Shown here one piece after another: positions 1 to 64,000 of a DNA stretch of 64,000 nucleotides. Origin of the DNA: Cyanidioschyzon merolae. Lineage: Eukaryota. A program made the translations under genes and the position numbers. The stretch lies in assembly GCA_000091205.1 (NCBI GenBank), contig AP006486.2. The stretch is one strand, 5' to 3'. Below the pieces are notes generated by a model that worked only from the letters and a program-made list of their open reading frames with translations, ran no database searches and was not told the DNA's origin. Within the stretch, counting starts at the first letter, position 1; each line of letters starts with the position of its first letter.

Positions 1-28
1 CTGTGCTGTGCTGTGCTGTGCTGTGCTG
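1..28. repeat. (CTGTG)n microsatellite at window edge
   Basis: Five perfect tandem CTGTG units are visible at positions 1-25. Confidence 0.9.
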
Positions 29-2435
29 CACTTGACCGCACTGCCCCGTCCTATCCTATACTGTACTACCTGCTCAATGAGCTACAACTGGTCTTTGCGA
101 GCACGTATGAAGCACTCGAGCATCTTTACGAAGAGCATTGGCGGGGGCCGTTCAAGGTTGTTTCTTGACGCAGAGTCCAAGGAAGGAACTGGACAGGTGC
201 AGTGGAGACCGACGGAGTATCCCTCTGGTTGCACTCTGCTCAGTCGATACCCGAGTCCCGCAAAGAGGCTCGTTTCAATCGCTCATCGTCGCTGAAATCT
301 AAAATTTCGCGGCGGGTGCAGGTCCCGGGTTGCAGGACGTCATAGCTGTCGCCGTGCTCCCAGGTCAGGACGACGAAGCCAAGGGCCTGAACTGAAAGCA
401 GCTGGAGAAGCTAAATGTTTCCAGAGCTCCGTCTTATTGAGGGTCGCGCATGACAGGTGTCAGAAGGCATACCGACAGATGGAATGGACGCGGCAGGACC
501 CAGATAGACGCCCTGAATACCGTGCGGAGCAGAGGTGGTCCTTCGAACGCTTCAGCCGAAGATTGCGTGAGCGTCTGAATGGCTCGTGCGGAAGGCGTCT
601 CTGGCAGGCGTACCCGAGGCCGCGCTGAGGTCGCCAACTTTTTCGGTTGCACGGAGACAAGAAACGTCCATTGACCATCCACTTCTATAAATTGGAGAAG
701 GAAATGACCGACAAGTCGCTTCGTTCGAAGGCAGCGTAGGGTTCTTGATGTGTTGCGGCGTGCAGTGGCTCCACTCTTGCTCGTCGAATGCGAGCGCACG
801 ACAAGTGCAGGAATCGACTCTTCAGGAATCCCATCGGTGAGTGCGGGACGACAAACACTCCTTGCGGACACGGGTGTGCGCTGAAACTGATTGAGAAGAA
901 GCGAGTGAAGCGCAGACGGCTGTATAAGATGGTGTACGGCAGGGTGACCAAACCTCAGATACCGGTGCATTCGAAGGCGAGCGGCTTTGTATAGTGCGAT
1001 TCTACCAGCAAGCTTGTGCGCAGGCGCTTTCTGCATCGAGACTTGAACGTCCCGCTCAACGTTCGGAAATGTCACGTGCCTCCGGAGCGCTCAGCGGCTT
1101 TGCATCGTGCGGGTTGTCGGGGAAGAATCGTTCGCTTCTCAGCGTAGGCATTGTGCTGGAGCGCTGAGGACTCCCGATGCAGAACAAATCAGTAGCCGGG
1201 ATCGAGGATCGTGGATTTCCGCCTGGAGCAAGACACTGGTATGGAACGGTGTATCAGTTCGGAATAGGCTGGAGTGCCGCTTGTCTACATCGGGAAAGAC
1301 TTTCGTAGGCAACTGATGAGTGATTATGGTGTAGGATTACCCAATAAAATGGGCAGAAGAGCACCATAATATCGGTTCCTGAAATTAACCGATACGGCGA
1401 TACTTGCGAATACTGGGATCGTTTCATGAAGCTCATGAGCTAAAATGTATCGAGACAGGACTCGAGCGCTTCCGGCAGGATAACAGAACCCCATGTAAGG
1501 TAGTGTAGTGTTTTTCTTCCGTTCCGGCCCGTGAGATGCTTGAAGACGCCTTGTTGAGTGGTACACAATGTTTCTCAGTGGCGTCCGATCACACTTTGCG
1601 CATCGATTGTCGTTCTAACTGGCTGCTCCAGACTCCAGATATTTCGAGGATCTTGCACGAACAACGGCGCCTAGATTGCTTGCTTCTTGACAAGTATGGT
1701 TCCTTGTTTATGCGCCCCGGGTGAACTTAGATCTTGCTCGGTCTCAGCGCGTATCTACGAGACTGTGATTGCCGCAAAACACGTCAATTAGATCATGACC
1801 AGATATCTATTCCGGCTTATTCTTCGCTGTGCAGCTCGTACCTTGACAATATCTTGACAGCGTCCCTATTAGCGTTCTATATGGGAATCCAGCAACCTGT
1901 ACGCCCATACATGATAGTCTGAAAGTTTCCGCTAGTCACTGCTCCATGCGGTGCAGTTCATACGAGAATGCTCAGAATATTTTTGCCAGATTTTTCGCTG
2001 AAGCTCCCAATAGCCAGCGGAACTTGCTGTCTATAAAGCCGGAAAACGTGTTCGGCCCCTGGGGGAGGCAACTTGTAACCGAGGCGCGGCGCTTCGCCTC
2101 AAGAGTCTGTGGCCTGCGCCGCCTCCTTCGGGCCAAGACTGGAAACACCGGAAAATAACTAAAAGTCAGTTGCGTCGCCAGCGAATGCTCGACAAAGCAT
2201 CGCCAGTACAAGTCAGAGCAGGTGGACGGGTACGCTAGGCATGCAAGACACTGCCCAACCGAGCCGAATTCCACAAAGGAAAAGAATATCCGTCCCGATT
2301 CTATACGAATTCCGCAACAGCTGGAAAAGCGCGCGAGGTAGCATCCGCAGCCCGAGGTCTTTTCGAACCGACGATCTACATGCTCAGTGGAGCGAAAAGG
2401 CATCGCTTCCATAGAGAATGTAAATACACTCACTC

Positions 2436-2783
2436 TCAGACGCCCTCAGCCGTTTTCGACAGGCCCACTTTCATCGGCTTCAGCTTCGTCCTGCACACTT
2501 CGAGCTTGAGGGGCTGCCCCATGGAGCTGGATCGCGTCAGATCCTCGAGTCTCTTCTCCGGCACCGCACATCTCCTGATATTGATGGCAGCACTCAAGTC
2601 TCGATTCCCGAACTCTATAGGCTCATTGCCACTAATGGAACGCATCACTTCACGGATTCCTAAGCTTCTTGCTCTCAGTGCCAACCGATGCTCCGTGAGC
2701 GCCCCGTGCTTTTCTATCGCCGAAGCGCTCCGCGGCCTGCTCGCCATCACGACCTTCTGAAGTTTAAACCCAAGCTCATCCAC
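2436..2783 (-). pseudogene. TnpB/Fanzor-like C-terminal fragment with a RuvC-III-like motif 'NRDLSAAINIRRCAV'
   Basis: The 'D-x-(N/S)-A-A-I-N-I' motif is characteristic of RuvC-III in TnpB, Fanzor and Cas12. The same core recurs at 9.9k, 40.8k, 44.8k and 60.4k. No N-terminal RuvC-I/II is found in the same frame. Confidence 0.5.
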
Positions 2784-3478
2784 TGGATTTTCATTTCTTG
2801 AAATGAACGCACTTCTTCTTGCACTTAGGTGGGACCTTCCCGATGATAAAGAAGAACTTACGGAAGAAAGACGGGATGCATATCAGCGTTACCGTGTACT
2901 GAACATTTCAGCAATGCGCCCAGTGGAGCGATCATTACGTTTCTCGACGGGAAGCACTCCATGGATGGGGTCGAACCACGGAGAGTACGGAGGAGTGAAA
3001 ACCACTTCTACCCCGACAGAATTAGCAAAAGCTGGAACGCGACGTGAATGATGAAGTGCAACTTTATGCAATAGAGGGGTATTATCAGACGTGGGGAGAA
3101 GGCTTCAATAGTTGGACATACTGAATGCTGTTGTATGAACCCTCTCTACGAGCGAAACCAACGGCGCCAAACGAATCCTCTTGAACTAGAACAGATGAAG
3201 ATGTCCTCGTTCCCTACCAGCTCGATCGTACATACAGCGGGCTTGCTCTGAGCCAATACGCATATTCGTGCCGACTGTTTCATCTGAAGCAAGTCACATC
3301 GACCGAAAAAACATACCGACATCTCTGTTCTTCACAACCATGGCGACTTTCGAGGAACTCTGTAGTTGTGATGTTGGTGGAAGATGGCTGTGCATGAAAT
3401 TTGACTGCTTTTTTTGCGAATGTATCCCAGTGTATTCAGTAGCATACGAACAAGCTGTTGGGAAACAGAGACGCCCGT
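2500..3478 (-). mobile_element. Inverted-repeat arm A: ~1 kb copy of the TnpB/Fanzor-like repeat family, about 99% identical to arm B (9187-10170) in opposite orientation
   Basis: ORF pairs are near-identical between arms: 2436..2783(-) vs 9882..10418(+), 2380..2760(+) vs 9905..10279(-), 3268..3480(+) vs 9176..9397(-), 2889..3071(-) vs 9594..9776(+). Nucleotide identity breaks at 3478/9187 (inner ends) and near 2500/10170 (outer ends). Confidence 0.85.
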
Positions 3479-4854
3479 AACTGCTATTATCTTCTCCTTT
3501 GTTTTGCGTGAGATGATCGAGGAGTCCTTTTTGTACCATTCACCGCAAGTGGGTCGTGATAATGTCGGGTTTTGGCACCTTGCGCGTATACGTGTTTCTT
3601 TCAGTGTTCCTGAATTATCAGAGGAATGTGGCATGACTGACCTGAAGGAGTTTGTCATCCGCTTGCACTGTTCTGTAAAGACTATATCCTACAGGCAATT
3701 ATTCTACAATTTATAAGGTGCACTGCATCATGATTTCGATCTCTTGCTAAAGACTGCACCGGCTGTGGAACGAAACTGAGTTGTAAGACTATAATGGATG
3801 GTGAATGGTGGATCCTGAGGTCATGGTGCAGAATGATGAACACCCTCACGGACGCGAATAGTATTCGCGCTCAATCGAAGATAACTCTGTTCGTGTACAC
3901 GATCCGTCAATCATCATAAAGAAACTATCCGGTTGCTACATCCTATGGACCATTGAACAATAGCAGTGACACTTACCATCGAATCGGTGCATTTTTACCG
4001 AAAAGAACAAAAACTAACCTCTTACTAGCAACTCTACAGCAGCTTCTTTCTTCTCTACGCTGAGCGATAGAAGGGGGAGGAGTTTTCCGTAGTTTCCGAC
4101 GTTTACGTTCTGGGCGGAAGGTCCGGCGGGCCGGACAAGTCTGCAACGCAAGAACGTCATGCTCCTCCCTGTGGCGGGTGCTGCGGTTCGACCTTTAGCA
4201 GCTTGTCCGCAGCCCAGTTTATTCGGGCACTGGGCGTGGCCCTGGTCCCGGTGATCCCCTAGCTATCGCTTCGCATTGCCGCATGCAGTAGGTCTGTCTG
4301 CGCAGTTTGCAGGCTTCCGGAAGGATGATGTTATCCGATCCCGTGTCGGATGAACCACGCCTCGAGTCGACATGCCGATTGGTATGGCAACGCGGATCTG
4401 TCTCCGCGCTTCATCCGCACCAGCGGTATAGACGCTTTTGCGGGTGCTTACAACAGGCTCGGGGCACGGTAGAATATACGAAACGATCAGTATATCCGAG
4501 AGCAAATATGGGTAATGGAACTGGGACGTGTTGCGCAGCATGATGAACGCTTTCTCGATTACCAACGTCGATCACGCAATCTGGGATCCATGTACAACGT
4601 AAACGCTTCGTCGAAGAAAAAACATATAGAACTGAGCAGCGCGCTGGACCCGCCGCAGTTCGCAGCGACCCAGGTCACCAGATCCATACACTTGCCACAG
4701 GCAATAGCGTTCTGCACGCAATGAGCGCCTCACAGAAAAGGGTCACTTTAGTCGACAATTTTGAGGAGCTCTTTTTCGTTCGCGGAAGGAACGCCAAGGC
4801 GTAGAGAGGGCCGTTAGTCACCTGTGGGAAGCTATTTGTGGCTGTGTATTCTAG

Positions 4855-5550
4855 ATGGCAGCACTGGAGTCTGTGCCGTCTGGCGACGCGGAGCCGCGTC
4901 AAACGCTGCCACGGTCCCCGAGAGGTCGGCGCTCCTTCACAGAAGCACAACGAAAGGCTGCTTGGGAGCGAGCAAAGCCCGTTCCGGGGCGCGATCCCGA
5001 GCGATGGCGATATGATGTGTACGGAAATCCAGTTTTGCGGCCCTTGCACGGCTGTTTAGGCTGCTTTTGCTATGAGTTTGACCACCGAGTACCCTACTCG
5101 CTCGGAGGCGCGACAAGTCTTGACAATTGTGACATTCTTCAAACGCGCATAAACCGTCTCAAATCGAACGCTCTAGAAGGAGTGAATATATCCAGGGAAC
5201 AAATCCGCCAGTATGCATGTGAAGACGTGTCAAATGTCATTGACATGGACGCCATAGAGTTCGCGGTTTACGGCGACGTGCGCCGCGAGGGGCTTCACTG
5301 CCGTGCATACAGCTTGTTCGAGAAGGTCGCTTCCGAAATGCTGGTTTCCACCGGGCGAGTATCCAGGTTTGAAAGCGGATCTCCAGCAGTAACGGAACAT
5401 TCACCCATGAAGATATCTCGTCAAAGCAACATCCCATCATGCACCGAAGCGTTGAACCGTACTCCACAGCAGCAAGGCATGAAACCAGTACCGAGTCATC
5501 CTGAAATACCGATTCCACCCGCTTGGCTCTTTCTTCCATCCTTCTCGTGA
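4855..5550 (+). CDS. HNH endonuclease-domain protein, about 230 aa
   Basis: The motif 'CLGCFCYEFDHRVPYSLGGATSLDNCDILQTRINRLKSN' fits the HNH pattern C-x2-C...DH..P...GG...N....L....N..K. Its size and layout resemble small plant/algal HNH-domain proteins; this is from memory, not searched. Confidence 0.55.
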   Translation: MAALESVPSGDAEPRQTLPRSPRGRRSFTEAQRKAAWERAKPVPGRDPERWRYDVYGNPVLRPLHGCLGCFCYEFDHRVPYSLGGATSLDNCDILQTRINRLKSNALEGVNISREQIRQYACEDVSNVIDMDAIEFAVYGDVRREGLHCRAYSLFEKVASEMLVSTGRVSRFESGSPAVTEHSPMKISRQSNIPSCTEALNRTPQQQGMKPVPSHPEIPIPPAWLFLPSFS

Positions 5551-6224
5551 AATGAAGTGGTATCTGGCTGCTGGTATAGAACCTGCTAAACCACTACCCA
5601 CTAAAATGCATTCGAGTGTATATATATGCCGGTGCACAAGTGAGCTAATTTCTCATCGCCATTACGATCCAGCGTTAATATTGCCATCGAGATCCAGAAT
5701 ATGTGCAGGAGTTGCGACCGTTTCATGCAGCAATCAGTCTGATAATTACGTCCAAACTCTGAAAAGTGCAATCGATCCCAAATCCGTCTGGTCTGCTGTA
5801 ACTGCACCTTCTGAGCAATAAAGTGCCGCAGCGTTTCACGTTCTGGGTTAAAGCTTGCATTCTCGATTGGTGATCAAGCATGCAAACATGCGGCTGAGCT
5901 ATAAAAGTGAGAATCTGCGATATGCCGAAACTGATGTATGCAACCTCCTCGAGGAGATCGTGCACAGATGGGGCAGCCTGCACTAGAGCTGCAGTTGCCC
6001 AGTCGGCATCTAACATCGGCTGAGCTCGATGACAGCGCGTCCCGGCACACAGCAGAAACTACAGTCCTGTGCGAACTACCTCACAGGCGCACCTTCGAGA
6101 AGCAGAGAACCATCATCGTTAAGACGCGACTCACCTCTCCCACGCCGAGCTCGTTCCACCTCGCATGAAGACATCAAATGCCGCAAACATTGGCGTTGCT
6201 ACATCAGAATCGCTTCCACCGCCG

Positions 6225-7094
6225 TTATCTACTAGACGAGCGTGAACCGGCCGTGAGTTCAAGGGCGCGCTCTACGCTCCGCCATTGCTCTGCGCTTAGT
6301 GCCTCGTCGGGCTCAGCGAATTGCAGCCTCGATAGCCAGAGTTTCGCTGATTCTAATGAAAAGCCATACTTGTTCTGCAGAATATCCAAGCCTTCACCTG
6401 TGCAAAACTTTCTCTGTAAGGGCTCAATCTCACGCTTTAGTTCCGATACGGCGGCTCTTACATGTGCATCATCTCGACAAACAAGCACAAAAGCCGGCCA
6501 TGAAGGCGCATATTCGCCGACAAGGCGAATCAGACCCTGTCGTGTAGCTGCACACTCCTTTGTGAAACACGTTTCCCAGAGGAACATGTCGATGTCACCG
6601 GCAACTGCGGCCTGTATCAGACCATCGAAACTTCCGCATTCGAAGCTCTTTAGTATATCATTTTGAATACCTGTAGAGATCCAGCCACGATCACTAGCGA
6701 AAACAGAAAGAAGTAGATGGCTTCCGGAGCCCCTTCGGGAGAATCCCGCTCGGATGCTTTCTCCGCGAAGCACGGCCGCATCCAAGCTATTCAGATCAGT
6801 CCAGTCGGTTTTCTTGGAACTCACTGCGACTCCCCAGGCTAGAGGAGAAGCAACGTATACAGAGTGCACAGCGAGCCCAGAGGCAGCTGCTTTTGTGCGT
6901 GCCACAGCGCTCTCGGTAAGTGTAACCGCTACGTCTAACTCGCACTTCGCCAACATTTCGAGCGCGGCACCGCTGCCACCTGCAACCCCCAGAAACTCAA
7001 CCTGTAACTTCGTGGACGGGAGAGCGCCCTCCTGGGCTTGCATAAAAATCTCGTTGAAAGGCTCGGGCACGCCGCCAACTCGTAGTAAAGTCAT
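6225..7094 (-). CDS. Possible periplasmic-binding-protein-like II (NMT1/THI5/Ca3427-like) domain protein
   Basis: It is a complete 289-aa ORF. The N-terminal 'LRVGGVPEPFN' and overall composition recall the PBP2 / NMT1-like fold. The assignment is weak and no motif check was possible. Confidence 0.3.
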   Translation of the reverse strand: MTLLRVGGVPEPFNEIFMQAQEGALPSTKLQVEFLGVAGGSGAALEMLAKCELDVAVTLTESAVARTKAAASGLAVHSVYVASPLAWGVAVSSKKTDWTDLNSLDAAVLRGESIRAGFSRRGSGSHLLLSVFASDRGWISTGIQNDILKSFECGSFDGLIQAAVAGDIDMFLWETCFTKECAATRQGLIRLVGEYAPSWPAFVLVCRDDAHVRAAVSELKREIEPLQRKFCTGEGLDILQNKYGFSLESAKLWLSRLQFAEPDEALSAEQWRSVERALELTAGSRSSSR

Positions 7095-7896
7095 TATGAA
7101 AAAAGCACGTCCTCACAGGAAGAAAAGCCAGTACTCAATATACCTCTTCGTGCGCATCGTTGTAGCAGGACGGGCAGTTCTCCATGGGACTGTTTCAATG
7201 CATTGAAAAGAGTGTCCTTGGATCCAGAGAGCTAAAAAGATATGAAGCAAAACGAAACCTTCAAGGTAGGTAGGAGCCATTGCTGTTGTCCATGGACCGG
7301 CTTTGACGCGTTTAGGTGGATGTAAACGTACCCCGCAGCATGACCACGTAAGGGAACCAGAGGCGTCCCGATAGGCGATAGCCGTTGTGATGGCTTCTGG
7401 AGATAGAACGCGCTGACTTACATTCAGGCCGCACGCTGGGTCGTATACGTGAACGTGCTGACTGAGAGAGCCGGCTTCGTTCAAGGACAAGGTGCCCAGA
7501 GCTGCATTCCAGTGTGCCAAAGGCGTATGTGCCATGCTCTGAGCATCCGCGGGAAAACGAGAAGACTCGAGGATGCACGAGGACTTTGTCCAAGCTTTCG
7601 ATCTCGATTCCTATCGAGCTGCAACTTATGCGATGATCGAGTTGGGCCTGCAAGCTGGTCTGGAGTCGGACATGGAAACTTGTCTTTTCATGAAGACGTC
7701 ATGAATCAAGATCCAACCGCTTAAAGTAGGAAAGCTACATATATTTTGCTCCTACGCAAAACTGGAGCGCGAAATTTGCAGCCCACGTAAAGCTGTCTCC
7801 ATGAAGCTGCCTTCCCGAAAAAATTCTCCCCGAAGCCATCAGTTTTCAGCACAGAGGACCATGCTCCGCCGAGATCCATGCTTGTCCGCGTACCTG

Positions 7897-8691
7897 TCAC
7901 ATGAGATGCTGGTATCGCCACAATTTGATGCCCAGAAAAGTAGACGCAATATACGCCACCGTCCACCCTATACTCTCAATGATGGTCATCGCTCGCCAAT
8001 ACGTCCGCAAATTTTTGGCATTATTCTGAATCCATCCGAGACGTGTCCAACCGTTGAATGGAAACGGGAAGCTGACGATGCTCATCACAATGCAGAGCGC
8101 CGTGATGATACCGAGTATGCAGTACGATGCCTTATAATAAGTCGAGTCATCTTCCGCGCATGCTCTGAAAACTGTGAAATAACCGGCAGACAAGACAAAA
8201 AACCCCAAAAATACGTTAAGCAAAGAGACCACCCACTGGGCCCACGGATTTGAGGCTGCACCACGGGCTGCGAGAACAGTCCATGTTACCCAGTTCAAAA
8301 CCAACAACACCATAGCGTACCAAAAGAACCAACTGTACAACGCTGGGTTTGCTCGGACTAGAGGCACCAGCTCCGACAAATCTATGTGCACAACGTGGAA
8401 TATAGCCGGCCAGTTCGGTTTGTCCCACTCGATCCCTTTTCCAGTTACGGTGTTCGCGTTTCGAATAGGTACCGGGGGTGGCACCCGGCTGGCCCCTTCT
8501 GTGGCGTCCTCACCCATTTGAAACTCTTCCGGAAACCCAGCACCATGACGTTCTAGGGTGATCTTGCCACCAACTTTTTGGATCCAGCTCATGCCTCTCT
8601 GTAAAGACCCGTTGTGCTTGTAGGAAGTCCAAAAAAAACTCAGCCAAGCGAAGTGGATAAAAGTACAGCGGCGCGGCTCGCGCGCTTCCAT
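7897..8691 (-). CDS. Multi-pass membrane protein of unknown family
   Basis: The 264-aa ORF has 4-5 strongly hydrophobic segments, e.g. 'ALYSWFFWYAMVLLVLNWVTWTVLAA', 'WVVSLLNVFLGFFVLSAGYFTVF' and 'YCILGIITALCIVMSIVSF'. Confidence 0.4.
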   Translation of the reverse strand: MEAREPRRCTFIHFAWLSFFWTSYKHNGSLQRGMSWIQKVGGKITLERHGAGFPEEFQMGEDATEGASRVPPPVPIRNANTVTGKGIEWDKPNWPAIFHVVHIDLSELVPLVRANPALYSWFFWYAMVLLVLNWVTWTVLAARGAASNPWAQWVVSLLNVFLGFFVLSAGYFTVFRACAEDDSTYYKASYCILGIITALCIVMSIVSFPFPFNGWTRLGWIQNNAKNLRTYWRAMTIIESIGWTVAYIASTFLGIKLWRYQHLM

Positions 8692-8989
8692 TCTGAACGC
8701 ACAATCGTAGAGCCGTTACGCGTTCATCGATAGTGTGGGATATCGATGAGGGGATAGCGGGATCCCCCATATGCACAATGATGATGGATGTCCAGGTAAG
8801 AAGCCACCATCCGACCTGGGCCCGCTCAGTTCCAGTCTCCGCTAACAATACCTCCGTTCAGAGATGGTACAGTCTTTCAACTCGAATGTGTTTTAGCCTC
8901 GCTGCGGTGCATAGCTTGAGATCGAATTCAGTATGCAGTGTAACCAATAGATCGGGGACGAATTGACTGCAGCTATGCATTCTTCAATG

Positions 8990-10300
8990 ACCGGCGCACG
9001 GAGGACTGCATTCCTCCTCCTTCAGTTCAGACATACTACAGTACACAGATGGTGTAGGAGCACTGACAGAAAGAAGTAAGTGCGCTCCGCGCCAAAAACC
9101 GATATTCTCAAAGACTGGTTGAGGTCAATTGTAGAAAACGACCGATTGGTCATCTTGCGGAAAGCAAAAGCGACGTTAGAATCCATCCGGGCGTCTCTGT
9201 TTCCCAACAGCTTGTTCGTATGCTACTGAATACACTGGGATACATTCGCAAAAAAAGCAGTCAAATTTCATGCACAGCCATCTTCCACCAACATCACAAC
9301 TACAGAGTTCCTCGAAAGTCGCCATGGTTGTGAAGAACAGAGATGTCGGTATGTTTTTTCCGTCGATGTGACTTGCTTCAGATGAAACAGTCGGCACGAA
9401 TATGCGTATTGGCTCAGAGCAAACCCGCTGTACGTACGATCGAGCTGGTAGGGAACGAGGACATCTTCATCTGTTCTAGTTCAAGAGGATTCGTTTGGCG
9501 CCGTTGGTTTCGCTCGTAGAGAGGGTCCATACAACGGCATTCAGTATGTCCAACTATTGAAGCCTTCTCCCCACGTCTGATAACGCCCCTCTATTGCATA
9601 AAGTTGCACTTCATCATTCACGTCGCGTTCCAGCTTTTGCTAATTCTGTCGGGGTAGAAGTGGTTTTCACTCCTCCGTACTCTCCGTGGTTCGACCCCAT
9701 CCATGGAGTGCTTCCCGTCGAGAAACGTAATGATCGCTCCACTGGGCGCATTGCTGAAATGTTCAGTACACGGTAACGCTGATATGCATCCCGTCTTTCT
9801 TCCGTAAGTTCTTCTTTATCATCGGGAAGGTCCCACCTAAGTGCAAGAAGAAGTGCGTTCATTTCAAGAAATGAAAATCCAGTGGATGAGCTTGGGTTTA
9901 AACTTCAGAAGGTCGTGATGGCGAGCAGGCAGCGGAGCGCTTCGGCGATAGAAAAGCACGGGGCGCTCACGGAGCATCGGTTGGCACTGAGAGCAAGAAG
10001 CTTAGGAATCCGTGAAGTGATGCGTTCCATTAGTGGCAATGAGCCTATAGAGTTCGGGAATCGAGACTTGAGTGCTGCCATCAATATCAGGAGATGTGCG
10101 GTGCCGGAGAAGAGACTCGAGGATCTGACGCGATCCAGCTCCATGGGGCAGCCTCTCAGGATCGAAGCGTTCCTGCGTAAACTGGAAGCGATAGAATGCA
10201 ACCGGCCAAAAAGGCTAGCTGGCGTCCGTGCGTCGGTATTAGTTGCCCCGATATGGTCGTGGGGCATTTTTGGTTCCATTGACCGTATAATGGACAGGAG
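8990..10300 (+). mobile_element. Inverted-repeat arm B plus flanking family homology: a TnpB/Fanzor-like element copy
   Basis: 9187-10170 is about 99% identical to arm A. 8990-9187 and 10170-10300 are more weakly homologous to copies at 36.9-38.0 kb, 40.9-41.1 kb and 44.9-45.05 kb. It contains the RuvC-III motif 'GNRDLSAAINIRRCAV' in ORF 9882..10418. Confidence 0.7.
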
Positions 10301-10418
10301 CGGAGGTTCTCGAACGGATCGATTCTCCGATTTGTCAGCGGAGCGCCCGTGTAGAGGTGCATACGGTGGTGCGAAAAGTGTTCACTGTAGGGTCGGCCCA
10401 GACGAGTCGTTGGAGTGA
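9882..10418 (+). pseudogene. TnpB/Fanzor-like C-terminal fragment (RuvC-III and C-terminal tail)
   Basis: 'GNRDLSAAINIRRCAVPEKRLEDLTRSSSMGQPLRIEAFLRKLEAIECNRPKRLAGV' aligns with the C-terminus of the 44251..45201 ORF ('FNAAINTRRYAVLETRPPVLTRENFVRQPFKVKLYEKQLEAVVGGRSKKLGRV'). Confidence 0.5.
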
Positions 10419-11466
10419 ACTTGCCTCTCTTCTGATGATGACTATCGGTCTGGAGCTCTAGGCGCGCTAACGCTTTCGAAGGGTTTCAGCGCTGGCTTCC
10501 GTAGAGCTAGGCAGCACTCATGTTTTGCGGGGCATCCGATTTGCTTCATAGAATCTGGCTAATGAGTAACTGGGAACGGGAGAGGCTAGTACTAAGCGTT
10601 TCTCGTCGGTTCGAGTCCCCCTGAAATTAGCCACACTTATATCGAATTACGGGCTTCCACACAGACGGATAGCATGCTTCACCAAATGGACTGAACTGCA
10701 AGTTGCCGAAAGCGAGCTGCACCTCAAGGCCATGTTCTTCATGAGGTACGGGAATCAGGAGCTGTGTCGCGTTGCTGCAGAGCAGATCCACCTATAGTAG
10801 ACAGCTCGGTTCGAGAGCGAGTCCAACCGCTACGCAGAGCTCGCTGTATTCTATGATGCACCTTGAGGCGATCGGTTGCACCCCGAACGATGAGACTTCT
10901 CAGCAGTTTACCGTGTATCATCCGAGACGACCACAAAATGGATGTGGAGCAGCGTTCAGACTGAGGCTTAGTTGCGCCTCTCAAGCAAGTGACGATACCA
11001 GTAATGGAGGAGAAGTTGTCGGTGGCCCTGCTCAGAGCAACGAGCCTATTCATGCATGTTCGTTGAGGTTCGTGCAGGTCCGTCGAACGCGCTCAAAGCG
11101 GTCGTTGCATCATCCGTTTGACCTGGCTTCGTATGCTCGCGTGCATGTCTTATTTGATGCCAACCAAACAGTTGCTTGTACTCTTGCGCTGGTTTCGGCG
11201 CTAGTGCTCGACCAGTTTTGTATTCCCTGCGTGGTCGAATAGCGCCTGAACACACGCACTAATCTTGATAGGCACAATGAAACCTCCGCTAACTTCCCGA
11301 ATAAGGGCTGTGGCGAGTTTCTCTTGTTTCCACAGCGGGTCTGGAGGACTACTTGTTGTTGACCGAGGCAGAGGCTTCAGTCAAACGTCAGCTGCGTTTA
11401 GACTTTAGTGCAGCTTCTTTTGTAGGACCCAAGTCAATTTTCGATACCCCTCTACGGGCAGAAGCG

Positions 11467-13386
11467 CTACTGCTTTGCATCAAGAGATGCCGTTTTGTGC
11501 ACGGACTCTGCAGTGGGCGGGGCACTATGCTTCAGCCGCTTAGGCCAAGGGCGTTGCCATTCTCTGCTGCTCCAGGCGTCTAATTTTGCCGGCGACTCGC
11601 TCGCTGACAGCTTATCGGTTTCTCGCCTAATAGTGATGCGATCAAGATAGATCGCATCATCACATCCTATGCGAGCGCGTACGAGCGTTGGTCGAAAACT
11701 AGTTCTAACCATTGTACTCTGGTCACAAAGTGGAGTCGAGTCTGGGAAACACATGAGCCGCTTCGGGCCAACAGCTGGCGTGTCCGCGATCCGCTTCATG
11801 CCATCGGAGCTCATCCTGGACGCGCTCACCACAAGAGAGGTTTGCTCCTCGGGATGATTCTTGGACGCTGCAGCGTCGAGGATAGCGTATGCCATTGGCG
11901 TCGTCAGACGCGCGATCAGCGTGGATGCGCAGCGTAGCGGCTTTCGTAAGCGCGACGCCTCAAGCTCCATTGATGGTGCAGGACGCGCACCCTGAGGGAT
12001 ACTGCGTTCGGCAGTGATGTTTCCAAGCTGCGAACGCTCTTGTACGGAATGCGATAGACTTGGATCGGCCCACAACGGAATTCCGTGCACCCTCCAGTCA
12101 AATGGATTGATACCGTCACGAAAGAAACCCCCTGAGAAGTACCGAAGTCTTCGGAACGCTTGAAAGCCTTTCTCATCAAAGCCGTAGAGATCTCGTTTCG
12201 GAGCTGCAACAACAGAACCAGCGCTGCCGCTATCAGGGGGTTTCGCGGCGCTCGTTGCTCGAATCTTTGTGACGGAGGTTCCCGAGTGATCGCTAGATGC
12301 TTTCTCTTCGCTGCGCCTTCTGTGTGCACTGTTCCATTTCAAAACCCCTTTTCGGGCTAGTTCCGCGATGTTCGTCAAATGGCGATAGAGATCGGCCCCA
12401 ATCGGCGTTTTCAGTGGCAGGATCTTGGCAGCTTTTTGAATGAGCTCAAGATGCGGGTAGCGTAACTGCAGCGTGGCCAATTGACTCGAAATTGTGAAGA
12501 GAACGAGGTCGAGTTTGATCCGCTCTCGTTTCATGACCTGTTCCATGATCGTTCTAACTCTCTCCATGTCTTGCCTGATCCTGCGTAATCGTTTGTAATT
12601 GTCGAACGTGTTTGATCGAGCTCGCCTTTTCTGTTCTTCATCGTTACGTGGCCTGAAAGCTACCGACGGGTCTGGATTGTTCACATCGGGCGGATCTCGA
12701 AGATAACGTAGAATCGGTTGACCGCCACGCTGCTCACGTTTCCGTCTCCAGTGCATGTATAGTGCATCTATATGCTGCTCATTTAAGCCGAGAGTGGCGT
12801 CTTTCATTAGCTGGGATTTGGCGCTGTTCGGCGACATGAGCGTCCGAGCGGTACCCTGCTCTTTTTCCAGAGCGTCCATTGCACGCTCGAAGGTGTCAAG
12901 ATCGATACATAGTTCATTTTGCGCGAAACGCTTGTCCCCATCATCAGCCTCGTAGTCGATCTCTCGCTCGAGTAGGGCCCTGTCGTCGGCGCGTGCATCT
13001 ACGTAGGTGTCGCTCAGCTGGAAACGGTTCCGCACTTGCTCCAACAGAGCCTCGGTGTAACACGGAATCTCCCGAATGACGGGTACGGGTATGATAACTG
13101 TGCGCCTTCCGTCTATATGATCGCATGATGCGCTCTCCGCATCCTCCTCTTGTGCGGTGGATTTTGTCTCTGCGCGTTTTATGCGCAGATTCATAGATGC
13201 TAAGAGCGCTTCTTGAAGATGGCGTTCTCCAAGCTCACCTTCTTCGACTCCAGTGCCATATTCTGGCAAGGCCCGCTGAGCGGAGACCACTTCGACATCG
13301 GACTTGAGGTCCGCATCTGAGCGGATGATGAGCAGAGGGCGTTGCAGGTCAATGGCCCTCGGCCGGAAGAGCGCGCGGCGTGACAT
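11467..13386 (-). CDS. Enhancer of Polycomb-like protein (EPcA N-terminal domain), a NuA4/HAT-complex EPL1/EPC homolog
   Basis: The N-terminus 'RPRAIDLQRPLLIIRSDADL...LPEYGTGVEEGELGERHLQEAL...IIPVPVIREIPCYTEAL...FQLSDTYVDA...IDYEADDGDKRF' matches the conserved EPc-N blocks (TGVEkeEEhHLQ, IP-P, YD-D-eD). The C-terminal half is low-complexity and basic/Ser-rich. Confidence 0.6.
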   Translation of the reverse strand: MSRRALFRPRAIDLQRPLLIIRSDADLKSDVEVVSAQRALPEYGTGVEEGELGERHLQEALLASMNLRIKRAETKSTAQEEDAESASCDHIDGRRTVIIPVPVIREIPCYTEALLEQVRNRFQLSDTYVDARADDRALLEREIDYEADDGDKRFAQNELCIDLDTFERAMDALEKEQGTARTLMSPNSAKSQLMKDATLGLNEQHIDALYMHWRRKREQRGGQPILRYLRDPPDVNNPDPSVAFRPRNDEEQKRRARSNTFDNYKRLRRIRQDMERVRTIMEQVMKRERIKLDLVLFTISSQLATLQLRYPHLELIQKAAKILPLKTPIGADLYRHLTNIAELARKGVLKWNSAHRRRSEEKASSDHSGTSVTKIRATSAAKPPDSGSAGSVVAAPKRDLYGFDEKGFQAFRRLRYFSGGFFRDGINPFDWRVHGIPLWADPSLSHSVQERSQLGNITAERSIPQGARPAPSMELEASRLRKPLRCASTLIARLTTPMAYAILDAAASKNHPEEQTSLVVSASRMSSDGMKRIADTPAVGPKRLMCFPDSTPLCDQSTMVRTSFRPTLVRARIGCDDAIYLDRITIRRETDKLSASESPAKLDAWSSREWQRPWPKRLKHSAPPTAESVHKTASLDAKQ

Positions 13387-15743
13387 GGTAACTAGAAGAA
13401 GCTATATCAACTAGTACAAAACAGTACCAGGAGTCAACGCTCCCGAGCCTCACTGAGCGCCAGCCCCCCGGTACTGCGGGAAGCGAAGTTTTGCAGAGCT
13501 GTAGCTTCAGACAGTCCAGATCAAGAGCCTTTTTCCAGGATATTGTATAGTCCTGTTTGCGCTCAGGGGTTTTTCTGCCGACAAAAACCCGAAAAACGCC
13601 TCTCCCACAGGGTCTCCAAAGAACGTGACGTTTCAGAGTGTCACGCGGTTACCGTACCGCACCCATGGGTATGCTGCCCCCGCCAACCTCTGTCGCCGGT
13701 TGGCTCTTAATGACTATAAGAGTCAACCAGAGCGACCGTTCCAATCAGAACCAAGATTTCAAAAGAACTCAACGATAAGCTTAAGTAGACACGCAGCTGT
13801 GGCGTTGTAAGACGGATTAAAATTGCATGACTCAACTGCGCGCTCTGCTCTAGCCTTTCGATTTTTTCAAAGTTTTTGAAGATATGCAGCATCGACATTC
13901 CAAGAGCAACAGAAAAGGTACACGGGTTCATAAGCAATTCTCGGATTCTCGGACGCCTCTTCAGAGTGGCCCTTTCTACTCCCTGCAGCTGTGATTCGTT
14001 GCGTCACCGTCATGAGCATGACTCGCGACGCACTCTGAAATAGTTGCGTCCAAAAACCGATGCTGTTATCCATTTATTGAGTGCAAACCTCCATTCTACC
14101 CCTTTACTTATGTGTATCATGTCGAAATCGCACATTGTCCAAATTTTAGGTCTTCCTGCTTCAAGGCAACTCGTGGGCGCAGCAATTCGCGCCGCGGGAT
14201 ACACAAGGAATACGTCTCGACATCGTTCTTGAACGACAGTTGACGAGCTTCTGTGAGAAGCTACGTGCACTTTTCATGTCAAATTGTCGGTTCCACTCTA
14301 AAGACCAGTTCGCCTCAGTTCAAGGACATCCACGAGACAAGCATTCTGAAACAGCATGATAGCTTTCACGGTGCATGCACCGAGAAGCGTCCCGCTCTTT
14401 AGTTTGCATGAAAAAAAGAGTCTTGGTTTCGGAATTAAATCACCGCATCGATCGCTTCTGATGAAGAGCGTGTCACCGCTTTGCAAGAAGAAAACCCAGA
14501 CGGATTTAAGTAGCTCGATTGCTTGTTCAGTCTGGGTTTTCGTCACGGCATTTGTTTCATCGAGGACTGCATCGGGCTCCACAAACCCGATATCGGATGT
14601 GACAGTGTGCGCTTGCACGAGCAGCGCACAGCGCACTCCCCGGGAGGATCGCTGCTAATAAACCCATGATCATAGGGTACTGCATCGGGTGCGGGTACGG
14701 AGGAGTGCATTGCGGAGAGCCACGTGTCCGAATCAAGCGCATAAAACGAGCCCTGACGCAAGCGCTCTCGCGCCACAGCGCAGCGCTTAGAGCAGGTGAT
14801 GTTGTGGACATAAAGGAAAACCTGGGCATGTTCAACAGTCACCGTCGCGAAGCGCGCACCGAGGCTGTATGCAAGGAAAATGAAGAGAGCGAGCGAAGCA
14901 TAGATCGGAAGAAACTTCTGTGCATGAAACGCTCGTACGATAGACGGAGGCTGCTAAATCGAGAGTTGAATGCTACTATAACAGCCTTCGACTGCTGACA
15001 AGATAGCTGTAAGAACGAGAGAGATCGTCGTTTCAAAGATGGATATAAGAGAAAGGAAATCTAGTCATAGCAGAAAGAAAAGCCCGCTGAGGCTAGTGTT
15101 GATGATAGTGGTAAGTGTCCGAAACTTTAGCTCGTGTGCCCGAATTAGTGGAACCGCTCCACTCCAGTCTAATATTCCTGTAGTCTGTACGAAAAAACGC
15201 TGTCCGGATGATCTGGAAGCATAACGCCGCAACGGCCATGTAAGCAAAAACGCTGATTGACGAAGGTGCTTGCAAGCACCGTGAACTAGCTACCAGTCAA
15301 AATTGCTCTGTGCTTAGAACATGGGCGAGAGAGGCAGACCATCAACGCTTCGCCTCGGGTCGAGTGCTCAGGTACGCTCAGTCGCTCAGGGGAGACACGT
15401 ACACACAAGTCAGCATTCCGTGAACCAGATGTTGCTTTTGGGACATGATCGTCGCCGTCATCCGTGACGCTTCGACTTTCGTGCGTCCGTGCCACAGCTC
15501 TCGTGGAATGCACGTTTTCAGATATTCGATAGGCCATCGCGAAGGTTACAGTGCATGGCGCACTCACGAAAACATATTCAAGGGTGAGCGATCCGCAGGC
15601 AACAGAGTCGGAATGCGATCACATTCTAGGACGATCCGCGAGTCGATCCGGTATGATGGAGAACGGACTCTGGTGTGTAATTACGATTTCTCTGGCTTCA
15701 TATTTGGCTGCAGTGACATATAATTATTTATTAAAGCCTATGC

Positions 15744-17555
15744 CTACGTTCCCACGGCTTCAGCAGCTACCTCACGTTCCGAAATATTGCGCAAGCATTT
15801 CCAGACAGCAGAGTTGCACTTGAAGCCGCTCCCGAAAGCAATTTGCCAGGTTCTGTCTCCCCGGCGCATCTTTCCTGAACGCTCGATGAATTGGAGTTCA
15901 TACCATATAGATGCGGATGATGTGTTCCCGAAACGATACAGCGCGTACCGACTGGGTTCTACATCCTCTGGAGTCAGTCTGAGAGACGCCTCGATCGTAT
16001 CGATGACAGCTCGACCGCCAGTGTGAATGCAAAAGTGTTCGAATGCTCTGTGAAAGTCCGGAACGTACGACTTGACGTGCTTCTGACCCAAATACCTTCG
16101 GCGCGCTAAATTCACAAAGAATCGAATGTGGACGTCTAGCGGGAAAACAAGCGGCCCCAACCGAAAGATGTTCTCTCGCAGCGTCTCGCCGGCGATCTCC
16201 ATGATGTGTTTGGATAATCGGACGCCCCGAATCCCCTTCTCATCTTCCTCCTGGAAGATACAACGGTATGCTAGATCATCGGCGCCCCGGTGCGTCCGGA
16301 CAGTGTGCAAAAGGGCATACTTGGCTCGCCTAGAATCACTGAGCCGATTACTTAGGAGCACGGCCGCTCCGCCGAGCCGAAACAGCGTATTTGTTATGAG
16401 CATGCTGCGCTCCTGTCCCAAATACCAATTCTGTGTTATATTCTCAGTACTCACGACCAAACAGAGAGCATTCCGGTGGCATTGGAGCAAGTCCTTGGCG
16501 AGATCGATGGAAATCAAGCCAGCGCTGCACCCCATTCCTGAAAGATTGTATGTCAGAATACTGGACTTCATTTTGAAATGGTTCACAATCATGGACGTTA
16601 GAGACGGCGTGGGGTTGAAAAGGGAGCAGTTCACGATGAGTATGTCAATGGCTTTTGGATTTGTTTTGGTGCTGCGGAGCAGTTCCCCAACAGTAGTGAA
16701 AAGGACCATTTCCGCCTCTCTGCGAGCGCTAGCCATATTGAGAACGCGATCACCGCGACCGCCATTTGCTCCAATCTCTTTCGCCCGGAACATGGCTTCG
16801 GGGAAGTAGGTACAGTCGCCAACGCTAGCTCGCTCCAGAAGCCTTTTCTGGAACTCGATTGATTCTGGGGTGAAGCAGTTGGCCTCCTCAGTAAGCCGCA
16901 GGAAAGTCTCCTTGGAGACTTTGAGTCGCTCAGGCGGAATGAACGTCGCAAAATCAAGCAGGTAGACGGGCTTTCTGCGCCATGTGAGATATACCACGCC
17001 ACTCAAAATGAGAAACAGGAACGTTATCGCCAGTTCGATGACGTTGTACTGGTACTTACCGCCGAGAAGACTCAGCGCTGGGGCCGAATAGTACGCTTCA
17101 TAGATTGTTGCAAACGAGACCACCACGAAAACGCCTAAGAAAAAGTGCGAAAGGTTCTGGAAGAACTCCGAAGACCTATACCCTGAAAAAATGTAGGAGA
17201 GGTTAACCCAGGCACCTGTTTCGCGCTCTTGCAAATACTGCAGCTGCACCCGCTGCCAGAGCGCCCGCGTCGAAAGCGACAGTGCAGTCAGCGGGTTTGA
17301 AGGTCGCCCACTGTGGGCGGCTGACTCTCCATTCGGGACCGCGTCAACGATGTCGGCGTTGCCCTGCCCGAGACTCGGATCTGGAGAAGCCATTCTATTT
17401 TCGGCCCTAAATCTTCTCTCACCGATACCTGTTAAAACAAGAGTCCTACCTGCTCGTTGTGGTGCAGGGCAAAAGCGTGGAGGCACCGGGAATCGATCGG
17501 TTGGCGCTCTGTCCAGAACCCGGGGCGAGGCAATGCGAATGCCTCGAGTTACCAC
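15744..17555 (-). CDS. 3-ketoacyl-CoA synthase (FAE1/KCS-type very-long-chain fatty acid condensing enzyme)
   Basis: 'FNPTPSLTSMIVNHFKMKSSILTYNLSGMGCSAGLISIDLAKDLLQ' is almost identical to the plant KCS active-site block FNPTPSLSAMIVN...NLGGMGCSAG.ISIDLAKD.LQ. The C-terminal 'HTGGRAVIDTIEASLRL' and 'FGNTSSASIWYEL' blocks are also present. The N-terminus is probably over-extended, with 'MASPDPS' the likelier start. Confidence 0.9.
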   Translation of the reverse strand: MVTRGIRIASPRVLDRAPTDRFPVPPRFCPAPQRAGRTLVLTGIGERRFRAENRMASPDPSLGQGNADIVDAVPNGESAAHSGRPSNPLTALSLSTRALWQRVQLQYLQERETGAWVNLSYIFSGYRSSEFFQNLSHFFLGVFVVVSFATIYEAYYSAPALSLLGGKYQYNVIELAITFLFLILSGVVYLTWRRKPVYLLDFATFIPPERLKVSKETFLRLTEEANCFTPESIEFQKRLLERASVGDCTYFPEAMFRAKEIGANGGRGDRVLNMASARREAEMVLFTTVGELLRSTKTNPKAIDILIVNCSLFNPTPSLTSMIVNHFKMKSSILTYNLSGMGCSAGLISIDLAKDLLQCHRNALCLVVSTENITQNWYLGQERSMLITNTLFRLGGAAVLLSNRLSDSRRAKYALLHTVRTHRGADDLAYRCIFQEEDEKGIRGVRLSKHIMEIAGETLRENIFRLGPLVFPLDVHIRFFVNLARRRYLGQKHVKSYVPDFHRAFEHFCIHTGGRAVIDTIEASLRLTPEDVEPSRYALYRFGNTSSASIWYELQFIERSGKMRRGDRTWQIAFGSGFKCNSAVWKCLRNISEREVAAEAVGT

Positions 17556-20500
17556 TATGCTGGTTGACTAATCTCCATGCCCCCTACGCTGAGGCTGTGC
17601 GCAGAAAGTGTATATAAAGACGTGCGACGTGACGCGGGCCGGGACGCATGTGTGCTCAAATCGCCGGAGCTTGGCGGACGAATCGCGATCGCCGCGCAGA
17701 TGGGGTCGGTGCTGCGTCGAGTCGCCGACGAGGTCGCTGATGGGCAGCTCTACGAGAATTCTCTTTTGTGGTGCAGGATCGCAGACATGACCAGTTATCT
17801 CCGGTGCGCAATTGACATAGACATCGAGAGCCGCATGCGTCATTCCGTATGAGAATTCCAGGCTCTGCCAACAACCAGTAATCAAACCGTCTCCTCCTTG
17901 GGTATCATGGTAAGCTCACAGAACGATTTCCCATCGTGCCGAGCCTACCATCCGTGCGGCTGGGGCGTCTGCAGCGCGGCTGCGGACGCCACACGGACAC
18001 ATAGTTGCTCTATCATATTCTTGCGGGTTCCGACTCGAGGTATTCGTCGGGGAGTAGGCTATGAATGACCCGCAGATGCCAGCGCACTGAATTGTGGGTA
18101 CACGGCGATGAGCTTGTGCAACGGGACGCTGTGCTGCTGTCAGGTCTCGCGTTTGGCGACGTGTTTTGCACCTCGGAACAAGAGGTCCAGTTTGGTACAT
18201 GATGCAGGTTCTCCAGTGCTCGGCGAACGGAGAGGATACGTGCCATTTGGAACATATCCCATCGAGAGAAATGAGAGGGGCGTGAGCATGCGGGCCTTCC
18301 TACCTGAACCTGTCGCTGATGAGGTTTCCGTTTTGATGAAAGCCTCAGATGGGGAGTGATATACGCTGTAGATCCATATCTCAGCCTGTTCGAATGCTTA
18401 TTCGCCGGGAAAGCTCAGCGGGTTGTATAGCAGCCCCTGCCGCTGCTGCGTTCCGTCTCCGCAGCCTGCTCAGGCCAACGTACACCGAGGCTAAACGAGC
18501 GGATTCGGTTACCAGAATGACCTGCATGGGTTGAGTCTGGAAAGGATTTTTTGATGTTGCCAGCACAGCTAAATTTTTTATGTTTCTGACGCAGCATTTT
18601 TTTGATGGAGCTCGACGTGCCGGGCCGCAGTGCCATGTCGCGGTGGGCTCGCCCAATCCTGCTGATGAAACTGCTATACTAGCCCGCAACGCAAAAACCG
18701 AGCGATATTCCAGCATTGAGAACGCTTCGAACACACCTTTCATCGGCGTTGCGCAAAGCTATGTCTCGGGGTGCCGCTGCTCGATCTTGTACAGGTGTCG
18801 CTGAGCGCTGCTGATCAATCAGTTTGATATACCTTCATTGAAAAAACGGCAACTTTCCAGCGCTGCTCATGCATGGCACGGGGCTTTGCATGCTCTATGT
18901 GGAAAGGTTTGTATCGGATTTCTCTATTCTGTAGCTGTAAACGTACATCCAAACATCGGGTTGCCTTCGCCAATTGAAAGACCCGCCAGGCTGCGGACGG
19001 ACGTCAGTTTGCCGTGTGTGTATTTCATCTGTATTCGCTTCGCAGTGTCGACTAGTACACGCAGACGCGGTTGCTCTGAAGGCCTTTGTTGCACTCGCAA
19101 CTTCTATGACATGCGATTTTCGCATCGGTGCCGCAAGGAAGCTCGCTGCCGCTGTACGATGGGCGCTGCCTCGCGAAACTCACGAAGCGCACTATGCCGC
19201 AGAAGACCGCGGATCTTGGTCCCGGTCAGAATTCCTGCGACAAGCCGGGCATTTAATATATGACATCAGTTTATGACTGGCCGCTGCGTGAGAACGGCGC
19301 GTTGACAAATAGCGCGGGCCACAAACTCCGCGGCATATGCAGAGGGTCCTCAGTCTTGCAATCGTTACACATTGGGTGTTCTGCGTGGACCGTATCATGG
19401 CTTGTGGCGGATAAACCGGACCTATTCTGCCATCCATGCATCGTGGGTGCAAAGGTCTGCCATTAGCAACCATTAAACTTCAATATAGCAGCGGAAAGCT
19501 TGTCTGCTGCTTCCATACGCATTACCGTGTCGAACATGTTTTCCACATGGACATAGCGCAAACGCGTCCAGCGGCAAGACGATCGAGGGCTTCCTGTCGT
19601 CCAGGGGGTCGCTCTGGAGCTCATGGAGCATATTAGCATCTGGAGAAGCACGGCAGTCTATTCTCTATGTATCGGGGGCGTCTACGCTACTCGGAGTTTG
19701 TAGTTTGAATTCATGATTCAACATCCTAAAGAAGAAATAAGGTGGGCGCTCTGCGCGCTTCTGATTCACTGAGAGCTACCTTCGACATAAACGACCAGTT
19801 TCTACAAAACTACAAGATGATGCCATGGTTCCTCCTGGGCTAGATAAAGCGGACAGCGTATAGCGAATGAAAATGCATAGCGCCGCAATTCTCGGCAGCT
19901 GCACCGAAGCCTTTCCGACTTGGTCCTTGCGTGAAAAGTGATTCCATTTCCAGCACTACGGTACAGAAGCCAGTACGAGTTCCTATGCGACGCACACAAA
20001 TGATCGCTCTGCAGTGCTGCTCATAGACACCACAACAGGATTGTGCAGCGGAATACGATAGCCATAAAGAAGCACAGCGAACTTCAAAGAAAACAGTTGC
20101 CTCCCACGAGATGACTTTTCGGCGATTCACGCCCAGTTCGGATCTACACTCAGAAAAAGACTTGCTACGATTGGCTCCATCCTCATAGCAGTATGGACGA
20201 TCAAACATCGCTGAGCTGCAACATTGAAGTCCGCACGAGCTGAGACTTTTCTCCAGGCGAATCGCCAATACTCTCTCTAAAGCCCCTATTTAACGCCTAG
20301 ATGGGCATCTCTTTCCAGTTTTAGCTTCAAAATAGAACATTGAGCAGTTCGCTATTTTGTGCTTTTCATTCTTATCCAGAACTTTGCCATAGGGTGTATA
20401 GCCTCGACATTCGAGGTGCTGCAATAATAGCCCGCGGATACATCAGCAGTATCAGGATTCTCGGTCGCATGTTCTGTGTGGCTCTAATGAATCTTTGCCG

Positions 20501-21871
20501 CTGGATATCGTTACTTTGCTAAAACGAGGATGATTGGCGACTCTTCCCTCGAGCACGGTCTCGTGCGATAATCGACATCACTATCCAGTATATCCGAAAA
20601 ATCCTCCGCTCTTCGTCTGTCCTTCTGGTTAGCATGGCCCAATCCCAGATGCTTCACGTTTTCGATCTTCCTTCCTGATGACGACTCATAAGCTCTGCAG
20701 CTCGCGCAGCTCGATAAACGAGGAAATGAATGTTCGACGTTATCCCATGACGACTTATATGTAAGCTCATGCGGAAAGGTAAATGAAATTGTTCCATCAA
20801 AAAAACGATTCCCTCCGAAAGAAAAATCATCTGAACTCTGTAGCGACCAACGAGATTGCATTGGGCAGCGACATGATGCCGTTCACCGGGTATGCTGCCA
20901 GAGGCTCCCGGCTCTCCTGTTTGCATGCGGGAGGGTTTTGGATTCGGACTTTCTGTCCCTGAATCGATCGATTCCTGTGAAGCGTGCATCATCGCATTGC
21001 TCGAAGGGCGCGTGGAAGGATCGGAATTATTCGACGTTCCGCAACGTGCATTTCCTTTCCGGTAAATGTTTCAGCATGAACAACATCGCGTTCCATAAAT
21101 CCACTACCGAATGGAACAGCGTGCATCAGCCCAAGCAGTGTTCAGGGTGCTCACCGAGGGGATCGCCCTACAGAAGCCGTTTATCGTCGGGTGCGGCATC
21201 AGGCGCGAAAACGGAGGAAGGCGTCAAGGAGACCCATCTGTAAGCGTCAAACATGTGAACCGAATGATGAAGCAAGCCTTTACGTGCCGTGAATTTGCCC
21301 TCTGAAGATAAAGTGCTGTGGACATATCGGAAAACCTGACCACGGTCATTTGTAACCGCTTTCTGTGTAAGGGACGCACTTGCGCAGTTTATGAAGAAGA
21401 TTACGCAGCAGGCAAACTGCAGATGCCAACATCATCTCCTGATGAAAAGCGTGGGAAACAACCGGAAGATGCCAAGTCGGGATCAAGGCCGCCATGAACA
21501 CCGTTCGACTCCTAAGAACAGAACCGGAGGTAACGGAGAAACCGGAGTATCATCAGTCTGAGATTAGATAGAAGAAAAGGGAAGCAGCCGTTGAAGAGCT
21601 CGCGTAGAATAACGATCAGGATAGCGGGCAGCTATCAAAGCTTTAGCACATATGCCAGAATTACCAAGGTGAAACTTTCCCATTAAGTCTGACATGAGTA
21701 TCGTTAGAAGTAACGTTCTGTCGACCGATGAATCTGACTCGGGTGATGGGGATGCCGCCGCCCCGGAGCCTCGCCCCAAACGCTCCTGCATTCTTGTTCT
21801 CGTCAGTGGCGAGGTGCTGCTGGCAGAACGTACCTCCCTCTGGTGGCGAACTCGAACCCAAGTAACATCTC

Positions 21872-22981
21872 TTGGTTCGTATTTCTCCGCTTGGTGCGAT
21901 ATGCTTTAGCGGAGACCATGCGATATCCCTGCAAGCCATGGTAAGCCTAAGCTCTTGCGTTCGGGCTGCTCTGCGTAGTCTCTACCCTGGGCTCCGTATG
22001 CTGCAGTTTACACCGAGGCGCATATTCGGCCTTTTGCCGGTGCTCACCGTCTGCCTTCTGATAGCTCTGGGCTATATAGCAATCGTGGTGGTGACCCTCG
22101 TACCAATGCTGGCCGCGAAACCGTTCTGGGCGACAGTGCTACTCCTATTAGTTCACTGCATTCTTGTGCTGTTACTGTGGTCATACGCCGCGGTGGTGCT
22201 TGTTGACCCGGGGCACGTTCCAGCGACGTGGTCCTTCGCCCGCCTTGGGTGGCCTCTTGAGCTTCGAGGCTCACCGGAAGCACGGGATTTCGTGGCGAAA
22301 AGTGACCTGTCCGACGCAGCGGACGGTTCTGAACGTGGAATGCTCGTCGAAGGCCTACGATTCGTCCCTAATGACAAAGTCAAGCTTCCTGCGGTTGTGC
22401 TCATGCGAAATCGATTCAACAGATATCGATACTGCAGCAAGTGTCTGATCTACAAGCCTGACCGAGCGCATCATTGCAGTGCACTGGAACGCTGCGTTCT
22501 AAAGATGGACCACTTTTGTCCGTGGACGAATAACACTGTCGGCTTCTATAATCACAAGTTTTTCGTGCAGTTTCTTTACTATGGATTTATGGCATGCCTC
22601 GTCACAGCAGTTCTATCTTTTCCAGCGATTGTACAGCGCCTATCGATGGAGATCTCTGACGAGCAAACAAGAGAGTTCGTCATCGTCATTCTCGGACTTA
22701 TTGGCTGGATTGTTTGTGTAATTTTCGCGTTTGCCTTACTTTTTTTCGCTGCGTTTCATACGTACCTTGTGCTCAGAAATCGCACAACGATAGAGACATA
22801 TGAAGCAACAGATCCAACTACAGCATTGGTACTGGAGGCGTTTGATTTGGGGCCCAGAGCGAACTGGAAGAGTGTGTTTGGGGAGCACGTATGGGCGTGG
22901 ATCCTTCCGGTGTGGAGCAGACACCATCGCGGAGACGGCATCTCATGGGAAACCAGGGTTCACCGGGAAGCCTTCGTCTAA
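21872..22981 (+). CDS. DHHC-type protein S-acyl (palmitoyl) transferase
   Basis: It carries the DHHC-CRD '[44 protein letters not shown]' flanked by four hydrophobic transmembrane segments. Confidence 0.9.
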
Positions 22982-25317
22982 AACTGTTCCCGGAAGAGTG
23001 CTGTCGATCGACTTGACGAGCGCACAGCGGTGCATACTCGAAAACGATGCATGTGTTATCGAGGATTATGCTGCAGCGCCTATGAGCAGCCTGTGTTCTC
23101 GCGATAATCGCACTCTGAATGCTTCTTCATCTTGAAGGTGTATTTGGCAAAAAGGAAAACAGTCGGCGTTAAAACGCTCTATGAAGCGCACTTGTGCACC
23201 CGAGCTTGGCCCTGGGAGTTATCGTACGTCATCCTTATTTGTTGGCGTTGACAAGACGCCCACGAATATGTCAATTCGGGACCAGCGACGCACGACTTGA
23301 AACTTATCACGTTGAACGCCATTGCGTCCAAGGCGGCGATATGTTACGCGCCCAGCGACATTTTACGCTGTGCTGGAGGATGCTCGTGTCGATGGCCGCT
23401 CTAGGGCAAGCTTGTGATACATGCAACGTTCTACGCATTTTTTGTTCCACAAGTGTGGAACAGATGTTCAGTCTCATAAGCAGCTTCTCAACGACAATCA
23501 CGGTCGGTCTAGCTTTTCTGCACGTAGACTCGAGTTGTGTCAATGAAATGGAAATCTACTCCGATCCCTTGGAGTTCCAGTTCGTGTTCTCTGCAAGCGA
23601 ACGATGCGGGTTCCTCGTCAAACAACAGCGCTGTCGCCGAACAAGACGAGCGTTTGTTCGTTCGGTTGGAAGCGCTTTCTCGAACTCAAGCAATACTATG
23701 TTTCGATCGAAATGGTGCTCAGTCAGGAACGTTTCCCTGCTTGAATGCGAACGCTTTCAGTTGCGAAGCGTGTCTGTCAGAATGAGACGGTGATGCGCTA
23801 CTTGCAGCGCTCCAACATGCCAGAACAATGCGATATTCCAGCCGCTATCCGACAGAGTGCGCTTTTCGGGCATCCGATCGTCACCAAGCGAGAAATTATA
23901 GGCGAACTGGTCACCCAGGTTGCATCTTTCGTTGGAATCGGACCATTTGTCCGAGCGCGCCCTTCCATGAGCCAGGTTGCGAATATACCAGAATCAAGCA
24001 GCTCAAGTATCCACGCAGAAAAGCCCTATTTTTGCGGCTGTTGAGGAGCGGAAGACGGGCAGCGTGCACCATGGACTCGCGTCACAAGAAACAACGCTTT
24101 GGCGTCATATGCATGGTCGTCTAGCGAATCATGAATGTCGCCCGTCACCGACGAGCTTGCAGGGCATTGTATTGGAATGAGCGGAGCACTGCCCAAAAAT
24201 GCTGTCATGCCGTCAAACAGCGCAAGCGGTCCAACCGAGCGAGACGTTTTACTTTCTTTTACGCAGCCCGAGTGCACAGCGAAGCGTCGAGCTCATATGC
24301 TCTTTAGCTTCTTCAGGTATATGTACCTGAACATTTGCTGAGGCCCGCAAATGCATCGAATTCGACAGCATGTAGCAACTTAATGGAAACAGGATCTTTT
24401 TGGCTGTTGATCCATAGCAGATCCTGGAACTCCGGCGCTCTGCAGTGTTTCGGGAAGGCGAGACCCGCGCCATACTCTTGGAGGGTCGTAACCGGCGATA
24501 AGTTTTTTATGCTGCTGGCAATAGGCGTCCGCGCAGCTCCAAAGGTTCCGCCGCACTGTACATCGAAGCGCGCATCTGGGGCGACGTATTCCATGCAAGT
24601 GCCGTTCAAGAACACCTCACCGAACTGGCGCTCAGCTGTAGGTGCTCCGTGCAACGCAAGCCGCGTATGGGCTCTCGTCGCCGTTCGAGCTTAAGTATCC
24701 GACGAGCTTGCCGACACGAGTCCATGAAAACTGCGGATATGGCGCAAAGCTGGACGCCTTATGCACGCCGCAGAACGCACATGCAGGCACCACCCGTAAG
24801 GACTGTTTCGGAGCTTGCTCACAATCAGTTCACCCGAAGCGCTGTTAACAGCGAGCTCTTGTTGTTGCGCAATGCTGCCCGAGAAACAGCAGTCGAAAGG
24901 CAGAATCGTGGCGTGCTGGCGTTGTTCACATCCGAAAAAGCGCGCCTTCAGCTATCTTGGGGTGAGCGACCTGGGCACGTTTAGGCGTATCGTCAGCCTG
25001 GTGTGAACCGTATGCAGGCAGAGTTGCGAGTTTCTGATCGAATAATCGCTCGGATAGTGCCCTGTATTGGTTACGCACGGATTGAAGATGTCTGCTTTGA
25101 AAAGGAATCAAACAGCGCATGTCCTCACACGTATGAGGTTGTGAAACGCATCCGCGGAGACGCTTTCACCAAGAATATACAGGCGAAGAAACGAGGATCA
25201 ACGAAATTTGAATAGATCAGACTGAGTTTATACCTCGCCCGGGTTGATCACAAACACCAGATCCATCATAGAAACGCATTAACCTGAGGATGGCTCTTGC
25301 GCGCCGTCATCGGAGAC

Positions 25318-26778
25318 TCAGCTCGCCTGGGGCGCTGCAGCAGCCACAGACGCTTTGTGAGGCATTCCTGCGGCTCTTTCAGACTTGCGCAATCGGCTAG
25401 TGGAGTATTTGTAGGTTATGAGACGGAAAAAGTCACGCCATACGAGCTCGAAGAAAGTCGTCGATTTCTGGGCACCCTCGGCGCCGTTCAGCGCATGGTC
25501 TCTAATCTCGGCGAAAATGCGACGTGGCGACACGCACCCTAGGGCCAGCCATGGTGAAATTTTGCAGCTAAAGTCGGCACCGAGGTGCGCTGCAGCGCGC
25601 TCAACATCACCCCCGACAGAGAGCGCATGTTTGGCGTCTTGGACGTACTGCGCGAGCCGCTGCTGTGCCTCAGACTCACCCCCGCGGAAGTGATGCAGAC
25701 TGGAGCCCGCAGTGCTCGCAGACCCGTATTCCGGTGTCTTCGGGACTTGTCCCAGTCCGAGGTCCTCCAGCGTCGGCAGCGTGCCGTACTCGACATGTCG
25801 CGGGATGGCTCGGATTTCGTCCGGGGCGGCAAGAGGGTCACGAACGCGCGACTTGCTCTCCACAGCGAGGCGGTATTCAGTGTATACGTCGGGCGTCTCC
25901 TCAACAGGGAACGGCAGGTCCTCCACGGCATACAGTGTATTCGTCCAGAAGGGATGCACCTCTACCTTCATATCCTCCAGCTTCCTTGCTACAGCCTCTT
26001 CGCATTCGAGCTCCTCGTAGGTTACCTCCTGATGGTAAAATACCTTCTTAATCTCATACTTACGGCAAAGATCCGGAATAACTTCCTCGGGTTTTCCTAT
26101 GCGGATGAGCAAGTTGTTCCCTTTCTTCTTCAGTGCTTTGCGCAGGTCCGCTACGGACTCGATCAGGAACTTGGCGCGGTATCTTCCCGTTTTCTCAAAA
26201 CCAAACGAGGTTTTCCCAAACTGCCGCGGATCGAAACAGTATACCGGGAGCACGCTTGCACCCTCCTCTAGCGCAGCACACAGCGCGGGATTATCGTCTA
26301 AGCGCAGATCGGAGCGGAACCAAAGCAACACAGTGCCTCCGTTCTTCCCGCCGAATTCAGCGTTCCCTCCGTACTCCGAACCGATAAACTGGGGCGCTGG
26401 ATGCAAACTGAGCCTCTGCAAATTCCGCACTGCTGCGCCGCTTCCGAAATACTCGCTGCTGCGCTCGGCAACGCAGCCCCGCATGACCAACTGGTGCGTA
26501 CGCGAGGCCAGTTCCCAGTGCCGGTGCTCTCGAAAGTGCCTGCGAACGCGTCCACCAGCATGCCGGACCTGGTGCTGGCGCAACACCGTCAAAGCAGATG
26601 TTGTTGGTGAAACAAAAGCAAAGCCCAGAACCATAGTTTCAACAACGACGAAACTGTGTTTACCGACAGCACAGACCGGTAACCTCGACGCGTACTCGCG
26701 AACTTTCCGGTAGCGTAGCCCGTTGCAAGACGGCAAGTACGCACGACAGTGTCGCGAGGGGCGGCGTTCGCGCTGCAA
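25318..26778 (-). CDS. Cryptochrome-DASH / DNA photolyase: alpha/beta domain plus the start of the FAD domain, with the C-terminal part missing from this ORF
   Basis: It has 'GGTVLLWFRSDLRLDDNPAL', 'VLPVYCFDPRQFG' and 'FELVWRDFFRL' (photolyase/cry-DASH signatures) and a transit-peptide-like N-terminal extension. The ORF stops soon after the WRDFFR block, so about 200 aa of the FAD-binding C-terminus are absent. Confidence 0.75.
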   Translation of the reverse strand: MQRERRPSRHCRAYLPSCNGLRYRKVREYASRLPVCAVGKHSFVVVETMVLGFAFVSPTTSALTVLRQHQVRHAGGRVRRHFREHRHWELASRTHQLVMRGCVAERSSEYFGSGAAVRNLQRLSLHPAPQFIGSEYGGNAEFGGKNGGTVLLWFRSDLRLDDNPALCAALEEGASVLPVYCFDPRQFGKTSFGFEKTGRYRAKFLIESVADLRKALKKKGNNLLIRIGKPEEVIPDLCRKYEIKKVFYHQEVTYEELECEEAVARKLEDMKVEVHPFWTNTLYAVEDLPFPVEETPDVYTEYRLAVESKSRVRDPLAAPDEIRAIPRHVEYGTLPTLEDLGLGQVPKTPEYGSASTAGSSLHHFRGGESEAQQRLAQYVQDAKHALSVGGDVERAAAHLGADFSCKISPWLALGCVSPRRIFAEIRDHALNGAEGAQKSTTFFELVWRDFFRLITYKYSTSRLRKSERAAGMPHKASVAAAAPQAS

Positions 26779-27688
26779 TCTCTACCAGCATCATCTGCTC
26801 GACGGCGACGCCATCGCGGAGCGCGCGCGCGCCCCTGCGCAAATGTGGACATACGCATACCTTAGGATTCCTGAGGATTCGCGGGCTGCAACCGATCCCT
26901 GGAGCGATATTCGATGCCTGGCGCAGCGTAGCAAAGCGTACGAGCGCAGCATCATTTCAGCAGTGGCCAGCCATCGACAGTACAGCATCGGCGAACTCGG
27001 GTGCATGCTACGCCTCCGTTTACCTGCCCGGGGCTCGGGCGCTTGGCTTTACTCGAATACACGCAAGCAGCGATGCGCCTCTGTGGGCAACTTCACTGCG
27101 TTTACGTGTCCCACAACGCGACTCAGTCAGTGAAACAGCGCTCATGGAATGCTGCATTTGGACGGGGGCATGATCGCTGTCGTGCACAGTGGTTGCTCGT
27201 GCCTTCCGCGGTGCTATCTCGTGGATGTCAGGGTGCTGTAGAGAGAGAGAGGCCCCCTGTCAGGCGAGGTTCACATTCGGATCGAGCGTTTGCATGACAC
27301 GCCGATGGAGATTGCGCAAGAACGTGTGTCCCGTGTCTGGAGACCGAAAGCAACCGTGCGCCCTGGAATACTGACGCGGTGCATCAATCCTTCACCACAA
27401 AAATGCACTGGCTCCGGTCGCATGCGTCAAACAGCAAACACTGTCGCTAAGTACTCTACTCTGCAGCGCATGCAAACTACATCCAGTATCGATCGTGGAG
27501 TGCATCCTGTCCTACACGGACATCCAGACGTAATGCGTCTGCATTGCCCTGCCAGGTACATAACCTCTGAGTGGTGCTGCCAGAGAGCCGCGGCCGCGAT
27601 GCCCACCGTGCGCGCGATGCACGCCACATAGAGGGTCGATCTAGCATTCGACTATATGAAGCGCATTGATTTTACAGAGACTTGCCCG

Positions 27689-28462
27689 CTAGCCAGAGGG
27701 ATTTCGTGCTCGCCGCCTCTCGAGCATTTGCTGTCGCAGACAATAGTCGCGAAAGCGATTCAGATCCATGCGGATCGCCGTCTCGACAAAGTTCCGAACA
27801 ACGCCCGTTCGGAGAACCGCCGCTGCCAGCGGCGACATGGCATCGTACCGAATGTGCATGGTCAGTCTGGTGCATGGTGTTGATTCGATGTTCATAAAGG
27901 TGTTATCCTTCGCATCGTCGAAGAGTGCTGCGCCATAGTGCTCGAGGCCGGAGATGCTCCGCCACTCTATTCGTTGATTCGGAATGATGCGCGTATCGCG
28001 AGTCTTCCATTCCAGCTCCACGCTCTGCCATGAAAACTTCCACTCCACGACCCCAGGCTCCGACTCCGACCGCTGGCACTGGGCCAGCGAAGCCGACCAA
28101 TCCTTGACCCGATCGAGGTCAGCAAACAGCCGGTACACCAGCGAACGCGGTGATTCAATGACGATGGCCGCTTTCACAGCCACCCATGTAGCCTGTTGCG
28201 CCTCTCCGGGTGCAGGCTTCCCTGAAGCTTCCCCTTCGGCGGCGCTGCGCAGGCGTCTCTGCAGGGTGTTCGAGGCACGCTGGTTCGCGACTCGGGCTGC
28301 GGGCCTCGCCGCTCCCCTAGTCAGTGCGCACCAGCCGGGTGTTGTCGCTGGTGCGTAACCGCCAACAAAGCAGGCGTCCCTGTGCACTCTGAAAAGCTGT
28401 TTCGGTAAACAAACTGTGAACATGAATATGTAAGTCTTGGGATGAGAAAGATGCGCTCGCAA
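27689..28462 (-). CDS. SRPBCC (START/Bet v1-like; polyketide-cyclase/dehydrase-like) ligand-binding domain protein
   Basis: 'WVAVKAAIVIESPRSLVYRLFADLDRVKDWSASL...WKTRDTRIIPNQRIEWRSISGLEH...TRLTMHIRYD' is typical of Polyketide_cyc2/SRPBCC. It has a basic N-terminal extension. Confidence 0.5.
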   Translation of the reverse strand: MRAHLSHPKTYIFMFTVCLPKQLFRVHRDACFVGGYAPATTPGWCALTRGAARPAARVANQRASNTLQRRLRSAAEGEASGKPAPGEAQQATWVAVKAAIVIESPRSLVYRLFADLDRVKDWSASLAQCQRSESEPGVVEWKFSWQSVELEWKTRDTRIIPNQRIEWRSISGLEHYGAALFDDAKDNTFMNIESTPCTRLTMHIRYDAMSPLAAAVLRTGVVRNFVETAIRMDLNRFRDYCLRQQMLERRRARNPSG

Positions 28463-31400
28463 GCGCCCCGTCGCAACGAACGCAACAAAGTCGTAACCGT
28501 GGCGCTCGACGATAGCGGCAGCAACTTGAAAGCGCCGCCATTTAGCAGCTGAGGCAACATTTCGCCATTGGCGTCGACGGCGCTAGCGCGGAGTGGCTGC
28601 TACAGCCGTGACAGAGGAACATGGACTGTTGAGGTGCTCGTGCTGTTTCTGCCTAGATATTTTTTGCGAATTCTTCGATGTGCATCCGAGGCATTTAAAG
28701 CGCAGAAAGCATTGCTTATGGGATCATGCTCATTTTTAGGGTTCCGGGTGCTGTGTCGAGGTTGACGCATTCGGCGCTGTGCCGCAAGCACTCGCGACGT
28801 TACCGGAGTCAGGATGATGCGCGATACGCTCGAACTAGGGTTCGTAACGTAACTGATATGATAGAGGAATATCTACATAGAAAAGCGTCTGTTGTTCTCT
28901 CTTCCTGACGTGCAGTGTGCTCAGTGCATGCATTCTTCGCGTCTTCGATCACTGTATTTCAAGGCAACAGTGGGAGCTGTGATTCGCGGCGATCAATAAA
29001 ACATGTCGATCATTGACGAATTGTTCACAATTTTATGCCGAAATTTCACTCAATCTGTATCGTTAACCAATAAAATCTCTTCATAAAACAAATTTTCCTC
29101 TGTTTTTTCGGCATCCGCGAAATGGCGATCGACAGCAGCATGATCCCTCTCACGGGACATGCCTCCAGAGGTTCCCTTCTTTTCTCTGCGCACGAAACGC
29201 GTCTCCGACTCGGACCTGAGTCATCGCAGCAATCATTCCAAATGCAGGATTTGTCGCGGTTTTGCACGAACGGAACCGAGACAGATCCAGAGAGCTCAAC
29301 TTGTTATTCAGCCGTGATTGCATTTCGGGAAACGTTTCCTCACAAGAACATCGCGCTCGCCAAATCCTCTACCGAATGGAGCAGCGTCTGCTTGCACGTG
29401 CAGCGGACAGGGTACTCGACAAGGGGCCGAACAGAGGATGCCCATTATCTTTTTGTTCGGCACCGGGCATGGAAATGGCCGAGGATATCGAGGCAAGACA
29501 CGTGTACCTGTCAACGGCATGTATGGCGTGATTCAGGAAGCCTTCGCATGCCACATGGCAGTACTCGGAGGATAAGGCATGAAGGACGTATCGAAACACG
29601 AGACAACAGTCTCGTGTCATCGACTCGAAGAGTGCACCGAGCCTACGCGCGAGGAAGATGACGAGTGGCGCCTGAGACGTTGATTCTAGCTACATTTTGC
29701 GCGAGCAATGCGTCGAAGACAGACGGATGCCGGGAAGTCGGCACGTTGAACGCTGCTATCCACATCAATCAACTGCCGACGACGGAAGTCAATTTAGGAA
29801 AATGACCGACGTTTTAAAGTCCGGAGATAAGAGAAAAGAAAATAGGGCATTCGCGGACGAAGCCAGCAAAGAGTGGTATTCTTGATTGCACGAGAACACT
29901 TCAACTCGGGCGTGTACGTCCGATACATCCAAAAGCACTCTTTTCTTTCCATGCAAACATATGTGTAGGAATGTTAATCACTGATCCAAGGCGTTCGCGT
30001 CGCCATCGATGTGAGGTCCATGCACTGAATGGGATGTTTCTCTCGGCTGTACAGTAGGTCTGCCAAAGTGCACGCCTGTGCATCGCAACGAGGTGCGTTT
30101 CTGAGGTCACCAAAGCAAGGCGATTTACGAGCTTGCTGCGCATCTAGTCCTGTACGAATACGTCCCTGTGGCCTGTCACATATCTGGAGCGATAAAGCGA
30201 TAAATCTGGCGTGTGCGACTTGTCCATATTTTACGCCAGTGCGAGCGGTGAGAGTCGTCGTCTCCATTTTGCTTTCTGATTACGTGCATGAGACGACGGC
30301 CGCAAACGCCTCTGCAACATTTACTCGGTGTTGTCGGGCACCGAAAGATTCTAACAGACAACGTCTGCTTCTCAGAGCGTGACAGGAAACGAGTTCGGAT
30401 GTTTTGAGTTATCAATATAATCGCAGACCTTGAGAGCTCTTCCGATGAGGCTTCTCGCAGGGCCTCCCAGAAGGCATGATGCATGGTTCAGAAAATACGT
30501 CATCTACGGAAAGCGCCGGCCTCAGATCGAAGCGTCCGTCAATTATTCCAAATCAGCCGCATCCTTTGGAAAGAGTCCACGATATGCATGTTTGTGTTCA
30601 GGATCGAGTGGAGGAGGTCATTTCCAAACACACACCAGACAAAGTTCACATCATCGACTGATGAGCCTGGAAAGTAAATCAGCGTGTACGCAGTAATATC
30701 AAAAGATGAAAGGACACTAACCTTCAACTATTTACCAGGAGAACCGTTCGCGGAATGTATGCAAAAGTCTGCCCAAGTGAGACAACTGGACGTTCATGTA
30801 CTCCCTTACTAAGTCGAAACAAGCATGACCCTCTGCTCTACGCGATGCGCGTGACATCGATAAGGACCACGACGCCGTCGTCCGACTTGTCGAAATGGCT
30901 GCTTGCATCCATAAGGCTGTCTTCGGATGCTATGGAGCCCGACACAGATTGAGCAGCTTCATCTGCTTTGCTTTCTGGTCTTCGGCCTTGCCCTCTGGGT
31001 GCAGAGTCACGGCAGCGGCGAAGACGACCGTCACCTGGGCATCCATGCCATCCATGAAGTATTTCTCTTCTTCTATTTTGAATGGTCGAAAATATGTCTC
31101 GTTACATAACACAGACCTAGGTTTCACTAAGTTTGCTCCAACTGAAATTCCGCCCGTATTCGTTGTCTCTGTGAGCTCCTTTCCGGTTCCTTCCCGAAAA
31201 CAAGAAATCATGAATTTGCTTCATGAATACTGTTCATGAAAATTGTTCACATGATCCATACTCGCTTGTGGAAACCAGTCTTAGCTCGCTGAGGAGACCA
31301 TGCAGTATGGAAGTGTCGATCCAGATGTTATCGGTCTTGAACTGATACATGGGGACAACATCGAATAGACACTTGAAGAGACGATGGCGCTCGCATTCAG

Positions 31401-33996
31401 TGCTGCAATCTGCTTTGTTCCGAAGAGTGCTGTGCAGTTAAACGCAGTCGCGAGCAATGCTAGGAAGGCAGACACCACAACTCAAACATCCTGTAAATAC
31501 AACGTCCATAGGCCCGAGGCTGAGTCCAACACAAGAAGCGCGGACTCGGACCAGCAGCGACGATCGCGTTCGTTAGGACTCTTCTTCCGATCCTGCTACC
31601 ATCTCGAGATCATCCAGTAACTGCCCTCCATTTGGCTTCATCGGCACGTCAGTTCCCTTCCCCAATTCTTCGCTTCTCTGGGCCGGTGAAAAGAGTTCAC
31701 AACGCCCACAAACTGCGCTTCAAGACGAGCACGAGATTGACTAGCATTTGGTATATCAGGTTTCATTGGTGCTCTCTGGAATCTGCGCTGAGCATGGAAC
31801 TGTCGCCGCTGTGGCGGGGCGGCAAGTCCAGGTATCCTGGTAGGCGTTTGTACGAACCTTGGATACGACGATCAGGACGAATTGCATTTTTAGTCCAGCG
31901 CATCAACTGTGCAGCAGCCTGATGATCTTATCAAATGGTTCCAAGGGAATGCGGGCAGCGAGCACCACAGCGTCCAGAACGCGGACGAACCGTTGCTTGA
32001 CGAGGGCCTTCAAGGCGAGAGAGGCTACTTGAGCGTTCCTCGAATACCAGGTTACGTTATCATTTATGGCGTGTTGCGCCGGACTTTTTAGAAGATTTTT
32101 GCCGTTAATGTGTTTTCGTACAGATGCCTTTACGGCTGTTTCAGAATGGTCATTCTGTGTCTACAGTTTTTCCATGCTGGAACTCCTCGTCCTCTGCTCG
32201 GAAGGATGTTTTTCTTTATGGTCTGTGGTTTTTCTACTTTTCTTTTTTATTTGGCGGGGTGATGCGCATGTGGTCGTTATACTCCATATCCGTTTTTCCA
32301 CTTGGAATTTTGATGCATTGAGTGTACGGTGGTGCTGCAGCTCACCCAGTATGCCTGGATATGCATCACGTGCTCCTTAAAAACCTTTTCGCCGCCTGCT
32401 TCGTCGCGGGCACGCATACGAACAAAAGCACGCCTTTTTGATCCCTTCTGCGAACGCGCCGAAGAGCAACAGATCGATGAAGGCATTGCTCAGGTAGAGA
32501 ACAACTGCTCGAAAAGAGATTAGTCGAAGAAAGATGTCGTGGATGAGAATCATTGCCTACTGACCGACGAGTGTCTACGTTATGTTTGAGAACGAGGAAC
32601 TCGATCTCGACTTGATTGAACTGAGGAGGCTAGGCTAGCACGAACAGCAGCTCAACGCGAATCTAAGCTGCGCACTGCTTGGCCGCCTTTTTTTTTGAAG
32701 TGGATTATCGAAGCGTAGCACACTAGAATGTGTGCGAAGGAGAAGCCGCGGCGTGTCCACCGACGAAAGATGAAGTATTGAAAAATCGGGTTCATTTGGC
32801 AATTCGTAGGCGACCACACGAATGAATCGCTGTTGCAGCTGATGACTTTGTAATAATCTGGCTTCTCTCTTCTTTAAGAACTGCGGTTTATGCTTCTTAG
32901 AGTAATGATATAAAGTGATAGGGTTTCTCCCGAAGCTAGTCCCGTCGAGTGCGAAATTGATGGTTTACTGTTCAAGGCGCCACGTTCTCTCGTGTTCGTG
33001 AGCTTCTTACCATTGCCTATACGTATCGCTTCACCAGGATTCGTAGGAACAGTGCTAAAACTGCTCATCCTGCGCCATCTTTTGTGGTACCTTGTTGGAG
33101 AACGTTTGGAGCGGAATGGATTCGCAGCAATGGGACAGCAATGTCGACGGTGTTTGAAAATTTCTGTTTTTTAAGGTGCACAGCATCCAGAATATGCATT
33201 TCAAGAAGATTGGGTCATCGATCCGCTGCCCATAATGAGACTTATGTGTAGATGTAAGACCTTTTCTCGCTAGCTAGCAGAGCCAGCATATTGTCTCAAC
33301 GCGGCCGTTCTCTAATCCACGGGATGCATTTTCTCCTTGAACACCCACGGGAGAAACAAACAAAAATAAAAAGGACGCCAATGCATGCGTTCGGGAATTC
33401 ACCACTCTGAGTATAAAGCAGCGGCTTCGCCAAACGAGCTTGAAACCTGCTCCTGTTGGTAGTGTATTCGTTCGTTGCACGCGCTCCAGGTTCGTGGACT
33501 GATATTCATTTCGTCGAAAATGCATTCGAAGCATCTGCCGATGTCAGCTGGCTGCTTGCATTCCTTGGTCATTTAACTGGGATTACGAGCACGTTCGCTT
33601 TTTTCTGCTGGAGGCTTCTCTAGGAACTTTTGTATCGCCGGGCCGGCAACGCCGGAGCTGTCGCCGACAATTACTCTGTTCTGTCATCAGATCGTGTGGT
33701 CGAAGGAGTTGTCCAGTGACGAAGCTGCACGACAAAGCTTTTCAGCAGATGCATCACCGTGAACCGCTCCGACAAACAAGCTATACGAAGACGCAGCTGC
33801 ATCATCTGAAGAAACCGAGATACCGCTTCCACACTAGGGACGTCAACATAGCCCGAACAGTCTCATGACGCGAGGATTCATCCTGGCGACCTTCGTCGCG
33901 ATCACTCGACTCCTTGCTCTGGATACCACTGAGCTGGGCGCTGTTCGAGTCGTGCTGCCCAAACCGAGAACAGGCACACGTAAGCACACGTGCGAT

Positions 33997-36600
33997 TCAT
34001 GCGACAGTCGTCGGGCTTTCTTGAAGCAGATCATCTCCCTGCAGCAGATGCTCTGCAGCTTCCAGCACCTGTTCGTATCGGTAACGCCCCTGCAAACAGC
34101 CGAACAGCGGGTGCGCCTGTAGTTTCATGGATAGTATCTTTGGTGAGGTGGCGCCCCATGCGAAGCGAGCCAACAACCGCGAGCAAGTGCGTAGCACCGG
34201 CACTTGCACAATGAGCTGCTGCCATTTCTCGTCCGCGAGTACTGCATTCAGAGACTCCAGTTCGGTACTGCCGCCATTGAGGATGCGTTCACGAAGACGT
34301 TCCATTCCGGGCGTTTCACCCAGCGCACCCTCTGCGGCGAGACATAGCTCACAGCGACCGCACTTGTGCACCAGAATCTCATTGTAGTGGGCGCATAACG
34401 AGCGGGCAAAACAACGAGAGCCCCGGCTCGCAACCCATTTGTTCCCCGGCCTAGGTTCTGCTCCGAGGAAAAGCGCCGCAGTGGTGCGAATCCGAAAAAG
34501 CTCTTGCTGTTCACGTCGGAGCATGGAGCGGTAAAGATCGTCCGCAAGCTGCTGCATATCACTCGGCTTCGCCACAATACGAAATACGTGATACAGATGG
34601 CTGAACTTGATACTTCTAACGATACCCAAAGACTGGAGAAGCTCGAGAGCAGAGTAGACAAGTTCCCGGGTGGTCGCTCCAGACGGCACGGGATGCGCAA
34701 ATGCCGCCGTTCGTGCTCGCACGACATCGTGGATATCGATCCGCATGAATAGGTTGTTGTCGCTGGTGCGACGCCGGCCAACCTTCACAGACGGATTCAA
34801 GATGAGCCGGGCCGCTCGCCAAACCCCTTCGGGCACAGAGACATCCCTCCTCAGGAGGTGCAAGGTCTCCTCGACACTCGTATTCGGCAGGAGATCGACC
34901 TCGCAGTGAGCGTAGTAGGCAGTTTGTTCCTCAATAAATCCTCCTTTCAAATCCAAGAAAGCAAGCAAAACCCGAATAGTAGTTTCCTCAATATCCAGCG
35001 CTCTTCCGCAGTTAAAGAAAGAAAGCGCCACCTGATCTTCGCGCACAGCGATCTTCTCCATGTACCGAATGTTCGGGCTTTCGGGAGCGTTAGCGCTAGC
35101 CGTCATGTGCTCCTCCGCGAGACCTACAGTGCTGCCAAAAAGCGACTCTAGAAGCGTATGAACAGCTCGGCGAGATGGGGTGCTGCTCAGCACAAAACTC
35201 TCGAGGGCGGGCAGATCATCAGCGCAGAGGAAAAGTTCACAGATGGCGGGTTCTCCATCGCGCCCCGCGCGTCCAATACTCTGTGTGTAGGCCTCGATGC
35301 TCTTACTGATGTTAAAGAGGTAAACGTAACGGACCTCTTGCTTGTGAATGCCCATTCCAAACGCGATAGTGGCCACAATAATTGTATCTCGCCCGCTCAT
35401 GAAGATGTTTTGGGCCGAAGCTCGCTCCTCTGTCGTCATGCCGGCATGGTAGGCAACCGCAGGAAGGCTGTACATGGTGACCAGGAGCTCCGCCACTGCC
35501 GTCGCAGTCTTCTGCGTCGTGACGTACACGATGGTGCTTCCGCGCGGTCGGGACAGCAAGCGTTCCACGAGTAAGAATACCCGCCGCTCCAGGCGCCCAT
35601 CCTTGTCGGTATCGGGTGACCAGGTTCCGAAGAATTCGCCTACAGGCGTACAGCGTAGCGTCAAGTTCGGCCGGTGCACACTCGCACGGATCACGTTCTC
35701 AGAATGGATATGGAAATGACGACAGATGTCGTCTACAACGCGTGTGGTCGCGGTGGCGGTTAGCGCCAGACAGACTCTGGCACCCGCGCCCTGAGCGAAC
35801 TGCCGCAGGAGCAGATACTCGGGACGAAATGTGTGGCCCCATTCGGAAAGGCAGTGCGCCTCGTCGACGACGAAGAGTGAGACCTGCAGTCTTGCAATGA
35901 CTTGGCGGAATTTCTCATTCACAAAGCGCTCGGGTGCGACGAACAGAATGCGTATGGCACGTTCACTGAGCAGCCGATAGGTTTGCCGCACCTCTGGGGC
36001 CGACATCCCTGAATGAATATGCATCGCTGGGATACCCTGGTTCTGGAGCATCTCGACATGGTCACGCATGAGGGCGATAAGTGGAGAGACCACCAGCGTC
36101 AGTCCATCGAGCAACATTGCAGGGACCTGGAAACAGAGCGATTTACCGCCGCCAGTGGGAAATATCGCCAACGAAGAGTGTCCCTGTAAAACGCGCAGAA
36201 TCACTTCTAGTTGGCCCGGCCAAAACTCCGATAGACCAAAGTGCTCCTTCAGACACTTCATCGCGCGCAGTGCCTGAGCCTCCATATCTGATGAGCCGTC
36301 TCCAGCGCTCTGACTCGGAGGCGCTCGCGGAGGCGGTGGCTGCGGCCTCTGGTAGGGCGCACCTCTCGCCCCAGAAGCGGACTGCCAAGGCGTTCGTGTG
36401 CCGCGCTTTGAAGCGCCGGCACGACGGTACTCTTTCGGGAAGAACTTGTAGCGATCATAGTTTGTTGCATCCCGACAGACAAGGGGCTGTCGCTGAGCGT
36501 TCGATCCGCGGGCTCGTTGACGCTCACCAGCGGCGAGCTCCTGCCATTTATGTACCAGCGCGTTGTGGATAAAACCACCGCATTTGCACAACGCCCACAT
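33997..36600 (-). CDS. RecQ-family ATP-dependent DNA helicase
   Basis: Motif 0/I 'FWPGQLEVILRVLQGHSSLAIFPTGGGKSLCFQVPA', 'LVVSPLIALMRDHVEMLQNQGIPA' and DEAH box 'FVVDEAHCLSEWGHTFRPEY' are present, followed by helicase-C 'VYVTTQKTA...AYHAGM' and 'IHKQEVRYVYLFNISKSIEAYTQSIGRAGRDG'. Confidence 0.9.
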   Translation of the reverse strand: MWALCKCGGFIHNALVHKWQELAAGERQRARGSNAQRQPLVCRDATNYDRYKFFPKEYRRAGASKRGTRTPWQSASGARGAPYQRPQPPPPRAPPSQSAGDGSSDMEAQALRAMKCLKEHFGLSEFWPGQLEVILRVLQGHSSLAIFPTGGGKSLCFQVPAMLLDGLTLVVSPLIALMRDHVEMLQNQGIPAMHIHSGMSAPEVRQTYRLLSERAIRILFVAPERFVNEKFRQVIARLQVSLFVVDEAHCLSEWGHTFRPEYLLLRQFAQGAGARVCLALTATATTRVVDDICRHFHIHSENVIRASVHRPNLTLRCTPVGEFFGTWSPDTDKDGRLERRVFLLVERLLSRPRGSTIVYVTTQKTATAVAELLVTMYSLPAVAYHAGMTTEERASAQNIFMSGRDTIIVATIAFGMGIHKQEVRYVYLFNISKSIEAYTQSIGRAGRDGEPAICELFLCADDLPALESFVLSSTPSRRAVHTLLESLFGSTVGLAEEHMTASANAPESPNIRYMEKIAVREDQVALSFFNCGRALDIEETTIRVLLAFLDLKGGFIEEQTAYYAHCEVDLLPNTSVEETLHLLRRDVSVPEGVWRAARLILNPSVKVGRRRTSDNNLFMRIDIHDVVRARTAAFAHPVPSGATTRELVYSALELLQSLGIVRSIKFSHLYHVFRIVAKPSDMQQLADDLYRSMLRREQQELFRIRTTAALFLGAEPRPGNKWVASRGSRCFARSLCAHYNEILVHKCGRCELCLAAEGALGETPGMERLRERILNGGSTELESLNAVLADEKWQQLIVQVPVLRTCSRLLARFAWGATSPKILSMKLQAHPLFGCLQGRYRYEQVLEAAEHLLQGDDLLQESPTTVA

Positions 36601-36919
36601 ATAAAGTCACACAGTAACGCCAGCTCAGTTCCAACTCGTCGATCCTACTGCGTTGCGGGCATTTTGCTATGTTCGGCCGTTTACGACACCGAAACTATGA
36701 TGAACGCGACCTGCGCCTAGCGCTGGAAGCGCGTCCCACGGCATCGTGGTACTGGTGAGGTGCATTCTCGACAGCGCGTTGAACAGCAGCACTTCTTTGA
36801 GTCGTTCAACTCAGGTTTGTTTCATCACTGCTGGAGCGTATAGCAGGAGATCGGCATTACGATGCAATGTAGTGTATATATTGTATACGATTTGAATGTA
36901 GGATATATGCTTTACGGAA

Positions 36920-38040
36920 TTATGCACGGAGGACTACGTTCCTCCTTCAGGTCAGTCGTACCCCAGTACTCTGACAACTGGGGAACACTGAAAGGAGCAA
37001 TTATATGTGCACAGCGGTAAAAACCGATACTCTCACAACCTGCTTTGGTTCAGTGGTAGAAAACAACCCGTGGATCAACTTATAGGAAGCAAAAGCGACG
37101 ATTGTAGATAACACAAGCGTCACTGTGCCTCAATAGTTTGTTGGTATGGTACTGAAATCACTGGGATAACGTCACATTAAAAGTCCAATTTCATTCAGAG
37201 CCATCTTCCTCGGACGTCACTACGACAGAATTCCCCGAAAGACGCTATCGATATGAAGCACAGGGACATCGGTTTGTTCTGTCAGTCGATGAGACGTCTT
37301 TCCCACGAGACCGTCCCAGCATATATCGGTATTTGCCGAGAGGAAACCAATTGAATATAAGATCGAACTCGAATAGAAGGCTCATACCACAGCATTCCAT
37401 TTATCCAACCATTGATGACGCTTTCCACGTCTGACAACGTCCTTCTCTTGCACATCGTTGCCTTTCATCGTTCCCTTCGCATTCTTGTTTTTGCGAGTTC
37501 TATCTTCCGGAACTCCTTCTCCCTTGCTGAAAGGTCCTCACCTAAGTCCATTATGAGAGGCGTTCATTTTAAAGCAATAAAAAATCCGTGGGATAGAGAT
37601 GGACATGGAATTCGAGGATTCTGGAGGGCACCAATCGCCAGATTCGACAAAGAAACGAAAAAATTTTCTTCTCGCTGATCATCGAGTGAAGAGGAGCGAG
37701 TAACGAAGAAGAAGAGAGGAGATAGACGAGAATATTTGTTTGCCCGACGGAGCGACGACGAGACCATTGTGGCACAGAGGGCACGAGTTCTAGGAATTCT
37801 TGAATGCATGAATTCGACCAGCGGCAATATATGCAAGGAGTTCATGAACTGAGACTTCATGCCAGCCGACAAGATCAGGAGATGAGTGGGACTGAAGCCG
37901 CAACCCGAAAAGGTGACGCGACTGAATTCTATGGGACAGCCTCCCAGACTCCAATTGTACCTGGATAAACTGAAACCGATACCAGGTGGCCGCTCGAAAA
38001 AGGGAGACGTCTGCAGATCGATATTCGGTTACGCTACGAG
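36920..38040 (+). mobile_element. Degraded third copy (copy C) of the TnpB/Fanzor-like repeat unit
   Basis: 36920-37320 aligns with 8990-9400 at the nucleotide level, e.g. 'cacggaggactacgttcctcc...aaaaaccgatactctca...ggaagcaaaagcgacg...cagccatcttcc'. 37900-38040 encodes 'MGQPPRLQLYLDKLKPIPGGRSKKGDVC', homologous to the C-terminal tails of the other copies ('MGQPLKLEVCRTKLKP', 'GGRSKKLGRVC'). Confidence 0.5.
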
Positions 38041-38283
38041 ATCGTGAAACGTTCTTCGGCTAACCGTACCCCTTGAAGGCTTTCTCTGAGCGTGTGTACA
38101 GTGCACTGTGACAGCCACCACGGTGCTGACGAGTGCACTAGGAAGCAGTTTACCAGCGAAGTTTTGGAGCAGAGCTTGACGTACGAGCTCACTCGAGAGC
38201 CAGCGTGCTCTGATTCGCTAGTGGCTCCTGGTGCACCTGGAGCGTAATATTGAATAGAGGCTTTTTAACGAAAGCGCCGGGTA

Positions 38284-39354
38284 ATGTTCACACAAGCGAA
38301 CTTGCCGCTTGTTCGTCGAGGGTTTGCGTTACGTAGCGAGATTCCGGAACAGTGTTGCCCAAAACGGAGGTTGATTGTTTCGAGACCCAGTCGGGCAGCT
38401 TGGAGTCGCAAGTCACTGTTAGTACAACAACGGTCTGGCGTTGGTACGCTGTCTGCGCGGAGTTCTGTCCAGTTTGATCCAACCGAAGACTATTACGCAG
38501 TTTTAGGAGTGGAAAGCGACGCAGACCTGGCAACCATCAAGCGAGCATATCGCCGACTAGCCTTGCAGAACCACCCTGACGCGAATAAGGATCCGCAGGC
38601 ACGCGAGAAGTTCATTCGCATTCTGCGTGCTTATGAAGTGCTATCGAATGAGGACGCCCGCAAGCAATATGACTTGCAACGTCGCTCGCCGGGTTCGGGG
38701 CCTTTCTGGGGCATCGGAGGTCCTGGCGCGCAGCGGCGACGTTCCAGCAGCACCGAGGAGTACCCCGAGGACTTGAATGATTCTTTTGGAGCTATTTTCT
38801 CGGATCTTATGGAGCAGCTCGGACGTCTTTGGCAGGAGGGCACAAAAGAGAATGGTATTTTTGCAGATTTTGTCGAATTTCTAGAGAGCCAGGGTGCCAA
38901 TTGGGGCTCCCTGCGGAATGAGGACCTCAATAGCGTTCTCACTTCGAGTGATGAAGACGTTCTCCAAGCAGAACTGGATGATGCTCGTTTCGTGCGTGAG
39001 CAATGTGAGCAGCGACTACGCTTGCTTCAAAATTCTCTAGAACTCACCGAGCGGCGACGCGCGGAGCAGGAGCAACGAGCGAAAGATGCACATCTAAGTG
39101 CAGGAACCCAGCAGGAGGCCCGGTCTAAGGTGCATGAGCTCTCGCTGGAGGCGCGGAGACTTCAGTCTCGTATTCGCCAGGTTCAGTCCCTGATTGCTCG
39201 CCAGCGCTCCCGCGAGGGGTTGCTGCAGTCCCGTTTGGATGCAATTCGTCGCGTACAGGAGGCCCGTGCTGCTTCTGAGGAGAAAGTTCGGAATCTGAGA
39301 AGCGAGGTGGAGGAGGAATTGGAGAAATTGAAAAGGGACTTGGGCAAGCTCTGA
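38284..39354 (+). CDS. DnaJ (J-domain) protein with a C-terminal coiled coil
   Basis: The J domain 'DYYAVLGVESDADLATIKRAYRRLALQNHPDANKDPQAREKFIRILRAYEVLSNEDARKQYD' carries the HPD motif. The N-terminal region looks like a presequence. The C-terminus is heptad-rich (EQEQRAKDA...LQSRIRQVQSLIARQ). Confidence 0.85.
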   Translation: MFTQANLPLVRRGFALRSEIPEQCCPKRRLIVSRPSRAAWSRKSLLVQQRSGVGTLSARSSVQFDPTEDYYAVLGVESDADLATIKRAYRRLALQNHPDANKDPQAREKFIRILRAYEVLSNEDARKQYDLQRRSPGSGPFWGIGGPGAQRRRSSSTEEYPEDLNDSFGAIFSDLMEQLGRLWQEGTKENGIFADFVEFLESQGANWGSLRNEDLNSVLTSSDEDVLQAELDDARFVREQCEQRLRLLQNSLELTERRRAEQEQRAKDAHLSAGTQQEARSKVHELSLEARRLQSRIRQVQSLIARQRSREGLLQSRLDAIRRVQEARAASEEKVRNLRSEVEEELEKLKRDLGKL

Positions 39355-40594
39355 GAGCAGAACGAACCGTCGCAGTGGTTATCGTTCCTTCTTGCAATCC
39401 GCAGCAGCGTACCATACGTGCTTGCTCGGCACGCCGGCGTCATAGATCTTGGCGCGAGGCATTGCAAGAGATGTAACTCGCTGCGTTGCTGGATGAGTAG
39501 AAGCATCACAAGCGACTCGCTTAGTCCACAAAGGGTATTGCGACAAGCGCGCAATCGATGAACGATCAAAGACGGTGCAAGCAGCGCATTTTCAGAAGCC
39601 AGCATTGTTTGCAACTGCGCATGTGGTGATCGAAATGCTGCTTTGTGCTCGTTGAGCATCGGGTTGCAGATAGGCCTGCTGAATACGAATGTACAGAGGG
39701 GTTATCAAAGTCGTGGAACTGGAAGCTCGGAAGCCAGCGATGCTGCTGCTGCTGCTGCTACGTATCTCTGGGTGCTGCAGACACACGCGGTGTCCAGCGA
39801 TCGATGAGGCGATCTGCATATCCTCCCCTCGTTTATAGAGTAGATTTGCGATGTGTGTAGCGCCAACGCAAATCTGTAAATTCGCTCTTACTGCAGATAC
39901 TCGGCAAAAGGGTCGCACACTCGCGCTAGAATGCAAGAGCTAAACCAACTCGAACAGGCGCGCCTCTGACCTGAAGTAACGAGGCATTACTACGGGAAGA
40001 CACTCATGAACAGCGAATTCGCATTCCGAAATGCGTGGCAAACGGATCGCTCTCGCCTAGCCCGTATCATGCACCGTACCTGCAAGCGACGTTCATGCTG
40101 GCTTTTCGTAAGGTGCTCTAACCGGCTACGAGCATAGCACTCTTCTCGTGCAGCAAAGCAGTGTAAGGTGTCCAGCGCGTTCGCTTCGAGTACCGATCGT
40201 GCGCATATGGACTATTCCTGACATGAAACTCCGAGCCCTAGGCCGCAGTTCCCAGATCAGCATTTGATATGCAAGACGCTCCGTGACAGCCGCCAGTATC
40301 ACTCTACGGATCACATATTGGATCAGAAGGGAACGCGCATGAGAGCGCGTGGTTCCCACGGCGCCGAAGCAGCATGCTCCGCCCGCACATCATGAGGTAT
40401 CTGTGCTGTGGAGCCGCCAGCACCCCGATGTCAGGGCAGCAGCGCGAACTCGCGGCTTTTGTGGAGTCTGCGCACTCCGGGACACACCTGCAGGGTCATG
40501 GACACGGCAACAACAGCCACCGTGTCTGGCGGAAAGCCACAACACCACTTTTTTGGTTTGTCGAGGAGAATTTCGTTTCCGGTTTACAGCAACT

Positions 40595-41112
40595 CGCAAT
40601 GAGCGTACAAGGAATGCGCACGATGTTTTGTCGCAATACCGATACTTGAGTTCCGAACGTCGTATACACACCATGAGTTGGGATGTACACTTCAGAGGGT
40701 CGAGATGGAAAAGTGCCAGAGGAGTCCTGAGGAAATAGCAAAGTACGGACCGCTGACGGAGGAGCAAATGGAAAGGAGGGCAAAAGTGCGAGGACTTCTT
40801 GCACTGGTGAGTACAACGAATGATCGCAAGAAATGGATGGAGTTTGTGAATTGAGATTTTAATGCCGCTATCAATATCCGGAGATGTGCGGTGCTGGAGA
40901 GAAGACCTCCAGAGTCGACAAGACAGAACTTTGTTGGACACCCTCTCAAAGTGGAACTGCATGAGAAAAAATTGGAACCAGTAGGAGGTGGCCGGTCGAA
41001 TAAGAGTGGGAGGCGTCTGCACGACAGTTGGTGGCTTCTTGCCTAGGGCGGGCTTCTCGCCACTACTGTGCACTGCCGGCAGCAACGTTTTTCTTTTGAA
41101 AGGCATTTGTTG
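40595..41112 (+). mobile_element. 5'-truncated TnpB/Fanzor-like element copy (zinc-finger region through RuvC-III to the conserved 3' terminus), a pseudogene
   Basis: It is about 85-90% nucleotide identical to 44540-45054. It encodes '...VN*DFNAAINIRRCAVLERRPPESTRQNFVGHPLKVELHEKKLEPVGGGRSNKSGRRL' with in-frame stops. It ends in 'GGCAGCAACGTTTTTCTTTTGAAAGGCATTTGTTG' at 41112, 29 bp before the macro-domain ATG. Confidence 0.65.
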
Positions 41113-41140
41113 CTCGTGGGTGTGAGCGCCCGCAAGTACC

Positions 41141-41803
41141 ATGCGGGATAAGCTTGGCTTTCTCACGCCGTTCGGAATGAGCAGCAGTACGGTGTATCGC
41201 CTGCGTCCACCAGCACCTCAGACGACTCGGTTGGTACTGAAACAAGCCGACATCACTCGCGAAGCAGTTGATGCGATCGTCAATGCTGCGAACGAGCGCA
41301 TGCTAGGAGGTGGTGGCGTTGACGGCGCCATCCACCGAGCTGCTGGTAAAGAGCTACTGGAGGCTTGTAAGCGGGTACCCGAAAAGCGTCCTGGTGTGCG
41401 GTGTCCTACTGGTGAAGCGGTTCCAATAAAGATCACATGGCCTGTTTCCGAGGGGAACTTGCCTCAGGTGCGCTATATCATAAACACGGTGGGACCGATT
41501 TACCAGAACGCGGAGAAGAGTGCGCCACTTTTGCGCTCGGCGTATCGTAACTCCCTTCTCACAGCAATCGAGCACAACTGTCGATCAATTGCTTTTCCGA
41601 CGATATCTTGCGGCGTGTATGGATATCCTCTTCGAGAGGCCGCTCGAGTTGCACTCGAGGCAGTACAAGACACGCTCGGGGAATCACCGCAGCAGTCGTT
41701 GCAAGAGGTGCGTTTCTGTCTATTCAGTGAGGACGCCTTGAAGACGTGGACACTGGCTGCTGAGCAGCTTCAACTGGAACGCGTGAAAGAAGGCGCTTCA
41801 TAG
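41141..41803 (+). CDS. Macro-domain (ADP-ribose-binding / MacroD-like) protein
   Basis: 'DITREAVDAIVNAANERMLGGGGVDGAIHRAAG' together with 'YIINTVGP' and 'SIAFPTISCGVYGYP' form the canonical macro-domain signature. Confidence 0.85.
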   Translation: MRDKLGFLTPFGMSSSTVYRLRPPAPQTTRLVLKQADITREAVDAIVNAANERMLGGGGVDGAIHRAAGKELLEACKRVPEKRPGVRCPTGEAVPIKITWPVSEGNLPQVRYIINTVGPIYQNAEKSAPLLRSAYRNSLLTAIEHNCRSIAFPTISCGVYGYPLREAARVALEAVQDTLGESPQQSLQEVRFCLFSEDALKTWTLAAEQLQLERVKEGAS

Positions 41804-42709
41804 AAGTATGCTCCAGACATGCGTCTTTATGACAGCGCTATCGATATACCTTGAGTCGCTGCCTCAACCGATATGCGCCTGGCATGCTCAAGCACTTGCA
41901 TAGATGCCAAGTGCGGAACCTGGTGTTTTCGTTGCTCCAAGTCGACTTAGGGTTCCGGTGGAAGGTGCTCCTTCTGTTGAAAAGCGGACGTACACTAGTA
42001 GCAGAATTCAAATCAGTTCCTTATTCCAGCGTCCGTGCGGCATGCATAACAAGCAAAGGGAATAAACGTATATCCGTGCTTGGGAACACTACCGTACCTA
42101 GTTTGTCTACGATCAATAATACTAACGAAACACTTAATGACTAGTGTGACGCATACCTCATCCGCCCAAGCGTAAGCCGCAGCGAAAACTACGCGTGTGC
42201 TGGAGTCATCGAGGGGTTTCGTGCCGGGCCCCAGCGACCCGTTGTATTACAGGGCGGTACTGCTATGGGCAGTAGTGTCGGCACCAGCGACAGAGCCTAG
42301 CGCAGGGGATCACTCTATGTGAGTTTCCGATCTAGGACACCTGATTTCCGCTGCAGTGCGTCGGTGAGAACACGCATGTGCTAATGCGACGTCGGACACG
42401 TGTCCTTCATCGATCCGTGTAGCGTCTCGCGAGGTGCACGCATCGCGCTCAGTGAGTGCACCTGGCAGAACTGGCACTCAACTGACACGACGCGCATGCC
42501 GCCGCCGTTGAAGGGAAACGCAATCTTGATCTCTAGCGTGTAGCTCTAACGTAACAGTTGTATTTTCGTTAATTTCATAGCCAAGTATAGTTTTCAGTTC
42601 GATTGTGTTTCAACCCTCAAGTAAAAATATTCGATTGATTTGTTGCAGTATATAACAGAAGCGTTTAAAGAGGTTTCTTTTTCAAAAAAAAGACTGAAAA
42701 AGGAAAGTT

Positions 42710-45054
42710 ATGGAAAAGCAAGTCGATGATCCTGGAGCTCAGTGTCGCTGGTTGCCAGAAAAACAAAAAAAAACAGTGCCGAGTCCAGAAGAAAAGGAAG
42801 AGAAAAAGAGGCAAAAGGGGGATGCCCTACGTCGAAGGCTGCAAGAAAGACGACTTTACGACGAGATGATGGTGGAAGCCTGCCTTCTTCATTATATCGG
42901 AGATCCGTAGCAGGCAAACTTGCGAGACGCTATCAGAAACCGTGTCGACTCATACTCCAAGAGTATTGTCAAGGCGTCTTCAGGACTGATGCATGTAGCA
43001 ATGGAGGTGTATCGCGAAGTAACGGACATCGACACAGTCAAGATTCCGGAAGATTTTTTCAACAAGACATTTATTCGCCACCTTATCTTTGGTACAGGGG
43101 AAACGTCGAAGAGAAATGAGCGAGTGCATGCCCTCCACTGAAATCACCCCGAATACCGCTTCGATCGTACTCGGTTCAGGGGAGACGGGCATATTTACAC
43201 CTCCGGTGCGATGAAGTACCTCACGATCGTGAAGAAGCACTTGACGATGAACCTGGAACGTTTCATGACACGCGCCGTGTTTGTGCTGTGCCCGGGCCTC
43301 TCTCGCAAAGGAATATGGGCGGTTATCAATGGCATCACGAACGATAGTAAGAGCGAAAGAGAGATCGAATTCATCGGCAAGAAGCCGTCACGCAGGAGCA
43401 CAAATGAGGATTCCGTCATCCGTGCGGTCATAGAAGAGCACCGTGCAGTCTTGGGGTTGGCGAATCAAACAGACAAGATATCAGAGTTGAAAAAAGGATA
43501 GGGAAAGATACTATCGCCTCATCCTGCGCTATTTCGTGTTTCTGGACCGAGGGCTATAACGCAAGGCAGAGGTGCAGCTGAGTGAGGGAAAAAAATGAAG
43601 AGTGGGAGAGACGGAAGGCTGTCCTAATGGAGAAGCGCTTCAACGTGGTTCCAATGTGGAAAGTCAAGTCACATTTTGTGACTATCGACTCCAGCGTCCT
43701 TTACGGCATCACCTAGGAGATCAGTCCGGAGTTCATTGTCAGCAGGGAGAACTTCACCCGCGAAAACCTGGAGACATACTGGAAGAATATCTTCAATTTC
43801 AAACGTCTGAGAGTGAGCAAGCAAAAGTTGTTCACTGGGATGGTCGAAACCGATGGAGTAGCCATGTGTGTACACTATCGGCGGTTGAAGAAAGACCGTC
43901 CAGTTCCGCCCTCGGCTGCGCCCGTGACGAAGGATGAAGAAAAGGAGGAGGCGGATCCTGCAACGCAGGAGGTAGAGAATAACGACCTTGTCGTTGATGC
44001 GGCGAAGCATGAAGATGAGAAGGAGGCGGGTCCTGAGACGCAGAAAGTGCAGAATAACGACCTTGTCGTTGACGCGGACCCTGGGAATACGAATATCATA
44101 ACCATCGCTGTACCCAAACGTGCGGAAGATAGCACTGACGGTAACTTACGTCAGAAAGACATGCGTCTGTTGAGACTCTCGAGAGCGAGATACTATCGCG
44201 AATCCGGTATAATGATTCTAAGGTAGAAAATCGAGACGAAGAATGCAGGAATGAAGGATCACTTTGAGGCTTTGAGCAAGGTGATGGGCCGCGGAGCGGA
44301 CTGTAAAGCTTTTCGGAAATTCATGAAAGTTCGCGTTGCTCATTGGGATGCCTTGTGGGAGGAGTATGCCAAGCCCCGGTGGGTTCGTTTGCGTGTGAAT
44401 CTGTATTGCGGGAAGCAGCGTGCATTCGCGAACTTTTTCAATCAGTTGAGTGCCCTGAAGGAGGATGAAAATCAGAGGCTCGTAGTAGCGTATGGAGCAG
44501 GGCGATGGAAGACCCAAAAAGGGACTACGCCAGCTCCAACGACAAGAACGTACAAGGAGTGCGCCGGGCGTTTCGTCACGATACCTGTAGATGAGCTCCG
44601 AACATCGTATACACACCATGAACTGGGGTGTACACTTCAGTGGGTCGAGATGGAAAAGCCTCAGCGGAGCCCCAAGGCTATAGCAAAGTACGGACCGCTG
44701 ACGGAAGAGCAAATGGAAAGTAGGGCGAAAGTTCGTGGATTGCTTGCACTAGTAAGTACAACGAATGACGGCAAGAAACGTATGGAGTTTGTGTACCGAG
44801 CTTTTAACGCCGCTATCAATACACGGAGATATGCGGTGCTGGAGACGAGACCTCCAGTGTTGACACGAGAGAACTTTGTGAGACAACCGTTTAAAGTGAA
44901 ACTATATGAGAAACAATTGGAAGCAGTAGTTGGTGGCCGATCCAAAAAACTGGGACGCGTCTGCACTTTAGTTGGAGAAGTTTTGTCTACGGCGGGTCGC
45001 TCGCCATTACTGTACACTGGCGGCAGCGTTTTTCTTTTGAAAGGCGTTTGTTAT
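42710..45054 (+). mobile_element. Near-full-length TnpB/Fanzor-like (OMEGA-family RuvC nuclease) element, coding region disrupted
   Basis: Frame 2 (42710-43501) is interrupted by TAG and TGA. It switches to frame 0 (43602-43937) and then frame 1 (43813-45201), where an in-frame TAG at 44224 splits the ORF. Frame 1 carries RuvC-I '[17 protein letters not shown]', RuvC-II 'RFVTIPVDELRTSYTHHELG' and RuvC-III 'EFVYRAFNAAINTRRYAV'. The 3' terminus is shared with the 40.6-41.1 kb copy. Confidence 0.7.
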
Positions 45055-45201
45055 CGCTGCCGTGGCCAAAAGAAACTTTTAAAAGCGATCACGAGGCTTG
45101 ACCAAGACCGCACAAAGGCGACGGCTTGTGAGCAACAACAGAGGTGCTCTTCATGTCCAATGTCGAGCGGCACGAGGAGCCAAACGGAGCGCAGACGCTG
45201 A
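43813..45201 (+). pseudogene. TnpB/Fanzor-like RuvC nuclease reading frame: two ORFs in one frame split by a single TAG at 44224-44226
   Basis: ORFs 43813..44226 and 44251..45201 are both in frame 1 and give '...GIMILR*KIETKNAGMKDHFEAL...'. An internal 72-bp tandem duplication at 43947-44090 encodes '[14 protein letters not shown] / [14 protein letters not shown]'. Confidence 0.6.
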
Positions 45202-48200
45202 AGACCTGGCGAACGCTGGAGATCGCCGGGCTGGAGGTAAAGTTCCCCACAGAATTGGAACCGCACAAGCCGCAGTTGATCATTATGAACCAAGTGATAA
45301 GATGTTTGCAGCGGGCGCAAAACGCGTGCATAGAATCACCTACGGGAACGGGCAAGTCGTTGGCGTTACTCTGTTCGGCGCTGGCGTGGCTCGAAAAAGA
45401 GAAAGAGCGCTCAGAGCCCAGTCTATTAGCGGTTGCAAATCACGCTGATATGCACTCCGAATTTAAACCCGAAACTGAAGAACCCGCCGACGAGAAGCAA
45501 TCAATCCCGAAATTGCTGCCTGAGAGCCGCTCTGCGGCGGATGACTGCGGCGTTCAAGATGTCGACGACGACGACGATGATGATGACTTTACCAGCCGAC
45601 CGGCTCCGCGAGTATCGCAGTTGAAAAGCGCTTCACAGAGATGGCGTCAGCAAGGTGCTGTGGCTGGTACGCGGCATCGATATCCACTTTGTGGAAAGCA
45701 GGTCCCACTGAACCCGCTCTGCAGTGTCGCAGTGCACCTGGAGGGTACGAACCTTGCCGTACAGCAGAGGCACCCACGGATTTTCTTCTGTTCGCGTACG
45801 CACGCTCAACTCTCCCAGGTCATCGCAGAGATGCGCCGCACTCCATACGCTGGTAAGATGCGTTCCACACTGCTGGCGTCGCGGAAGCACTACTGCGTAC
45901 ATGAGGATATTCAGAGAGCGCCATCGACTCTGCAAGCGGAAGCTTGTCAGCGAGCCGTCCAGCTCAGCTTCATGGAGGAGGCCAAGTCTGCAGCTGATGC
46001 ATCCAGCACAGTAGCTGACCCTCTGGCAGGAATATCGCCCTGCTTCTATCATCACAGCGCCGCGGTGAGGCGAACAGCGTGTTCGGCCCCGCAGCCTTTT
46101 CAAATGGAAGATCTCGTGCAAGTCGGTCGCCACTGGCATGGTTGTCCGTATTTTGCATCTCGCTTTCTCGTCCATGGTGACATTCAAACGGAACCAAATC
46201 AAGACTCTGTTGAAGGATCAAGCGTCCCCGACGAACGCTCGCACACGGGAAGCGCTTCGTCTACGGATGGTGCCGTAAGCGCCCGGGCGACTTCATGTAC
46301 AACGCGGACACGAACGATCATAGAGCCTGCTGATATCATCTTTTCTCCATATTCATACCTTGTGGATCCGCTCATTCGTCGACGCATGGATATCGATATC
46401 ACCGGTGCCGTATTGATAATCGACGAAGCTCACAACATAGAAGAGGTGTGCTTAGAAGCGGCATCAGTAGACGTAAGTCTATCACAGGTGCAACGGGTTC
46501 TCCTGCAGCTAGATCACTATCTGGGGGTTCAGATGCCGGAAACAGAGCCCACCCTGGAGACACTGATGGTCCGGCGTCCGTCGTTGAATGGTACGGCGTT
46601 ACTTCGAGTGTTCCGCCACTGGTTGCAGGCCCTAGCGTCCTTCATTGAGACACGAATACCGCTGTTAGATGACATTCACGGCATTCCCGAAAGTCATCGT
46701 CCGACGTCTGGCCCATGCACTGCAGCGCAACGTCTTCATGCACAGGCCACGGTTTTCTGGCAAGACGGTGCTCTCTTGCATGAGTTAGAGGTAGGGTTTT
46801 TCCAAAATTTTGACTTTGAGCAGTGGAACTGGTCCATGGGCCAGTTAAACCGTTTTCTTGATCGCTGGCGTCAGAAACAGCAGCGCACGGTGCCGGCTTT
46901 GGCTTCAGGAATGGCGGCCTCGACGGGCTTTGGAACGGAAACAGCGACCGAAGAACATGCTGAACAGTCGGTGCAGGCGCGTCCCACGACGGGCGATGAG
47001 CGTGCAGAAACCGAGCCCCGCTTCGCGTCTCTGTGCGGTGAAGTGCTCCATCTGCTAGAACGCTTCCACATTGCGCTGCAGTTTATTTACGGCGGACAGA
47101 GCTCGAAGGGCGCAGCTGCACCTGCGGAGGCTTCCCTGCTGCACGCCACAGACTATAGACTTGTACTGAGACGCGAGATGCGCCAGGGCACCTACGGAGG
47201 AGTTGAATTCAAACTTGGACTTTGGTGCATGAATCCCGCAATTGCTTTTCGTCATCTGCGAGACAATGCGCGATCCATCGTGCTTACTTCGGGAACACTA
47301 TCGCCAATGGAATCTTTTCGAAGTGAACTTGCGACCGATTTTCTGTGTCAGACAGAATGCGACCACATTATCGATCCAGAGAAACACGTTCGAGTTTGCG
47401 TTGTGGGAACCAGCAGCTCCGGCGACCGTCTAGAGGGTTCCTACCGAACGAGCGCTACCTGGTCATATCAGGATGCCATCGGCGAAGCGCTTGCGCACTG
47501 CAGCGCACAGATTCCCGATGGTGTGCTCTGTTTCATGCCCTGCTATCGAGTCTTGGAGTCTATGTTGCAGCGCTGGAGCAGCACCGGCGCGATCGAGCGG
47601 ATTTGTGGTGCTAAGCGTCTCTTCATCGAGCGCTCTTCTGGACAAGTTATAACAGAATATGCGACCGAGACTGCTGGCGGATACAGACTTCAGCGTCGTG
47701 GTTGGCGCGACTCCTGCTTTACCCCTGCAAGGGAATATGGGACGGATGCATCTGTGGCGGCTCTCGGGGAACGGCCGAGCTCATTACGTGCTGCGTCTTC
47801 CAGTATCCTGTCTCGGGACCGGTCCAAGCGGAAACGACGCGGTGCTGGTCGAGCGTACACCTCCGCGTCAGCGTATGCAAACCGCGATGCTTTGCAGGTC
47901 TACTACGATGCGGTGGATGCAGCGCGGACTGAGACCACTGCGAGCGCACCGGTACCAGCTGCCAACGCGCGCTGTCGAATAACCGCTGATCACAAAAACG
48001 GGGCCATTATGCTGGCTGTTTGCCGGGGCAAGATCAGCGAAGGATTGAACTTTGCCGATCAGTACGGTCGCGCAGTCATTATGGTCGGTATTCCGTACCC
48101 CAATCTGACGGACACGTTTGTCCAGCTGAAGATGCGCTACAATGACGAGCGCAGCGGTGCAGTTTCTGGTGCTCCCATCAATGCTACGAGCACGAGTCGT

Positions 48201-48464
48201 CTGAGTGGCAAACAATGGTATGTTCTACAAGCGCATCGTACCGTGAACCAAGCTCTGGGAAGGTGCATTCGCAACCCTAAGGACTATGCGTCGATCATTC
48301 TTCTCGATGTTCGCTATCGCGATACGCGAACAGTGAACTGCATGTGTCGGTGGATCAGGGACCCGCTCCGCGATTATATTGCCAGGCACGGCCAGACGCT
48401 CACCCTAGAGGCAGCAGTCCGTGAAGTAGCAGAATTTTTCTTCCAGAAATATGACGCGAAATAG
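45144..48464 (+). CDS. FANCJ/BRIP1-like Rad3/XPD-family Fe-S DNA helicase (DEAH)
   Basis: Walker A 'ESPTGTGKSLALLCSALAW' is closest to the BRIP1 block. The Fe-S cysteines are 'HYCVHEDI...EACQRAV...SPCFYHH...HGCPYFA'. DEAH is 'IIDEAHNIEE'. The C-terminal HD2 blocks are 'GRAVIMVGIPYPNLTD' and 'QALGRCIRNPKDYASIILLDVRY'. Acidic and low-complexity inserts are present. The annotated start is overlapped by the end of the upstream Fanzor-like ORF. Confidence 0.9.
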   Translation: MLFMSNVERHEEPNGAQTLKTWRTLEIAGLEVKFPTELEPHKPQLIIMNQVIRCLQRAQNACIESPTGTGKSLALLCSALAWLEKEKERSEPSLLAVANHADMHSEFKPETEEPADEKQSIPKLLPESRSAADDCGVQDVDDDDDDDDFTSRPAPRVSQLKSASQRWRQQGAVAGTRHRYPLCGKQVPLNPLCSVAVHLEGTNLAVQQRHPRIFFCSRTHAQLSQVIAEMRRTPYAGKMRSTLLASRKHYCVHEDIQRAPSTLQAEACQRAVQLSFMEEAKSAADASSTVADPLAGISPCFYHHSAAVRRTACSAPQPFQMEDLVQVGRHWHGCPYFASRFLVHGDIQTEPNQDSVEGSSVPDERSHTGSASSTDGAVSARATSCTTRTRTIIEPADIIFSPYSYLVDPLIRRRMDIDITGAVLIIDEAHNIEEVCLEAASVDVSLSQVQRVLLQLDHYLGVQMPETEPTLETLMVRRPSLNGTALLRVFRHWLQALASFIETRIPLLDDIHGIPESHRPTSGPCTAAQRLHAQATVFWQDGALLHELEVGFFQNFDFEQWNWSMGQLNRFLDRWRQKQQRTVPALASGMAASTGFGTETATEEHAEQSVQARPTTGDERAETEPRFASLCGEVLHLLERFHIALQFIYGGQSSKGAAAPAEASLLHATDYRLVLRREMRQGTYGGVEFKLGLWCMNPAIAFRHLRDNARSIVLTSGTLSPMESFRSELATDFLCQTECDHIIDPEKHVRVCVVGTSSSGDRLEGSYRTSATWSYQDAIGEALAHCSAQIPDGVLCFMPCYRVLESMLQRWSSTGAIERICGAKRLFIERSSGQVITEYATETAGGYRLQRRGWRDSCFTPAREYGTDASVAALGERPSSLRAASSSILSRDRSKRKRRGAGRAYTSASAYANRDALQVYYDAVDAARTETTASAPVPAANARCRITADHKNGAIMLAVCRGKISEGLNFADQYGRAVIMVGIPYPNLTDTFVQLKMRYNDERSGAVSGAPINATSTSRLSGKQWYVLQAHRTVNQALGRCIRNPKDYASIILLDVRYRDTRTVNCMCRWIRDPLRDYIARHGQTLTLEAAVREVAEFFFQKYDAK

Positions 48465-50046
48465 CACGTGCGCGAAATCGAAAAACGCTCTTTTGGCGGG
48501 AAAGAAAAACGCAGCGCACGCATACGTCGCGTGAGTACACGGCATGGGCTGAGTTTTGTTTTCGTACAGTTCAGGTATCCAAGATTGCGTGCTTGGTATC
48601 AGCGTTCGGAAAAGCATTCGTCGTTCCACGTATCCATCTAGTGCCACAATCCGTAATTGCCCGCAGAGTTGCTGGTCATTACGCACGTTCTGTGGAGAGC
48701 GCGAGTCTGTGATGCGTGTGCACGATAGCACCTGTAACACAGGTGCGGATGCAGCACCAAAGCAGAACCTCCTTGACATACCACTGGGGGCGTCGGCTTG
48801 AGCATGGCGTCCAATAAGGTATACGCATCTGCTCTCCAGAGTGATGCTATTATACACAAAAACGCTGGATACGACTTTAAGCGCCAGCCGTGAAGCACGT
48901 CGATGACTGAACGCAGATCGCATGGCGCTGGGGCCCTGCCACGTATTCCTCTGGTGCGGCGCGGTATGGTGCCCTGGTGCGCGTCTCTGCACGCGCCCGC
49001 CAATACGGCCATGACACCCGCTTCGTGCTGCTGAAGCAAGCTGCATCGACGACGGGAGAGTCCTGGTTCGCTGCCGTCAAAGGAGCAGCGTACATGCATC
49101 ACGATATGCTCTCGTTGCAAGGCTACTCCGCATGTCGTGCAGGAACGCACGGTAGCGCGAGCACGGTACGAAATATCGCTTATTTATTATAAACAGATTC
49201 TCTGCTGTCGGGGAAGTTGTGCAGAGGCGATATGGACCACGCTCCTTGATCGCTAAGAAAAGGCGGTCAAGGCGAATACGCATGCTGCCGGCACTCAGAA
49301 CGCGATTGAGAGAAAAGCAGCGGAAGCGCCTCATATCGACAAGCAGCAGCAGCCGCGGCAGCAGCTGCTGAAGCATCATCGCTTGGCTGCTGGGTCTAGC
49401 TGCCGCTCTTTTTCTCTATTTACTGTAAACGTTAATCACAACACCGGTATACAGCTGAATCGTCCGTGTATGGCTTTGGTCCTTGCGATGAACGATGCGC
49501 AGCATCCTCGCGACGACGCCGGCGACATGCAGGCCAAGCTCTGCGAAAACGACAAAGCACCTTGAGGACCGCGTTATTTGCTGCATCGAAAACCAGTCAA
49601 GGCATCGCAGGCTACATATTTTGGTTTTCGGCCGGTCAACTTCGTGCTAGCGTTGCAGCTATCCAGATACCAGATAGGCTGCGGTGACCAGAACGGATTC
49701 GCAATCCAGATTGGTTTCTAGGTTTCATTAACCAAGCGCAGTCTGAGCACGAACGAGAACGTCAATCGACTCCAGAATCTCCAAAATATTATTTCGAATT
49801 CGTACAGCGACTGCAGGCAGTTGCATTGCCTCTCGTGACAGACTCCGGGCAGCATTGGCTAACGAGAGTCGCGGTTCTGGAGAGCATGCAGCGGGATCCA
49901 GCGTTCCACGGCGTAGCTATGGGAAGCGTTGCGTATCCGAAAGAGGCAAATCGAGGCATCAGGAGGTCCTGTCAACCAGTTAGATTCATCGATCGCATTA
50001 TACAAGAGAAAACGGAGAGTCACCCGCGCGGTCCTCCGGATATTTA

Positions 50047-51930
50047 ATGGAAGCGTTGCGTATCACATTCTGGTATCTCAGATACTGGAACACAATAATC
50101 ACCGATAAAGGTCACCAGCTTTGCTTTGGGGAAAAGCATCGCCCGCGTAGGCTCGGGATAGCGCAATCGCTCGTCCAGGGCATCGGCGCTCATTGTCGCA
50201 CGGATCTATGCCATTATTTTTGGCGCGAAACGGTGAGCATCGCGTCGGTTGGAATTTCGATTCTCCACTGGGTGTATCTTTTGTTTGGCGCGTGCACTGG
50301 AGCAGCTGAAACGCTGCTGTGCACAGATCGCGTTCTCGCTCCTGGTGTGGACGCTCTTGGTACCATGCCGCGGGGAACAGATGCAACGGCTTCAGATGAG
50401 CGCGAGCAAGAAGAGCAGGCTCGAGCAACGAGACCACGGCGACGGGCAGCCGCGCGGTATGGCTCACAGAAGCGCTCGGTTGCGGTGGATCCCGCGTACT
50501 ACCTCGGGTACGCCGACGATGATGAGACTCCAGAGATGATCATGCGTAAGTTTGAGGCACTTGAGCGGTTGCAGGCTCAGAAAGCCGCAAATACCCAGCA
50601 GTCTTCGGGTGATGCGAACGACTCCCAGACGGCGAAAGAAGAAGTCACACTGACCGCTGCAGAGCAGGCGGAGCTCTTCCGCCAGACCTCTTTTTTCTCC
50701 GTGGACATGTTGGCAGGCTCCACGACACAGAGTCTACCGGGTGGTGTAGGTGAATCAACTGACCTAATCGCGGTGGGTGCGCTAGATGATTCCTCTTTTG
50801 AACGCGTGCTTGCAGAGTACGGCCTCGACGCTGTTCTATTTGGTGCGGAGCTCTCCGACTCTGAACCAGGATCTGAGTACGACGACGGCGAAGACCTTCT
50901 CTGGGAGGAGGCGCTTGAAAGCGATCGTAGTGCTCGGTTTCCAGGTCGGCTAACCCGCTCTCGCCCGGACCGCAGCGAGTCGAGCCGCGTTGCGCTCGAG
51001 TTATGGAGAGCGCGGGCAGCACTGCTCATGCGCCTCAGCGCTGGAGGGGATGCTCTGGCAGCAGCTCAGGCGGCTGCGATGATCCCCGCGGCCTTACGGG
51101 CCCGCAGACGGCGGCTAGCGGCAGAGGGTGTTCTGCGCGAGACGATTCCCACAGAGTATCCTCTACCAGTAAGCTGGGCCAGGACGATCAGGCCTCTGCG
51201 TGAAGCCGTCCAAGAGGGTCAAAAGCTGGAGCGGAATTACGAATGTGGCCGCCTGCTGCGATTCGCGAACGTGTTCCAGGCCGCCAAGACACTGCATGAA
51301 CGTATCAAAGGGCGCCATTTTCGTTGCGTCGTGCTGGATCCGCCCTGCTGGAATCAACCGGACTTTCGTGTTGAACAGTTGCGAAGCCTCCGAATCGCTG
51401 AAATCGTACCCTTCGGTTTCGTCTTTATTTGGGTCCCGAAAACACGTATCGCTGAGACCCTGCGCTGGTTTGGCGAGGAGATGCACCAAGGTGGGGGCGG
51501 TGGTTTCCATTTTGTCGAGAGCTTCTGCGTCGTCCTTAAATGGACCAATAATCGCGTGGCTACGCTCCTGTCAGAGCCGAGCGATCTGCTATGCCTGGAC
51601 CAGCCCGTAGCGGTGGCAGAGCATGCGCCCTCGGGCGTATACGCGTGCAGTCATGAGACTTGCCTTGTCCTGCGTCGACCAGGCCCCCATATTGAGCTGG
51701 CCCATCAACGCAATCCCGATCTCTGCTTTGATTACGTGCGTCTGCACCAGAAGAGGTATCAACGGCGTCGTCCGGAGCTATTCTATCACATGATCGAGAC
51801 CATGCTACCCGAAGTCGCACGCGATGGCGATATGCTCTGCGTCTGGGCGGACCAGAGTGTTTGCAAACGAACCTGCTGGGTGTCGGTTGTAGAGGACCAG
51901 TCTCTGGAAGCAGGCGAATCTTCCTCGTAG
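50047..51930 (+). CDS. MT-A70-family (N6-adenine methyltransferase-like) protein with a variant 'DPPCW' motif
   Basis: The C-terminal domain 'FRCVVLDPPCWNQPDF...IVPFGFVFIWVPKTRIAETLRWFGEEMH...FCVVLKWTNN' fits the MT-A70 fold: a DPPW-like catalytic motif followed by the 'gf.FlWv' block. The N-terminal half is acidic and low-complexity. The true start may be an internal Met near 50360. Confidence 0.5.
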   Translation: MEALRITFWYLRYWNTIITDKGHQLCFGEKHRPRRLGIAQSLVQGIGAHCRTDLCHYFWRETVSIASVGISILHWVYLLFGACTGAAETLLCTDRVLAPGVDALGTMPRGTDATASDEREQEEQARATRPRRRAAARYGSQKRSVAVDPAYYLGYADDDETPEMIMRKFEALERLQAQKAANTQQSSGDANDSQTAKEEVTLTAAEQAELFRQTSFFSVDMLAGSTTQSLPGGVGESTDLIAVGALDDSSFERVLAEYGLDAVLFGAELSDSEPGSEYDDGEDLLWEEALESDRSARFPGRLTRSRPDRSESSRVALELWRARAALLMRLSAGGDALAAAQAAAMIPAALRARRRRLAAEGVLRETIPTEYPLPVSWARTIRPLREAVQEGQKLERNYECGRLLRFANVFQAAKTLHERIKGRHFRCVVLDPPCWNQPDFRVEQLRSLRIAEIVPFGFVFIWVPKTRIAETLRWFGEEMHQGGGGGFHFVESFCVVLKWTNNRVATLLSEPSDLLCLDQPVAVAEHAPSGVYACSHETCLVLRRPGPHIELAHQRNPDLCFDYVRLHQKRYQRRRPELFYHMIETMLPEVARDGDMLCVWADQSVCKRTCWVSVVEDQSLEAGESSS

Positions 51931-52497
51931 CGATACGAACTGGTACCCTGCCGGACGTGCTAGCCGTTTGCAAAGCGTCGCCCATCGCTGGTGATATCAG
52001 CGCGAACCTGAATCCGCTGCATCATGTGCGTTTCAAGATGATCGAGTAGCAAGCACTGGTGCTCATGACACGTCATGAAAAGCATCGCCTATTATTATGA
52101 TCGCTTTCGCGACCGAAACGAGGTGCACGATATGCGATCCATGCATGAGCAGCCTTTTTCAGCAAGTTGCTCGCATGAACGCCATGCGTGCTCCGCCTGC
52201 TCCCCGAATGCACTTCATCTCGATAGCAGATACCTGATGCAGGCGGAGAATTTTAACGAATCCATGCCTCTTGGCTGCAGGCATAGAAAGAATCCATTGA
52301 GACGCTCGATTCGCGTGCGAAACGAATCATGCAACACGATTGTCTCGAGCGAGTTGCCTCAGCAGCCACGTCCATGAAATGCAGCGACTGTGCGTCATCT
52401 GAGGAACGCAAATCGCCAACAGCTGTCTGGAACGCGGGCGACGCGACATTGGTGCGAGCGCTGGCTGCGCATTCTAATCACGGGTGCAGGCATTCAA

Positions 52498-52753
52498 CAT
52501 TGTGCGTGCACTGCTAGAGGATATTATATGCGTGTCCAGCATTGTGCATGCACTGCTAGAGGATATTATATGCGTGTCCAGCTTTCTGCGTGCACTTCTA
52601 GAAGGATCATACATGCGTGTCCAGCTTTCTGCGTACAAATCTAGAAGGATCATACATGCGTGTCCAGCTTTCTGCGTACAAATCTAGAAGGATCATACAT
52701 GCGTGCTCAGCATTGTGCGTGCACTTCTAGAAGGATATTACATGCGTGTTCAG
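52498..52753. repeat. Minisatellite: about 6 tandem copies of a 42-43 bp unit
   Basis: Units are 'cattgtgcgtgcactgctagaggatattatatgcgtgtccag' and 'ctttctgcgt(g/a)ca(c/a)(t/a)tctagaaggatcatacatgcgtgtccag', repeated head-to-tail. The array lies in the intergenic region between the MT-A70-like and ABCC 3' ends. Confidence 0.85.
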
Positions 52754-53835
52754 GAGACCACGAGGTCGCGCGTTACTTGGGTATACAGAAGGCTAGATTA
52801 CGCGCCCGTAAGGGCTGCAACATATGGAAATGCAACAACAGCACCACAAGCTTGATGTACCCTACGGGAGGCGATACTCAGAGCGCGTGCGATTGATGAC
52901 AAGAATGTATGGTGCTTCACCTGCTCTGAACTAGATGCTATCCAAATTGGCATTTAGTGCTCTGTGGAGCGGCGGATCTATGCTCTGCCTACAGACTGGC
53001 TAGTTGGCACTGTACCGAAACAGGAATCATACAGTATTTCGCATCGAAAAATAACCTACCATCTACCATCAAGAGTGGATGCGAGGCTGCACAGCAACAG
53101 GCCCTGTTGCCGCGCACCAAGCGCGGACTTTTTGCGGCTGCGCCATGTTATTTGGAAACTCCAAGACCTTGCGCCTTTTCCTGCATATTTACTTAGAGCA
53201 TGGACGTACTCTTGGACGCTGGTGCAAGTTGTACAGGTGGCGTGAGCGCGCCGCGGGGGCCAGCATTGTCGTCGACCTAACCGCCTATCCTCTGTAACAT
53301 GAGACACTTTCAGCGGAGCCCGGTCAAGACGCTGTTGCCAGCCTGCGCTTCGCCCTAGAGCACGTTCTCAGTTGGAGATTCGGAAAACTGCTTCGAAGAC
53401 CAGCCGCTTCGATTTCGTTTGAGCCACGCCCAACACCATTGAACTGAAAGCGCTCGTCCCGGCATTCGTCAAACGCTGTAGAAAAACGAGAAGAGCAGAC
53501 CAGCTCACGGACTCGTGTGTTTGCTTGGGTACCAGAACACCTCCGTATGAGGGCATGATGCGAGCTGGGTCAGGTGACGTCAAGCGGCGGCTGCAGCGCC
53601 CTTTAACAGCGCCCTCCCAAACGAACGCGTAGCCAATGTCCAGGGGTCGCGCCTCCATCCATTCCTAAGCCTTGACCTCTAGTCTCCGTGCACGCAGCCT
53701 CGATGCTGAAGGCTTTTTTCTTCAAATTCTCTACAGGGAACCAAGTATAGGAAAGGTTCAGTCCTACTCGTTTCGTTTTGATCTGTCCAAGCAAGTATCG
53801 CTCGTGCGGACCAGCCGAGGCACCGCCGAGCCCGG

Positions 53836-56800
53836 CTACGACAACGTACCCGAAGTGATCTGCTCGAGAACACCTTGTTCCCAAGCCAGTTGGTAGAAAA
53901 GCGAGTCTCGACGCTGTAGCAACGACGCAGGTGACCCGCATTCGACAACACGCCCTGCGGCGAGACCGATGATGAGATCACAATCCAATATCGTATCCAT
54001 ACGATGTGCGATAATGAGGAGTGTCGAGCCCTGTAGGCAAGCTCGAATCGTCCGCTGGATCGCTCGATCTGTACGGTAATCAAGGTTCGCGGTACTCTCG
54101 TCCAGGACGAGGACACGAGGTCGCCGCAGAAGCACTCGTGCTAAACACAACAACTGCCGTTGGCCTGCGGACAAGTTAGAGCCACCCTCCGCAATGTGGG
54201 TATCTAACGACGGAAACCGGTTACTCGACTTCAACGCAGGCATACTCCGCGCCTGCTCTTCCTGCTGCTTGAGAGCGGCAGTGCTTGCACCATGCGCTGC
54301 GAGCGTTCCGTGCTCAGCAACTGCATCGGCGGCGTTCACGGCTGCATCGGTGCCGGTCTTCGTGTGGGCGCTCGTGTCGCCGTGGCGACAACCAGCCACA
54401 GCAGTTTTCGTCGCAGTTCGGTCCACAGCCGCCCACGCGGAATGCGTATCGTTTTCCGCCAGGCTAACGTACCGCAGCGCCTGCCACAACTCCGCGTCAG
54501 TATGGCGATGAAACGGATCCAGGTTTTCTCGGAGCGTTCCGCGGAAAAGAATGGTATCCTGGGTGACCATCGCAAGGCGTTCACGCAACTGCGCCACCCC
54601 GACTCGGCTGATATCGATCCCGTCCACGATGACGGCTCCGGCTTGTAGCGGATCGCCCACAGTGCGAAATAGCACCTGTGCAATGGAAGACTTGCCGGCA
54701 CCGGTGCGACCTATGAGACCAACCCGTTGTCCAGGAAGGATCGTAAACGACACCCCACGCAACGCTGGCGGCAACTCTGGTCGATAACGCATCCAGACGT
54801 CGCGAAACTCGACCCGTCCTTCGCTTGGCCAGTGCGCTGGAAGGGAGCCTTCGATGTACGCAGGCGCCTCACTGGGAATCTCCCAGAGGATGCGCTCCAC
54901 AGCGCTCATACCGTTCTCGACTTCGGTGGTCATCCGAACCAGCCATGAGAGTGTCTGCGTCACCAGGAGGCTATAGGTTATCGAAAGACCTGCCGCCGCC
55001 GGACTAAGGCTCCGGCGAAAGAGAAACACAGCGAGTGCAGTGGCGAACACCGTCATTGCACTGAGCATCTCCAGTCGGAAAGACAGCCAACGATTACAGG
55101 CAACGGAGTAGAGGTACGGCCGCATATGATCCGCCACTGCCTCGAGGAAGACCTGAACATGTTCTCGAACGAGTCCAAAAGCTCGAATGACTGGTATTCC
55201 GGCAGCTGTTTCTCCCATTCGTGCAAGGATTGGCGACTTGCTGAGCGCCTCGAGTCGTTTTAACTCGCGCGACGTACACAGATAGTAGCGCGAGAGGCGG
55301 TAATAGAGAATCCCAGTGGGTATCAGCACCAGGAGCATGACAGGCGTCACCGTGCTGGTCACCCAGACCACCCCCAAAACCTGAAGAATGCAGTTCAGGA
55401 AAGACAGCAGCGCATAGGGGAGGTCTTCATCGAGGGCGTCCTGATCTTTGCTGAAACGATTCAGGATCCGGCCCACGGGAGTTGTATCGAAGAACATCGT
55501 CGGTGCCCGCAGCACGACCTGCAGCAAGCGCGTGTGAAGACCAATTGCAGCAGACAGCGTACTCAAAGCTGCCAGAATGGACCGTGCTAACAACATCAGC
55601 AAGGTGGATAAATTCAGCAGGGCGTAAATCCCCAGATAGAAAGATGTCGCGTGGAGTACGCGCTGCGAATCCGACCGAGACGTCTCAGCTGCGCGTTCAC
55701 GACTCGGACGGTTCGGGAACCCCCAGAATATGCTTTGCTTCCACGAGCGTCCTTGCTGGTAGCGTGATGTAAGCGCATCTGCACAAGAGCGATGTTGTTG
55801 GTACTGTTGCCACCCTCTGTGCTCCTGATCCGGAGTTAGCACAGAGACAACTTGATGCTCTTCGGCAGCGAGATGTGATCCAGAAGGCGTCATAAGATTT
55901 TGGATACGGGTTCGCACCCCTGGAGACATTTTCGGGACATGCCCAAGCCCTGGGGCACCCGTAGGCAACCCAGAGGGCGTAGAGGGGTTTCGCTTATCGG
56001 CACCAGTTCGTTGCGCAGCGCTGGTGGCAGCTCGCGAGCCCGCCTCAGACCAGATACCAAGCCATGAATCTGTTCCGATGCGGAAAACCTGTGCCAACAC
56101 TGACGCCAAAATCGTTACTGCTAACAGGAACCGACCTGCTGCTGCAAAGTACGCGAGGTAAACAGTCCTTTTCACGGATCCGGTTTCTCGATTCTCTGCT
56201 GTAACCAGTTGATGGGAGGTAGTGCCTGGGGCTTCGGGCATCGACTCGGGATCCGCAGACGGGGCTGCACCATCTGCAGGACTCTCGTGGTTGCTCGCCA
56301 CCGCGTACGTCGCCCTAGACCGCAACGCATACTTGTCGTTGTCATTGTTGTCAGCGAACTGGTCGAACGCATTGCCTTTCGCGTGCGGCGTCGCCCCTTG
56401 CTCTATGCCAGGTCGCGACGACTGCGCTATCGACACTTCGCTCAGGGGCAGGTCTCCGACAGCGTGTTCCGCAGCGAGTGCATCTTCAGGGGCGCCACGC
56501 CCAGCACCAGCAGTAGCATCAATAGTGCCCAGCGGGAAAGAGCCTGATACCTCCAGCTCATTGCTGTGTTCCATGACGAGTGGCTCCGCTGCCCGCGACG
56601 TTGGCACTCGAAAAGCACCCGCTTTGTCGCCGGAAGCTAACAGCTGTTTCTCATCGTTCTCGGCATCCGACAAAAGCGATACCTGTATGGGGGACGCTTG
56701 CTGATCCCGGGGCTTCCCCCTGGGGATCCTCAGCGGTTGCGGACGAACGCTGTGCCGCTGAATGCGTCCGCCCGCAAGTTCGATCACCAGGTCGGCACGA

Positions 56801-59800
56801 GAAAGCCACTGGCGGTGGTGTGTTACCAGGATTCGGGTGCGACCTCGAGCCAGCGGGCCGCACAGCGCTCGCTCAAACAGAACACGACCCACAGTGGCAT
56901 CTACTGCAGACAGCGGGTCATCCAGCAGCAAGAGTGAGGCGCATGAGTAGAGTGCTCGCGCCAAGGCAACTCGCGCTTTCTGACCACCGCTCAAGTTGAT
57001 GCCTTTGCTCCCAATCTCTGTGCGGTCTCCGGCGGGCATCTGGGCAAGGTCGTCGACCAGCGCTGTGGCCTCGAGCACTTCCCGGTACCTTTGTTCGTCC
57101 AGAGGTGTGTAGAAGAGGATATTCTCGCGGAGCGAGGCGTTCATGAGATACGCCTCCTGTGGACAATAGCCGATCGTCGTTGGTCGAACGAGGTGATGGG
57201 CGCCCTGGTACGACGAAGCAAACGACCGGGTTGTTTTGGCTTCGAAAGTGGTGCTCATCGCAGCCTCCACAGTCGCTGGATAGCCATACAGCTCACCGAG
57301 AATGGCCAGTAACAGAGAGGATTTTCCACTTCCGACCTCACCACAAATGAGCACAAGTTGTCCGCGCTGAATCTGCAACGTGATATCGTGGAGCACCCAC
57401 GATAAAGTTCCCTGACCTGGAGACGCTTCAGTCATCTCCGGGGTATTTTTCAGCGCATTTTTCCGAGACGGAACGGTGCCTGCCTGATTTGTAGCGAAAG
57501 GCCCGGCGCCCGTATTCGTGTCCGTATCCATATCCATAATCGTATCCATATCCGGATCACATGCGGCTGCGTTGCGGAACGTTTGCCCCAGATGCACAGA
57601 TGCCGTCGTCTGGTCAACGGCCTTGTCGTCGGGCACTAGGCCGCCATGGACACCCTGAACGACACTGCCCTCATAGGTCGAACGGTCTACGTCATTGTGC
57701 TTGGCTCCGAATGAACACGATACTGCATCGAGATTCTGAATTGACGCTGCCAGTTCATGGCGGGGCACCAATAGTGATGATCCACCCATAGACGACTGCC
57801 CAGATGCGCTACTGTGTACACTAGGTACTCCCAGAAGCAGCGATGCATCAAGCTGCATCGGCAGAGGCTCAAAAGCGTACGACATGTGGCGTAGCGAAAT
57901 CACCACGTCGTCGCCTGGAGCTTCCATTCCAGGCGTCGCTTCGTTCCAGTGCCCTGCGCGGAAACTCGTACCATACGGAGGAAGCAATCGACTTGCAGTT
58001 GTCTGCCGCTGATGCAGACGAGACTCTTGGTGTTCTTGCAGCGATGTGGATCGCGCTGCGGATGTATCCGATAAAAAGGGCAGTGAAGGCACTCGCAACA
58101 ACTCAGAACCCGGTGTCTCGCGGGTTGCAGCTGACCCTGCGTCAATAAACAATGAAGCCTCTGCCGGTGCATCAGTGGATCGCATCGTTTCGGTACCTGC
58201 AACAGGAAAATGTGTCACGTCTGCTGCTGCTGCTTTGGATGCGCTCTGCGAGTTTGCCACACGATCAAGTCCGTTCGCTGGTCCACCCCCGAGGAAACTA
58301 CTGGTCGCCTTTCGAGCAACGGATGGCCGTCCAGCGAGCGTCTCGGATACCTCAGTGCCGCTCGAAGCAGAATCCGTTTCCACTGCATCCAACGCGAACC
58401 GCTCCGGTACCTCATAGTGACAGAGAAAGGCCTGGATCCGCCGTAGACTCACAGCGGCGTCCATAAGGGAACTGAGCACGTCCGGAAAAACACTCAGCGG
58501 GAAACGCAAGATATTGAAGAGCGTCAGCGCTCCAAAGGCAGTTGCGGGCGTCAAACGCTGCGCGCTGGGGCCCACACCCATGCAGCCAAAAGTTACCAGC
58601 GCCGTTGCGACAGGCGCAGCAGCCCAAGAAAAGTTCGAGAACGCTTCTAAAAGTTGTTTGCGACGCAAAACTTGCGTCTCCCGCAGCCTCGCTTCCTGAA
58701 CGCGTTCAAAAAAGGCCTGCTCCCAGCCCATGATCTTGATCTGTCGAATACCCGACAAGATTTCATGGAGCAGTCGAATCCGTTCATCTTTGCGTTCCAT
58801 CAGCGCTCGACTTTGTTGCCCAATTAAGCGAGCTACCCAGCCATTTAGCGGAATAAGCGCCGCCATGAACAGGAAGCCCGCAAAGGCCGCCATACCTACC
58901 ACTCGATACAAGCACACCATGGCGATGATGATCTGCAACGGACCAGACCAAATGATGTGCAGGTACGGGGTCAGGTCCACGGTTGCGCGTTGGGTATCCA
59001 CTGCCAACAGATTCACAATGTCTCCAGCTCCGTAATGGTTGCGGGCGCAAACACTCAACCGAAGTGTCTTGCGATAAATGGCATCCATGAGTGCAGCCCG
59101 TGCCTGCATCCCAACGCGGTAATTCATATGGAAATACTGGTGTAGGCAGATCGATTGCAACATTGGAGCAGTGAAAAGTGCTAGCACGCAGAGCATGCCT
59201 TCAAGAGAGCTTTCTTCGTGTGCACCACGCGACAAGAACTGCAGCATGCGTTCCAGCGCTAGTGGCCCTACAAAGTTCAGCAGATCATAGCACAGCTTGA
59301 GTGGTGCAGAACCCAGACAGCGCCCTCCGAACGCGTCTAACAGGGCCAGCACGACCGCTCCGAGACCTTGTTCCGGTCGCTTCGGTACGACATCTTCGCG
59401 GCATTCAGTAGATACGCTCAGAGGACGCGGTGACTTCGCAACGGTATGCGGTGAAGCCAGAAACGCTTCGTGGTTTGTTTGCTCCTCCTCGGGATCTGTG
59501 GGCGACATCGCTACTCCAGACCTGTGCAGTATCCAAAGGCGAAGCTGTGAAAAGAGCCCGCAAATGCCACGCGGATGAGGTACGTGCGGCGCTTCACGCG
59601 TGGCTCGACCCTGGCTATGGTCACGAGCACGGGGCCGGTACTGGTGGCGTTCACAGCGGCGTTTCCAGGTTTCCTGGAACCGAGCACTAATCCTAGTAGG
59701 ATCATCGATGCTGGGCAAGGACCACAAGTCGTCCAGTTCCAAAGGTTTGATTTTTCCCAGTTCTAGAAGTGCATTCAGCCAGCGGAACGTGATTCGCGTC

Positions 59801-60003
59801 CACAGTCCAGCGTCCTGCTCAGGACAGCGCAGGGCGGCACAGACGAGCCGCTCCTGTGGGAACTGCCAACTGGATGGCGCTCTACCTGGACCATTTTCTG
59901 TCCACAAAAAAGTCTCTTTCTCTTCGACGAGTCGAAACGTCTCCTCGTCGTCGATAGAAGCAGGCAACTGCGCAGGAGACGTCGCCGCTGCTCCCGTGGG
60001 CAT
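53836..60003 (-). CDS. ABCC/MRP-type full ABC transporter (TMD-NBD-TMD-NBD), 2055 aa
   Basis: NBD1 has Walker A 'GEVGSGKSSLLLAILGEL', signature 'LSGGQKARVALARALY' and Walker B 'LLLLDDPLSAVD'. NBD2 has 'GRTGAGKSSIAQVLFR', 'LSAGQRQLLCLARVLLRRPRVLVLDESTANLD' and 'LIIAHRMDTI'. Multiple hydrophobic TM blocks are present. There are long low-complexity inserts between NBD1 and TMD2 and inside NBD2. Confidence 0.95.
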   Translation of the reverse strand: MPTGAAATSPAQLPASIDDEETFRLVEEKETFLWTENGPGRAPSSWQFPQERLVCAALRCPEQDAGLWTRITFRWLNALLELGKIKPLELDDLWSLPSIDDPTRISARFQETWKRRCERHQYRPRARDHSQGRATREAPHVPHPRGICGLFSQLRLWILHRSGVAMSPTDPEEEQTNHEAFLASPHTVAKSPRPLSVSTECREDVVPKRPEQGLGAVVLALLDAFGGRCLGSAPLKLCYDLLNFVGPLALERMLQFLSRGAHEESSLEGMLCVLALFTAPMLQSICLHQYFHMNYRVGMQARAALMDAIYRKTLRLSVCARNHYGAGDIVNLLAVDTQRATVDLTPYLHIIWSGPLQIIIAMVCLYRVVGMAAFAGFLFMAALIPLNGWVARLIGQQSRALMERKDERIRLLHEILSGIRQIKIMGWEQAFFERVQEARLRETQVLRRKQLLEAFSNFSWAAAPVATALVTFGCMGVGPSAQRLTPATAFGALTLFNILRFPLSVFPDVLSSLMDAAVSLRRIQAFLCHYEVPERFALDAVETDSASSGTEVSETLAGRPSVARKATSSFLGGGPANGLDRVANSQSASKAAAADVTHFPVAGTETMRSTDAPAEASLFIDAGSAATRETPGSELLRVPSLPFLSDTSAARSTSLQEHQESRLHQRQTTASRLLPPYGTSFRAGHWNEATPGMEAPGDDVVISLRHMSYAFEPLPMQLDASLLLGVPSVHSSASGQSSMGGSSLLVPRHELAASIQNLDAVSCSFGAKHNDVDRSTYEGSVVQGVHGGLVPDDKAVDQTTASVHLGQTFRNAAACDPDMDTIMDMDTDTNTGAGPFATNQAGTVPSRKNALKNTPEMTEASPGQGTLSWVLHDITLQIQRGQLVLICGEVGSGKSSLLLAILGELYGYPATVEAAMSTTFEAKTTRSFASSYQGAHHLVRPTTIGYCPQEAYLMNASLRENILFYTPLDEQRYREVLEATALVDDLAQMPAGDRTEIGSKGINLSGGQKARVALARALYSCASLLLLDDPLSAVDATVGRVLFERALCGPLARGRTRILVTHHRQWLSRADLVIELAGGRIQRHSVRPQPLRIPRGKPRDQQASPIQVSLLSDAENDEKQLLASGDKAGAFRVPTSRAAEPLVMEHSNELEVSGSFPLGTIDATAGAGRGAPEDALAAEHAVGDLPLSEVSIAQSSRPGIEQGATPHAKGNAFDQFADNNDNDKYALRSRATYAVASNHESPADGAAPSADPESMPEAPGTTSHQLVTAENRETGSVKRTVYLAYFAAAGRFLLAVTILASVLAQVFRIGTDSWLGIWSEAGSRAATSAAQRTGADKRNPSTPSGLPTGAPGLGHVPKMSPGVRTRIQNLMTPSGSHLAAEEHQVVSVLTPDQEHRGWQQYQQHRSCADALTSRYQQGRSWKQSIFWGFPNRPSRERAAETSRSDSQRVLHATSFYLGIYALLNLSTLLMLLARSILAALSTLSAAIGLHTRLLQVVLRAPTMFFDTTPVGRILNRFSKDQDALDEDLPYALLSFLNCILQVLGVVWVTSTVTPVMLLVLIPTGILYYRLSRYYLCTSRELKRLEALSKSPILARMGETAAGIPVIRAFGLVREHVQVFLEAVADHMRPYLYSVACNRWLSFRLEMLSAMTVFATALAVFLFRRSLSPAAAGLSITYSLLVTQTLSWLVRMTTEVENGMSAVERILWEIPSEAPAYIEGSLPAHWPSEGRVEFRDVWMRYRPELPPALRGVSFTILPGQRVGLIGRTGAGKSSIAQVLFRTVGDPLQAGAVIVDGIDISRVGVAQLRERLAMVTQDTILFRGTLRENLDPFHRHTDAELWQALRYVSLAENDTHSAWAAVDRTATKTAVAGCRHGDTSAHTKTGTDAAVNAADAVAEHGTLAAHGASTAALKQQEEQARSMPALKSSNRFPSLDTHIAEGGSNLSAGQRQLLCLARVLLRRPRVLVLDESTANLDYRTDRAIQRTIRACLQGSTLLIIAHRMDTILDCDLIIGLAAGRVVECGSPASLLQRRDSLFYQLAWEQGVLEQITSGTLS

Positions 60004-60149
60004 CTTCCGGCGCTGATGGTGTCGTGTTCCCAGTAAGCAAGGTGAAAGGCAATGCAGTTCAGAGTTGAAACTTTTTCTCTACAATTCCGTCAGTGCAAAG
60101 CGAATGCTGTCCAGTGTTCAGCCTTGATGTTAGATATCCACACGCGTGA

Positions 60150-60551
60150 CGCCTAGTCCTGATGGAGAGTCCACAGACAGTCAGAGCAGCGAACAATGTT
60201 TGCGATTTGCGAGGGTTCATGAGTACCCATGCCCAGACGCCTCCTAGTCATTTTTGACCGGTCGCCTGTTATCGGTTCCTGTGCTTATCCAGGTACGCTT
60301 CGGGCTTGAGAGGCTGTACCATAATGTTAGGTCGTCTTCAGCACCACACATCGTCTAATGTTGATAGCAGCGTTGAAGACTCGGTGGACAAAGTCCGTGC
60401 GTTTATTGCCGCGGCTTGGACTCATCCATTTAAGGATTGTTAGAACTCGTTCCTTCAGTGCGACTACAGTCTCGTCATCGTGCTGTCGGACAGGCGCCAA
60501 TTCCCGTGTATCTCCCCTTTTCTTGGTCCTCTTCGCGCGATGGTAGGCCAC
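60150..60551 (-). mobile_element. TnpB/Fanzor-like element fragment (RuvC-III and tail) directly upstream of, and co-oriented with, the ABCC gene
   Basis: ORF 60327..60551(-) ends with 'TDFVHRVFNAAINIRRCVVLKTT'. Downstream on the minus strand, 'MTRRRLGMG' resembles the 'GGRSKKLGRVC / SGRRLHDS' tails of the other copies. Confidence 0.5.
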
Positions 60552-60843
60552 GAGAGGATTTTTTCATTTTTTGTCGAAACCGGGGATGACGGCTCTCCTG
60601 CATCCAGACGTCCATGTCTATACATTTCGCTTGGATTTTTAATTTCTCCAAATGAACGCACTTCGAAAACGTCTGCTATAAACTGCGACAAAGCATTTGA
60701 TGACATGCACCTGGATGCGGCGTAAAATTGAGGTGAAAGACAACAAGCAAAGTGTCCATAAAAGAAGGACAGCGTGTTTATCGTGCTGAACAGCTACGTT
60801 GCCTTTCCCAACCAGGATGATGAAACGTCTTCCACACGATCGC

Positions 60844-63132
60844 TTATCGATTCAGATGTCGAATATAGAGTAGCGCCAGCGTGTTCGCGATACGGAAAAG
60901 CGCATAGAATCCAGCCACCGCTCCGATATCGATCCATTTCCAGTTCGCATGGAGTCCAAATTCTTCAATAATCTGGCGCCCATTGGTCACGGGGCAATAG
61001 CGGCAACACGCCACCGAGCCGTTTGCTACTGTAACGCCCGCAGCCGCACATACCGAAGCACTGGTTTCGTTGTAATAGTTCAGCGTGCCACCGTCGCTGC
61101 AGTCGCCGTTGAAACTCGGTGGTAACGGGAAGAACCGAAACTCACCAGGGTCGCAGTGAAAGGCCACGTTATCCACACAGGCGACGACGACTCCTTCGAG
61201 CGCCCATCGGTAGGGGTCAGCGTAGTAGGCCCACCAGAGCCAATGAGGAATATCCGGATACGGCTGCAAGAAGCCAGAGAACACGTTCATTAGCGGGATC
61301 AACATACCCACGATCATGACACCAACGACCTGAGAGCTCAACAACGCGGCCAAGAGTTGACCGAGACTCGTCGTGAACAAACTAAACAGGATATTCATCA
61401 GCAAAAAGTAGCCATACTGCGCAGCAGGGTAGCCTACCATGAAGAAAACTAAAAGCGTGAAAATGACGGAACCTACAATCGTGTAGGGGATTTCCGCAAT
61501 GCCAATAGCAAACGCATAGGCGATGGGTTTGTAGGTGCCAGAAGCGATCTCTCGATAGAAAGCTGCTCTTTCCTGAAAAGTCGGCCCCAGCACGTTCTGG
61601 ATTAGAAATACGCCATACAGTAGAGATAAATAGACTACAGAGACGTAAGAGTCCAGCGCGGTATTATTTCGTGGCAACTTGAGGAAGAAGAGTCCGATCA
61701 TGAGACCCAGAGCGACTGCGAGCACCATGCGCGAGAAGTTGTACGTTGGGGTGCGCCAGTAGGAGATGAGCTGTCGAATGGTCACGTAGTACGCACGTCG
61801 CCACTGCTGTCGTCGAGTCGGCGGCTTGTATGTTAACGTGTACCTTCCTCGAGATGTCTTTTTCAGCTCTTCAAGCTTTTCAAGAGCAGCTTTGCACTCC
61901 TGCGAGTCTTGCCAGATGTCCGCCCAGTCTCGCATTTGCGCTTTGCGTTTCGAATCAATTCCACCACCAATAACGCGCAGCATATAGTCCGCGGGGTTGG
62001 TCATGTCGTCGATTGGCTCTGCACCATTGCGTGCAAAGTAGGAAGTCATGGAAGTACACGCATCACCGAGTTCTCCAAAGTAGACAGTTCGGCCACCGGA
62101 CCTCATCAGGAGCAGGTCGTCGAATGCACCAAACACTTCAAAAGATGGTTGATGGATAACCGAAACAACGGCGCAGTCGTTGTCCGCGAGTGCTCGGATG
62201 GCTCTCATCACTCGCAGTGCCGATCGGGCGTCAAGTCCAGAAGTCGGCTCGTCGAGGAAGTACAACGATGCGTTTGCCGCATACTCCACGGCAATGGAGA
62301 GGCGCTTCCTCGCATCACTACTGATCACGCCAGATGCTTCCGAATCGGCCTCGCTCCCGACTAGTCGATTTCGATCAACACTCAAGTTCATTATTTCAAG
62401 AATATACTCCGTAAACTGTTTGGCAACACTATCTGGAGTGCCTGGAGGTAAACGAGTACGTGCAGCGAAGAGCACCGCCTCGTGGACCGTTTGTTTGCTT
62501 ATATGCAGGTCGCGCTGCTCGACGTATCCCATAAAATGCGTCAGAAAACTGTAATCGACAGGTTCCCCATTAACACATATCTCGCCTGCGATACGCCCTT
62601 TGGTTTTGCGGTTCGCGAGCACATCGAGCAAGGTTGACTTTCCTGCGCCCGACGCACCACAGAGCGCAAGCAGACGGCGCGGCTGCGCGAACCCGAAAAC
62701 ATCGTACAGTAGTTGCAGTTCGCCGTCCTCTGCGTCGGAATGCGCGTCTACATGAGCCACTTGTTCGGTTTGTGGTGGCGGTTGAGGTGCTTCGGTTGAT
62801 GAGCCCGACTCAAGGTCCCGTTCTGCTTCAACCTCCTTCACTGTGGCCGCTTTGCTTTCTTTAACTTTTTTACGACGAACCAACTTCTGCAGTGAACGTT
62901 TTTCTTTGAGTTTAGGAACCGGAACCCAGTACGAAATTCCCTTCCATGTGAATATAAGAGGTTGCGGTTCCAAGACAGCACGCTCAACGTGCAGCGCAGC
63001 CGGGTCTATGGAAAAGCTCGAAGCCTGGCCAAAACTCGTGACCTGCTCTTGTGAGATGCTGTACTCACTGATAGAACGTGGATTTACAGAGTCGTCACCG
63101 TGGCGTCGCGGGTACTCCCTTGACGTCGCCAT
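60844..63132 (-). CDS. ABCG (White-type) half-transporter, NBD then TMD
   Basis: It has Walker A 'LALCGASGAGKSTLLDVLANRKTKGRIAGEICVNG', Q-loop 'GYVEQRD', an ABC-signature region 'GVISSDARKRLSIAVE' (see findings), Walker B 'LYFLDEPTSGLD' and an H-loop 'VVSVIHQPS'. The C-terminal half has six predicted TM segments, plus the ABCG-typical extracellular loop with Cys. Confidence 0.9.
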   Translation of the reverse strand: MATSREYPRRHGDDSVNPRSISEYSISQEQVTSFGQASSFSIDPAALHVERAVLEPQPLIFTWKGISYWVPVPKLKEKRSLQKLVRRKKVKESKAATVKEVEAERDLESGSSTEAPQPPPQTEQVAHVDAHSDAEDGELQLLYDVFGFAQPRRLLALCGASGAGKSTLLDVLANRKTKGRIAGEICVNGEPVDYSFLTHFMGYVEQRDLHISKQTVHEAVLFAARTRLPPGTPDSVAKQFTEYILEIMNLSVDRNRLVGSEADSEASGVISSDARKRLSIAVEYAANASLYFLDEPTSGLDARSALRVMRAIRALADNDCAVVSVIHQPSFEVFGAFDDLLLMRSGGRTVYFGELGDACTSMTSYFARNGAEPIDDMTNPADYMLRVIGGGIDSKRKAQMRDWADIWQDSQECKAALEKLEELKKTSRGRYTLTYKPPTRRQQWRRAYYVTIRQLISYWRTPTYNFSRMVLAVALGLMIGLFFLKLPRNNTALDSYVSVVYLSLLYGVFLIQNVLGPTFQERAAFYREIASGTYKPIAYAFAIGIAEIPYTIVGSVIFTLLVFFMVGYPAAQYGYFLLMNILFSLFTTSLGQLLAALLSSQVVGVMIVGMLIPLMNVFSGFLQPYPDIPHWLWWAYYADPYRWALEGVVVACVDNVAFHCDPGEFRFFPLPPSFNGDCSDGGTLNYYNETSASVCAAAGVTVANGSVACCRYCPVTNGRQIIEEFGLHANWKWIDIGAVAGFYALFRIANTLALLYIRHLNR

Positions 63133-63344
63133 GAGGTCTTTCAGGACTCGAACGAAAGTCGGCGTTGCAAACGCGCCGTCAAGTCACGCACCCTGGCCAC
63201 AAAGTGGAAAACCTACCCACGCCTTGAGTTCAGTGGAGAACACCGTCTTCGACTTTGCAAAGTCAAAAATCAAACACTACGCACCCAGTCTATCACAGGG
63301 AAACTGCACGGTTACTATGCAGGGCGGCAAACAGCCACAGTGCA

Positions 63345-63420
63345 CATACACACACAGAGAGAGGGAGAGAGAGAGAAAGAAAGACGTTGCGCACTGGTGA
63401 TGCGTGCTCCACAGCTGTAT

Positions 63421-63463
<43 letters not shown>

Positions 63464-63466
63464 CGT
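63345..63466. repeat. Compound microsatellite (CA)n-(GA/GAGG)n ... (GCAC)11
   Basis: The sequence reads 'cacatacacacacagagagagggagagagagagaaagaaag' followed by 'gcacgcacgcacgcac...'. It lies about 200-330 bp upstream of the ABCG start codon (minus strand). Confidence 0.9.
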
Positions 63467-63696
63467 GCGACACACCAACGTCGAATTGCGTGCGGCTCCA
63501 GAAGGCGTCGCTGCGACTCTAGATCACATCTCTCCCTTCGTCACCGCGCACGAATTACGGTTTCGTGGCGACTGGCGTACGCGAATAACGCACCGCGCTT
63601 TGGAGGGCGGTTCCTTCGATTATTATATGCTTTTCCTCGTTTAGTTTTTGAGAAAGGAACGTTCGCCTGGCCTTACACGTGCGGAGCAATACGATA

Positions 63697-64000
63697 GCGA
63701 GTCGCAATGTCGGGCAACGAACTTGAGAAACACGTCGCGAACTTGGCGCACCTACATAGTTATCGTAGCGAGGTTCTCAAAAAGAGCAAGCTTCCACAGC
63801 CAGCGAAGGGAATTGCACGGCGAGCGGCGTCTCACTTTGTTAACTGGCGCCAGCTGCATAACTACCGCAAGGAGCTCGAGGAGCAATATGCGGAGTTTGC
63901 AACCGATCCCCGTTACCAAGTCGACTCGGACGAATTCGACCCGCAAGCCTACACAGAAGTTGTAAGTGCACTCCAGAGCGCGCTTCTTCTCAAACCGCCT
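63697..64000 (+). CDS. Partial CDS, 5' end only, running off the window; product unknown
   Basis: An ATG at 63697 opens an ORF 'MSGNELEKHVANLAHLHSYRSEVLKKSKLPQPAKGIARRAASHFVNWRQLHNYRKELEEQYAEFATDPRYQVDSDEFDPQAYTEV...' that continues to the window end. A GTAAGT at 63961 could be a splice donor. Confidence 0.3.

Follow-up and report, generated by a model that had tools for sequence, protein, structure and literature searches.

Two copies of one decayed DNA transposon lie in opposite orientation on chromosome 4 of the red alga Cyanidioschyzon merolae, nearly identical over a central ~1 kb and strongly diverged on either side of it, and the three-gene block that they bracket is exactly the segment that is inverted relative to the sister genus, Cyanidiococcus. 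The best explanation overall is probably that the copies are old, independent insertions, that their centre was homogenised by gene conversion, and that they mediated the inversion. The window, i.e., the whole stretch of DNA analysed (64,000 nucleotides), comes from the finished chromosome 4 of C. merolae 10D (513,455 bp), whose genome has been reported as 100% complete (PMC1955436).

Extent and Identity of the Inverted Repeat

A repeat search in the window returned one inverted pair, 2432-3477 and 9188-10233 (1046 nt, 96% ungapped identity, spacing 5710 nt). Alignment with MAFFT and a table of variable sites delimit within it a near-identical core:

2512..3478, no strand: left homogenised core, 967 bp, sharing ~99.2% of its bases with 10153-9187 (from the site table and an identity profile; metagenome contig L045, the collapsed repeat, corresponds to 2512-3477)
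9187..10153, no strand: right homogenised core (alignment; 9187 is the exact end point of the interior contigs of wild populations)

The 8 substitutions per 967 bp fall at left-arm positions 2734, 3080, 3081, 3129, 3138, 3232, 3242, and 3304, bearing out the ~99% inverted repeat that the initial annotation had placed at 2500-3478 and 9187-10170. Because flanking sequence aligned like the core gives a background identity of ~35%, chance is ruled out. Homology between the arms continues more weakly past both core edges (2427-2511, ~58%; 3479-3791, ~63%) in shoulders that the annotation overlooked, so that the real repeated units are ~1.37 kb, longer than its limits, and the unique spacer is 3792-8869 (5,078 bp). 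The transitions are abrupt: the collinear shoulders differ at 36/86 and 119/321 sites, against 8/967 in the core, which supports gene conversion, one of the sources of arm identity suggested earlier. The flanks outside both arms show no homology to each other.

Anatomy of the Arms

Each arm is a complete element abutted by TA, and its recognisable parts are as follows:

2427..3791, minus strand: left arm, complete arm-type DNA transposon, 1,365 bp; TA at 2425-2426 and 3792-3793
8870..10236, plus strand: right arm, complete copy of the same element in opposite orientation, 1,367 bp; TA at 8868-8869 and 10237-10238
2436..2783, minus strand: Fanzor1 C-terminal remnant of the left arm, a 115-aa ORF matching the CMe-1 C-terminus by BLASTP
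9888..10214, plus strand: Fanzor1 C-terminal remnant of the right arm, matching CMe-1 residues 612-721 by tblastn (50% identity, E=6e-24)
2889..3658, minus strand: decayed IS630/Tc1-mariner-type (DDE_3) transposase of the left arm, from six-frame translation, Pfam, and BLASTP

The 5' terminus of the left arm reads TA followed by TAGTCTTACAACTC, and at both of its ends homology with the right arm and with a third copy (C3, below) stops; that of the right arm reads TA followed by CAGTCTTTCAACTC, and its homology to the left arm and C3 begins and ends there. Convincing terminal inverted repeats were not found at the element ends.

The left-arm transposase remnant lies in three reading-frame pieces with two in-frame stops, and 'PPYSPWFDPIH' replaces 'PPYSPxLNPxE'. 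Stitched into a pseudo-protein, it matches Pfam DDE_3 at 33.2 bits (cut-off 28.6; E=5.5e-8; profile positions 4-133 of 146), and BLASTP matches it to the PUl-1 Mariner transposase (E=3e-8). Downstream of this frameshifted remnant lie the final ~120 codons of a CMe-1A-family Fanzor1 gene. The left-arm Fanzor1 remnant matches the CMe-1 C-terminus at 50% identity over 109 aa (BLASTP, E=6e-29), and nucleotides 2779-2549 match positions 2737-2970 of the CMe-1A consensus (taken from PMC3627910) at 73%. The Fanzor1 part of the arms corresponds to CMe-1 residues ~612-734. The RuvC-I and RuvC-II motifs lie upstream of these residues and are absent from the left-arm ORF, which keeps a RuvC-III-like motif, 'NRDLSAAINIRR'. 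The earlier reading of each arm as a Fanzor-like copy thus holds for the outer ~350 bp (2436-2783 and its mirror) and fails for the ~770 bp that are decayed DDE_3 transposase; given this composition, the arms as Fanzor genes were rejected.

Age of the Arms and a Third Copy

A further copy of the arm-type element within the window provides an age reference:

36799..38021, plus strand: third, unlinked copy (C3), collinear with both arms at ~60-80%, same termini

Shoulder identity between the arms (0.55-0.70) equals that of either arm to C3, which makes the three copies roughly the same age. All three have the same two termini, with TA on either side, which points to separate insertions rather than segmental duplication. 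The shoulders have a Jukes-Cantor K of ~0.5-0.6, against ~1.5 for the genus split (p=0.65 at four-fold sites); judged by sequence divergence, they are younger than the separation of Cyanidioschyzon from Cyanidiococcus. These ages fit the reported repeat expansion specific to Cyanidioschyzon (PMC9812998).

The same comparison excludes the very recent duplication that had been proposed, as the collinear shoulders are 37-42% diverged, as far as from unlinked C3. A recent inverted segmental duplication, in which a ~1-kb piece was copied in reverse, would explain the 99.2% core identity, but it is very improbable: collinear homology past both core edges is just 58-63%, no closer than to C3, and the arms end at family termini with TA, in flanks without homology. 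The similarity that the shoulders share with C3 also means that they are not unrelated sequence aligned by chance.

One transposition-linked event might instead have made both the second copy and the inversion, through intramolecular or sister-chromatid 'alternative' transposition, with the ends diverging afterwards while the centre was kept identical. Complete inverted elements at both ends of an inverted segment are the expected product, and such products are established for bacterial IS elements, Ac/Ds, and P elements. However, Tc1/mariner-type elements are cut-and-paste movers, the same later conversion would still be required, and the shoulders of the two arms have diverged as much from each other as from an unlinked copy, so that nothing suggests that they are sisters. 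Such an origin is therefore improbable, if slightly less so than segmental duplication.

Structure in Wild Populations

Independent metagenome assemblies from wild populations, ~0.7% diverged from 10D, break at the core edges. In every sample shown for it, the interior was recovered as a 5,711-5,712-bp contig equal to 3478..9187. The core was recovered as a separate 966-bp contig, and the flanks as contigs of up to 72.7 kb that stop ~100-140 bp into the core; three metagenome contigs span one or both arms. An assembly artefact was rejected as the source of the repeat, as the finished 10D chromosome and these assemblies give the same structure, with identical core boundaries. No orientation polymorphism of the block was seen among the arm-spanning assemblies: all four (10D, L011, L012, and L021) have the same orientation, and thus give no sign of present-day flipping.

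Between populations, the core has diverged by 0.4-0.8%, comparable to the interior (~0.7%). Variants are distributed across the arms in patterns suggestive of concerted change, part of which, in the metagenome contigs, may stem from assemblers that collapsed the arms or mixed them: a G at 3232 occurs in the right arm of 10D and in the left arm of L021, a C at 3304 in the left arm of 10D and in the right arm of L009/L013, and at 2942, 2947, and 2963, 10D differs from L011/L012, alike in both arms.

The homogenising process was most likely gene conversion, and conversion between the arms may have been recurrent. Alternatively, both arms could have been overwritten separately from a near-identical master copy elsewhere (inter-locus conversion). 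The clustered differences (three sites in 22 bp at 2942-2963, four in 59 bp at 3080-3138) look like imported patches, and other class II copies exist in the genome (PMC1955436). Against this, an ORF lying wholly inside the core was recovered only in the collapsed 966-bp repeat contigs, relatives within the window are just 60-80% identical, and the tract boundaries are identical in both arms, which makes exchange between the two arms the simplest account; a master copy is unlikely.

Host Genes and Gene Order

The enclosed block, the interior repeat fragment, and the right-hand flank marker comprise:

4855..5550, plus strand: HNH-fold protein BAM79187, 231 aa, bounding the inverted block on one side (exact match)
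6225..7094, minus strand: SsuA/THI5-like periplasmic-binding-protein-fold protein BAM79188, 289 aa (orthologues in Cyanidiococcus-type genomes)
7897..8592, minus strand: SCAMP (secretory carrier membrane protein), 231 aa, bounding the inverted block on the other side (Pfam SCAMP, E=1.9e-14)
11467..13386, minus strand: EPL1-like flank marker BAM79190, adjoining SCAMP here and the HNH gene in Cyanidiococcus
4002..4612, minus strand: CMe-1A 5'-region copy (TE-N2_CMe-like) within the interior, matching consensus 5-636 by blastn

All three interior genes described earlier (HNH, PBP-like, and membrane protein) were recovered. BAM79187 is named 'HNH nuclease domain-containing' in UniRef and matches Pfam HNH weakly (E=0.04), and its core, CxxC...E[FY]DH...N...NxxK, is invariant across three genera; an HNH-type core is thus present in the gene that had been called an HNH endonuclease, yet it is a conserved single-copy host gene rather than a mobile endonuclease. 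Orthologues of BAM79188 in Cyanidiococcus-type genomes are 57-59% identical, and those of SCAMP 72-77% in Cyanidiococcus types and 49% in Cyanidium. By these sequence comparisons, the interior consists of conserved host genes (HNH-fold, SsuA/THI5-like, SCAMP), not cargo.

A composite or TIR-bounded mobile unit carrying HNH, PBP, and SCAMP, as the initial annotation proposed, is the least credible alternative. The gene block is indeed bracketed by two inverted transposon copies, and to this extent its geometry resembles that of Tn5/Tn10-type composite transposons. However, the transposase is dead, with stops and frameshifts; the ends of each arm are individually abutted by TA; the interior genes form a conserved neighbourhood across three genera, in all of which SCAMP neighbours the HNH gene; the arm-type element is undetectable at the Cyanidiococcus and Cyanidium loci; and the block occurs at one locus only. 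A target-site duplication around the whole unit was looked for, and nothing was found beyond the TA expected of each single element. Unlike Tn5/Tn10, then, the structure has no working transposase, unit-level target duplication, or mobility evidence, and its 'cargo' is syntenic host DNA. Fold-back or cruciform behaviour, also suggested, would be implausible with a 5-kb spacer.

Orthology was checked by tblastn, and GPDH is BAM79186, the annotated CDS immediately preceding BAM79187. The order in C. merolae is GPDH(+), left arm, HNH(+), PBP(-), SCAMP(-), right arm, EPL1(-), KCS(-), and that in Cyanidiococcus, with which a second deep lineage agrees, is GPDH(+), SCAMP(+), PBP(+), HNH(-), EPL1(-), KCS(-). 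The inverted segment is exactly the arm-bracketed three-gene block, with one arm in each breakpoint interval, in keeping with the earlier prediction that the geometry favours inversion of the enclosed segment. Neither arm-type or Fanzor homology nor sizeable repeats were found at the Cyanidiococcus junctions. This inversion between genera is a known kind of event, at a locus that is apparently undescribed.

Three inversions separate the outgroup, Cyanidium caldarium, from the C. merolae arrangement and three from that of Cyanidiococcus, and its unsigned order, KCS-EPL1-SCAMP-HNH, is that of C. merolae; hence, the inversion could belong to the Cyanidiococcus branch, with no part played by the arms. 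It is accordingly possible, although considerably less probable than mediation by the arms, that the block was flipped on that branch or by an unrelated break-and-rejoin, and that transposon copies landed later in the same two intervals, by coincidence or because these intergenic regions are permissive, were homogenised by conversion, and took no part. Consistent with this, the arrangement is common to both deep Cyanidiococcus-type lineages, which would allow an early event on that branch, and the left breakpoint interval (7.6 kb) is packed with unrelated repeat fragments and is thus a general landing zone for insertions. Small inversions are also frequent here, at least three among four genes separating the other two genera from Cyanidium, which gives coincidence a non-negligible probability. 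On the other hand, copies of a rare family, in opposite orientation, would have to hit exactly both breakpoint intervals of the sole rearrangement in a six-gene stretch, the chance of which is roughly estimated at a few per cent. Nozaki et al. counted eight class II elements in the whole C. merolae genome (PMC1955436).

A Proposed History of the Locus

In the favoured history, two copies of one DNA-transposon family would have inserted independently, one in each orientation, into the two intergenic regions of chromosome 4 that flank the SCAMP/PBP-like/HNH-like block, after the lineage split from Cyanidiococcus. The copies, now ancient and inactive, would each have decayed to a DDE_3 transposase remnant followed by a CMe-1A-family Fanzor1 3' end, while non-reciprocal gene conversion, repeated over time or in a single event predating the sampled populations, would have homogenised the core. 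Since the copies are inverted, reciprocal exchange within that core would invert the block between them, and as the block is inverted relative to Cyanidiococcus, the arms most likely mediated the inversion, which likely took place on the C. merolae branch. Homologous DNA, including engineered intrachromosomal repeats, is recombined very efficiently in C. merolae (PMC8504449). At the ~60% identity of the shoulders, recombination would be inefficient, which makes one late event difficult to envisage, and lasting upkeep of core identity is assumed.

Relation to Known Systems

The 2j inversion of Drosophila buzzatii reportedly arose by ectopic recombination between oppositely oriented copies of Galileo, and Ty elements in yeast cause inversions by the same route. 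As in those cases, inverted transposon copies occupy both breakpoints and are absent from the relative's alternative arrangement. The classical cases, in contrast, were proven by exchanged target-site duplications, whereas the target site in C. merolae is just TA, and their arrangements segregate within species, whereas the present difference is fixed between genera with an equidistant outgroup. Arm-to-arm gene conversion is known from human Y-chromosome palindromes and plastid inverted repeats, which likewise have inverted arms >99% identical, diverged neighbours, and sharp identity boundaries. Unlike these, the C. merolae arms are ~1-kb dead transposons around a 5-kb spacer of single-copy genes, and nothing in them points to selection for identity.

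Among described elements, PUl-1 of Pythium ultimum is a Mariner element carrying Fanzor1 (Bao and Jurka, 2013, PMC3627910) and has the same layout of a Mariner/IS630-type transposase followed by Fanzor1 on one strand, with TA flanks; the arm-type element differs in keeping just the last ~120 Fanzor1 codons, in being all pseudogene, and in its unrecognisable TIRs. It probably falls among the eight class II elements counted by Nozaki et al. CMe-1A/TE-N2_CMe is a Fanzor1 repeat family of C. merolae (Bao and Jurka, 2013, PMC3627910) and probably corresponds to the WSV486-like 3.2-kb repeat for which Nozaki et al. (2007) gave 253 copies. In each arm, ~230 bp of the outer part match its consensus positions 2737-2970 at 73%, and the protein remnant resembles CMe-1 as given above, but CMe-1A has no transposase and was left unclassified, and the arm-type element is a different, chimeric family. 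The CMe-1A copy at 4002..4612 is 75.5% identical to the consensus (E=4e-123) and lies 210 bp from the left arm, on the same strand.

Extent and Reality of the Inverted Repeat

Two old, dead elements of the IS630/Tc1-mariner type, each with a remnant of a Fanzor1 3' end, lie in inverted orientation and bracket a block of host genes. A repeat search of the window returned one inverted pair, 2432-3477 and 9188-10233, which is 96% identical without gaps and separated by 5,710 nt. Alignment and a site table delimited a near-identical core, 2512-3478 versus 10153-9187, with 8 substitutions in 967 bp (left-arm positions 2734, 3080, 3081, 3129, 3138, 3232, 3242, and 3304). These analyses bear out the near-identical repeat described in the initial annotation, and the identity of the core stands; what had been missed is that homology continues beyond both core edges at far lower identity. 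In these shoulders, the arms differ at 36 of 86 outer and 119 of 321 inner positions. Because flanks aligned in the same way are ~35% identical, chance similarity was dismissed as an explanation.

The window spans BAM79187 to BAM79200 of chromosome 4 (513,455 bp) of C. merolae 10D, the genome of which was reported to be 100% complete, telomere to telomere (PMC1955436). Metagenome assemblies from wild populations, ~0.7% diverged from 10D, independently reproduced the inverted-repeat topology. In each sample shown for it, the interior was assembled separately, as a 5,711-5,712-bp contig that coincides with 3478..9187; the core formed its own contig of 966 bp, equal to 2512-3477, and flank contigs of up to 72.7 kb ended 100-140 bp inside it. 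Three contigs (L011, L012, and L021) traverse one or both arms in the same orientation as 10D. An assembly artefact, which had been named as a possible origin of the arms, is ruled out by the finished chromosome together with the independent wild assemblies and their three arm-traversing contigs. A left-outer-shoulder probe recovered a single metagenome contig that ends ~100 bp inside the core and, thus, does not span the arm, and the long EPL1-bearing contigs (72.7 and 62.3 kb) both end inside the right core and are silent on orientation.

Homogenisation of the Core

Identity between the left and right shoulders was 0.55-0.70 per 40-bp window (JC distance ~0.5-0.6), no higher than that of either arm to C3, a third, unlinked copy of the element at 36799-38021 (+). 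The three copies are therefore about equally old, and the arms are not a recent duplicate pair. Very recent duplication, one of two processes to which the high identity had been attributed, is ruled out by shoulders as diverged as those of the unlinked copy. At the core edges, identity rises abruptly to ~99-100%, the transitions are free of indels, and the sequence stays fully collinear with C3. Such an abrupt, collinear jump between diverged shoulders indicates non-reciprocal homologous exchange between two old paralogues. Because near-identity is confined to a tract within older, diverged, collinear homology, it was concluded with high confidence that the 967-bp centre was homogenised by gene conversion, the second of the two processes. 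The sequence of events would have been the insertion of two elements, now old and dead, in opposite orientation, the centre then being overwritten by non-reciprocal exchange between the arms. Homologous recombination is highly efficient in C. merolae, including at engineered intrachromosomal repeats (PMC8504449).

The tract boundaries were the same in 10D and every wild assembly, so that homogenisation either predates the sampled populations or recurs, the diverged shoulders setting its limits. The arms differ from each other by 0.83%, which is similar to the divergence between populations (0.4-0.8% in the core, ~0.7% in the interior), and a single event shortly before the population split would therefore suffice. 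A few variants are shared by opposite arms: 3232-G by the right arm of 10D and the left arm of L021, and 3304-C by the left arm of 10D and the right arms of L009 and L013, while at sites 2942, 2947, and 2963 10D differs from L011 and L012 in both arms; because short-read assemblers can collapse or mix arms, these hints of later exchange are suggestive only. Differences among arm copies were also clustered, mirror positions included, with three within 22 bp (2942-2963) and four within 59 bp (3080-3138); the pattern resembles short patches converted from other copies of the family, not point mutations that arose one by one.

Anatomy of the Arms

C3 has the same organisation as the arms, and homology among the three copies begins and ends at the same places. 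Each arm is abutted by TA at both ends, and C3 at its 3' end; as a 2-bp site next to boundaries that were chosen post hoc, this TA is weak evidence of target-site duplication. The 5' ends read TA followed by CAGTCTTTCAACTC in the right arm, TA followed by TAGTCTTACAACTC in the left arm, and TT followed by GAGTCGTTCAACTC in C3, while the 3' ends of all three align at TA. Element limits were assigned from the common homology ends and the terminal TA, which leaves a true spacer of 3792-8869. The elements and the features of the spacer are as follows.

2427-3791, left arm element (shared homology limits and TA)
8870-10236, right arm element (shared homology limits and TA)
4002-4612 (-), TE-N2_CMe-like copy of the 5' region of CMe-1A, the Fanzor1 repeat family of C. 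merolae
6225-7094 (-), SsuA/THI5-like (PBP-like) binding protein, BAM79188
In the spacer, HNH-fold protein of 231 aa, BAM79187
In the spacer, ORF of 140 aa with no assigned function
In the spacer, SCAMP

Terminal inverted repeats were unconvincing, as the best match of a 5' end to the reverse-complemented 3' end scored no more than 8 in all three copies; the 5' end of the right arm ('CAGTC...') is Tc1-like, and the ends are heavily decayed.

The window is eukaryotic and intron-poor. On the coding strand of each arm, a transposase remnant is followed by a Fanzor1 ORF of 115 codons. The transposase remnant comprises three reading-frame pieces with two in-frame stops, defects that are common to both arms. 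When stitched, the pseudo-protein matched Pfam DDE_3 at 33.2 bits (cut-off, 28.6 bits; E=5.5e-8) over profile positions 4-133 of 146, a lone fragment matched at E=2e-6, and the stitched remnant matched the transposase of PUl-1, a Fanzor1-bearing Mariner element of Pythium ultimum, at E=3e-8 (BLASTP). When the PUl-1 transposase was compared directly with the window by tblastn, the broken frames allowed no more than a weak match (E ~0.1), and stitching was required for significance. A DDE_3-type (IS630/Tc1-mariner) transposase domain is predicted in the arms on the basis of these matches. In the motif 'PPYSPWFDPIH', His occupies the position of a catalytic acidic residue (Glu/Asp); with neither an intact frame nor the catalytic residues, the arms are not expected to be autonomous elements. 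Judged from their sequence, the arms are chimeric, dead transposons in which the genes follow the same order as in PUl-type Mariner-Fanzor1 elements, and the 'eight class II elements' counted by Nozaki et al. (PMC1955436) probably include them.

The 115-codon ORF aligns with the C-terminus of the C. merolae Fanzor1 protein CMe-1 (Bao & Jurka, PMC3627910) at 50% identity (E=6e-29). The arms match only CMe-1 residues ~612-734, beginning directly after the RuvC-II motif 'VDEFRTS', and no further Fanzor part was detectable when CMe-1 and CMe-1A were compared with the arms; the segments carrying the RuvC-I Asp and RuvC-II Glu are missing. The RuvC-III motif 'GNRDLSAAINIRRCAV' of the arms aligns to 'VNRDFNAAINIRRCAV' of CMe-1 and the C-terminal 'RD...NAAxNI' pattern is present, the RuvC-III-like 'NRDLSAAINIRR' being the sole motif kept in the remnant ORF. 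At the DNA level, positions 2737-2970 of the CMe-1A consensus are 73% identical to window 2779-2549 and 9886-10116. The description of the arms as Fanzor-like copies thus holds for the outer quarter of each arm only.

Host Genes Between the Arms

The match of the HNH protein to Pfam HNH was weak (E=0.04), and a search of PDB sequences gave no match. The protein has an invariant CxxC...E[FY]DH...N...NxxK core and 55-65% identity across three genera. The HNH assignment of the initial annotation was retained, and the gene is a conserved host gene, neither a homing endonuclease nor cargo. Nor did the proposal of a composite, TIR-bounded unit hold: the genes of the interior are host genes whose synteny extends across three genera, the locus has one genomic context in all assemblies retrieved, and a search for target-site duplications outside the whole unit found TA alone. 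A cruciform or fold-back function was likewise rejected, a 5-kb spacer making it implausible.

Upstream of the left arm, at a distance of 210 bp and in the same strand orientation, is the TE-N2_CMe-like 5' region, so that the locus mimics a CMe-1A element with its Fanzor body swapped for a transposase remnant. Because the right arm and C3 have no such neighbour, this is probably a juxtaposition and not one element. The SsuA/THI5-like gene lies between SCAMP and HNH in Cyanidioschyzon and Cyanidiococcus and is missing there in Cyanidium; the next-best homologues of its product are ~35% identical and named sulfonate-binding proteins in the sources, and the gene is a candidate for horizontal acquisition.

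Inversion Relative to Cyanidiococcus

PBP-like orthologues were found in Cyanidiococcus yangmingshanensis and another deep lineage of the Cyanidiococcus type, and orthology of the window genes to these loci was checked by tblastn. Both loci have the order HD(-) GPDH(+) SCAMP(+) PBP(+) HNH(-) EPL1(-) KCS(-), while C. merolae has GPDH(+) ... left arm, HNH(+) PBP(-) SCAMP(-), right arm, EPL1(-) KCS(-). GPDH is BAM79186, the CDS annotated directly before BAM79187, and on a wild contig the gene, which is on the + strand, ends ~2.7 kb to the left of the window. Collinear flanks with a flipped order show that the inverted segment is precisely the three-gene block enclosed by the arms, at a signed inversion distance of 1, in keeping with the earlier suggestion that the enclosed segment might be found inverted in related species.

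Reciprocal exchange between the inverted arms would flip the enclosed block. In C. merolae, inverted homologous copies are present, one in each breakpoint interval, as expected for ectopic recombination. The elements were not detected in the alternative arrangement: neither the arms nor CMe-1 gave a blastn, tblastx, or tblastn match in the two Cyanidiococcus-type loci or the Cyanidium locus (L031, L033, and L037), and no sizeable repeats were found at the Cyanidiococcus junctions. Four-fold sites are near saturation between the genera (p=0.65, K~1.5), and because the K of ~0.5-0.6 in the arm shoulders is lower, the insertions are later than the genus split, which fits the Cyanidioschyzon-specific repeat expansion that Cho et al. 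(PMC9812998) reported (12.7% versus 0.59% of the genome). The synteny analysis in that study used blocks of five or more genes and, therefore, could not have seen a three-gene inversion. It was concluded, with moderate confidence, that the block was probably inverted via recombination between the arms.

The alternative is that the arms coincide by chance with the ends of an arm-independent inversion. Comparison of the Cyanidium locus with window 4855-17555 revealed that the order DHHC-KCS-EPL1-SCAMP-HNH is kept with several genes individually flipped, a pattern suggesting that these compact genomes are commonly rearranged by the inversion of single genes. Because small inversions are common in this region, such a coincidence, put by rough estimate at a few per cent, is unlikely but not negligible. 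All putative target sites are TA, so that exchange of target-site duplications between copies would leave no trace.

The outgroup Cyanidium caldarium has DHHC(+) photolyase(-) KCS(-) acetyltransferase(+) EPL1(-) SCAMP(+) HNH(+), with a signed inversion distance of 3 both to the C. merolae and to the Cyanidiococcus arrangement. While informative on orthology, it therefore carries no information on the branch of the flip. Its unsigned order KCS-EPL1-SCAMP-HNH is that of C. merolae; relative to EPL1, the SCAMP strand is as in Cyanidiococcus and the HNH strand as in C. merolae. An earlier outgroup attempt via GPDH reached a contig that ends 178 bp past the gene.

TnpB/Fanzor guide-RNA scaffolds are usually encoded at the Fanzor 3' end. 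Because each arm keeps exactly this end, putative Fanzor-made breaks were proposed: the arms might be a still-active recombination substrate at which the block flips in natural Cyanidioschyzon populations, the Cyanidiococcus difference being one outcome, with breaks perhaps made in trans by RNA-guided Fanzor from the many CMe-1A copies. This scenario is considered very improbable. No orientation polymorphism was found among the four arm-spanning assemblies (10D, L011, L012, and L021), which have one shared orientation.

Significance of the Locus

C. merolae serves as a minimal model eukaryote, its genome being finished and very poor in transposons, and the locus is a small, clean case in which dead transposon copies probably still shape a chromosome: gene conversion probably holds ~1 kb of junk DNA almost identical, and the breakpoints of a three-gene micro-inversion between genera coincide exactly with the transposon copies. 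The probable events are of a known kind, transposon-mediated micro-inversion and concerted evolution of inverted repeats, and represent no new kind of biology; no published description of this locus was found in the literature searched. Ease of engineering by homologous recombination makes conversion and inversion rates at a defined 1-kb inverted repeat directly measurable. In the element, an IS630/Tc1-mariner-type transposase is combined with the 3' end of Fanzor1, a hint that a transposase of this type once moved the C. merolae Fanzor1 repeats, which were left unclassified by Bao & Jurka (PMC3627910).

Other Features of the Window

Rfam and tRNA scans of the window returned no matches, and Pfam searches found nothing in ORFs of the left breakpoint interval, the right-arm read-through ORF, or the tail of L035, a wild contig. 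Up to ~1355, L035 follows the window; its next 1.33 kb (L035 5303-6634) match neither the window nor any fetched locus and contain an open frame of 306 aa. This tail represents a polymorphic insertion or rearrangement, unless the contig is chimeric. L011 and L012 both start at 1229, which suggests a further repeat edge nearby.

A single Fanzor family was listed for C. merolae by Bao & Jurka (PMC3627910). A second, far more divergent Fanzor1-like pseudogene lies at 58-1126 (+), where three tblastn segments in different frames match CMe-1 residues 329-700 with 25-31% identity (E=2.5e-24). A nearly full-length CMe-1A Fanzor1 element at 42458-45046 (+), 85-88% identical to the consensus and with frame breaks, ends ~100 bp before a helicase ORF starting at 45144; its RuvC-III motif is 'YRAFNAAINTRR' in place of 'NRDFNAAINIRR', with loss of the catalytic Asp, and it is probably inactive. 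Further CMe-1A or arm-type fragments occur at 40601-41104, 48577-48802, and 60234-60700. Counting the arms, C3, and the other pieces described above, at least eight Fanzor-related sequences occur in the 64 kb, whereas ~150-250 copies in 16.5 Mb would predict a density several times lower.

What the first reader, a model, noticed from the sequence alone, without database searches (positions are those of the whole stretch)
37700..60551. Orientation and position bias: element 3' ends sit immediately upstream of, and co-oriented with, host gene starts
Four of six copies have their 3' end within about 30-250 bp of the start codon of a same-strand host gene. Copy C (ends about 38040) sits before the DnaJ ATG at 38284. 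The 40.6 kb copy (ends 41112) sits before the macro ATG at 41141. The 42.7-45.05 kb copy (ends about 45054) sits before the helicase ATG at 45144, and its last ORF runs into the helicase start. The 60.3 kb copy (minus strand) sits before the ABCC start at 60003 (minus strand). One explanation is target preference for promoters or 5'UTRs. A second is selection for insertions that donate promoter or 5'UTR sequence. A third is homing of a guide-directed element. Any of these would make the element part of host gene regulation.
Basis: seen in the sequence. Interest (0 to 1): 0.55.

Follow-up and report, generated by a model that had tools for sequence, protein, structure and literature searches.

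The report
Fanzor element ends abut gene starts
In this hot-spring red alga, old copies of a known Fanzor1 (TnpB-like nuclease) mobile element sit with their 3' hairpin end a few to about 150 bases upstream of the start codon of a same-strand host gene far more often than chance allows, so the element end must form part of the promoter or 5' leader of many ordinary, often essential, genes.

Summary
The repeats are decayed copies of a Fanzor1 element of the kind described as CMe-1A in Cyanidioschyzon merolae. The host is a cyanidiophycean red alga.

Refined distances from element 3' end to same-strand ATG in the window:
- C to DnaJ: 216 nt
- D to macro: 17-29 nt
- E to helicase: 87-100 nt
- F to ABCC: 175 nt

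Four further pieces (A, B, Z, Y) do not conform.

I surveyed 53 independent 3' ends of the D/E subfamily on metagenome contigs of the same alga:
- The next gene is co-oriented in 40 and opposite in 13 (p=3e-4).
- 28 have the ATG within 150 nt, against 7% expected from random intergenic insertion (p~1e-18).
- 18 of 20 downstream ORFs tested are recognisable host genes. In several (E2 enzyme, Cys-tRNA synthetase, zuotin) the ATG is within about 15 nt of the element end.

The C/F subfamily shows no tight bias (n~10). Orthologous loci in two sister species lack the elements.

The cause is unresolved. It is either directional integration at gene 5' ends or survival of copies whose outward-read 3' end serves the gene. 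Guide-directed homing has no support.

The parts
58..1135 (+). Z: divergent Fanzor1 pseudogene (C-terminal half, cut by the window edge). Not next to a gene start; it faces copy A.
   Evidence: tblastn with family proteins and distant homologues
2382..3790 (-). A: subfamily-2 copy. No host gene downstream of its 3' end.
   Evidence: blastn and tblastn; 3' end placed by alignment of 12 subfamily-2 copies
8871..10285 (+). B: subfamily-2 copy, 91-96% inverted duplicate of A. The next gene downstream is on the opposite strand, 1182 nt away.
31110..32259 (-). Y: degenerate N-terminal part of a divergent Fanzor1 copy; no 3' end recognisable.
   Evidence: tblastn with distant homologues P0245 and P0257
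36800..38068 (+). C: subfamily-2 copy. Its 3' end lies 216 nt upstream of the DnaJ ATG.
38284..39354 (+). Host DnaJ-domain gene.
   Evidence: Pfam DnaJ E=9e-24; orthologues in L083 and L085
40601..41124 (+). D: 5'-truncated subfamily-1 copy (last ~510 nt: RuvC C-terminal coding remnant, stop, 3' tail). It ends 17-29 nt before the macro ATG.
   Evidence: 82% identical to E and to related loci; end defined
41087..41104 (+). Terminal hairpin of D (GTTTTTC-TTTT-GAAAGGC).
   Evidence: RNA fold -5.8 kcal/mol, z=-2.5
41141..41803 (+). Host macro-domain gene.
   Evidence: Pfam Macro E=3e-39; 73% identical to a Cyanidiococcus yangmingshanensis protein
41987..45066 (+). E: most complete subfamily-1 copy. 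It has a 5' extension at 41987-42441. The Fanzor ORF is broken by stops and frameshifts, and RuvC-III reads RA instead of RD. The natural stop is lost, so the last ORF (44251-45201) reads into the helicase start. E ends 87-100 nt before ATG 45153.
42445..42459 (+). Hairpin (GCGCTC-AGT-GAGTGC) at the point where most family copies begin.
   Evidence: alignment of 14 copies plus 4 long references
43928..44077 (+). Two 75-nt tandem repeats encoding acidic 25-aa units inside the Fanzor ORF; copy number varies between copies.
45026..45047 (+). Terminal hairpin of E (GCGTTTTTC-TTTT-GAAAGGCGT).
   Evidence: -8.8 kcal/mol, z=-5.6
45153..48464 (+). Host DEAD_2 (XPD/RTEL-type) helicase gene.
   Evidence: Pfam DEAD_2 and Helicase_C_2; start matches the orthologue in L085
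60178..60659 (-). F: 5'-truncated subfamily-2 copy. Its 3' end lies 175 nt upstream of the ABCC ATG.
53836..60003 (-). Host ABCC-type transporter gene. The start is taken as the first ATG of the ORF and was not checked against orthologues.
   Evidence: Pfam ABC_membrane and ABC_tran

Best explanation
The repeats are old, mostly dead copies of a transposase-less Fanzor1 element, a eukaryotic TnpB-type RNA-guided nuclease gene with a structured 3' tail. It is of the kind catalogued as CMe-1A in Cyanidioschyzon merolae.

Copies share a constant 3' end: stop codon, a conserved ~65-nt tail and a terminal hairpin, followed by ~7-16 fuzzy nt. Their 5' ends vary. Some are truncated and some are extended by different upstream modules. 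This shows the element was copied anchored at its 3' end.

Shown:
- In the main subfamily this 3' end lies directly upstream of, and co-oriented with, host protein-coding genes far more often than chance allows.
- The insertions are specific to this lineage.
- In many cases so little non-element DNA is left before the ATG that the host mRNA must start in, or run through, the element's 3' tail.

Inferred:
- Integration was directional and favoured the 5' edge of transcription units (promoter or 5'UTR DNA).
- Copies persisted because transcription normally reads out of the element's right end. In TnpB/Fanzor systems the guide part of the omega-RNA is made by reading across the right end into the flank. 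That outward transcription keeps the downstream gene expressed, so the tail became the gene's 5' leader or proximal promoter.
For: Family identity:
- D-E-D RuvC motifs (GADPG, VDEFRTS, NRDFNAAINI) occur in homologues.
- A profile of distant full-length homologues hits solved Fanzor1 structures: 9cf0 E=5e-18, 8gkh E=6e-10, 9cer E=2e-4.
- The host is a cyanidiophycean red alga.
- Bao & Jurka 2013 (PMC3627910) describe CMe-1A as ~3 kb, ~150 copies, ~80% identical to its consensus, without TIRs and of unknown class. The copies here are 83% identical pairwise.

Anatomy:
- Constant 3' end.
- Terminal hairpin in two sequence variants with compensatory changes, and unrelated hairpins at the same place in L045 and L004.
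- Variable 5' ends and three alternative 5' modules.
- The ~100-nt '5' repeat' is not LTR-like.

Bias:
- 40 co-oriented versus 13 opposite (p=2.7e-4).
- 28 of 53 ATGs within 150 nt against 7% expected (p~1e-18).
- Copies of at least 2.4 kb: 25 versus 5.
- Element-bearing intergenic regions are rarely convergent: 7 of 66 against 71 of 205 element-free ones.

Downstream genes are real:
- 18 of 20 downstream ORFs have Pfam domains.
- Some domains start within 11-27 residues of an ATG that lies 13-49 nt from the projected element end, less once the fuzzy end is counted: UBC, Cys-tRNA synthetase, zuotin-type DnaJ, aldehyde dehydrogenase.

Lineage-specific insertion:
- Syntenic loci in L083 and in Cyanidiococcus (L085) have no element.
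- Macro-to-helicase spacing there is 1.4-2.1 kb. Here only ~284 nt of non-element DNA remain.

Weak sign of retention: the terminal hairpin is intact in 18 of 28 gene-adjacent copies against 8 of 27 others (Fisher p=0.015).
Against: - There is no expression data, so neither a transcription start inside the element nor an omega-RNA has been shown.
- No promoter-like motif is shared between the tail and native upstream regions.
- Between strains, the element bodies evolve at least as fast as intergenic DNA. The terminal 202 nt of E plus its spacer show 1 mismatch, too few to call constraint.
- 13 copies face gene ends and about 12 co-oriented copies are more than 150 nt away, so placement is a tendency and not a rule.
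- The sister subfamily (A, B, C, F and 8 others) shows no tight bias.
- The sample is the best 80 of 371 confirmed matches, so it is biased to long copies. The seven bystander copies found in the flanks show a weaker pattern (4 same, 3 opposite).
- Integration preference and selective survival cannot be separated, because all copies are old and no empty site or polymorphism was found.
Confidence: 0.45

Rival explanations
1. Pure survivorship. Insertion was random in position and orientation. In a streamlined genome, copies elsewhere were deleted or selected against. Copies whose 3' end happened to land just upstream of a gene in sense orientation were kept because they had become part of that gene's promoter or 5'UTR.
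For: - All copies are old: median pairwise identity 83%, closest pair 90%.
- Many are 5'-truncated while keeping the 3' end.
- The terminal hairpin is more often intact next to genes.
- Element bodies evolve neutrally.
Against: - It needs roughly a tenfold survival advantage for insertions 7-150 nt from the ATG of essential genes over insertions elsewhere in intergenic DNA (7% expected, 53% seen).
- The least harmful places, between convergent genes, hold the fewest copies.
- Most gene-adjacent copies still keep 2.4-3 kb of dead sequence, so deletion pressure is not obviously strong.
Confidence: 0.3
2. Guide-directed homing. The Fanzor-omega-RNA complex cuts sites that match the guide (the donor's 3' flank). 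The element is then copied into the break, so new copies land at sequences resembling gene 5' ends.
For: - The element encodes only the nuclease.
- Copying is anchored at the 3' end where the guide would lie.
- Similarity decays gradually over 7-16 nt beyond the hairpin instead of stopping sharply.
Against: - Beyond those few bases the flanks are unrelated (information content about 0 from +17).
- Each copy would therefore carry a different guide.
- Nothing links guide content to gene starts.
- No empty target or TAM could be identified.
- The known cleavage geometry (a cut distal to the TAM) does not readily prime copying into the element. This last point is my own inference from TnpB/Cas12 knowledge.
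Confidence: 0.07
3. Mobilisation in trans by another machine that recognises the 3' hairpin tail. That machine would be a stringent-type non-LTR reverse transcriptase or a HUH rolling-circle enzyme, and its own targeting would set the position and orientation near gene starts.
For: - Constant 3' end with hairpin, frequent 5' truncation down to 100 nt, occasional 5' transduction, no TIRs. This is the pattern of LINE/SINE-type or one-ended rolling-circle copying.
- Bao & Jurka drew the HAL1 analogy.
Against: - There is no poly(A) or 3' microsatellite.
- No target-site duplications were seen.
- No RT or Rep gene was found in the window.
- No partner element sharing the tail appeared in ~1.1 Mb of loci: every tail hit belongs to a Fanzor copy.
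Confidence: 0.13
4. Chance or artefact: a compact genome, ORF-based gene calling, or redundant metagenome contigs create an apparent bias.
For: - Intergenic regions are short (medians 460-840 nt).
- Gene starts were taken as the first ATG of long ORFs.
- The contigs come from several samples of one population.
Against: - The null simulation used the same contigs and the same gene calls.
- Loci were de-duplicated on their flanks.
- 18 of 20 downstream ORFs are bona fide genes with domains close to the N-terminus.
- The orientation test is independent of distance.
Confidence: 0.03

Closest known systems
Fanzor1 element CMe-1A (and TE-N2_CMe) of Cyanidioschyzon merolae, Bao & Jurka 2013 (PMC3627910)
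   Same: - The host is a cyanidiophycean red alga.
- The element is ~3 kb and carries only a Fanzor1 gene.
- It has no TIRs and no recognisable TSDs.
- Copies are ~80% identical.
- A separate short repeat shares the 5' part; here, alternative 5' modules join at one point.
   Different: The paper reports nothing on position or orientation relative to host genes. I could not compare sequences directly because the Repbase consensus is not available here. The window's alga is a different species from the sequenced relatives: its macro protein is 70-73% identical to theirs.
Bacterial IS200/IS605 elements carrying TnpB and an omega-RNA at the right end
   Same: - The nuclease is homologous.
- Both have a structured 3' end that reaches the element boundary.
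- Both have hairpins near each end.
- Neither has TIRs or TSDs.
- Both need transcription to run out of the right end.
   Different: There is no TnpA (Y1 HUH) gene. No defined target or TAM motif was found. The 5' ends are variable, not fixed. The host is a eukaryote.
Promoter- or 5'-end-targeting eukaryotic elements (Tf1 of S. pombe at Pol II promoters; Dictyostelium TRE5-A and yeast Ty3 upstream of Pol III genes; P and Mutator elements in 5' regions). From my own knowledge.
   Same: Insertions are strongly enriched just upstream of genes in a compact genome. TRE5-A and Ty3 also show a fixed distance and orientation.
   Different: Those elements encode their own integrase or reverse transcriptase, which is tethered to transcription factors. 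Here no integration enzyme is known. The targets are Pol II protein-coding genes, and the element's 3' end lies within tens of nt of the ATG.
Outward promoters of IS elements and solo LTRs that drive neighbouring genes. From my own knowledge.
   Same: A terminal segment of a mobile element lies where the host gene's promoter or 5'UTR should be, in sense orientation.
   Different: Promoter activity of the Fanzor tail has not been shown. The ~100-nt repeat at the 5' end of long copies is not an LTR.
TldR: TnpB-derived nuclease-dead RNA-guided transcription factors (PMC10705468)
   Same: A TnpB-family gene and its guide RNA are linked to the regulation of host genes.
   Different: TldR works in trans through a conserved intact protein and a guide that targets a promoter. 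Here the copies are pseudogenes and the link is physical adjacency in cis.

Membership tests
Fanzor1 (eukaryotic TnpB-like RNA-guided nuclease) | Split RuvC nuclease domain with a D...E...D catalytic triad | tested here: met
   GADPG, VDEFRTS and NRDFNAAINI occur in family proteins. D421, E592 and D658 are invariant or nearly so in 28 distant full-length homologues. The window copy E itself has RA instead of RD and is a pseudogene.
Fanzor1 (eukaryotic TnpB-like RNA-guided nuclease) | Sequence homology to experimentally characterised Fanzor1 proteins | tested here: met
   The profile of A5 hits Parasitella Fz1 9cf0 (E=4.7e-18), Spizellomyces Fz1 8gkh (E=6e-10) and Guillardia Fz1 9cer (E=2e-4). 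Single sequences, the close-family profile, Pfam and NCBIfam found nothing.
Fanzor1 (eukaryotic TnpB-like RNA-guided nuclease) | Omega-RNA encoded at the 3' end of the gene, scaffold followed by a guide taken from the flank | tested here: inconclusive
   A conserved ~65-nt tail follows the stop codon. A terminal hairpin is kept through compensatory and wholesale sequence changes. RNAalifold gave no consensus structure on the whole 160-nt alignment. There are no RNA data and no Rfam match.
Fanzor1 (eukaryotic TnpB-like RNA-guided nuclease) | TAM-dependent RNA-guided DNA cleavage | not testable with these tools
   Needs biochemistry.
Fanzor1 (eukaryotic TnpB-like RNA-guided nuclease) | TnpB/Cas12-like fold | tested here: inconclusive
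   The AlphaFold2 model from the shallow family alignment had pLDDT 46 and was not used for a fold search.
CMe-1A family of C. merolae | ~3 kb, Fanzor1 only, no TIR or TSD, old copies (~80% identical), cyanidiophycean host | tested here: met
CMe-1A family of C. merolae | Nucleotide similarity to the CMe-1A consensus | not testable with these tools
IS200/IS605-type element | TnpA (Y1 HUH) transposase in at least the autonomous members | tested here: not met
   There is no ORF other than Fanzor in the 3.6-kb long copies and none in the window.
IS200/IS605-type element | Subterminal hairpins at both ends and insertion 3' of a fixed short target motif | tested here: inconclusive
   Hairpins are present at the common 5' boundary and at the 3' end. 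No conserved flanking motif was found, and the 5' boundary is joined to at least three different repeated modules.
Non-LTR retroposon mobilised by target-primed reverse transcription | Constant 3' end with variable 5' truncation | tested here: met
   5' ends map to many positions of the reference, down to 100-500-nt remnants.
Non-LTR retroposon mobilised by target-primed reverse transcription | Poly(A) or simple-repeat tail, target-site duplications, RT-encoding partner | tested here: not met
   The 3' ends stop at ...GGTG(C) without an A-run. No TSD is evident in D or E. No RT was found in the window, and every tail match belongs to a Fanzor copy. TSDs could have decayed at 17% divergence.
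Promoter- or 5'-end-targeting mobile element | Insertions enriched immediately upstream of genes, with orientation bias, beyond a random-insertion null | tested here: met
Promoter- or 5'-end-targeting mobile element | Bias present at the time of insertion (de novo events) | not testable with these tools
   No young or polymorphic copies were found.

The most novel reading that the evidence does not exclude
The structured right end of a transposase-less Fanzor1 element serves as the proximal promoter or 5' leader of dozens of ordinary host genes in a streamlined red alga. These include essential genes such as an E2 enzyme, Cys-tRNA synthetase, FtsZ and an ATP synthase subunit. This arose because the element spreads by a 3'-anchored, transcription-coupled copying process that lands at gene 5' ends without a conventional transposase. 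That would be a new integration mode for OMEGA-type elements, and a case where the outward transcription needed to make a guide RNA has been recruited wholesale for host gene expression.
Probability: 0.25. Interest if true: 0.85.

Novelty: new variant of a known kind. Interest (0 to 1): 0.62.

Why it matters
Fanzor/TnpB elements are studied mainly as genome-editing nucleases. How transposase-less Fanzor1 families such as CMe-1A spread, and what they do to their hosts, has been an open question since 2013.

A strong, orientation-specific association of the omega-RNA end with host start codons gives that question a concrete handle.
- It predicts transcription start sites inside the element tail.
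- It offers candidate compact promoters or leaders for the genetically tractable C. merolae system.
- It constrains models of mobilisation: copying is anchored at the 3' end, directional, and proximal to gene 5' ends.
- It shows how mobile-element ends can be built into the regulatory DNA of essential genes in one of the most reduced eukaryotic genomes.

Tried and rejected
- Single-sequence and close-family searches against Pfam, NCBIfam and PDB found nothing. Only a profile of distant homologues reached Fanzor1.
- The AlphaFold2 model of the RuvC part was too poor to use (pLDDT 46).
- RNAalifold on the 55-copy 3'-end alignment predicted no pairs. Per-copy folding was used instead.
- The LTR idea for the ~100-nt repeat at the start of long copies was rejected. 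Within-element identity (0.67-0.70) is no higher than between elements (0.67). In the three copies examined by eye (L018, L039, L011) the two ends carry different hairpin variants.
- Promoter mimicry found nothing. No 6-mer is significantly strand-biased in 195 native upstream regions, and none of note is shared with the tail.
- The test for constraint between strains lacked power. The bodies evolve neutrally, and the E tail plus spacer show 1 mismatch in 202 nt.
- The search for insertion polymorphism or empty sites found the same arrangement in six contigs carrying the identical macro protein. Sister-species intergenic DNA does not align.
- The attempt to enlarge the subfamily-2 sample through protein search returned only 2 hits, both from the same locus.
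- An nhmmer profile of the tail found almost no extra short fragments (107 hits against 102-104 by blastn). A less length-biased sample could therefore not be built from the held loci.
- No tRNA genes or Rfam families are in the window.
- The 5'-side distance is not a clean control, because unmasked 5' modules inflate it.
Full report
**What the repeats are**

A self-comparison of the window and tblastn with homologous proteins show at least eight related pieces:
- Z: 58-1135 (+)
- A: 2382-3790 (-)
- B: 8871-10285 (+)
- Y: ~31110-32259 (-)
- C: 36800-38068 (+)
- D: 40601-41124 (+)
- E: 41987-45066 (+)
- F: 60178-60659 (-)

E is the most complete. It carries a reading frame riddled with stops and frameshifts. 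Homologues of that frame (217 proteins, all from metagenomes) contain the motifs GADPGNTN, VDEFRTS and NRDFNAAINI.

Pfam, NCBIfam and PDB do not recognise single members or the close-family profile. An exhaustive profile search did find about 1,370 relatives, many of them 600-700 aa long. In an alignment of 28 of these the D, E and D positions are invariant or nearly so. The profile of that alignment hits the solved Fanzor1 proteins of Parasitella (9cf0, E=5e-18), Spizellomyces (8gkh, E=6e-10) and Guillardia (9cer, E=2e-4). The element is therefore a Fanzor1 element.

The host genes are intron-free ORFs. The macro protein is 73% identical to a Cyanidiococcus yangmingshanensis protein, so the organism is a cyanidiophycean red alga.

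Bao & Jurka (2013, PMC3627910) described a Fanzor1 family in Cyanidioschyzon merolae that they named CMe-1A. It is ~3 kb long, has ~150 copies that are ~80% identical to the consensus, has no TIRs, has undetermined TSDs and is of unknown class. A short repeat shares its 5' part. The family here fits that description: median pairwise identity is 83% and the closest pair is 90% identical. I could not compare it with their consensus.

**Anatomy**

Eighty related loci from JGI metagenomes of the same alga define the ends.

The 3' end is constant. It consists of:
- the natural stop (GTCTAG);
- a conserved tail, ...GGGCG..CGCCACTACTGTACAC..GGCG;
- a terminal hairpin, which comes in two sequence variants, CGTTCGA-CTT-TCGAACG and AACGTTTTTC-TTTT-GAAAGRCGTT, with compensatory changes; at least two copies (L045, L004) have unrelated hairpins at the same place;
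- 7-16 nt of decaying similarity ending near GGTG(C).

The 5' end is not constant. Many copies begin at a hairpin, GCGCTC-GGT-GAGCGC (window 42445-42459). Upstream of that point at least three different repeated modules are attached. Other copies are truncated to 2.2 kb, 1.2 kb, 0.5 kb (D) or 0.1 kb.

The longest form (3.6 kb) starts with a ~100-nt copy of a 3' tail. That copy is no more similar to its own element's tail than to others. In the three long copies I inspected it is of the other hairpin variant. It is therefore a transduced older remnant and not an LTR.

No second gene is present. Near-intact ORFs exist, for example 722 aa at L009:3351-5516, but most copies are dead.

A, B, C and F form a second subfamily that shares only the last ~230 nt of coding sequence at ~67% identity. 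It ends differently, at ...TTTTTCG.T.CACTGA. Z and Y are more divergent still.

**Checking the observation in the window**

The host genes are confirmed by Pfam. The DnaJ, macro and helicase genes are also confirmed by synteny with two sister species.

| Copy | 3' end | Same-strand gene start | Distance |
|---|---|---|---|
| C | 38068 | DnaJ ATG 38284 | 216 nt |
| D | 41112-41124 | macro ATG 41141 | 17-29 nt |
| E | 45052-45066 | helicase ATG 45153 | 87-100 nt |
| F | 60178 | ABCC ATG 60003 | 175 nt |

Position 45144 is a GTG, and the orthologue starts at the equivalent of 45153.

A faces Z. B faces the 3' end of an opposite-strand gene 1.2 kb away. Z and Y are not gene-adjacent.

Against random insertion into element-free intergenic DNA of this organism, P(same strand and within 250 nt) is 0.11. 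Four of six gives p=0.002 and four of eight gives p=0.007. The threshold was chosen post hoc.

**Independent test**

I located every D/E-type 3' end in the 80 loci and the window. I de-duplicated them on 300 nt of downstream flank. I masked element DNA and took the nearest non-overlapping ATG-initiated ORF of at least 150 aa downstream.

Of the 55 distinct 3' ends kept after setting aside the tail remnants at the 5' end of long copies, 53 have a called gene.
- 40 are co-oriented and 13 opposite (binomial p=2.7e-4).
- 28 have the ATG within 150 nt and 15 within 50 nt.
- The same gene calls with random intergenic positions give 7.0% and 2.4% (p~1e-18 and 2e-12).

Copies of at least 2.4 kb give 25 co-oriented versus 5 opposite. 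Shorter or contig-cut copies give 15 versus 8.

Element-bearing intergenic regions are divergent (30) or tandem (29) and rarely convergent (7). Element-free regions are 45, 89 and 71 respectively (not de-duplicated).

Twenty of the close downstream ORFs were scanned, and 18 carry Pfam domains. They include an ATP-synthase alpha/beta-family subunit, FtsZ, phosphoglucomutase, signal peptide peptidase, a bicarbonate transporter, polyprenyl synthase and a PPR protein. In several, the domain begins so near the N-terminus that the ATG cannot be moved:
- UBC E2: domain from residue 12, ATG 13 nt from the projected end and 1-2 nt from the fuzzy end.
- Cys-tRNA synthetase: domain from residue 27, ATG ~12-25 nt from the end.
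- Zuotin-type DnaJ: domain from residue 27, ATG 14 nt from the end.

The second subfamily (12 copies) shows 5-6 co-oriented and 4 opposite, mostly 300-1270 nt away. C and F may therefore be near gene starts by chance.

**Are these insertions?**

Yes. The syntenic region RecQ-DnaJ-macro-helicase-ORF-ABCC in L083 and in Cyanidiococcus (L085) contains no Fanzor-like sequence by tblastn or blastn.

Non-element DNA between RecQ and DnaJ, and between DnaJ and macro, is about as long as the whole spacer in the relatives. Between macro and helicase only ~284 nt remain, against 1.4-2.1 kb in the relatives. The helicase can hardly have kept its ancestral promoter in place.

Strains of the same population (L001, L046, L059 and six contigs) all carry C, D and E. 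Between strains the element bodies diverge by 1.2-2.6%. That is at least as fast as other intergenic DNA and third codon positions (0.4-1.8%), so the bodies evolve neutrally. The tail of E plus the spacer to the ATG shows 1 mismatch in 202 nt, which is too few to interpret.

**How it most likely works**

Shown:
- A Fanzor1 element was copied anchored at its 3' end.
- It has a real position and orientation bias toward the 5' edge of same-strand host genes.
- So little non-element DNA lies before many ATGs that host transcripts must start in, or traverse, the element tail.

Inferred:
- Integration was directional and favoured promoter or 5'UTR DNA.
- Such copies were tolerated, and then retained, because the right end of TnpB/Fanzor elements is normally transcribed outward to make the guide part of the omega-RNA. 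This last point comes from general knowledge of the family and from PMC11423790 for Fanzor1 omega-RNA architecture.

A weak pointer to retention is that the terminal hairpin is intact in 18 of 28 gene-adjacent copies against 8 of 27 others (Fisher p=0.015).

The main rival is pure survivorship after random insertion. It is plausible because all copies are old. It requires, however, that insertions a few nt from the ATG of essential genes survive about ten times better than insertions elsewhere. It also fails to explain the scarcity of copies between convergent genes.

Mobilisation in trans by a reverse transcriptase or a HUH enzyme that recognises the tail would explain the 3'-anchored copying. 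No partner, poly(A) or TSD was seen.

Guide-directed homing has no positive evidence.

Artefact is largely excluded by the matched null, the de-duplication and the Pfam checks.

**Comparison with what is known, and novelty**

The element family is known. TEs that prefer gene 5' regions are also known (Tf1, TRE5-A, Ty3, P, Mu), as are element ends that act as outward promoters.

What I did not find in the held literature is any report that a Fanzor or TnpB-type element is placed with its omega-RNA end directly upstream of, and co-oriented with, host protein-coding genes. I rate it a new variant of a known kind.

**Limits**

- The loci are the best 80 of 371 confirmed matches, so they are biased to long copies. 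The seven bystander copies in the flanks show a weaker pattern.
- Genes are ORF calls.
- Element ends are good to about ±15 nt.
- The contigs are metagenomic, and at least one pair (L028/L029) diverges exactly at an element end.
- There are no expression data.

Noticed in passing
window 2432-3477 and 9188-10233: Copies A and B contain a 96% identical inverted duplication (91% over 1.26 kb). It brackets about 5 kb holding three host ORFs: an unknown ORF at 4855-5550, a PBP-like gene at 6225-7094 and a SCAMP gene at 7897-8691. Beyond the duplicated part the two copies continue as ordinary diverged family members. This suggests gene conversion or an inversion between two older copies.
   Followed up: partly
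window 52494-52774: A tandem array of 43-nt units (about 6 copies, 67-93% identical) lies in the gene-free stretch between ORF 50047-51930 and the ABCC gene.
   Followed up: no
window 58-1135 (+) and ~31110-32259 (-): Two further, much more diverged Fanzor1 pseudogene pieces are not listed in the finding. They are closer to a distant homologue (P0245, 34-41% aa identity) than to the D/E subfamily. The window therefore holds at least three Fanzor1 lineages.
   Followed up: partly
window 43928-44077; L003, L008, L009, L011 ORFs: The Fanzor ORF contains 75-nt tandem repeats that encode acidic 25-aa units (...[23 protein letters not shown]...). They lie just before the first RuvC motif. The number of units differs from copy to copy, from 2 to at least 6.
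   Followed up: no
L018:1237-1337, L039:1045-1145, L011:926-1026, L035:4270-4370, L005:4209-4309; window 41987-42441: Long copies begin with a ~100-nt remnant of an older 3' tail plus ~670 nt of non-coding sequence. In the three copies I inspected (L018, L039, L011) the remnant has the other hairpin variant. Other copies carry two different repeated modules at the same junction. This looks like 5' transduction. It may correspond to the TE-N2_CMe relationship reported for C. merolae.
   Followed up: partly
L005:4209-11417: Two copies lie head to tail in one orientation. A tail remnant sits in front of the first copy, and ~1.1 kb containing a short opposite-strand ORF lies between the two.
   Followed up: no
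L028:8275 versus L029:8286: Two contigs from different samples are collinear through an element and diverge at its 3' end. A bicarbonate transporter lies downstream in one and FtsZ in the other. This is either an assembly chimera within the repeat or recombination between copies.
   Followed up: no
window 41804-41986 and 45067-45152, compared with L083:10664-12736 and L085:10631-12076: Only ~284 nt of non-element DNA remain between the macro and helicase genes, against 1.4-2.1 kb in two sister species. The element has effectively replaced the intergenic region.
   Followed up: partly
window 44251-45201: Copy E has RuvC-III RD changed to RA (YRAFNAAIN), a 1-nt deletion near the end and TAG changed to TAC at the natural stop. 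Together these create a 316-aa ORF that overlaps the helicase start. A prokaryotic gene caller has called the equivalent ORF (97% identical, P0001) as a protein on a metagenome contig.
   Followed up: yes
proteins P0245-P0391: This Fanzor1 clade has about 1,370 relatives in the 50%-identity representative library, many of them 600-700 aa long. None of the ten scanned matches any Pfam model at E<=0.01. Current domain libraries therefore miss this branch of the TnpB/Fanzor family.
   Followed up: partly

Follow-up and report, generated by a model that had tools for sequence, protein, structure and literature searches.

The two long repeats found upstream of a macro-domain gene and a helicase gene in the stretch of DNA analysed here (64 kb, referred to as the window) are inactivated copies, D and E, of the transposon CMe-1A, and the right end that they share most likely encodes an omegaRNA scaffold with the flank as its guide, a reading that I hold with moderate confidence. 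By analogy with characterised systems, this right-end module is a plausible, probably fossil, guide-RNA module. The identity of the element, its protein family and its boundary are shown, and the hairpins predicted on the sense strand are retained across subfamilies. The window belongs to Cyanidioschyzon merolae, as its RecQ-like protein is 100% identical to XP_005535481.1 from C. merolae 10D.

In a self-blastn of the window, positions 40601-41111 and 44546-45052 are 81.6% identical over 511 nt, and a repeat search gives 84% identity for the first 300 nt. The repeat noticed in the sequence-only reading is thus real, but the identity is slightly lower than the 85-90% put forward there, and the copies start 6 nt later than the proposed 40595 and 44540. 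The quoted terminal consensus is found in D and E alike, and the likeness stops abruptly at 41111 and 45052 with unrelated flanks beyond (alignment A1), just as had been claimed. A covariance model (R1) built on the final ~100 nt matches two places only in the window, with 72 bits in D and 77 bits in E (E about 1e-16), while the next match scores 13 bits; the terminus shared by D and E is no chance match. The same model adds 85 matches from 82 related loci (87 matches overall, 67 of them distinct), and the terminus recurs in more than 60 distinct relatives on metagenome contigs; many other copies thus have it. Over 36 independent flanks, information content stays high as far as '...GGCGTT' (window positions 41107 and 45048), drops to 0.1-0.5 bit with a G/T-rich bias for ~11 nt, and is zero thereafter; apart from this weak bias the flanks are mutually unrelated. 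This drop places the family-level end ~5 nt before the end at 41112 given earlier. The shared terminus is the right end of a transposon, and the earlier view of the repeats as 3' parts of a TnpB/Fanzor-type element is supported, the element being a Fanzor1 of the CMe-1A family, a published family that this view had missed.

CMe-1A was described as a family without TIRs, with ~150 copies of ~3 kb that show ~80% identity to the consensus and have their 5' 635 bp in common with TE-N2_CMe (Bao & Jurka 2013, PMC3627910). The identity of D and E (82%) and the length of copy E (3.06 kb) agree with these values, and the repeats are assigned to CMe-1A by their match to the published description. The elements in the window likewise have C. 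merolae as host, a single Fanzor1 ORF and no TIRs, and the 5' module of ~635-650 bp also stands alone, in many loci and in the window at 4001-4605 (minus strand). Copy E differs in carrying, in place of TE-N2, another 5' module (41996-42440), one that is common to the loci L045, L008, L031 and L007. The description of 2013 predates omegaRNAs, and the right-end structure is absent from it. Altogether, the window holds seven remnants of the mobile element, and 354 relatives were found in metagenome contigs. In the covariance-model search of the window, the right-end tail is missing from the older Fanzor remnants A (2432-3790, minus strand), B (8871-10238, plus strand), C (36800-38015, plus strand) and F (60224-60659, minus strand). 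Nearly all copies of the family are pseudogenes, and the quality of the tail is independent of the integrity of the ORF. The left junctions are heterogeneous, with a weak preference for G before the left ends; no TAM could be defined from them, and no empty site was found.

Copy D (40601-41112, plus strand, 512 nt) is a 5'-truncated 3' fragment that spans the last ~137 codons and the non-coding tail; all comparisons of this copy begin sharply at 40601-40608, and variable-length TSDs of the kind known from CRe elements are not seen around it. It is 76% identical to the conceptual protein of E (tblastn), and its RuvC-III motif is broken by an in-frame stop ('FVN*DFNAAINIRR'). Copy E (41996-45052, plus strand) is nearly full-length, with a core at 42441-45052 behind its 5' module. 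At the left end of this core lies a hairpin, GCGCUC-agu-GAGUGC (42445-42459, plus strand), read from the alignment without statistics, at which the 5' variants of the family all meet. The Fanzor1 pseudogene of E (42710-44990, plus strand) has four in-frame stops and two frameshifts; it keeps the RuvC-I motif DPG (44077-44085) and the RuvC-II motif DEL, whereas RuvC-III reads 'YRAFNAAIN', with Asp replaced by Ala. The stop codon has mutated to TAC (44988-44990), and consequently the ORF at 44251-45201 reads through the end of the element. Within the ORF, a tandem repeat of 75 nt (43928-44077, plus strand) codes for an acidic linker directly before RuvC-I, the copy number of which differs among homologues. 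Judged by their reading frames, D and E are old, inactivated fossils, neither of which codes for an active nuclease.

The protein has 37 close homologues, and a profile search retrieves 4473 clusters of relatives. The split RuvC triad D...E...(R)D of the C-terminal half is kept in the family, with D484, E656 and R724-D725 invariant among 53 diverse members (alignment A11), and is broken in the window copies E (Ala) and D (stop). A profile of these 53 members finds only three entries in the PDB, PpFz1 (9CF0, 1.4e-24), SpuFz1 (8GKH, 5.6e-16) and GtFz1 (9CER, 2.7e-14); the profile of the close family alone reaches SpuFz1 at E = 0.0023, and the translation of a single pseudogene gives no match. 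By profile homology, the family protein is a bona fide Fanzor1. Between RuvC-II and RuvC-III, where the C4 zinc finger (TNB / OrfB_Zn_ribbon) is expected, CMe-1A-type proteins have no CxxC pairs and read 'TSYTHHELGCTLQRVEMEKCQRSPE...'. PF07282 matches P0001 at E = 0.23, but P0037, a distant relative with CxxC...CxxxC, at 2.4e-8; among 10 wider relatives, 6 give a weak Pfam match. The TNB of CMe-1A is divergent, and the profile homology to Fanzor1 stands regardless, but the absence of the usual Cys4 zinc finger makes the nuclease competence of the family uncertain.

Natural ORFs of the family end in '...RRLHVSWRxxx*', and the position of this stop codon leaves a non-coding tail of ~65 nt, a conserved stretch that runs from the 3' end of the ORF to the right end, where the likeness ends at the junction. 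Three helices are predicted on the sense strand of the last ~105 nt: one of 7-9 bp in the last ~12 codons, a GC-rich hairpin in which the stop codon is buried and, after the near-invariant stretch ACUACUGUACAC, a terminal hairpin of 10 bp that ends in GGCGUU. In copy D (all on the plus strand), the first of these, H_A, lies within the last ~12 codons (41010-41040), where GAGGCGUCU pairs with a partly decayed 3' arm; it is a candidate SL1-like stem. The natural stop codon TAG (41044-41046), at which the family protein ends, sits inside H_B (41044-41065, UAG-GGCGGG-cuu-CUCGCC-a-CUA), and is followed by the non-coding motif ACTACTGT(A/G)CAC (41062-41073), near-invariant in the family and predicted to be single-stranded, and by the terminal hairpin H_C, AACGUUUUUC-uuuu-GAAAGGCAUU (41083-41107), where family-level conservation stops at GGC(A/G)TT. 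The module of copy E (44950-45051, plus strand) is composed of H_A (44954-44962 with 44976-44984), H_B (44991-45005), the motif (45006-45017) and the terminal hairpin (45025-45048).

Single-sequence folds nearly always contain the terminal and the stop-codon hairpins. Against shuffled sequence, the best copies reach folding z-scores of -3.8 and -3.3; the tails of D and E (z = -1.3 and -0.6) show no advantage over it. The 10-bp terminal hairpin is kept in two subfamilies that differ in its sequence and register. In alignment A10, which was fitted to the structure of the model and hence favours that structure, 80.6% of cells are paired, and 17 pairs and 58 cells show changes on both sides; none of 500 shuffles reaches the observed value in four of five measures, slid controls all fall below it, and all 10 pairs of the terminal hairpin covary across subfamilies. 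G.U cells outnumber A.C cells by about three to one (238 vs. 78), which favours the sense strand. The check on conserved structure proposed with the earlier reading therefore has a divided outcome, as the hairpins and their covariation appear across subfamilies, but RNAalifold predicts no structure on the full alignment of 65 sequences, and within subfamily 1, to which D and E belong, no covariation rises above shuffles. Conservation of the tail (0.72-0.92) is not higher than that of synonymous sites (0.74-0.89), and at this level it reflects common descent only. The final 10 codons differ from the remaining ORF: here conservation is greater at third positions (0.90) than at first and second ones (0.88), whereas elsewhere the order is inverted.

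A scaffold with a flanking guide is the best reading of the tail because its layout mirrors the omegaRNAs of SpuFz1 and GtFz1. Fz1 omegaRNAs consist of a 7-bp SL1 and 1-3 further stem-loops before the guide (Xu 2024, PMC11423790), and that of GtFz1 overlaps 17 codons (Saito 2023, PMC10432273). CMe-1A resembles both in its profile-homologous protein, its single-ORF element and the several stem-loops predicted directly before the flank, and GtFz1 in the overlap of its right-end module with the last codons. It differs from both in lacking the Cys4 zinc finger and in the sequence of the module, to which their RNAs show no similarity. Spu-1 is further set apart by inverted repeats of 30 nt, a TA duplication and a CA TAM, whereas CMe-1A has neither TIRs nor a defined TAM or TSD. 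In ISDra2 (IS200/IS605), the guide scaffold of the nuclease TnpB extends over the 3' end of its gene and the hairpin of the right end, and the flank is the guide. The putative layout of CMe-1A shares with it the scaffold over the gene end, the flank guide, end hairpins in direct orientation and the lack of TIRs; ISDra2 differs in being bacterial, much smaller, and equipped with the Y1 transposase TnpA, whereas no transposase was found in the CMe-1A element or the window.

The hallmark of an omegaRNA is a stable RNA with a 3' end ~11-21 nt into the flanking DNA, which is the guide. Transcription, guide use, cleavage and homing I infer for CMe-1A as follows. The scaffold would be transcribed with the sense transcript or processed from it, and would extend past the element for ~15-20 nt, with the flank serving as guide; the protein would be supplied in trans by an intact Fanzor copy, and the RNP would cut the matching transposon-free site beside a TAM, which could help the element to be retained or copied anew, a behaviour documented for relatives among TnpB and Fanzor. 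On the model of SpuFz1 (PMC10432273), the putative guide of ~15-20 nt would lie at 41108-41128 in D, ending 13 nt before the ATG of the macro-domain gene, and that of E at 45049-45069, 84-104 nt ahead of the helicase ATG (both on the plus strand). The omegaRNA scaffold proposed in the sequence-only reading thus gains predicted hairpins laid out as in Fanzor1 omegaRNAs, but the proposal is tempered by the pseudogene state of D and E, their unremarkable z-scores and conservation at synonymous level.

It is also weakened because the same hairpins could serve transposition. In this main rival the terminus is only a cis-acting signal, its hairpins recognised as single-stranded DNA by a HUH/IS200-IS605-type or Helitron2-type transposase, and no guide RNA is made; I consider this unlikely. 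The core does have a hairpin at each end (42445-42459 and 45025-45048), TIRs are lacking in CMe-1A (PMC3627910), and ssDNA hairpins tolerate G.T pairs too. The TE-N2 module has a left end ('ATTTTGTTTTCGATGACAAAACGTTTAC') that looks like the right end in direct and not inverted orientation. The 5' truncation of D with an intact 3' end recalls CRe-1/2/3, Fanzor1 genes carried by Helitron2 elements in Chlamydomonas, with which CMe-1A shares frequent truncation of this kind, terminal hairpins and a T-rich 5' junction (PMC3627910); of Helitron2 or IS200/IS605 traits, hairpins at both ends and one 5'-truncated copy were noted here, and no RepHel partner was identified in the window. However, the structured, constrained region of ~105 nt, reaching ~45 nt into the ORF, exceeds a typical end-recognition site, a transposase gene is absent from both the element and the window, and all Fanzor1 proteins that have been tested work with an omegaRNA from the 3' end (PMC10432273, PMC11423790). 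As the right ends of IS200/IS605 combine both functions, a transposition signal could coexist with an omegaRNA.

The macro-domain gene (41141-41803, plus strand; PF01661, E = 2.9e-39) starts 29 nt after 41112, exactly as the sequence-only reading had it; the DEAD_2/Helicase_C_2 helicase gene of XPD/FANCJ type (45153-48464, plus strand) starts ~100 nt after 45052, and the ~90 bp stated there fit a GTG at 45144 instead. Across the family, a host ATG on the same strand is found no more than 60 nt from 11 of 33 independent right ends, where ~2-8% are expected, in some cases only 12-16 nt away, and the orientation relative to host genes is split 20 to 6. As these ends lie directly upstream of start codons, a putative guide would cover the host 5' leader, and such host genes would need transcription from or through the element.

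This concentration (11/33 within 60 nt) would suit a tail that is an mRNA or regulatory element, either a Fanzor 3' UTR with a termination and polyadenylation signal or an outward promoter and 5' leader for the host gene, to which I give little credence. The hairpin followed by a U/G-rich stretch is terminator-like, and one subgroup ends in a pyrimidine tract with 'TTTCCAG|G', but neither promoter nor poly(A) motifs were identified, the structure reaches into the coding region, register-shifted retention of a hairpin is unexpected of a promoter, and the insertion bias may stem simply from the choice of targets or from selection acting on a compact genome. Equally improbable is a tail without present or past RNA function, its hairpins incidental to residual transposon identity: synonymous-level conservation, the missing covariation in subfamily 1, the RNAalifold result and the z-scores of D and E agree with it, but not the covariation across subfamilies above all shuffles and slid controls, the two different 10-bp hairpins in the same place, the excess of G.U over A.C cells, or the best copies (z = -3.3 to -3.8). 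That many right-end modules were co-opted, as promoter or leader of the downstream gene or as RNA-guided, nuclease-dead regulators, a eukaryotic counterpart of the TnpB-derived TldR factors, is very doubtful.

Since the family and the general omegaRNA principle have already been published, and both copies in the window are dead, the finding is confirmatory. As a model alga, C. merolae is genetically tractable, has almost no introns and supports efficient homologous recombination; if the omegaRNA is real, this alga would provide a natural Fanzor1 system with ~150 genomic guides for study in vivo, one that comes from a thermo-acidophile and lacks the usual zinc finger. Of greater interest is the strong sense-orientation link of the right ends to host start codons, which bears on the site choice or survival of the element and on its possible influence on neighbouring genes.

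In a self-comparison of the window, the repeat pair noticed in the sequence-only reading is recovered at 40601-41111 and 44546-45052, with 81.6% identity and no large gaps (84% over the first 300 nt of the alignment). The terminus quoted there, '...GGCAGC..CGTTTTTCTTTTGAAAGGC(A/G)TTTGTT', is found in both copies alike, and the bases that follow the two ends are unrelated in the alignment, as had been claimed. Six-frame translation identifies both copies as 3' portions of a TnpB-like gene that include the motifs 'DPGNTNI', 'VDE(F/L)RTSYTHH' and a 'NRDFNAAINIRR'-type motif. The first copy (D, 40601-41112, +) holds only the last ~137 codons and the tail, and starts sharply at 40601 in all comparisons. 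The second (E, 41996-45052, +) is almost full length at 3.06 kb, with a conceptual product of 750 aa that requires the bridging of four stop codons and two frameshifts; its RuvC-III Asp is replaced by Ala, and a mutation has turned its stop codon into TAC, so that the open reading frame continues to 45201. Older, divergent Fanzor remnants lie at 599-1108(+), 2432-3790(-), 8871-10238(+), 36800-38015(+) and 60224-60659(-), and within the window the tail is present in D and E only and in none of these remnants. The remnant at 599-1108(+) is very old and is seen at the protein level only, where it matches residues 548-719 of the conceptual E product at 28% identity. The stretches 2432-3477(-) and 9188-10233(+) are inverted older-remnant copies, 96% identical, which flank 5.7 kb; their similarity breaks off at 'GGCGTC(T/C)G', some 95 nt short of the point that is homologous to the terminus of D and E, and the mutual resemblance of the remnants at 36800-38015 and 60224-60659 also ends at this motif.

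Run on its own against Pfam and the PDB, the conceptual pseudogene protein gave no useful match. Its translation has 37 close homologues (50-78% identity, from JGI metagenomes, annotated PF26935/DUF8286) and two distant ones, one of them with a Cas12f1-like TNB domain; when the homologue search was repeated with a mixed alignment, it returned the close family again and nothing beyond. Among 1.84 billion representative proteins, a profile search found 4473 related clusters, and across 53 aligned, diverse members the catalytic columns D, E and RD are invariant. When the 53-member profile was run against the PDB, three matches only were obtained, all of them Fanzor1 (Parasitella, 1.4e-24; Spizellomyces, 5.6e-16; Guillardia, 2.7e-14). 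Because the catalytic columns are invariant and the PDB matches exclusively Fanzor1, the protein family is, as judged from its sequence, Fanzor1, despite missing the usual Cys4 zinc finger; the earlier reading of the terminus of these TnpB-like 3' ends as a Fanzor right end was correct. The finger, expected between RuvC-II and RuvC-III, is absent in the proteins of this type (the homologues P0001 and P0005, and window 44590-44680). These proteins have 'TSYTHHELGCTLQRVEMEKCQRS' at its position and a ~40-aa insert, 'KYGPLTEEQMERRAKVRGLLALVSTT', instead, and the distant relative P0037 retains CxxC...CxxxC. AlphaFold2 prediction for P0005 with a shallow alignment was unusable (pLDDT 36.6). The Fanzor reading frame also contains a 75-nt tandem repeat (window 43928-44077; also in P0001, P0005 and P0007), which encodes an acidic unit of 25 aa and is placed directly N-terminal of the RuvC-I 'VVGADPG' strand; homologues have from 2 to at least 5 units, and every unit end resembles the RuvC-I strand.

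Both copies are fossil members of a family that was already published in 2013. Bao and Jurka described CMe-1A in the C. merolae genome as ~150 copies with ~80% identity to the consensus, ~3 kb long and without TIRs, with target-site duplications and class undetermined, and with a 5' 635 bp in common with a separate repeat, TE-N2_CMe (PMC3627910). The traits of D and E fit this description, because they are 82% alike, E measures 3.06 kb, and a ~650-bp 5' module occurs free or attached. This module, evidently TE-N2_CMe, is fused 5' of Fanzor cores and is also found alone; it lies at window 4001-4605(-), where it adjoins the remnant at 2432-3790(-), and at 4341-4988 and 5878-6447 in two related metagenome loci (L001 and L051, respectively). 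Other Fanzor copies carry a different 5' module or none; that of E (41996-42440) is common to four loci, and all 5' forms meet at a short hairpin, 42445-42459. Inspection by eye brought out no target-site duplication around D or the complete loci, and the fetched loci, considered as a source of orthologous or empty sites, show no host-sequence overlap with the window. Elsewhere in the window, the RecQ-like helicase (33997-36600, -) matches C. merolae 10D XP_005535481.1 at 100% identity, and on this exact match a kinetoplastid, oomycete or giant-virus origin of the window was rejected. Its best matches outside the Cyanidiales are in bacterial RecQ (37-40% identity; Planctomycetes, Gammaproteobacteria); these bacterial matches suggest a bacterial-type or horizontally acquired gene. 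An intergenic tandem array at 52495-52774 consists of ~6 units of 42/43 nt (AGGATCATACATGCGTGTCCAGCTTTCTGCGTACAAATCTAGA).

A scan of metagenome contigs gave 354 relatives, and in the 80 loci that were fetched the alignment with D and E runs to the same point at the 3' side, so the shared terminus does recur in other copies. Predicted proteins of these relatives end in '...GGRSKKxGRRLHVSWRxxx*', and therefore the natural stop in D is TAG 41044-41046, followed by a non-coding tail of ~65 nt. Information content across 36 independent flanks stays high up to GGCGTT (41107 / 45048), with a weak G/T bias over the following ~11 nt and nil thereafter; small subgroups share 6-11 extra bases past the end, e.g. 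'GTTTCCAGGGG'. Tail sequence conservation as such is common descent only: the majority frequency (0.72-0.92) is no higher than at third codon positions (0.74-0.89). In the last ten codons, though, third positions exceed first and second positions (0.90 vs 0.88), opposite to the order in the remainder of the reading frame, which is a hint of a constraint at the nucleotide level.

Structure prediction on 65 distinct ends, as the sequence-only reading had proposed, returned three elements in nearly all single-sequence folds: a hairpin at the extreme end, a GC-rich hairpin including the stop codon (UAG-GGCGGG-nnn-CUCGCC-a-CUA), and a helix in the last codons (GAGGCGUCU with AGACGUUUC). The terminal hairpins of two subfamilies are equal in length and different in sequence, AACGUUUUUC-uuuu-GAAAGGCGUU in the D/E type and CGUCGUUCGA-cuu-UCGAACGGCG in the other. 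A structure defined by hand on 22 sequences is 85% paired; both sides have changed in 8 of its pairs, and 4 of 500 shuffles reach this number. A covariance model built from it gave 87 matches, and in the resulting alignment, which is fitted to the model, 17 pairs (58 cells) show changes on both sides, covariation extends to each pair of the terminal hairpin, and four of five measures are higher than in any of the 500 shuffles or any slid control. G.U cells exceed A.C cells (238 vs 78), an excess that favours pairing on the sense strand. Well-preserved copies fold with z = -3.8 and -3.3; the tails of D and E fold no better than shuffled sequences (z = -1.3 and -0.6), and in their subfamily the hairpins are 87-94% paired, with covariation not above shuffles. 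RNAalifold predicted no structure on the whole 65-sequence alignment. Rfam gave no match for the whole window at the gathering threshold, nor for 40500-45300 at E <= 1, and no tRNAs were found. Tail model score showed no informative relation to reading-frame integrity, with nearly every copy interrupted and a model that leans towards subfamily 2; a 747-aa reading frame in the related locus L030 proved to have its N terminus out of frame and its stop lost.

The best-supported mechanism, and on this analysis a reasonably probable one, is that the right end serves as an omegaRNA scaffold. The putative sense RNA would start near the 'GGGAGGCGTCTGCAC' codons. In GtFz1 the omegaRNA overlaps 17 codons (PMC10432273), and Fz1 omegaRNAs have a 7-bp first stem-loop, then 1-3 more stem-loops, then the guide (PMC11423790). 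The layout predicted for the CMe-1A right end resembles this, with a helix of 7-9 bp in the last codons, followed by two more hairpins and then the flank. A full-text literature search returned no paper describing an omegaRNA for the CMe-1A family. Alternatively, and as the main rival, the hairpins may serve transposition. D is truncated at its 5' end with its 3' end intact, like the Helitron2-borne Fanzor1 families (PMC3627910). Moreover, hairpins are present at both ends of the core, and the TE-N2 module has a left end, 'ATTTTGTTTTCGATGACAAAACGTTTAC', that is similar in direct orientation to the right end of Fanzor. In IS200/IS605 elements, transposition and guide-RNA roles coincide, and for this reason the two roles are not exclusive.

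The proximity of the right ends to host start codons, which had been noted for D and E, generalises beyond the window. The distance of 29 nt from the end of D to the ATG (41141) of the macro-domain gene stands; for E, the claimed 90 nt hold to a GTG (45144) of the DEAD_2-type helicase gene, but the first ATG (45153) is ~100 nt away. In the window, the remnants at 36800-38015 and 60224-60659, like D and E, are each oriented towards the next host gene (41112 to 41141, 45052 to 45153, 38015 to 38284, and 60224 to 60003 on the minus strand). Among 33 independent right ends, 11 lie at most 60 nt from an ATG (12, 13, 13, 16, 31, 36, 38, 38, 48, 52 and 53 nt), and the next reading frame of at least 150 aa within 600 nt is on the same strand for 20 and on the opposite strand for 6; right ends near host starts are found in L012, L033, L046, L023, L041, L022, L015, L054, L003 and L079. 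Random intergenic positions fall within 60 nt in 2.2% of cases for the window and in 5-8% for two long loci. Right ends are thus found directly upstream of a host ATG, in sense orientation, far above chance (binomial p ~2e-9 at p0 = 0.03 for proximity, p = 0.009 for orientation) by a null that is crude, with genes defined as reading frames and intergenic lengths unmatched. The reading frames behind the right ends are diverse, real host genes that are unrelated to each other (HCO3 transporter, carboxyl transferase, PTH2, TACC, hydrolase), and no sequence is common upstream of their ATG. In L001 (6001-11529) a related Fanzor lies upstream of a DEAD_2/Helicase_C_2 helicase; conserved synteny with E was rejected, as the helicases are paralogues (27-41% identical), and the arrangement is treated as coincidence. 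The association with start codons could be due to target choice, selection or co-option, and is a side lead worth following.

Follow-up and report, generated by a model that had tools for sequence, protein, structure and literature searches.

What remains of a nuclease gene whose reading frames, between positions 42,710 and 45,201, are recognisably Fanzor-like but repeatedly broken: a working gene in pieces, or the wreck of a mobile element, and if so of which one? The locus lies in a 64,000-nucleotide stretch of Cyanidioschyzon merolae DNA, analysed here in full and called the window. We conclude that the interval 41996–45052 is, very probably, an old and inactive insertion of CMe-1, a non-autonomous, TIR-less, Fanzor1-bearing transposon family of this alga. 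The family is already known: CMe-1 was named, counted and classified as a Fanzor1 element of C. merolae in 2013, with published figures of ~150 copies in strain 10D, a length of ~3 kb and no TIRs (Bao & Jurka 2013, Mobile DNA 4:12; PMC3627910).

The proteins encoded on either side, Macro and a BACH1-like helicase, were identical to BAM79197.1 and BAM79198.1 of C. merolae 10D. As these accessions are consecutive, no annotated gene lies between them; the Macro gene reaches its stop at 41803, the helicase gene begins with an ATG at 45153, and the element occupies the space between. The CMe-1A consensus (3169 bp, Repbase), taken from the supplement of the 2013 paper, could be aligned by blastn from its position 662 to 3169 with window positions 42458–45046 at 85–88% nucleotide identity (85.1% over consensus positions 662–2196 and 88.3% over 2120–3169, reaching the last base of the consensus at window 45046). 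Residues 1–734 of the published 734-aa CMe-1 protein were aligned across three frames, the window translation being 71–79% identical to this Fanzor1 protein. All features described below lie on the plus strand.

Judged by the limits of similarity among paralogues, the entire degenerate element spans ~3.06 kb (41996–45052). Similarity begins at 41996–42002 in 10 paralogous loci, while on the right most of 85 paralogue matches stop at ~45046–45059, and the published consensus likewise runs out at 45046. Upstream of CMe-1A position 662, blastn found no similarity to the window. The first ~460 bp of the window copy (5′ module, 41996–42457) thus differ from the TE-N2_CMe-like 635 bp of CMe-1A, which places this copy in a CMe-1 subfamily other than ‘A’. 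The same module is present at 10 other loci, and other paralogues carry alternative 5′ modules, each common to the members of one subfamily. Variable 5′ truncation at 42440–42503 was considered and ruled out, since the sequence farther upstream follows subfamily lines and represents alternative modules. The mosaic nature of the left ends also makes TSDs of CMe-1 copies undefinable. A conserved non-coding leader (42458–42709, consensus 662–905; blastn against CMe-1A and three-way alignment) sits immediately 5′ of the Fanzor ATG. At least seven CMe-1 fragments are present within the window.

Open reading frames are found at 42710–42910, 43602–43937, 43813–44226 and 44251–45201; the ancestral frame itself was traced by tblastn with the published protein. 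An N-terminal remnant in frame 2 (42710–43498; CMe-1 residues 1–262, 71% identity) contains −1 (42736) and +1 (42764) shifts that offset each other, and premature stops TAG 42908–42910 and TGA 43139–43141 in place of Tyr67 and Glu144. A +1 insertion at ~43496, creating TAG 43499–43501, opens a short frame-0 remnant (43491–43595; residues 261–295, tblastn and codon-wise comparison) with a premature TAA at 43557–43559 (Glu283), and a second +1 insertion in an A-run at ~43586–43595 closes it. The main remnant follows in frame 1 (43588–44958; residues 293–724, 79% identity, tblastn) and is interrupted by TAG 43714–43716 (Lys335) and TAG 44224–44226 (Lys480). The final 15 codons of the ancestral ORF (44943–44990) are displaced by a −1 deletion at ~44948, and its canonical stop has changed from TAG to TAC at 44988–44990. 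Compared codon by codon with the published consensus, the copy has accumulated five premature stops, net +1, +1 and −1 frameshifts and an in-frame gain of 75 nt. In a majority consensus built from 31 paralogues, GADPG, VDEFRTS and VNRDFNAAIN reappear, as does a stop after ...SWRRFV.

These data bear out the description of a broken ORF given in a first-pass annotation made from the sequence alone, here with five stops and three uncompensated 1-bp frameshifts, including its internal frame-2 stops (TAG 42908, TGA 43139 and TAG 43499) and the in-frame TAG 44224–44226 dividing two frame-1 ORFs. Its use of the frame-0 ORF 43602–43937 as a reading frame did not hold, as the homologous frame from ~43588 onwards is frame 1; having taken that ORF as coding, it missed the stops TAA 43557 and TAG 43714. 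Its frame 1 running to 45201 is correct for the Fanzor frame at 43588–44958, but not for the ~70 end codons, which are not Fanzor coding. A 72-bp duplication reported at 43947–44090 proved to be a real tandem repeat with a period of 75 bp, located at 43928–44077 (TRF: 2.0 copies, 84% matches, 0 indels). The 25-aa unit is in frame, in the linker directly preceding the RuvC-I strand, and the window carries one unit more than the CMe-1A consensus. Copy number varied from 1 to 5 among 31 paralogues, two units being the most frequent state, so that it is a variable-number repeat.

Assignment to Fanzor1 required a deep alignment. Neither a Pfam scan of the conceptual translations (a Pfam copy without PF26935, DUF8286) nor single-sequence phmmer against PDB returned a match, in the former case to TnpB/Fanzor, and a 10-sequence profile against PDB gave chance matches only. 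The search for relatives yielded 104 close paralogues and 140 more distant sequences, and 507 loci of the family were confirmed by tblastn in hot-spring metagenomes. With 120 sequences the profile matched PpFz (9cf0, E 2.3e-19), SpuFz (8gkh, 1.2e-11) and GtFz (9cer, 3e-3) in PDB, and no nuclease family besides Fanzor1; one relative also passed Pfam PF07282 (TNB domain) with 29.0 bits, the cut-off being 26.3. In place of the broken copy itself, the comparison of fold (REC/WED/RuvC/NUC architecture in Fanzor1) used P0079, a family member with 41% identity to the translated window sequence. Its AF2 model (pLDDT 92.1, pTM 0.89) retrieved Fanzor1 structures, those of SpuFz, PpFz and GtFz, as the first seven Foldseek matches in PDB (E 4e-18 to 1e-15), followed by Cas12f, with TM scores of 0.53–0.72 against the Fanzor1 structures, the best over ~670 columns. 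Together with the direct alignment of the CMe-1 consensus, these matches uphold the original family call. None of the paralogues at 80 loci begins at the ancestral ATG; the closest to intact (L002, L003 and L004) have an N-terminal A-run frameshift and a 722–752-aa ORF with all three catalytic residues.

The three peptides singled out at first pass were located at 44062–44112 (RuvC-I), 44587–44637 (VDELRTSYTHHELGCTL) and 44797–44838 (RAFNAAINTRRYAV), and alignment to Fanzor structures, which had been proposed as a check, matched the relocated Glu. The RuvC-I catalytic Asp is retained (GAC at 44077–44079, in DADPG), and its column (D398 of P0079) does not vary across the 120 aligned sequences. 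The Glu noted in RuvC-II is indeed present (GAG at 44593–44595, in VDELRTS), but it is the relocated, Fanzor-type residue: the canonical RuvC-II position, 33 residues before it, is occupied by Gly (44494–44496, in VVAYGAGRW), a rearranged active site typical of Fanzors. The alternative Glu column is likewise invariant (E569) and lines up with DEYKTS in SpuFz and DEFRTS in PpFz; such a rearrangement, with an inert canonical site and the Glu moved downstream, is known from Fanzors (PMC10530073). In RuvC-III, comparison with the consensus (VNRDFNAAIN against VYRAFNAAIN in the window) shows Asn-Arg-Asp changed to Tyr-Arg-Ala (TAC CGA GCT, 44794–44802). The catalytic Asp is therefore gone and replaced by Ala, as originally reported, and the same Tyr-Arg-Ala occurs in the sister strain (P0014). 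This loss marks out the window copy as inactive and does not set the family apart.

A zinc finger stripped of its CxxC pairs had been listed among the signs of decay. The pairs are missing, but this is a clade-wide state and not decay: a C-x(2-4)-C pair was absent in 59 of 62 parsed clade members, and the corresponding region of the CMe-1 consensus holds HH...C...C only. A CCCC zinc finger between RuvC-II and RuvC-III is part of the Fanzor/TnpB motif of Bao & Jurka (PMC3627910), who nevertheless list CMe-1 as Fanzor1, and we therefore treat it as a typical, not obligatory, Fanzor1 feature.

Could the frame changes instead belong to a functional Fanzor gene that relies on short introns, programmed frameshifting or stop read-through? 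The frames do succeed each other in the correct order, with the RuvC-I Asp and the alternative Glu both retained. Against the consensus and paralogue L002, however, each change of frame comes down to one inserted or deleted base and not to a block the size of an intron; the CMe-1 gene was published as one exon (PMC3627910), and the RuvC-III catalytic Asp is Ala. TAG ends both the Macro and the helicase gene, in agreement with the earlier view of it as a true stop in this host. Strain comparison bears on the same point. L001, a 99% identical strain from an independent metagenome assembly, lacks one frameshift and two of the five stops and has an extra stop of its own; TGA 43139, +1 at ~43589 and TAG 43714 are private to the window, TAG at Trp485 and a −2 deletion are private to L001, and three stops and two frameshifts are common to both. 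The proposed search for copy-specific lesions was thus answered with a mixture of common and private ones, and the recurrence of the common set in an independent assembly makes assembly error an unlikely source. A functional gene at this locus we consider extremely improbable, and the preference already expressed for a decaying copy over introns finds support in the 1-bp indels, the single-exon gene and the strain-polymorphic lesions.

One open frame, a 316-aa ORF (44251–45201, ending in TGA 45199–45201), owes its length to the −1 frameshift at ~44948 and the lost stop, which let it run past the 3′ end of the element (45046–45052) into host DNA. It is open both in 10D and in the metagenome strain (P0014, 97% identical), as might be expected if the host had kept a domesticated, nuclease-dead C-terminal Fanzor fragment. 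Yet its last ~70 codons, from ~44948, are made up of Fanzor sequence read out of frame, the non-coding tail and host spacer, and overlap the helicase start at 45153; the ORF is without annotation in the 10D genome and without a Pfam match. Codon changes between the two strains were non-synonymous rather than synonymous in ratios of 16:6 and 8:5 in two remnant ORFs, the latter in the 316-aa frame, and the element core differs from L001 at 17.0 sites per kb against 3.6 per kb for the adjoining helicase CDS, a roughly fivefold faster divergence. Substitutions in the element look neutral on this evidence, and we hold domestication to be very unlikely. With its stops, frameshifts, lost stop codon and RuvC-III change, the window copy is no longer able to make the ancestral Fanzor1 protein and is drifting neutrally; fragments may still be expressed.

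Overlapping the end of the ORF is a 3′ tail of ~130 nt (44920–45052), conserved in at least 36 paralogues and containing a terminal hairpin at 45027–45046 in predicted folds. By analogy with other Fanzors, the scaffold of a predicted omegaRNA would be expected here. The window tail folded no better than its shuffles (z = +0.45) and the consensus tail weakly better (z = −1.74). A hand-built four-helix model had 80% of its cells paired, with covariation equalled or exceeded in 437 of 500 shuffles; RNAalifold on 36 tails gave weak, non-covarying structure, and an Rfam search of the element and the whole window found no family. With covariation no better than in shuffles, the omegaRNA of CMe-1 is one that we infer. 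The window copy has no TIRs, its best inverted end match scoring 10, a value equalled by 74 of 300 shuffles; the CMe-1A consensus has a possible asymmetric inverted repeat of marginal strength (4 of 300 shuffles as high).

Taken back to its ancestor, the element encoded one intron-less 734-aa Fanzor1 protein, whose active site would have brought together the RuvC-I Asp (GADPG), the relocated Glu (VDEFRTS) and the RuvC-III Asp (NRDFNAAIN). From solved and assayed Fanzor1 relatives we infer that the protein cut double-stranded DNA as an omegaRNA-guided endonuclease; transcription of the guide RNA would presumably have begun at the 3′ end of the ORF and continued through the element's right end. 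As most copies are 5′-truncated yet keep the 3′ hairpin end, our best guess for movement would be a 3′-anchored, one-ended or rolling-circle-like process supplied in trans.

At CMe-1 right ends, the nearest long 3′ ORF was co-oriented in 20 of 23 non-redundant loci and started 6–323 bp away, according to crude ORF calls (first ATG, spurious antisense ORFs included). The genes concerned we take to be unrelated housekeeping genes (alpha-tubulin, FtsZ, ATP synthase beta and others, recognised by eye from translations). In the locus studied here, the co-oriented helicase gene starts 101–107 bp 3′ of the right end.

One could ask whether the relic was inserted or kept at this site for the reason that a CMe-1 right end provides the helicase gene with a promoter or other upstream regulatory sequence, a reading compatible with a dead transposon, as the relic would still be dead as a nuclease gene. 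Besides the bias on the downstream side, which has no counterpart among upstream neighbours (12 ‘+’, 19 ‘−’), a co-oriented downstream gene was found for all four copies of the window that could be evaluated, the Macro ATG lies 30–37 bp from a CMe-1 right end, and in Fanzor/TnpB elements transcription of the guide RNA passes over the right end and into the flanking DNA (PMC10432273). The crudeness of the ORF calls weighs against it, short intergenic spacers in this genome make proximity expected by itself, and purifying selection against antisense insertions could produce the bias without any function. A promoter role for this relic is therefore a doubtful proposition in our view, and we are similarly sceptical, without dismissing it, of the broader idea that CMe-1 insertions are non-random, with right ends targeted to, or retained as, promoters or 5′-UTRs in a compact genome. 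If confirmed genome-wide and by transcription starts, the right-end bias would bear on the site choice or survival of TIR-less Fanzor elements.

Re-identification of one degraded CMe-1 copy is of little importance in itself. In annotation, a CMe-1 pseudogene is best masked out between BAM79197 and BAM79198, with no gene called for the 316-aa ORF. Fanzor specialists may take an interest in the strong placement bias of CMe-1 right ends, and in a clade that is devoid of the CCCC zinc finger and yet has, in a high-confidence prediction, a Fanzor1 fold.

Set beside CMe-1A, the window copy shares a single ORF with the same 3′ end (...GTTTTTCTTTTGAAAGGCG), a length of ~3 kb and the lack of TIRs, and differs from it in its destroyed ORF and mutated RuvC-III; its ~13% divergence from the consensus fits an old family published as ‘about 80% identical’ (PMC3627910). 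The solved Fanzor1 nucleases SpuFz1 (8GKH, 9CEU), PpFz1 (9CF0) and GtFz1 (9CER) match the CMe-1 family fold over its whole length, with TM scores of 0.55–0.72 and a sequence identity of just 11–15%, and have in common with it the RuvC-I DPG, the Gly at the canonical RuvC-II position, the relocated Glu of DE[FY][RK]TS and the NRD of RuvC-III. The CCCC zinc finger, common to SpuFz1 and ISDra2 TnpB, is what the CMe-1 clade does without.

Similar in organisation are the Fanzor1 elements CRe-1/2/3 of Chlamydomonas reinhardtii, which are non-autonomous Helitron2 elements. Like CMe-1, they are Fanzor1-only, non-autonomous and TIR-less, with a 3′ terminal hairpin and many copies that are 5′-truncated with the 3′ end kept; similarity to Helitron ends is not among the traits shown for CMe-1, and CRe genes have 5–10 exons against one in CMe-1. 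TnpB of IS200/IS605 (e.g. ISDra2) is, like Fanzor, a transposon-borne RuvC RNA-guided nuclease, and the ancestral one; the 3′ end of its gene and the right end of its element together encode the guide RNA, as is expected of Fanzor. Unlike the CMe-1 Fanzor, it is prokaryotic, ~400 aa long, keeps the canonical RuvC-II Glu and the zinc finger, and is partnered by the transposase TnpA; in the fold search with the P0079 model, TnpB-like proteins and Cas12f ranked far below Fanzor1.

The degenerate element at 41996-45052 (+) is a decayed member of a transposon family described previously. A single Fanzor1 family, CMe-1A, has been published for C. merolae (Bao & Jurka, Mobile DNA 2013, PMC3627910). 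Its consensus measures 3169 bp, and some 150 copies match it at about 80% identity each; also reported are a single-exon gene with a 734 aa product, no TIRs, TSDs that were not determinable, and a 5' 635 bp sharing 95% identity with another repeat, TE-N2_CMe (PMC3627910). Using consensus DNA and protein from the supplement of PMC3627910, positions 662-3169 corresponded to window 42458-45046 at 85-88% DNA identity, the alignment reaching the final base of the consensus, and protein residues 1-734 aligned at 71-79% identity, passing through three frames in succession. The published C-terminus (...SWRRFV*) also emerged when a majority consensus was built independently from 31 non-redundant paralogues. 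The right end of paralogues was constant at about 45046-45059 and a left end at 41996-42002 was common to the window copy and ten other loci, therefore placing the element at ~41996-45052; no TIRs were found in the window copy. The flanking proteins were matched exactly by the Macro-domain protein BAM79197.1 and the BACH1-like helicase BAM79198.1 of C. merolae 10D, and since these accessions are consecutive, the 3.3 kb between both genes contains no annotated gene. The 316-aa ORF at 44251-45201 was absent from the 10D protein collection.

The first ~460 bp of the window copy did not correspond to the TE-N2_CMe module of CMe-1A; 5' modules differ between subfamilies, and the copy therefore belongs to a CMe-1 subfamily other than 'A'. 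Comparison of the 400 bp upstream of the common core in metagenome loci L005-L079 revealed mosaic copies: one core is joined, at about consensus position 640-700, to any of four or more unrelated 5' modules, each several hundred bp long and common within its subfamily. A TE-N2_CMe copy without the Fanzor part lay at 4002-4612 (-; 75.5% identity), and a weak match at 48577-48802 (+).

Searched directly, the conceptual translation of the window copy had no match in Pfam or among PDB sequences. Close relatives numbered 104 in a database search (60-80% identity), every one from a hot-spring metagenome; the search also returned full-length proteins of 600-750 aa at greater distance, and a second, profile search added 140 further relatives. 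Three residues stand out across 120 aligned sequences (numbered as in P0079): D398 of DPG and E569 of DEFRT never vary, and D636 of NRD is nearly invariant. The corresponding profile matched Parasitella PpFz (9cf0, E = 2.3e-19), Spizellomyces SpuFz (8gkh, E = 1.2e-11) and Guillardia GtFz (9cer, E = 3e-3), with no relevant match among solved structures beyond these three Fanzor1 proteins. An AlphaFold2 model of P0079, a relative 41% identical to the window translation, scored pLDDT 92.1 and pTM 0.89; its first seven Foldseek matches in the PDB were all Fanzor1 (E 4e-18 to 1e-15, TM 0.53-0.72, about 670-800 aligned columns), followed by Cas12f (E about 1e-4).

The first-pass annotation of a decaying Fanzor-like copy was largely correct in its observations, and its interpretation is supported. 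Its ORFs, stops and peptide motifs are real: frame 2 is interrupted by TAG 42908, TGA 43139 and TAG 43499; ORFs 43813-44226 and 44251-45201 are split by TAG 44224-44226; and the motifs lie at 44062-44112 (a 17-aa peptide), 44587-44637 (VDELRTSYTHHELGCTL) and 44797-44838 (RAFNAAINTRRYAV). TAG is a genuine stop here, as both the Macro and helicase genes terminate in it. Comparison with the published protein showed that the frame-0 ORF at 43602-43937 is not the homologous reading frame, and the 316-aa ORF does not encode Fanzor sequence over its final ~70 codons. Measured against the published consensus, with coordinates checked on the window, the lesions comprise a compensated -1/+1 pair (42736 and 42764), premature TAG 42908 (Tyr67) and TGA 43139 (Glu144), a +1 frameshift at ~43496, TAA 43557 (Glu283), a +1 frameshift in an A-run at ~43586-43595, TAG 43714 (Lys335), an in-frame gain of 75 nt (second repeat unit, 43972-44046), TAG 44224 (Lys480), RuvC-III Asn-Arg-Asp changed to Tyr-Arg-Ala (44794-44802), a -1 frameshift at ~44948, and the canonical stop TAG changed to TAC (44988-44990). 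Because this stop is lost, the ORF extends past the right end into host DNA, to TGA 45199-45201, overlapping the helicase start at 45153.

Small introns, named in the annotation as a less likely reading, would restore an intact frame; the frame changes are all single-base indels, none intron-sized, and the published gene has one exon, in favour of a pseudogene. L001, a syntenic metagenome contig 99% identical to the window across 10.7 kb, has in common with it TAG 42908, TAA 43557 and TAG 44224, the +1 at ~43496 and the -1 frameshift, YRA and loss of the canonical stop. Absent from L001 are TGA 43139 (TGG there), the +1 at ~43589 and TAG 43714 (AAG there), and it carries private lesions (TAG at Trp485, a -2 deletion). 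Differences per kb between the two strains amounted to 17.0 in the element core, 3.6 in the helicase CDS and 9.0 in the Macro CDS, and non-synonymous/synonymous changes in the two remnant ORFs to 16/6 and 8/5. Judged from these two sequences, the strain-polymorphic lesions and codon changes are a neutral-decay pattern, which argues against a domesticated 316-aa protein.

Some traits first read as damage belong to the family. The Glu in VDELRTS is the RuvC-II glutamate in the relocated position known from Fanzors (PMC10530073), with Gly at the canonical position (VVAYGAGRW), where AYG[SA] occurs throughout the clade. Loss of zinc-finger CxxC pairs had been ascribed to decay of this copy; whereas SpuFz1 and ISDra2 TnpB have a CCCC finger in common (PMC10432273), 59 of 62 parsed relatives also lack a CxxC pair, the CMe-1 consensus has only HH...C...C, and the window copy has lost one further Cys (EKCQRS to EKPQRS). 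Across the clade as a whole, whose Fanzor1-like proteins measure 600-750 aa (alignment A2; 120 relatives; Pfam PF26935/DUF8286), the CCCC finger was absent. P0079, the sole clade member modelled, is nonetheless confidently predicted to retain the Fanzor1 fold. Another relative, P0215, still scored above the Pfam TNB-domain cut-off.

The reported tandem duplication is present, with a period of 75 rather than 72 bp (2.0 copies at 43928-44077, 84% matches, no indels). Among 31 paralogues, unit number was 2 in 11, 3 in nine, 4 in six, 5 in four and 1 in one, and the published consensus has one; the array is a variable-number repeat that stays in frame, situated in the loop ahead of the RuvC-I strand, and is no lesion specific to the window copy. 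The least damaged paralogue found, L002 6001-8259 (= L003, L004; protein P0004), has four units in an open frame of 752 aa, or 722 aa counted from its first ATG, retains GADPG, VDEFRTS and VNRDFNAAIN, and has a frameshift in the A-run near the N-terminus as its only break, making this type a candidate for activity tests.

Six other Fanzor-like fragments were found in the window, five with only the C-terminal part: a 5'-truncated CMe-1 tail at 40601-41104 (to 41111; +; consensus 2665-3168, 86.5%) and four fragments with amino-acid identities ranging from 44 to 50% at 37760-38014 (+), 60234-60416 and 60560-60700 (-), 9882-10230 (+) and 2436-2783 (-). The sixth, a very diverged relic at 58-1126 (+; 25-31% identity to CMe-1), possibly derives from another, older Fanzor family. 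Two near-identical C-terminal fragments, both still with GNRDLSAAINIRRC, lie in the outer ends of an inverted segmental duplication (2495-3749 / 8912-10170; 91% identity across 1263 bp, a 980-bp core at 98.9%, about 5.2 kb between arms).

Right ends tended to lie upstream of co-oriented host genes. Among non-redundant loci of L001-L082 with sufficient 3' flank, the nearest long ORF was co-oriented in 18 of 23, or 20 of 23 once two spurious antisense ORFs were set aside, with 6-323 bp from right end to first ATG. These ORFs had no mutual similarity and, with translations judged by eye, were housekeeping-like (e.g. alpha-tubulin, FtsZ, ATP synthase beta); upstream neighbours displayed no orientation bias (12 '+' and 19 '-'). 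All four evaluable window copies followed suit: 41104/41111 before the Macro ATG 41141, 45046/45052 before the helicase ATG 45153, ~38014 before the DnaJ ORF ATG 38284, and ~60234 before the ATG 60003 of a 2055-aa ORF (-). This placement could stem from a preference at insertion, from selective retention or from promoter donation.

By homology, the ancestral CMe-1 protein would have been an omegaRNA-guided RuvC endonuclease, its omegaRNA presumably transcribed from the ORF 3' end through the element right end (PMC10432273, PMC10530073). A ~130-nt tail spanning the stop codon is conserved across CMe-1 paralogues, its terminal hairpin occurring in two sequence variants. Compared with shuffles, folding was slightly better for the consensus tail (z = -1.74) but not for that of the window copy (z = +0.45); RNAalifold found little structure, a hand-built tail model displayed no covariation beyond shuffles, and an Rfam search on the element gave no match. 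Evidence for structure in the tail is thus weak, and a putative CMe-1 omegaRNA is plausible. Where the published consensus stops (...GAAAGGCG), most copies run on with TTTG(T/G)T and a G/T-rich stretch, e.g. TTTGTTGTTGGTG, as seen at window 45047-45060 and the equivalent site in 35 paralogues (tail alignment A4, columns 131-143); the element may in fact end 5-15 nt beyond that point, or a target preference may be behind the G/T-rich run.

Solo 3' tails occurred in L066 (~1330-1453), L020 (~340-463) and L060 (~1000-1130), the first two about 150 bp upstream of a full-length copy's left end, which suggests repeated insertion at or beside an existing right end. CMe-1A consensus positions 5-24 and about 3082-3102 may form a marginal asymmetric inverted repeat, with a score of 12, equalled in 4 of 300 shuffles; this recalls the ATIRs of Helitron2, but the spacing differs. 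Three features bear on how CMe-1 may be mobilised: the absence of TIRs, the 3' hairpin and an excess of 5'-truncated copies with the 3' end kept. In these, CMe-1 appears to resemble the Helitron2-borne Fanzor1 elements CRe-1/2/3.
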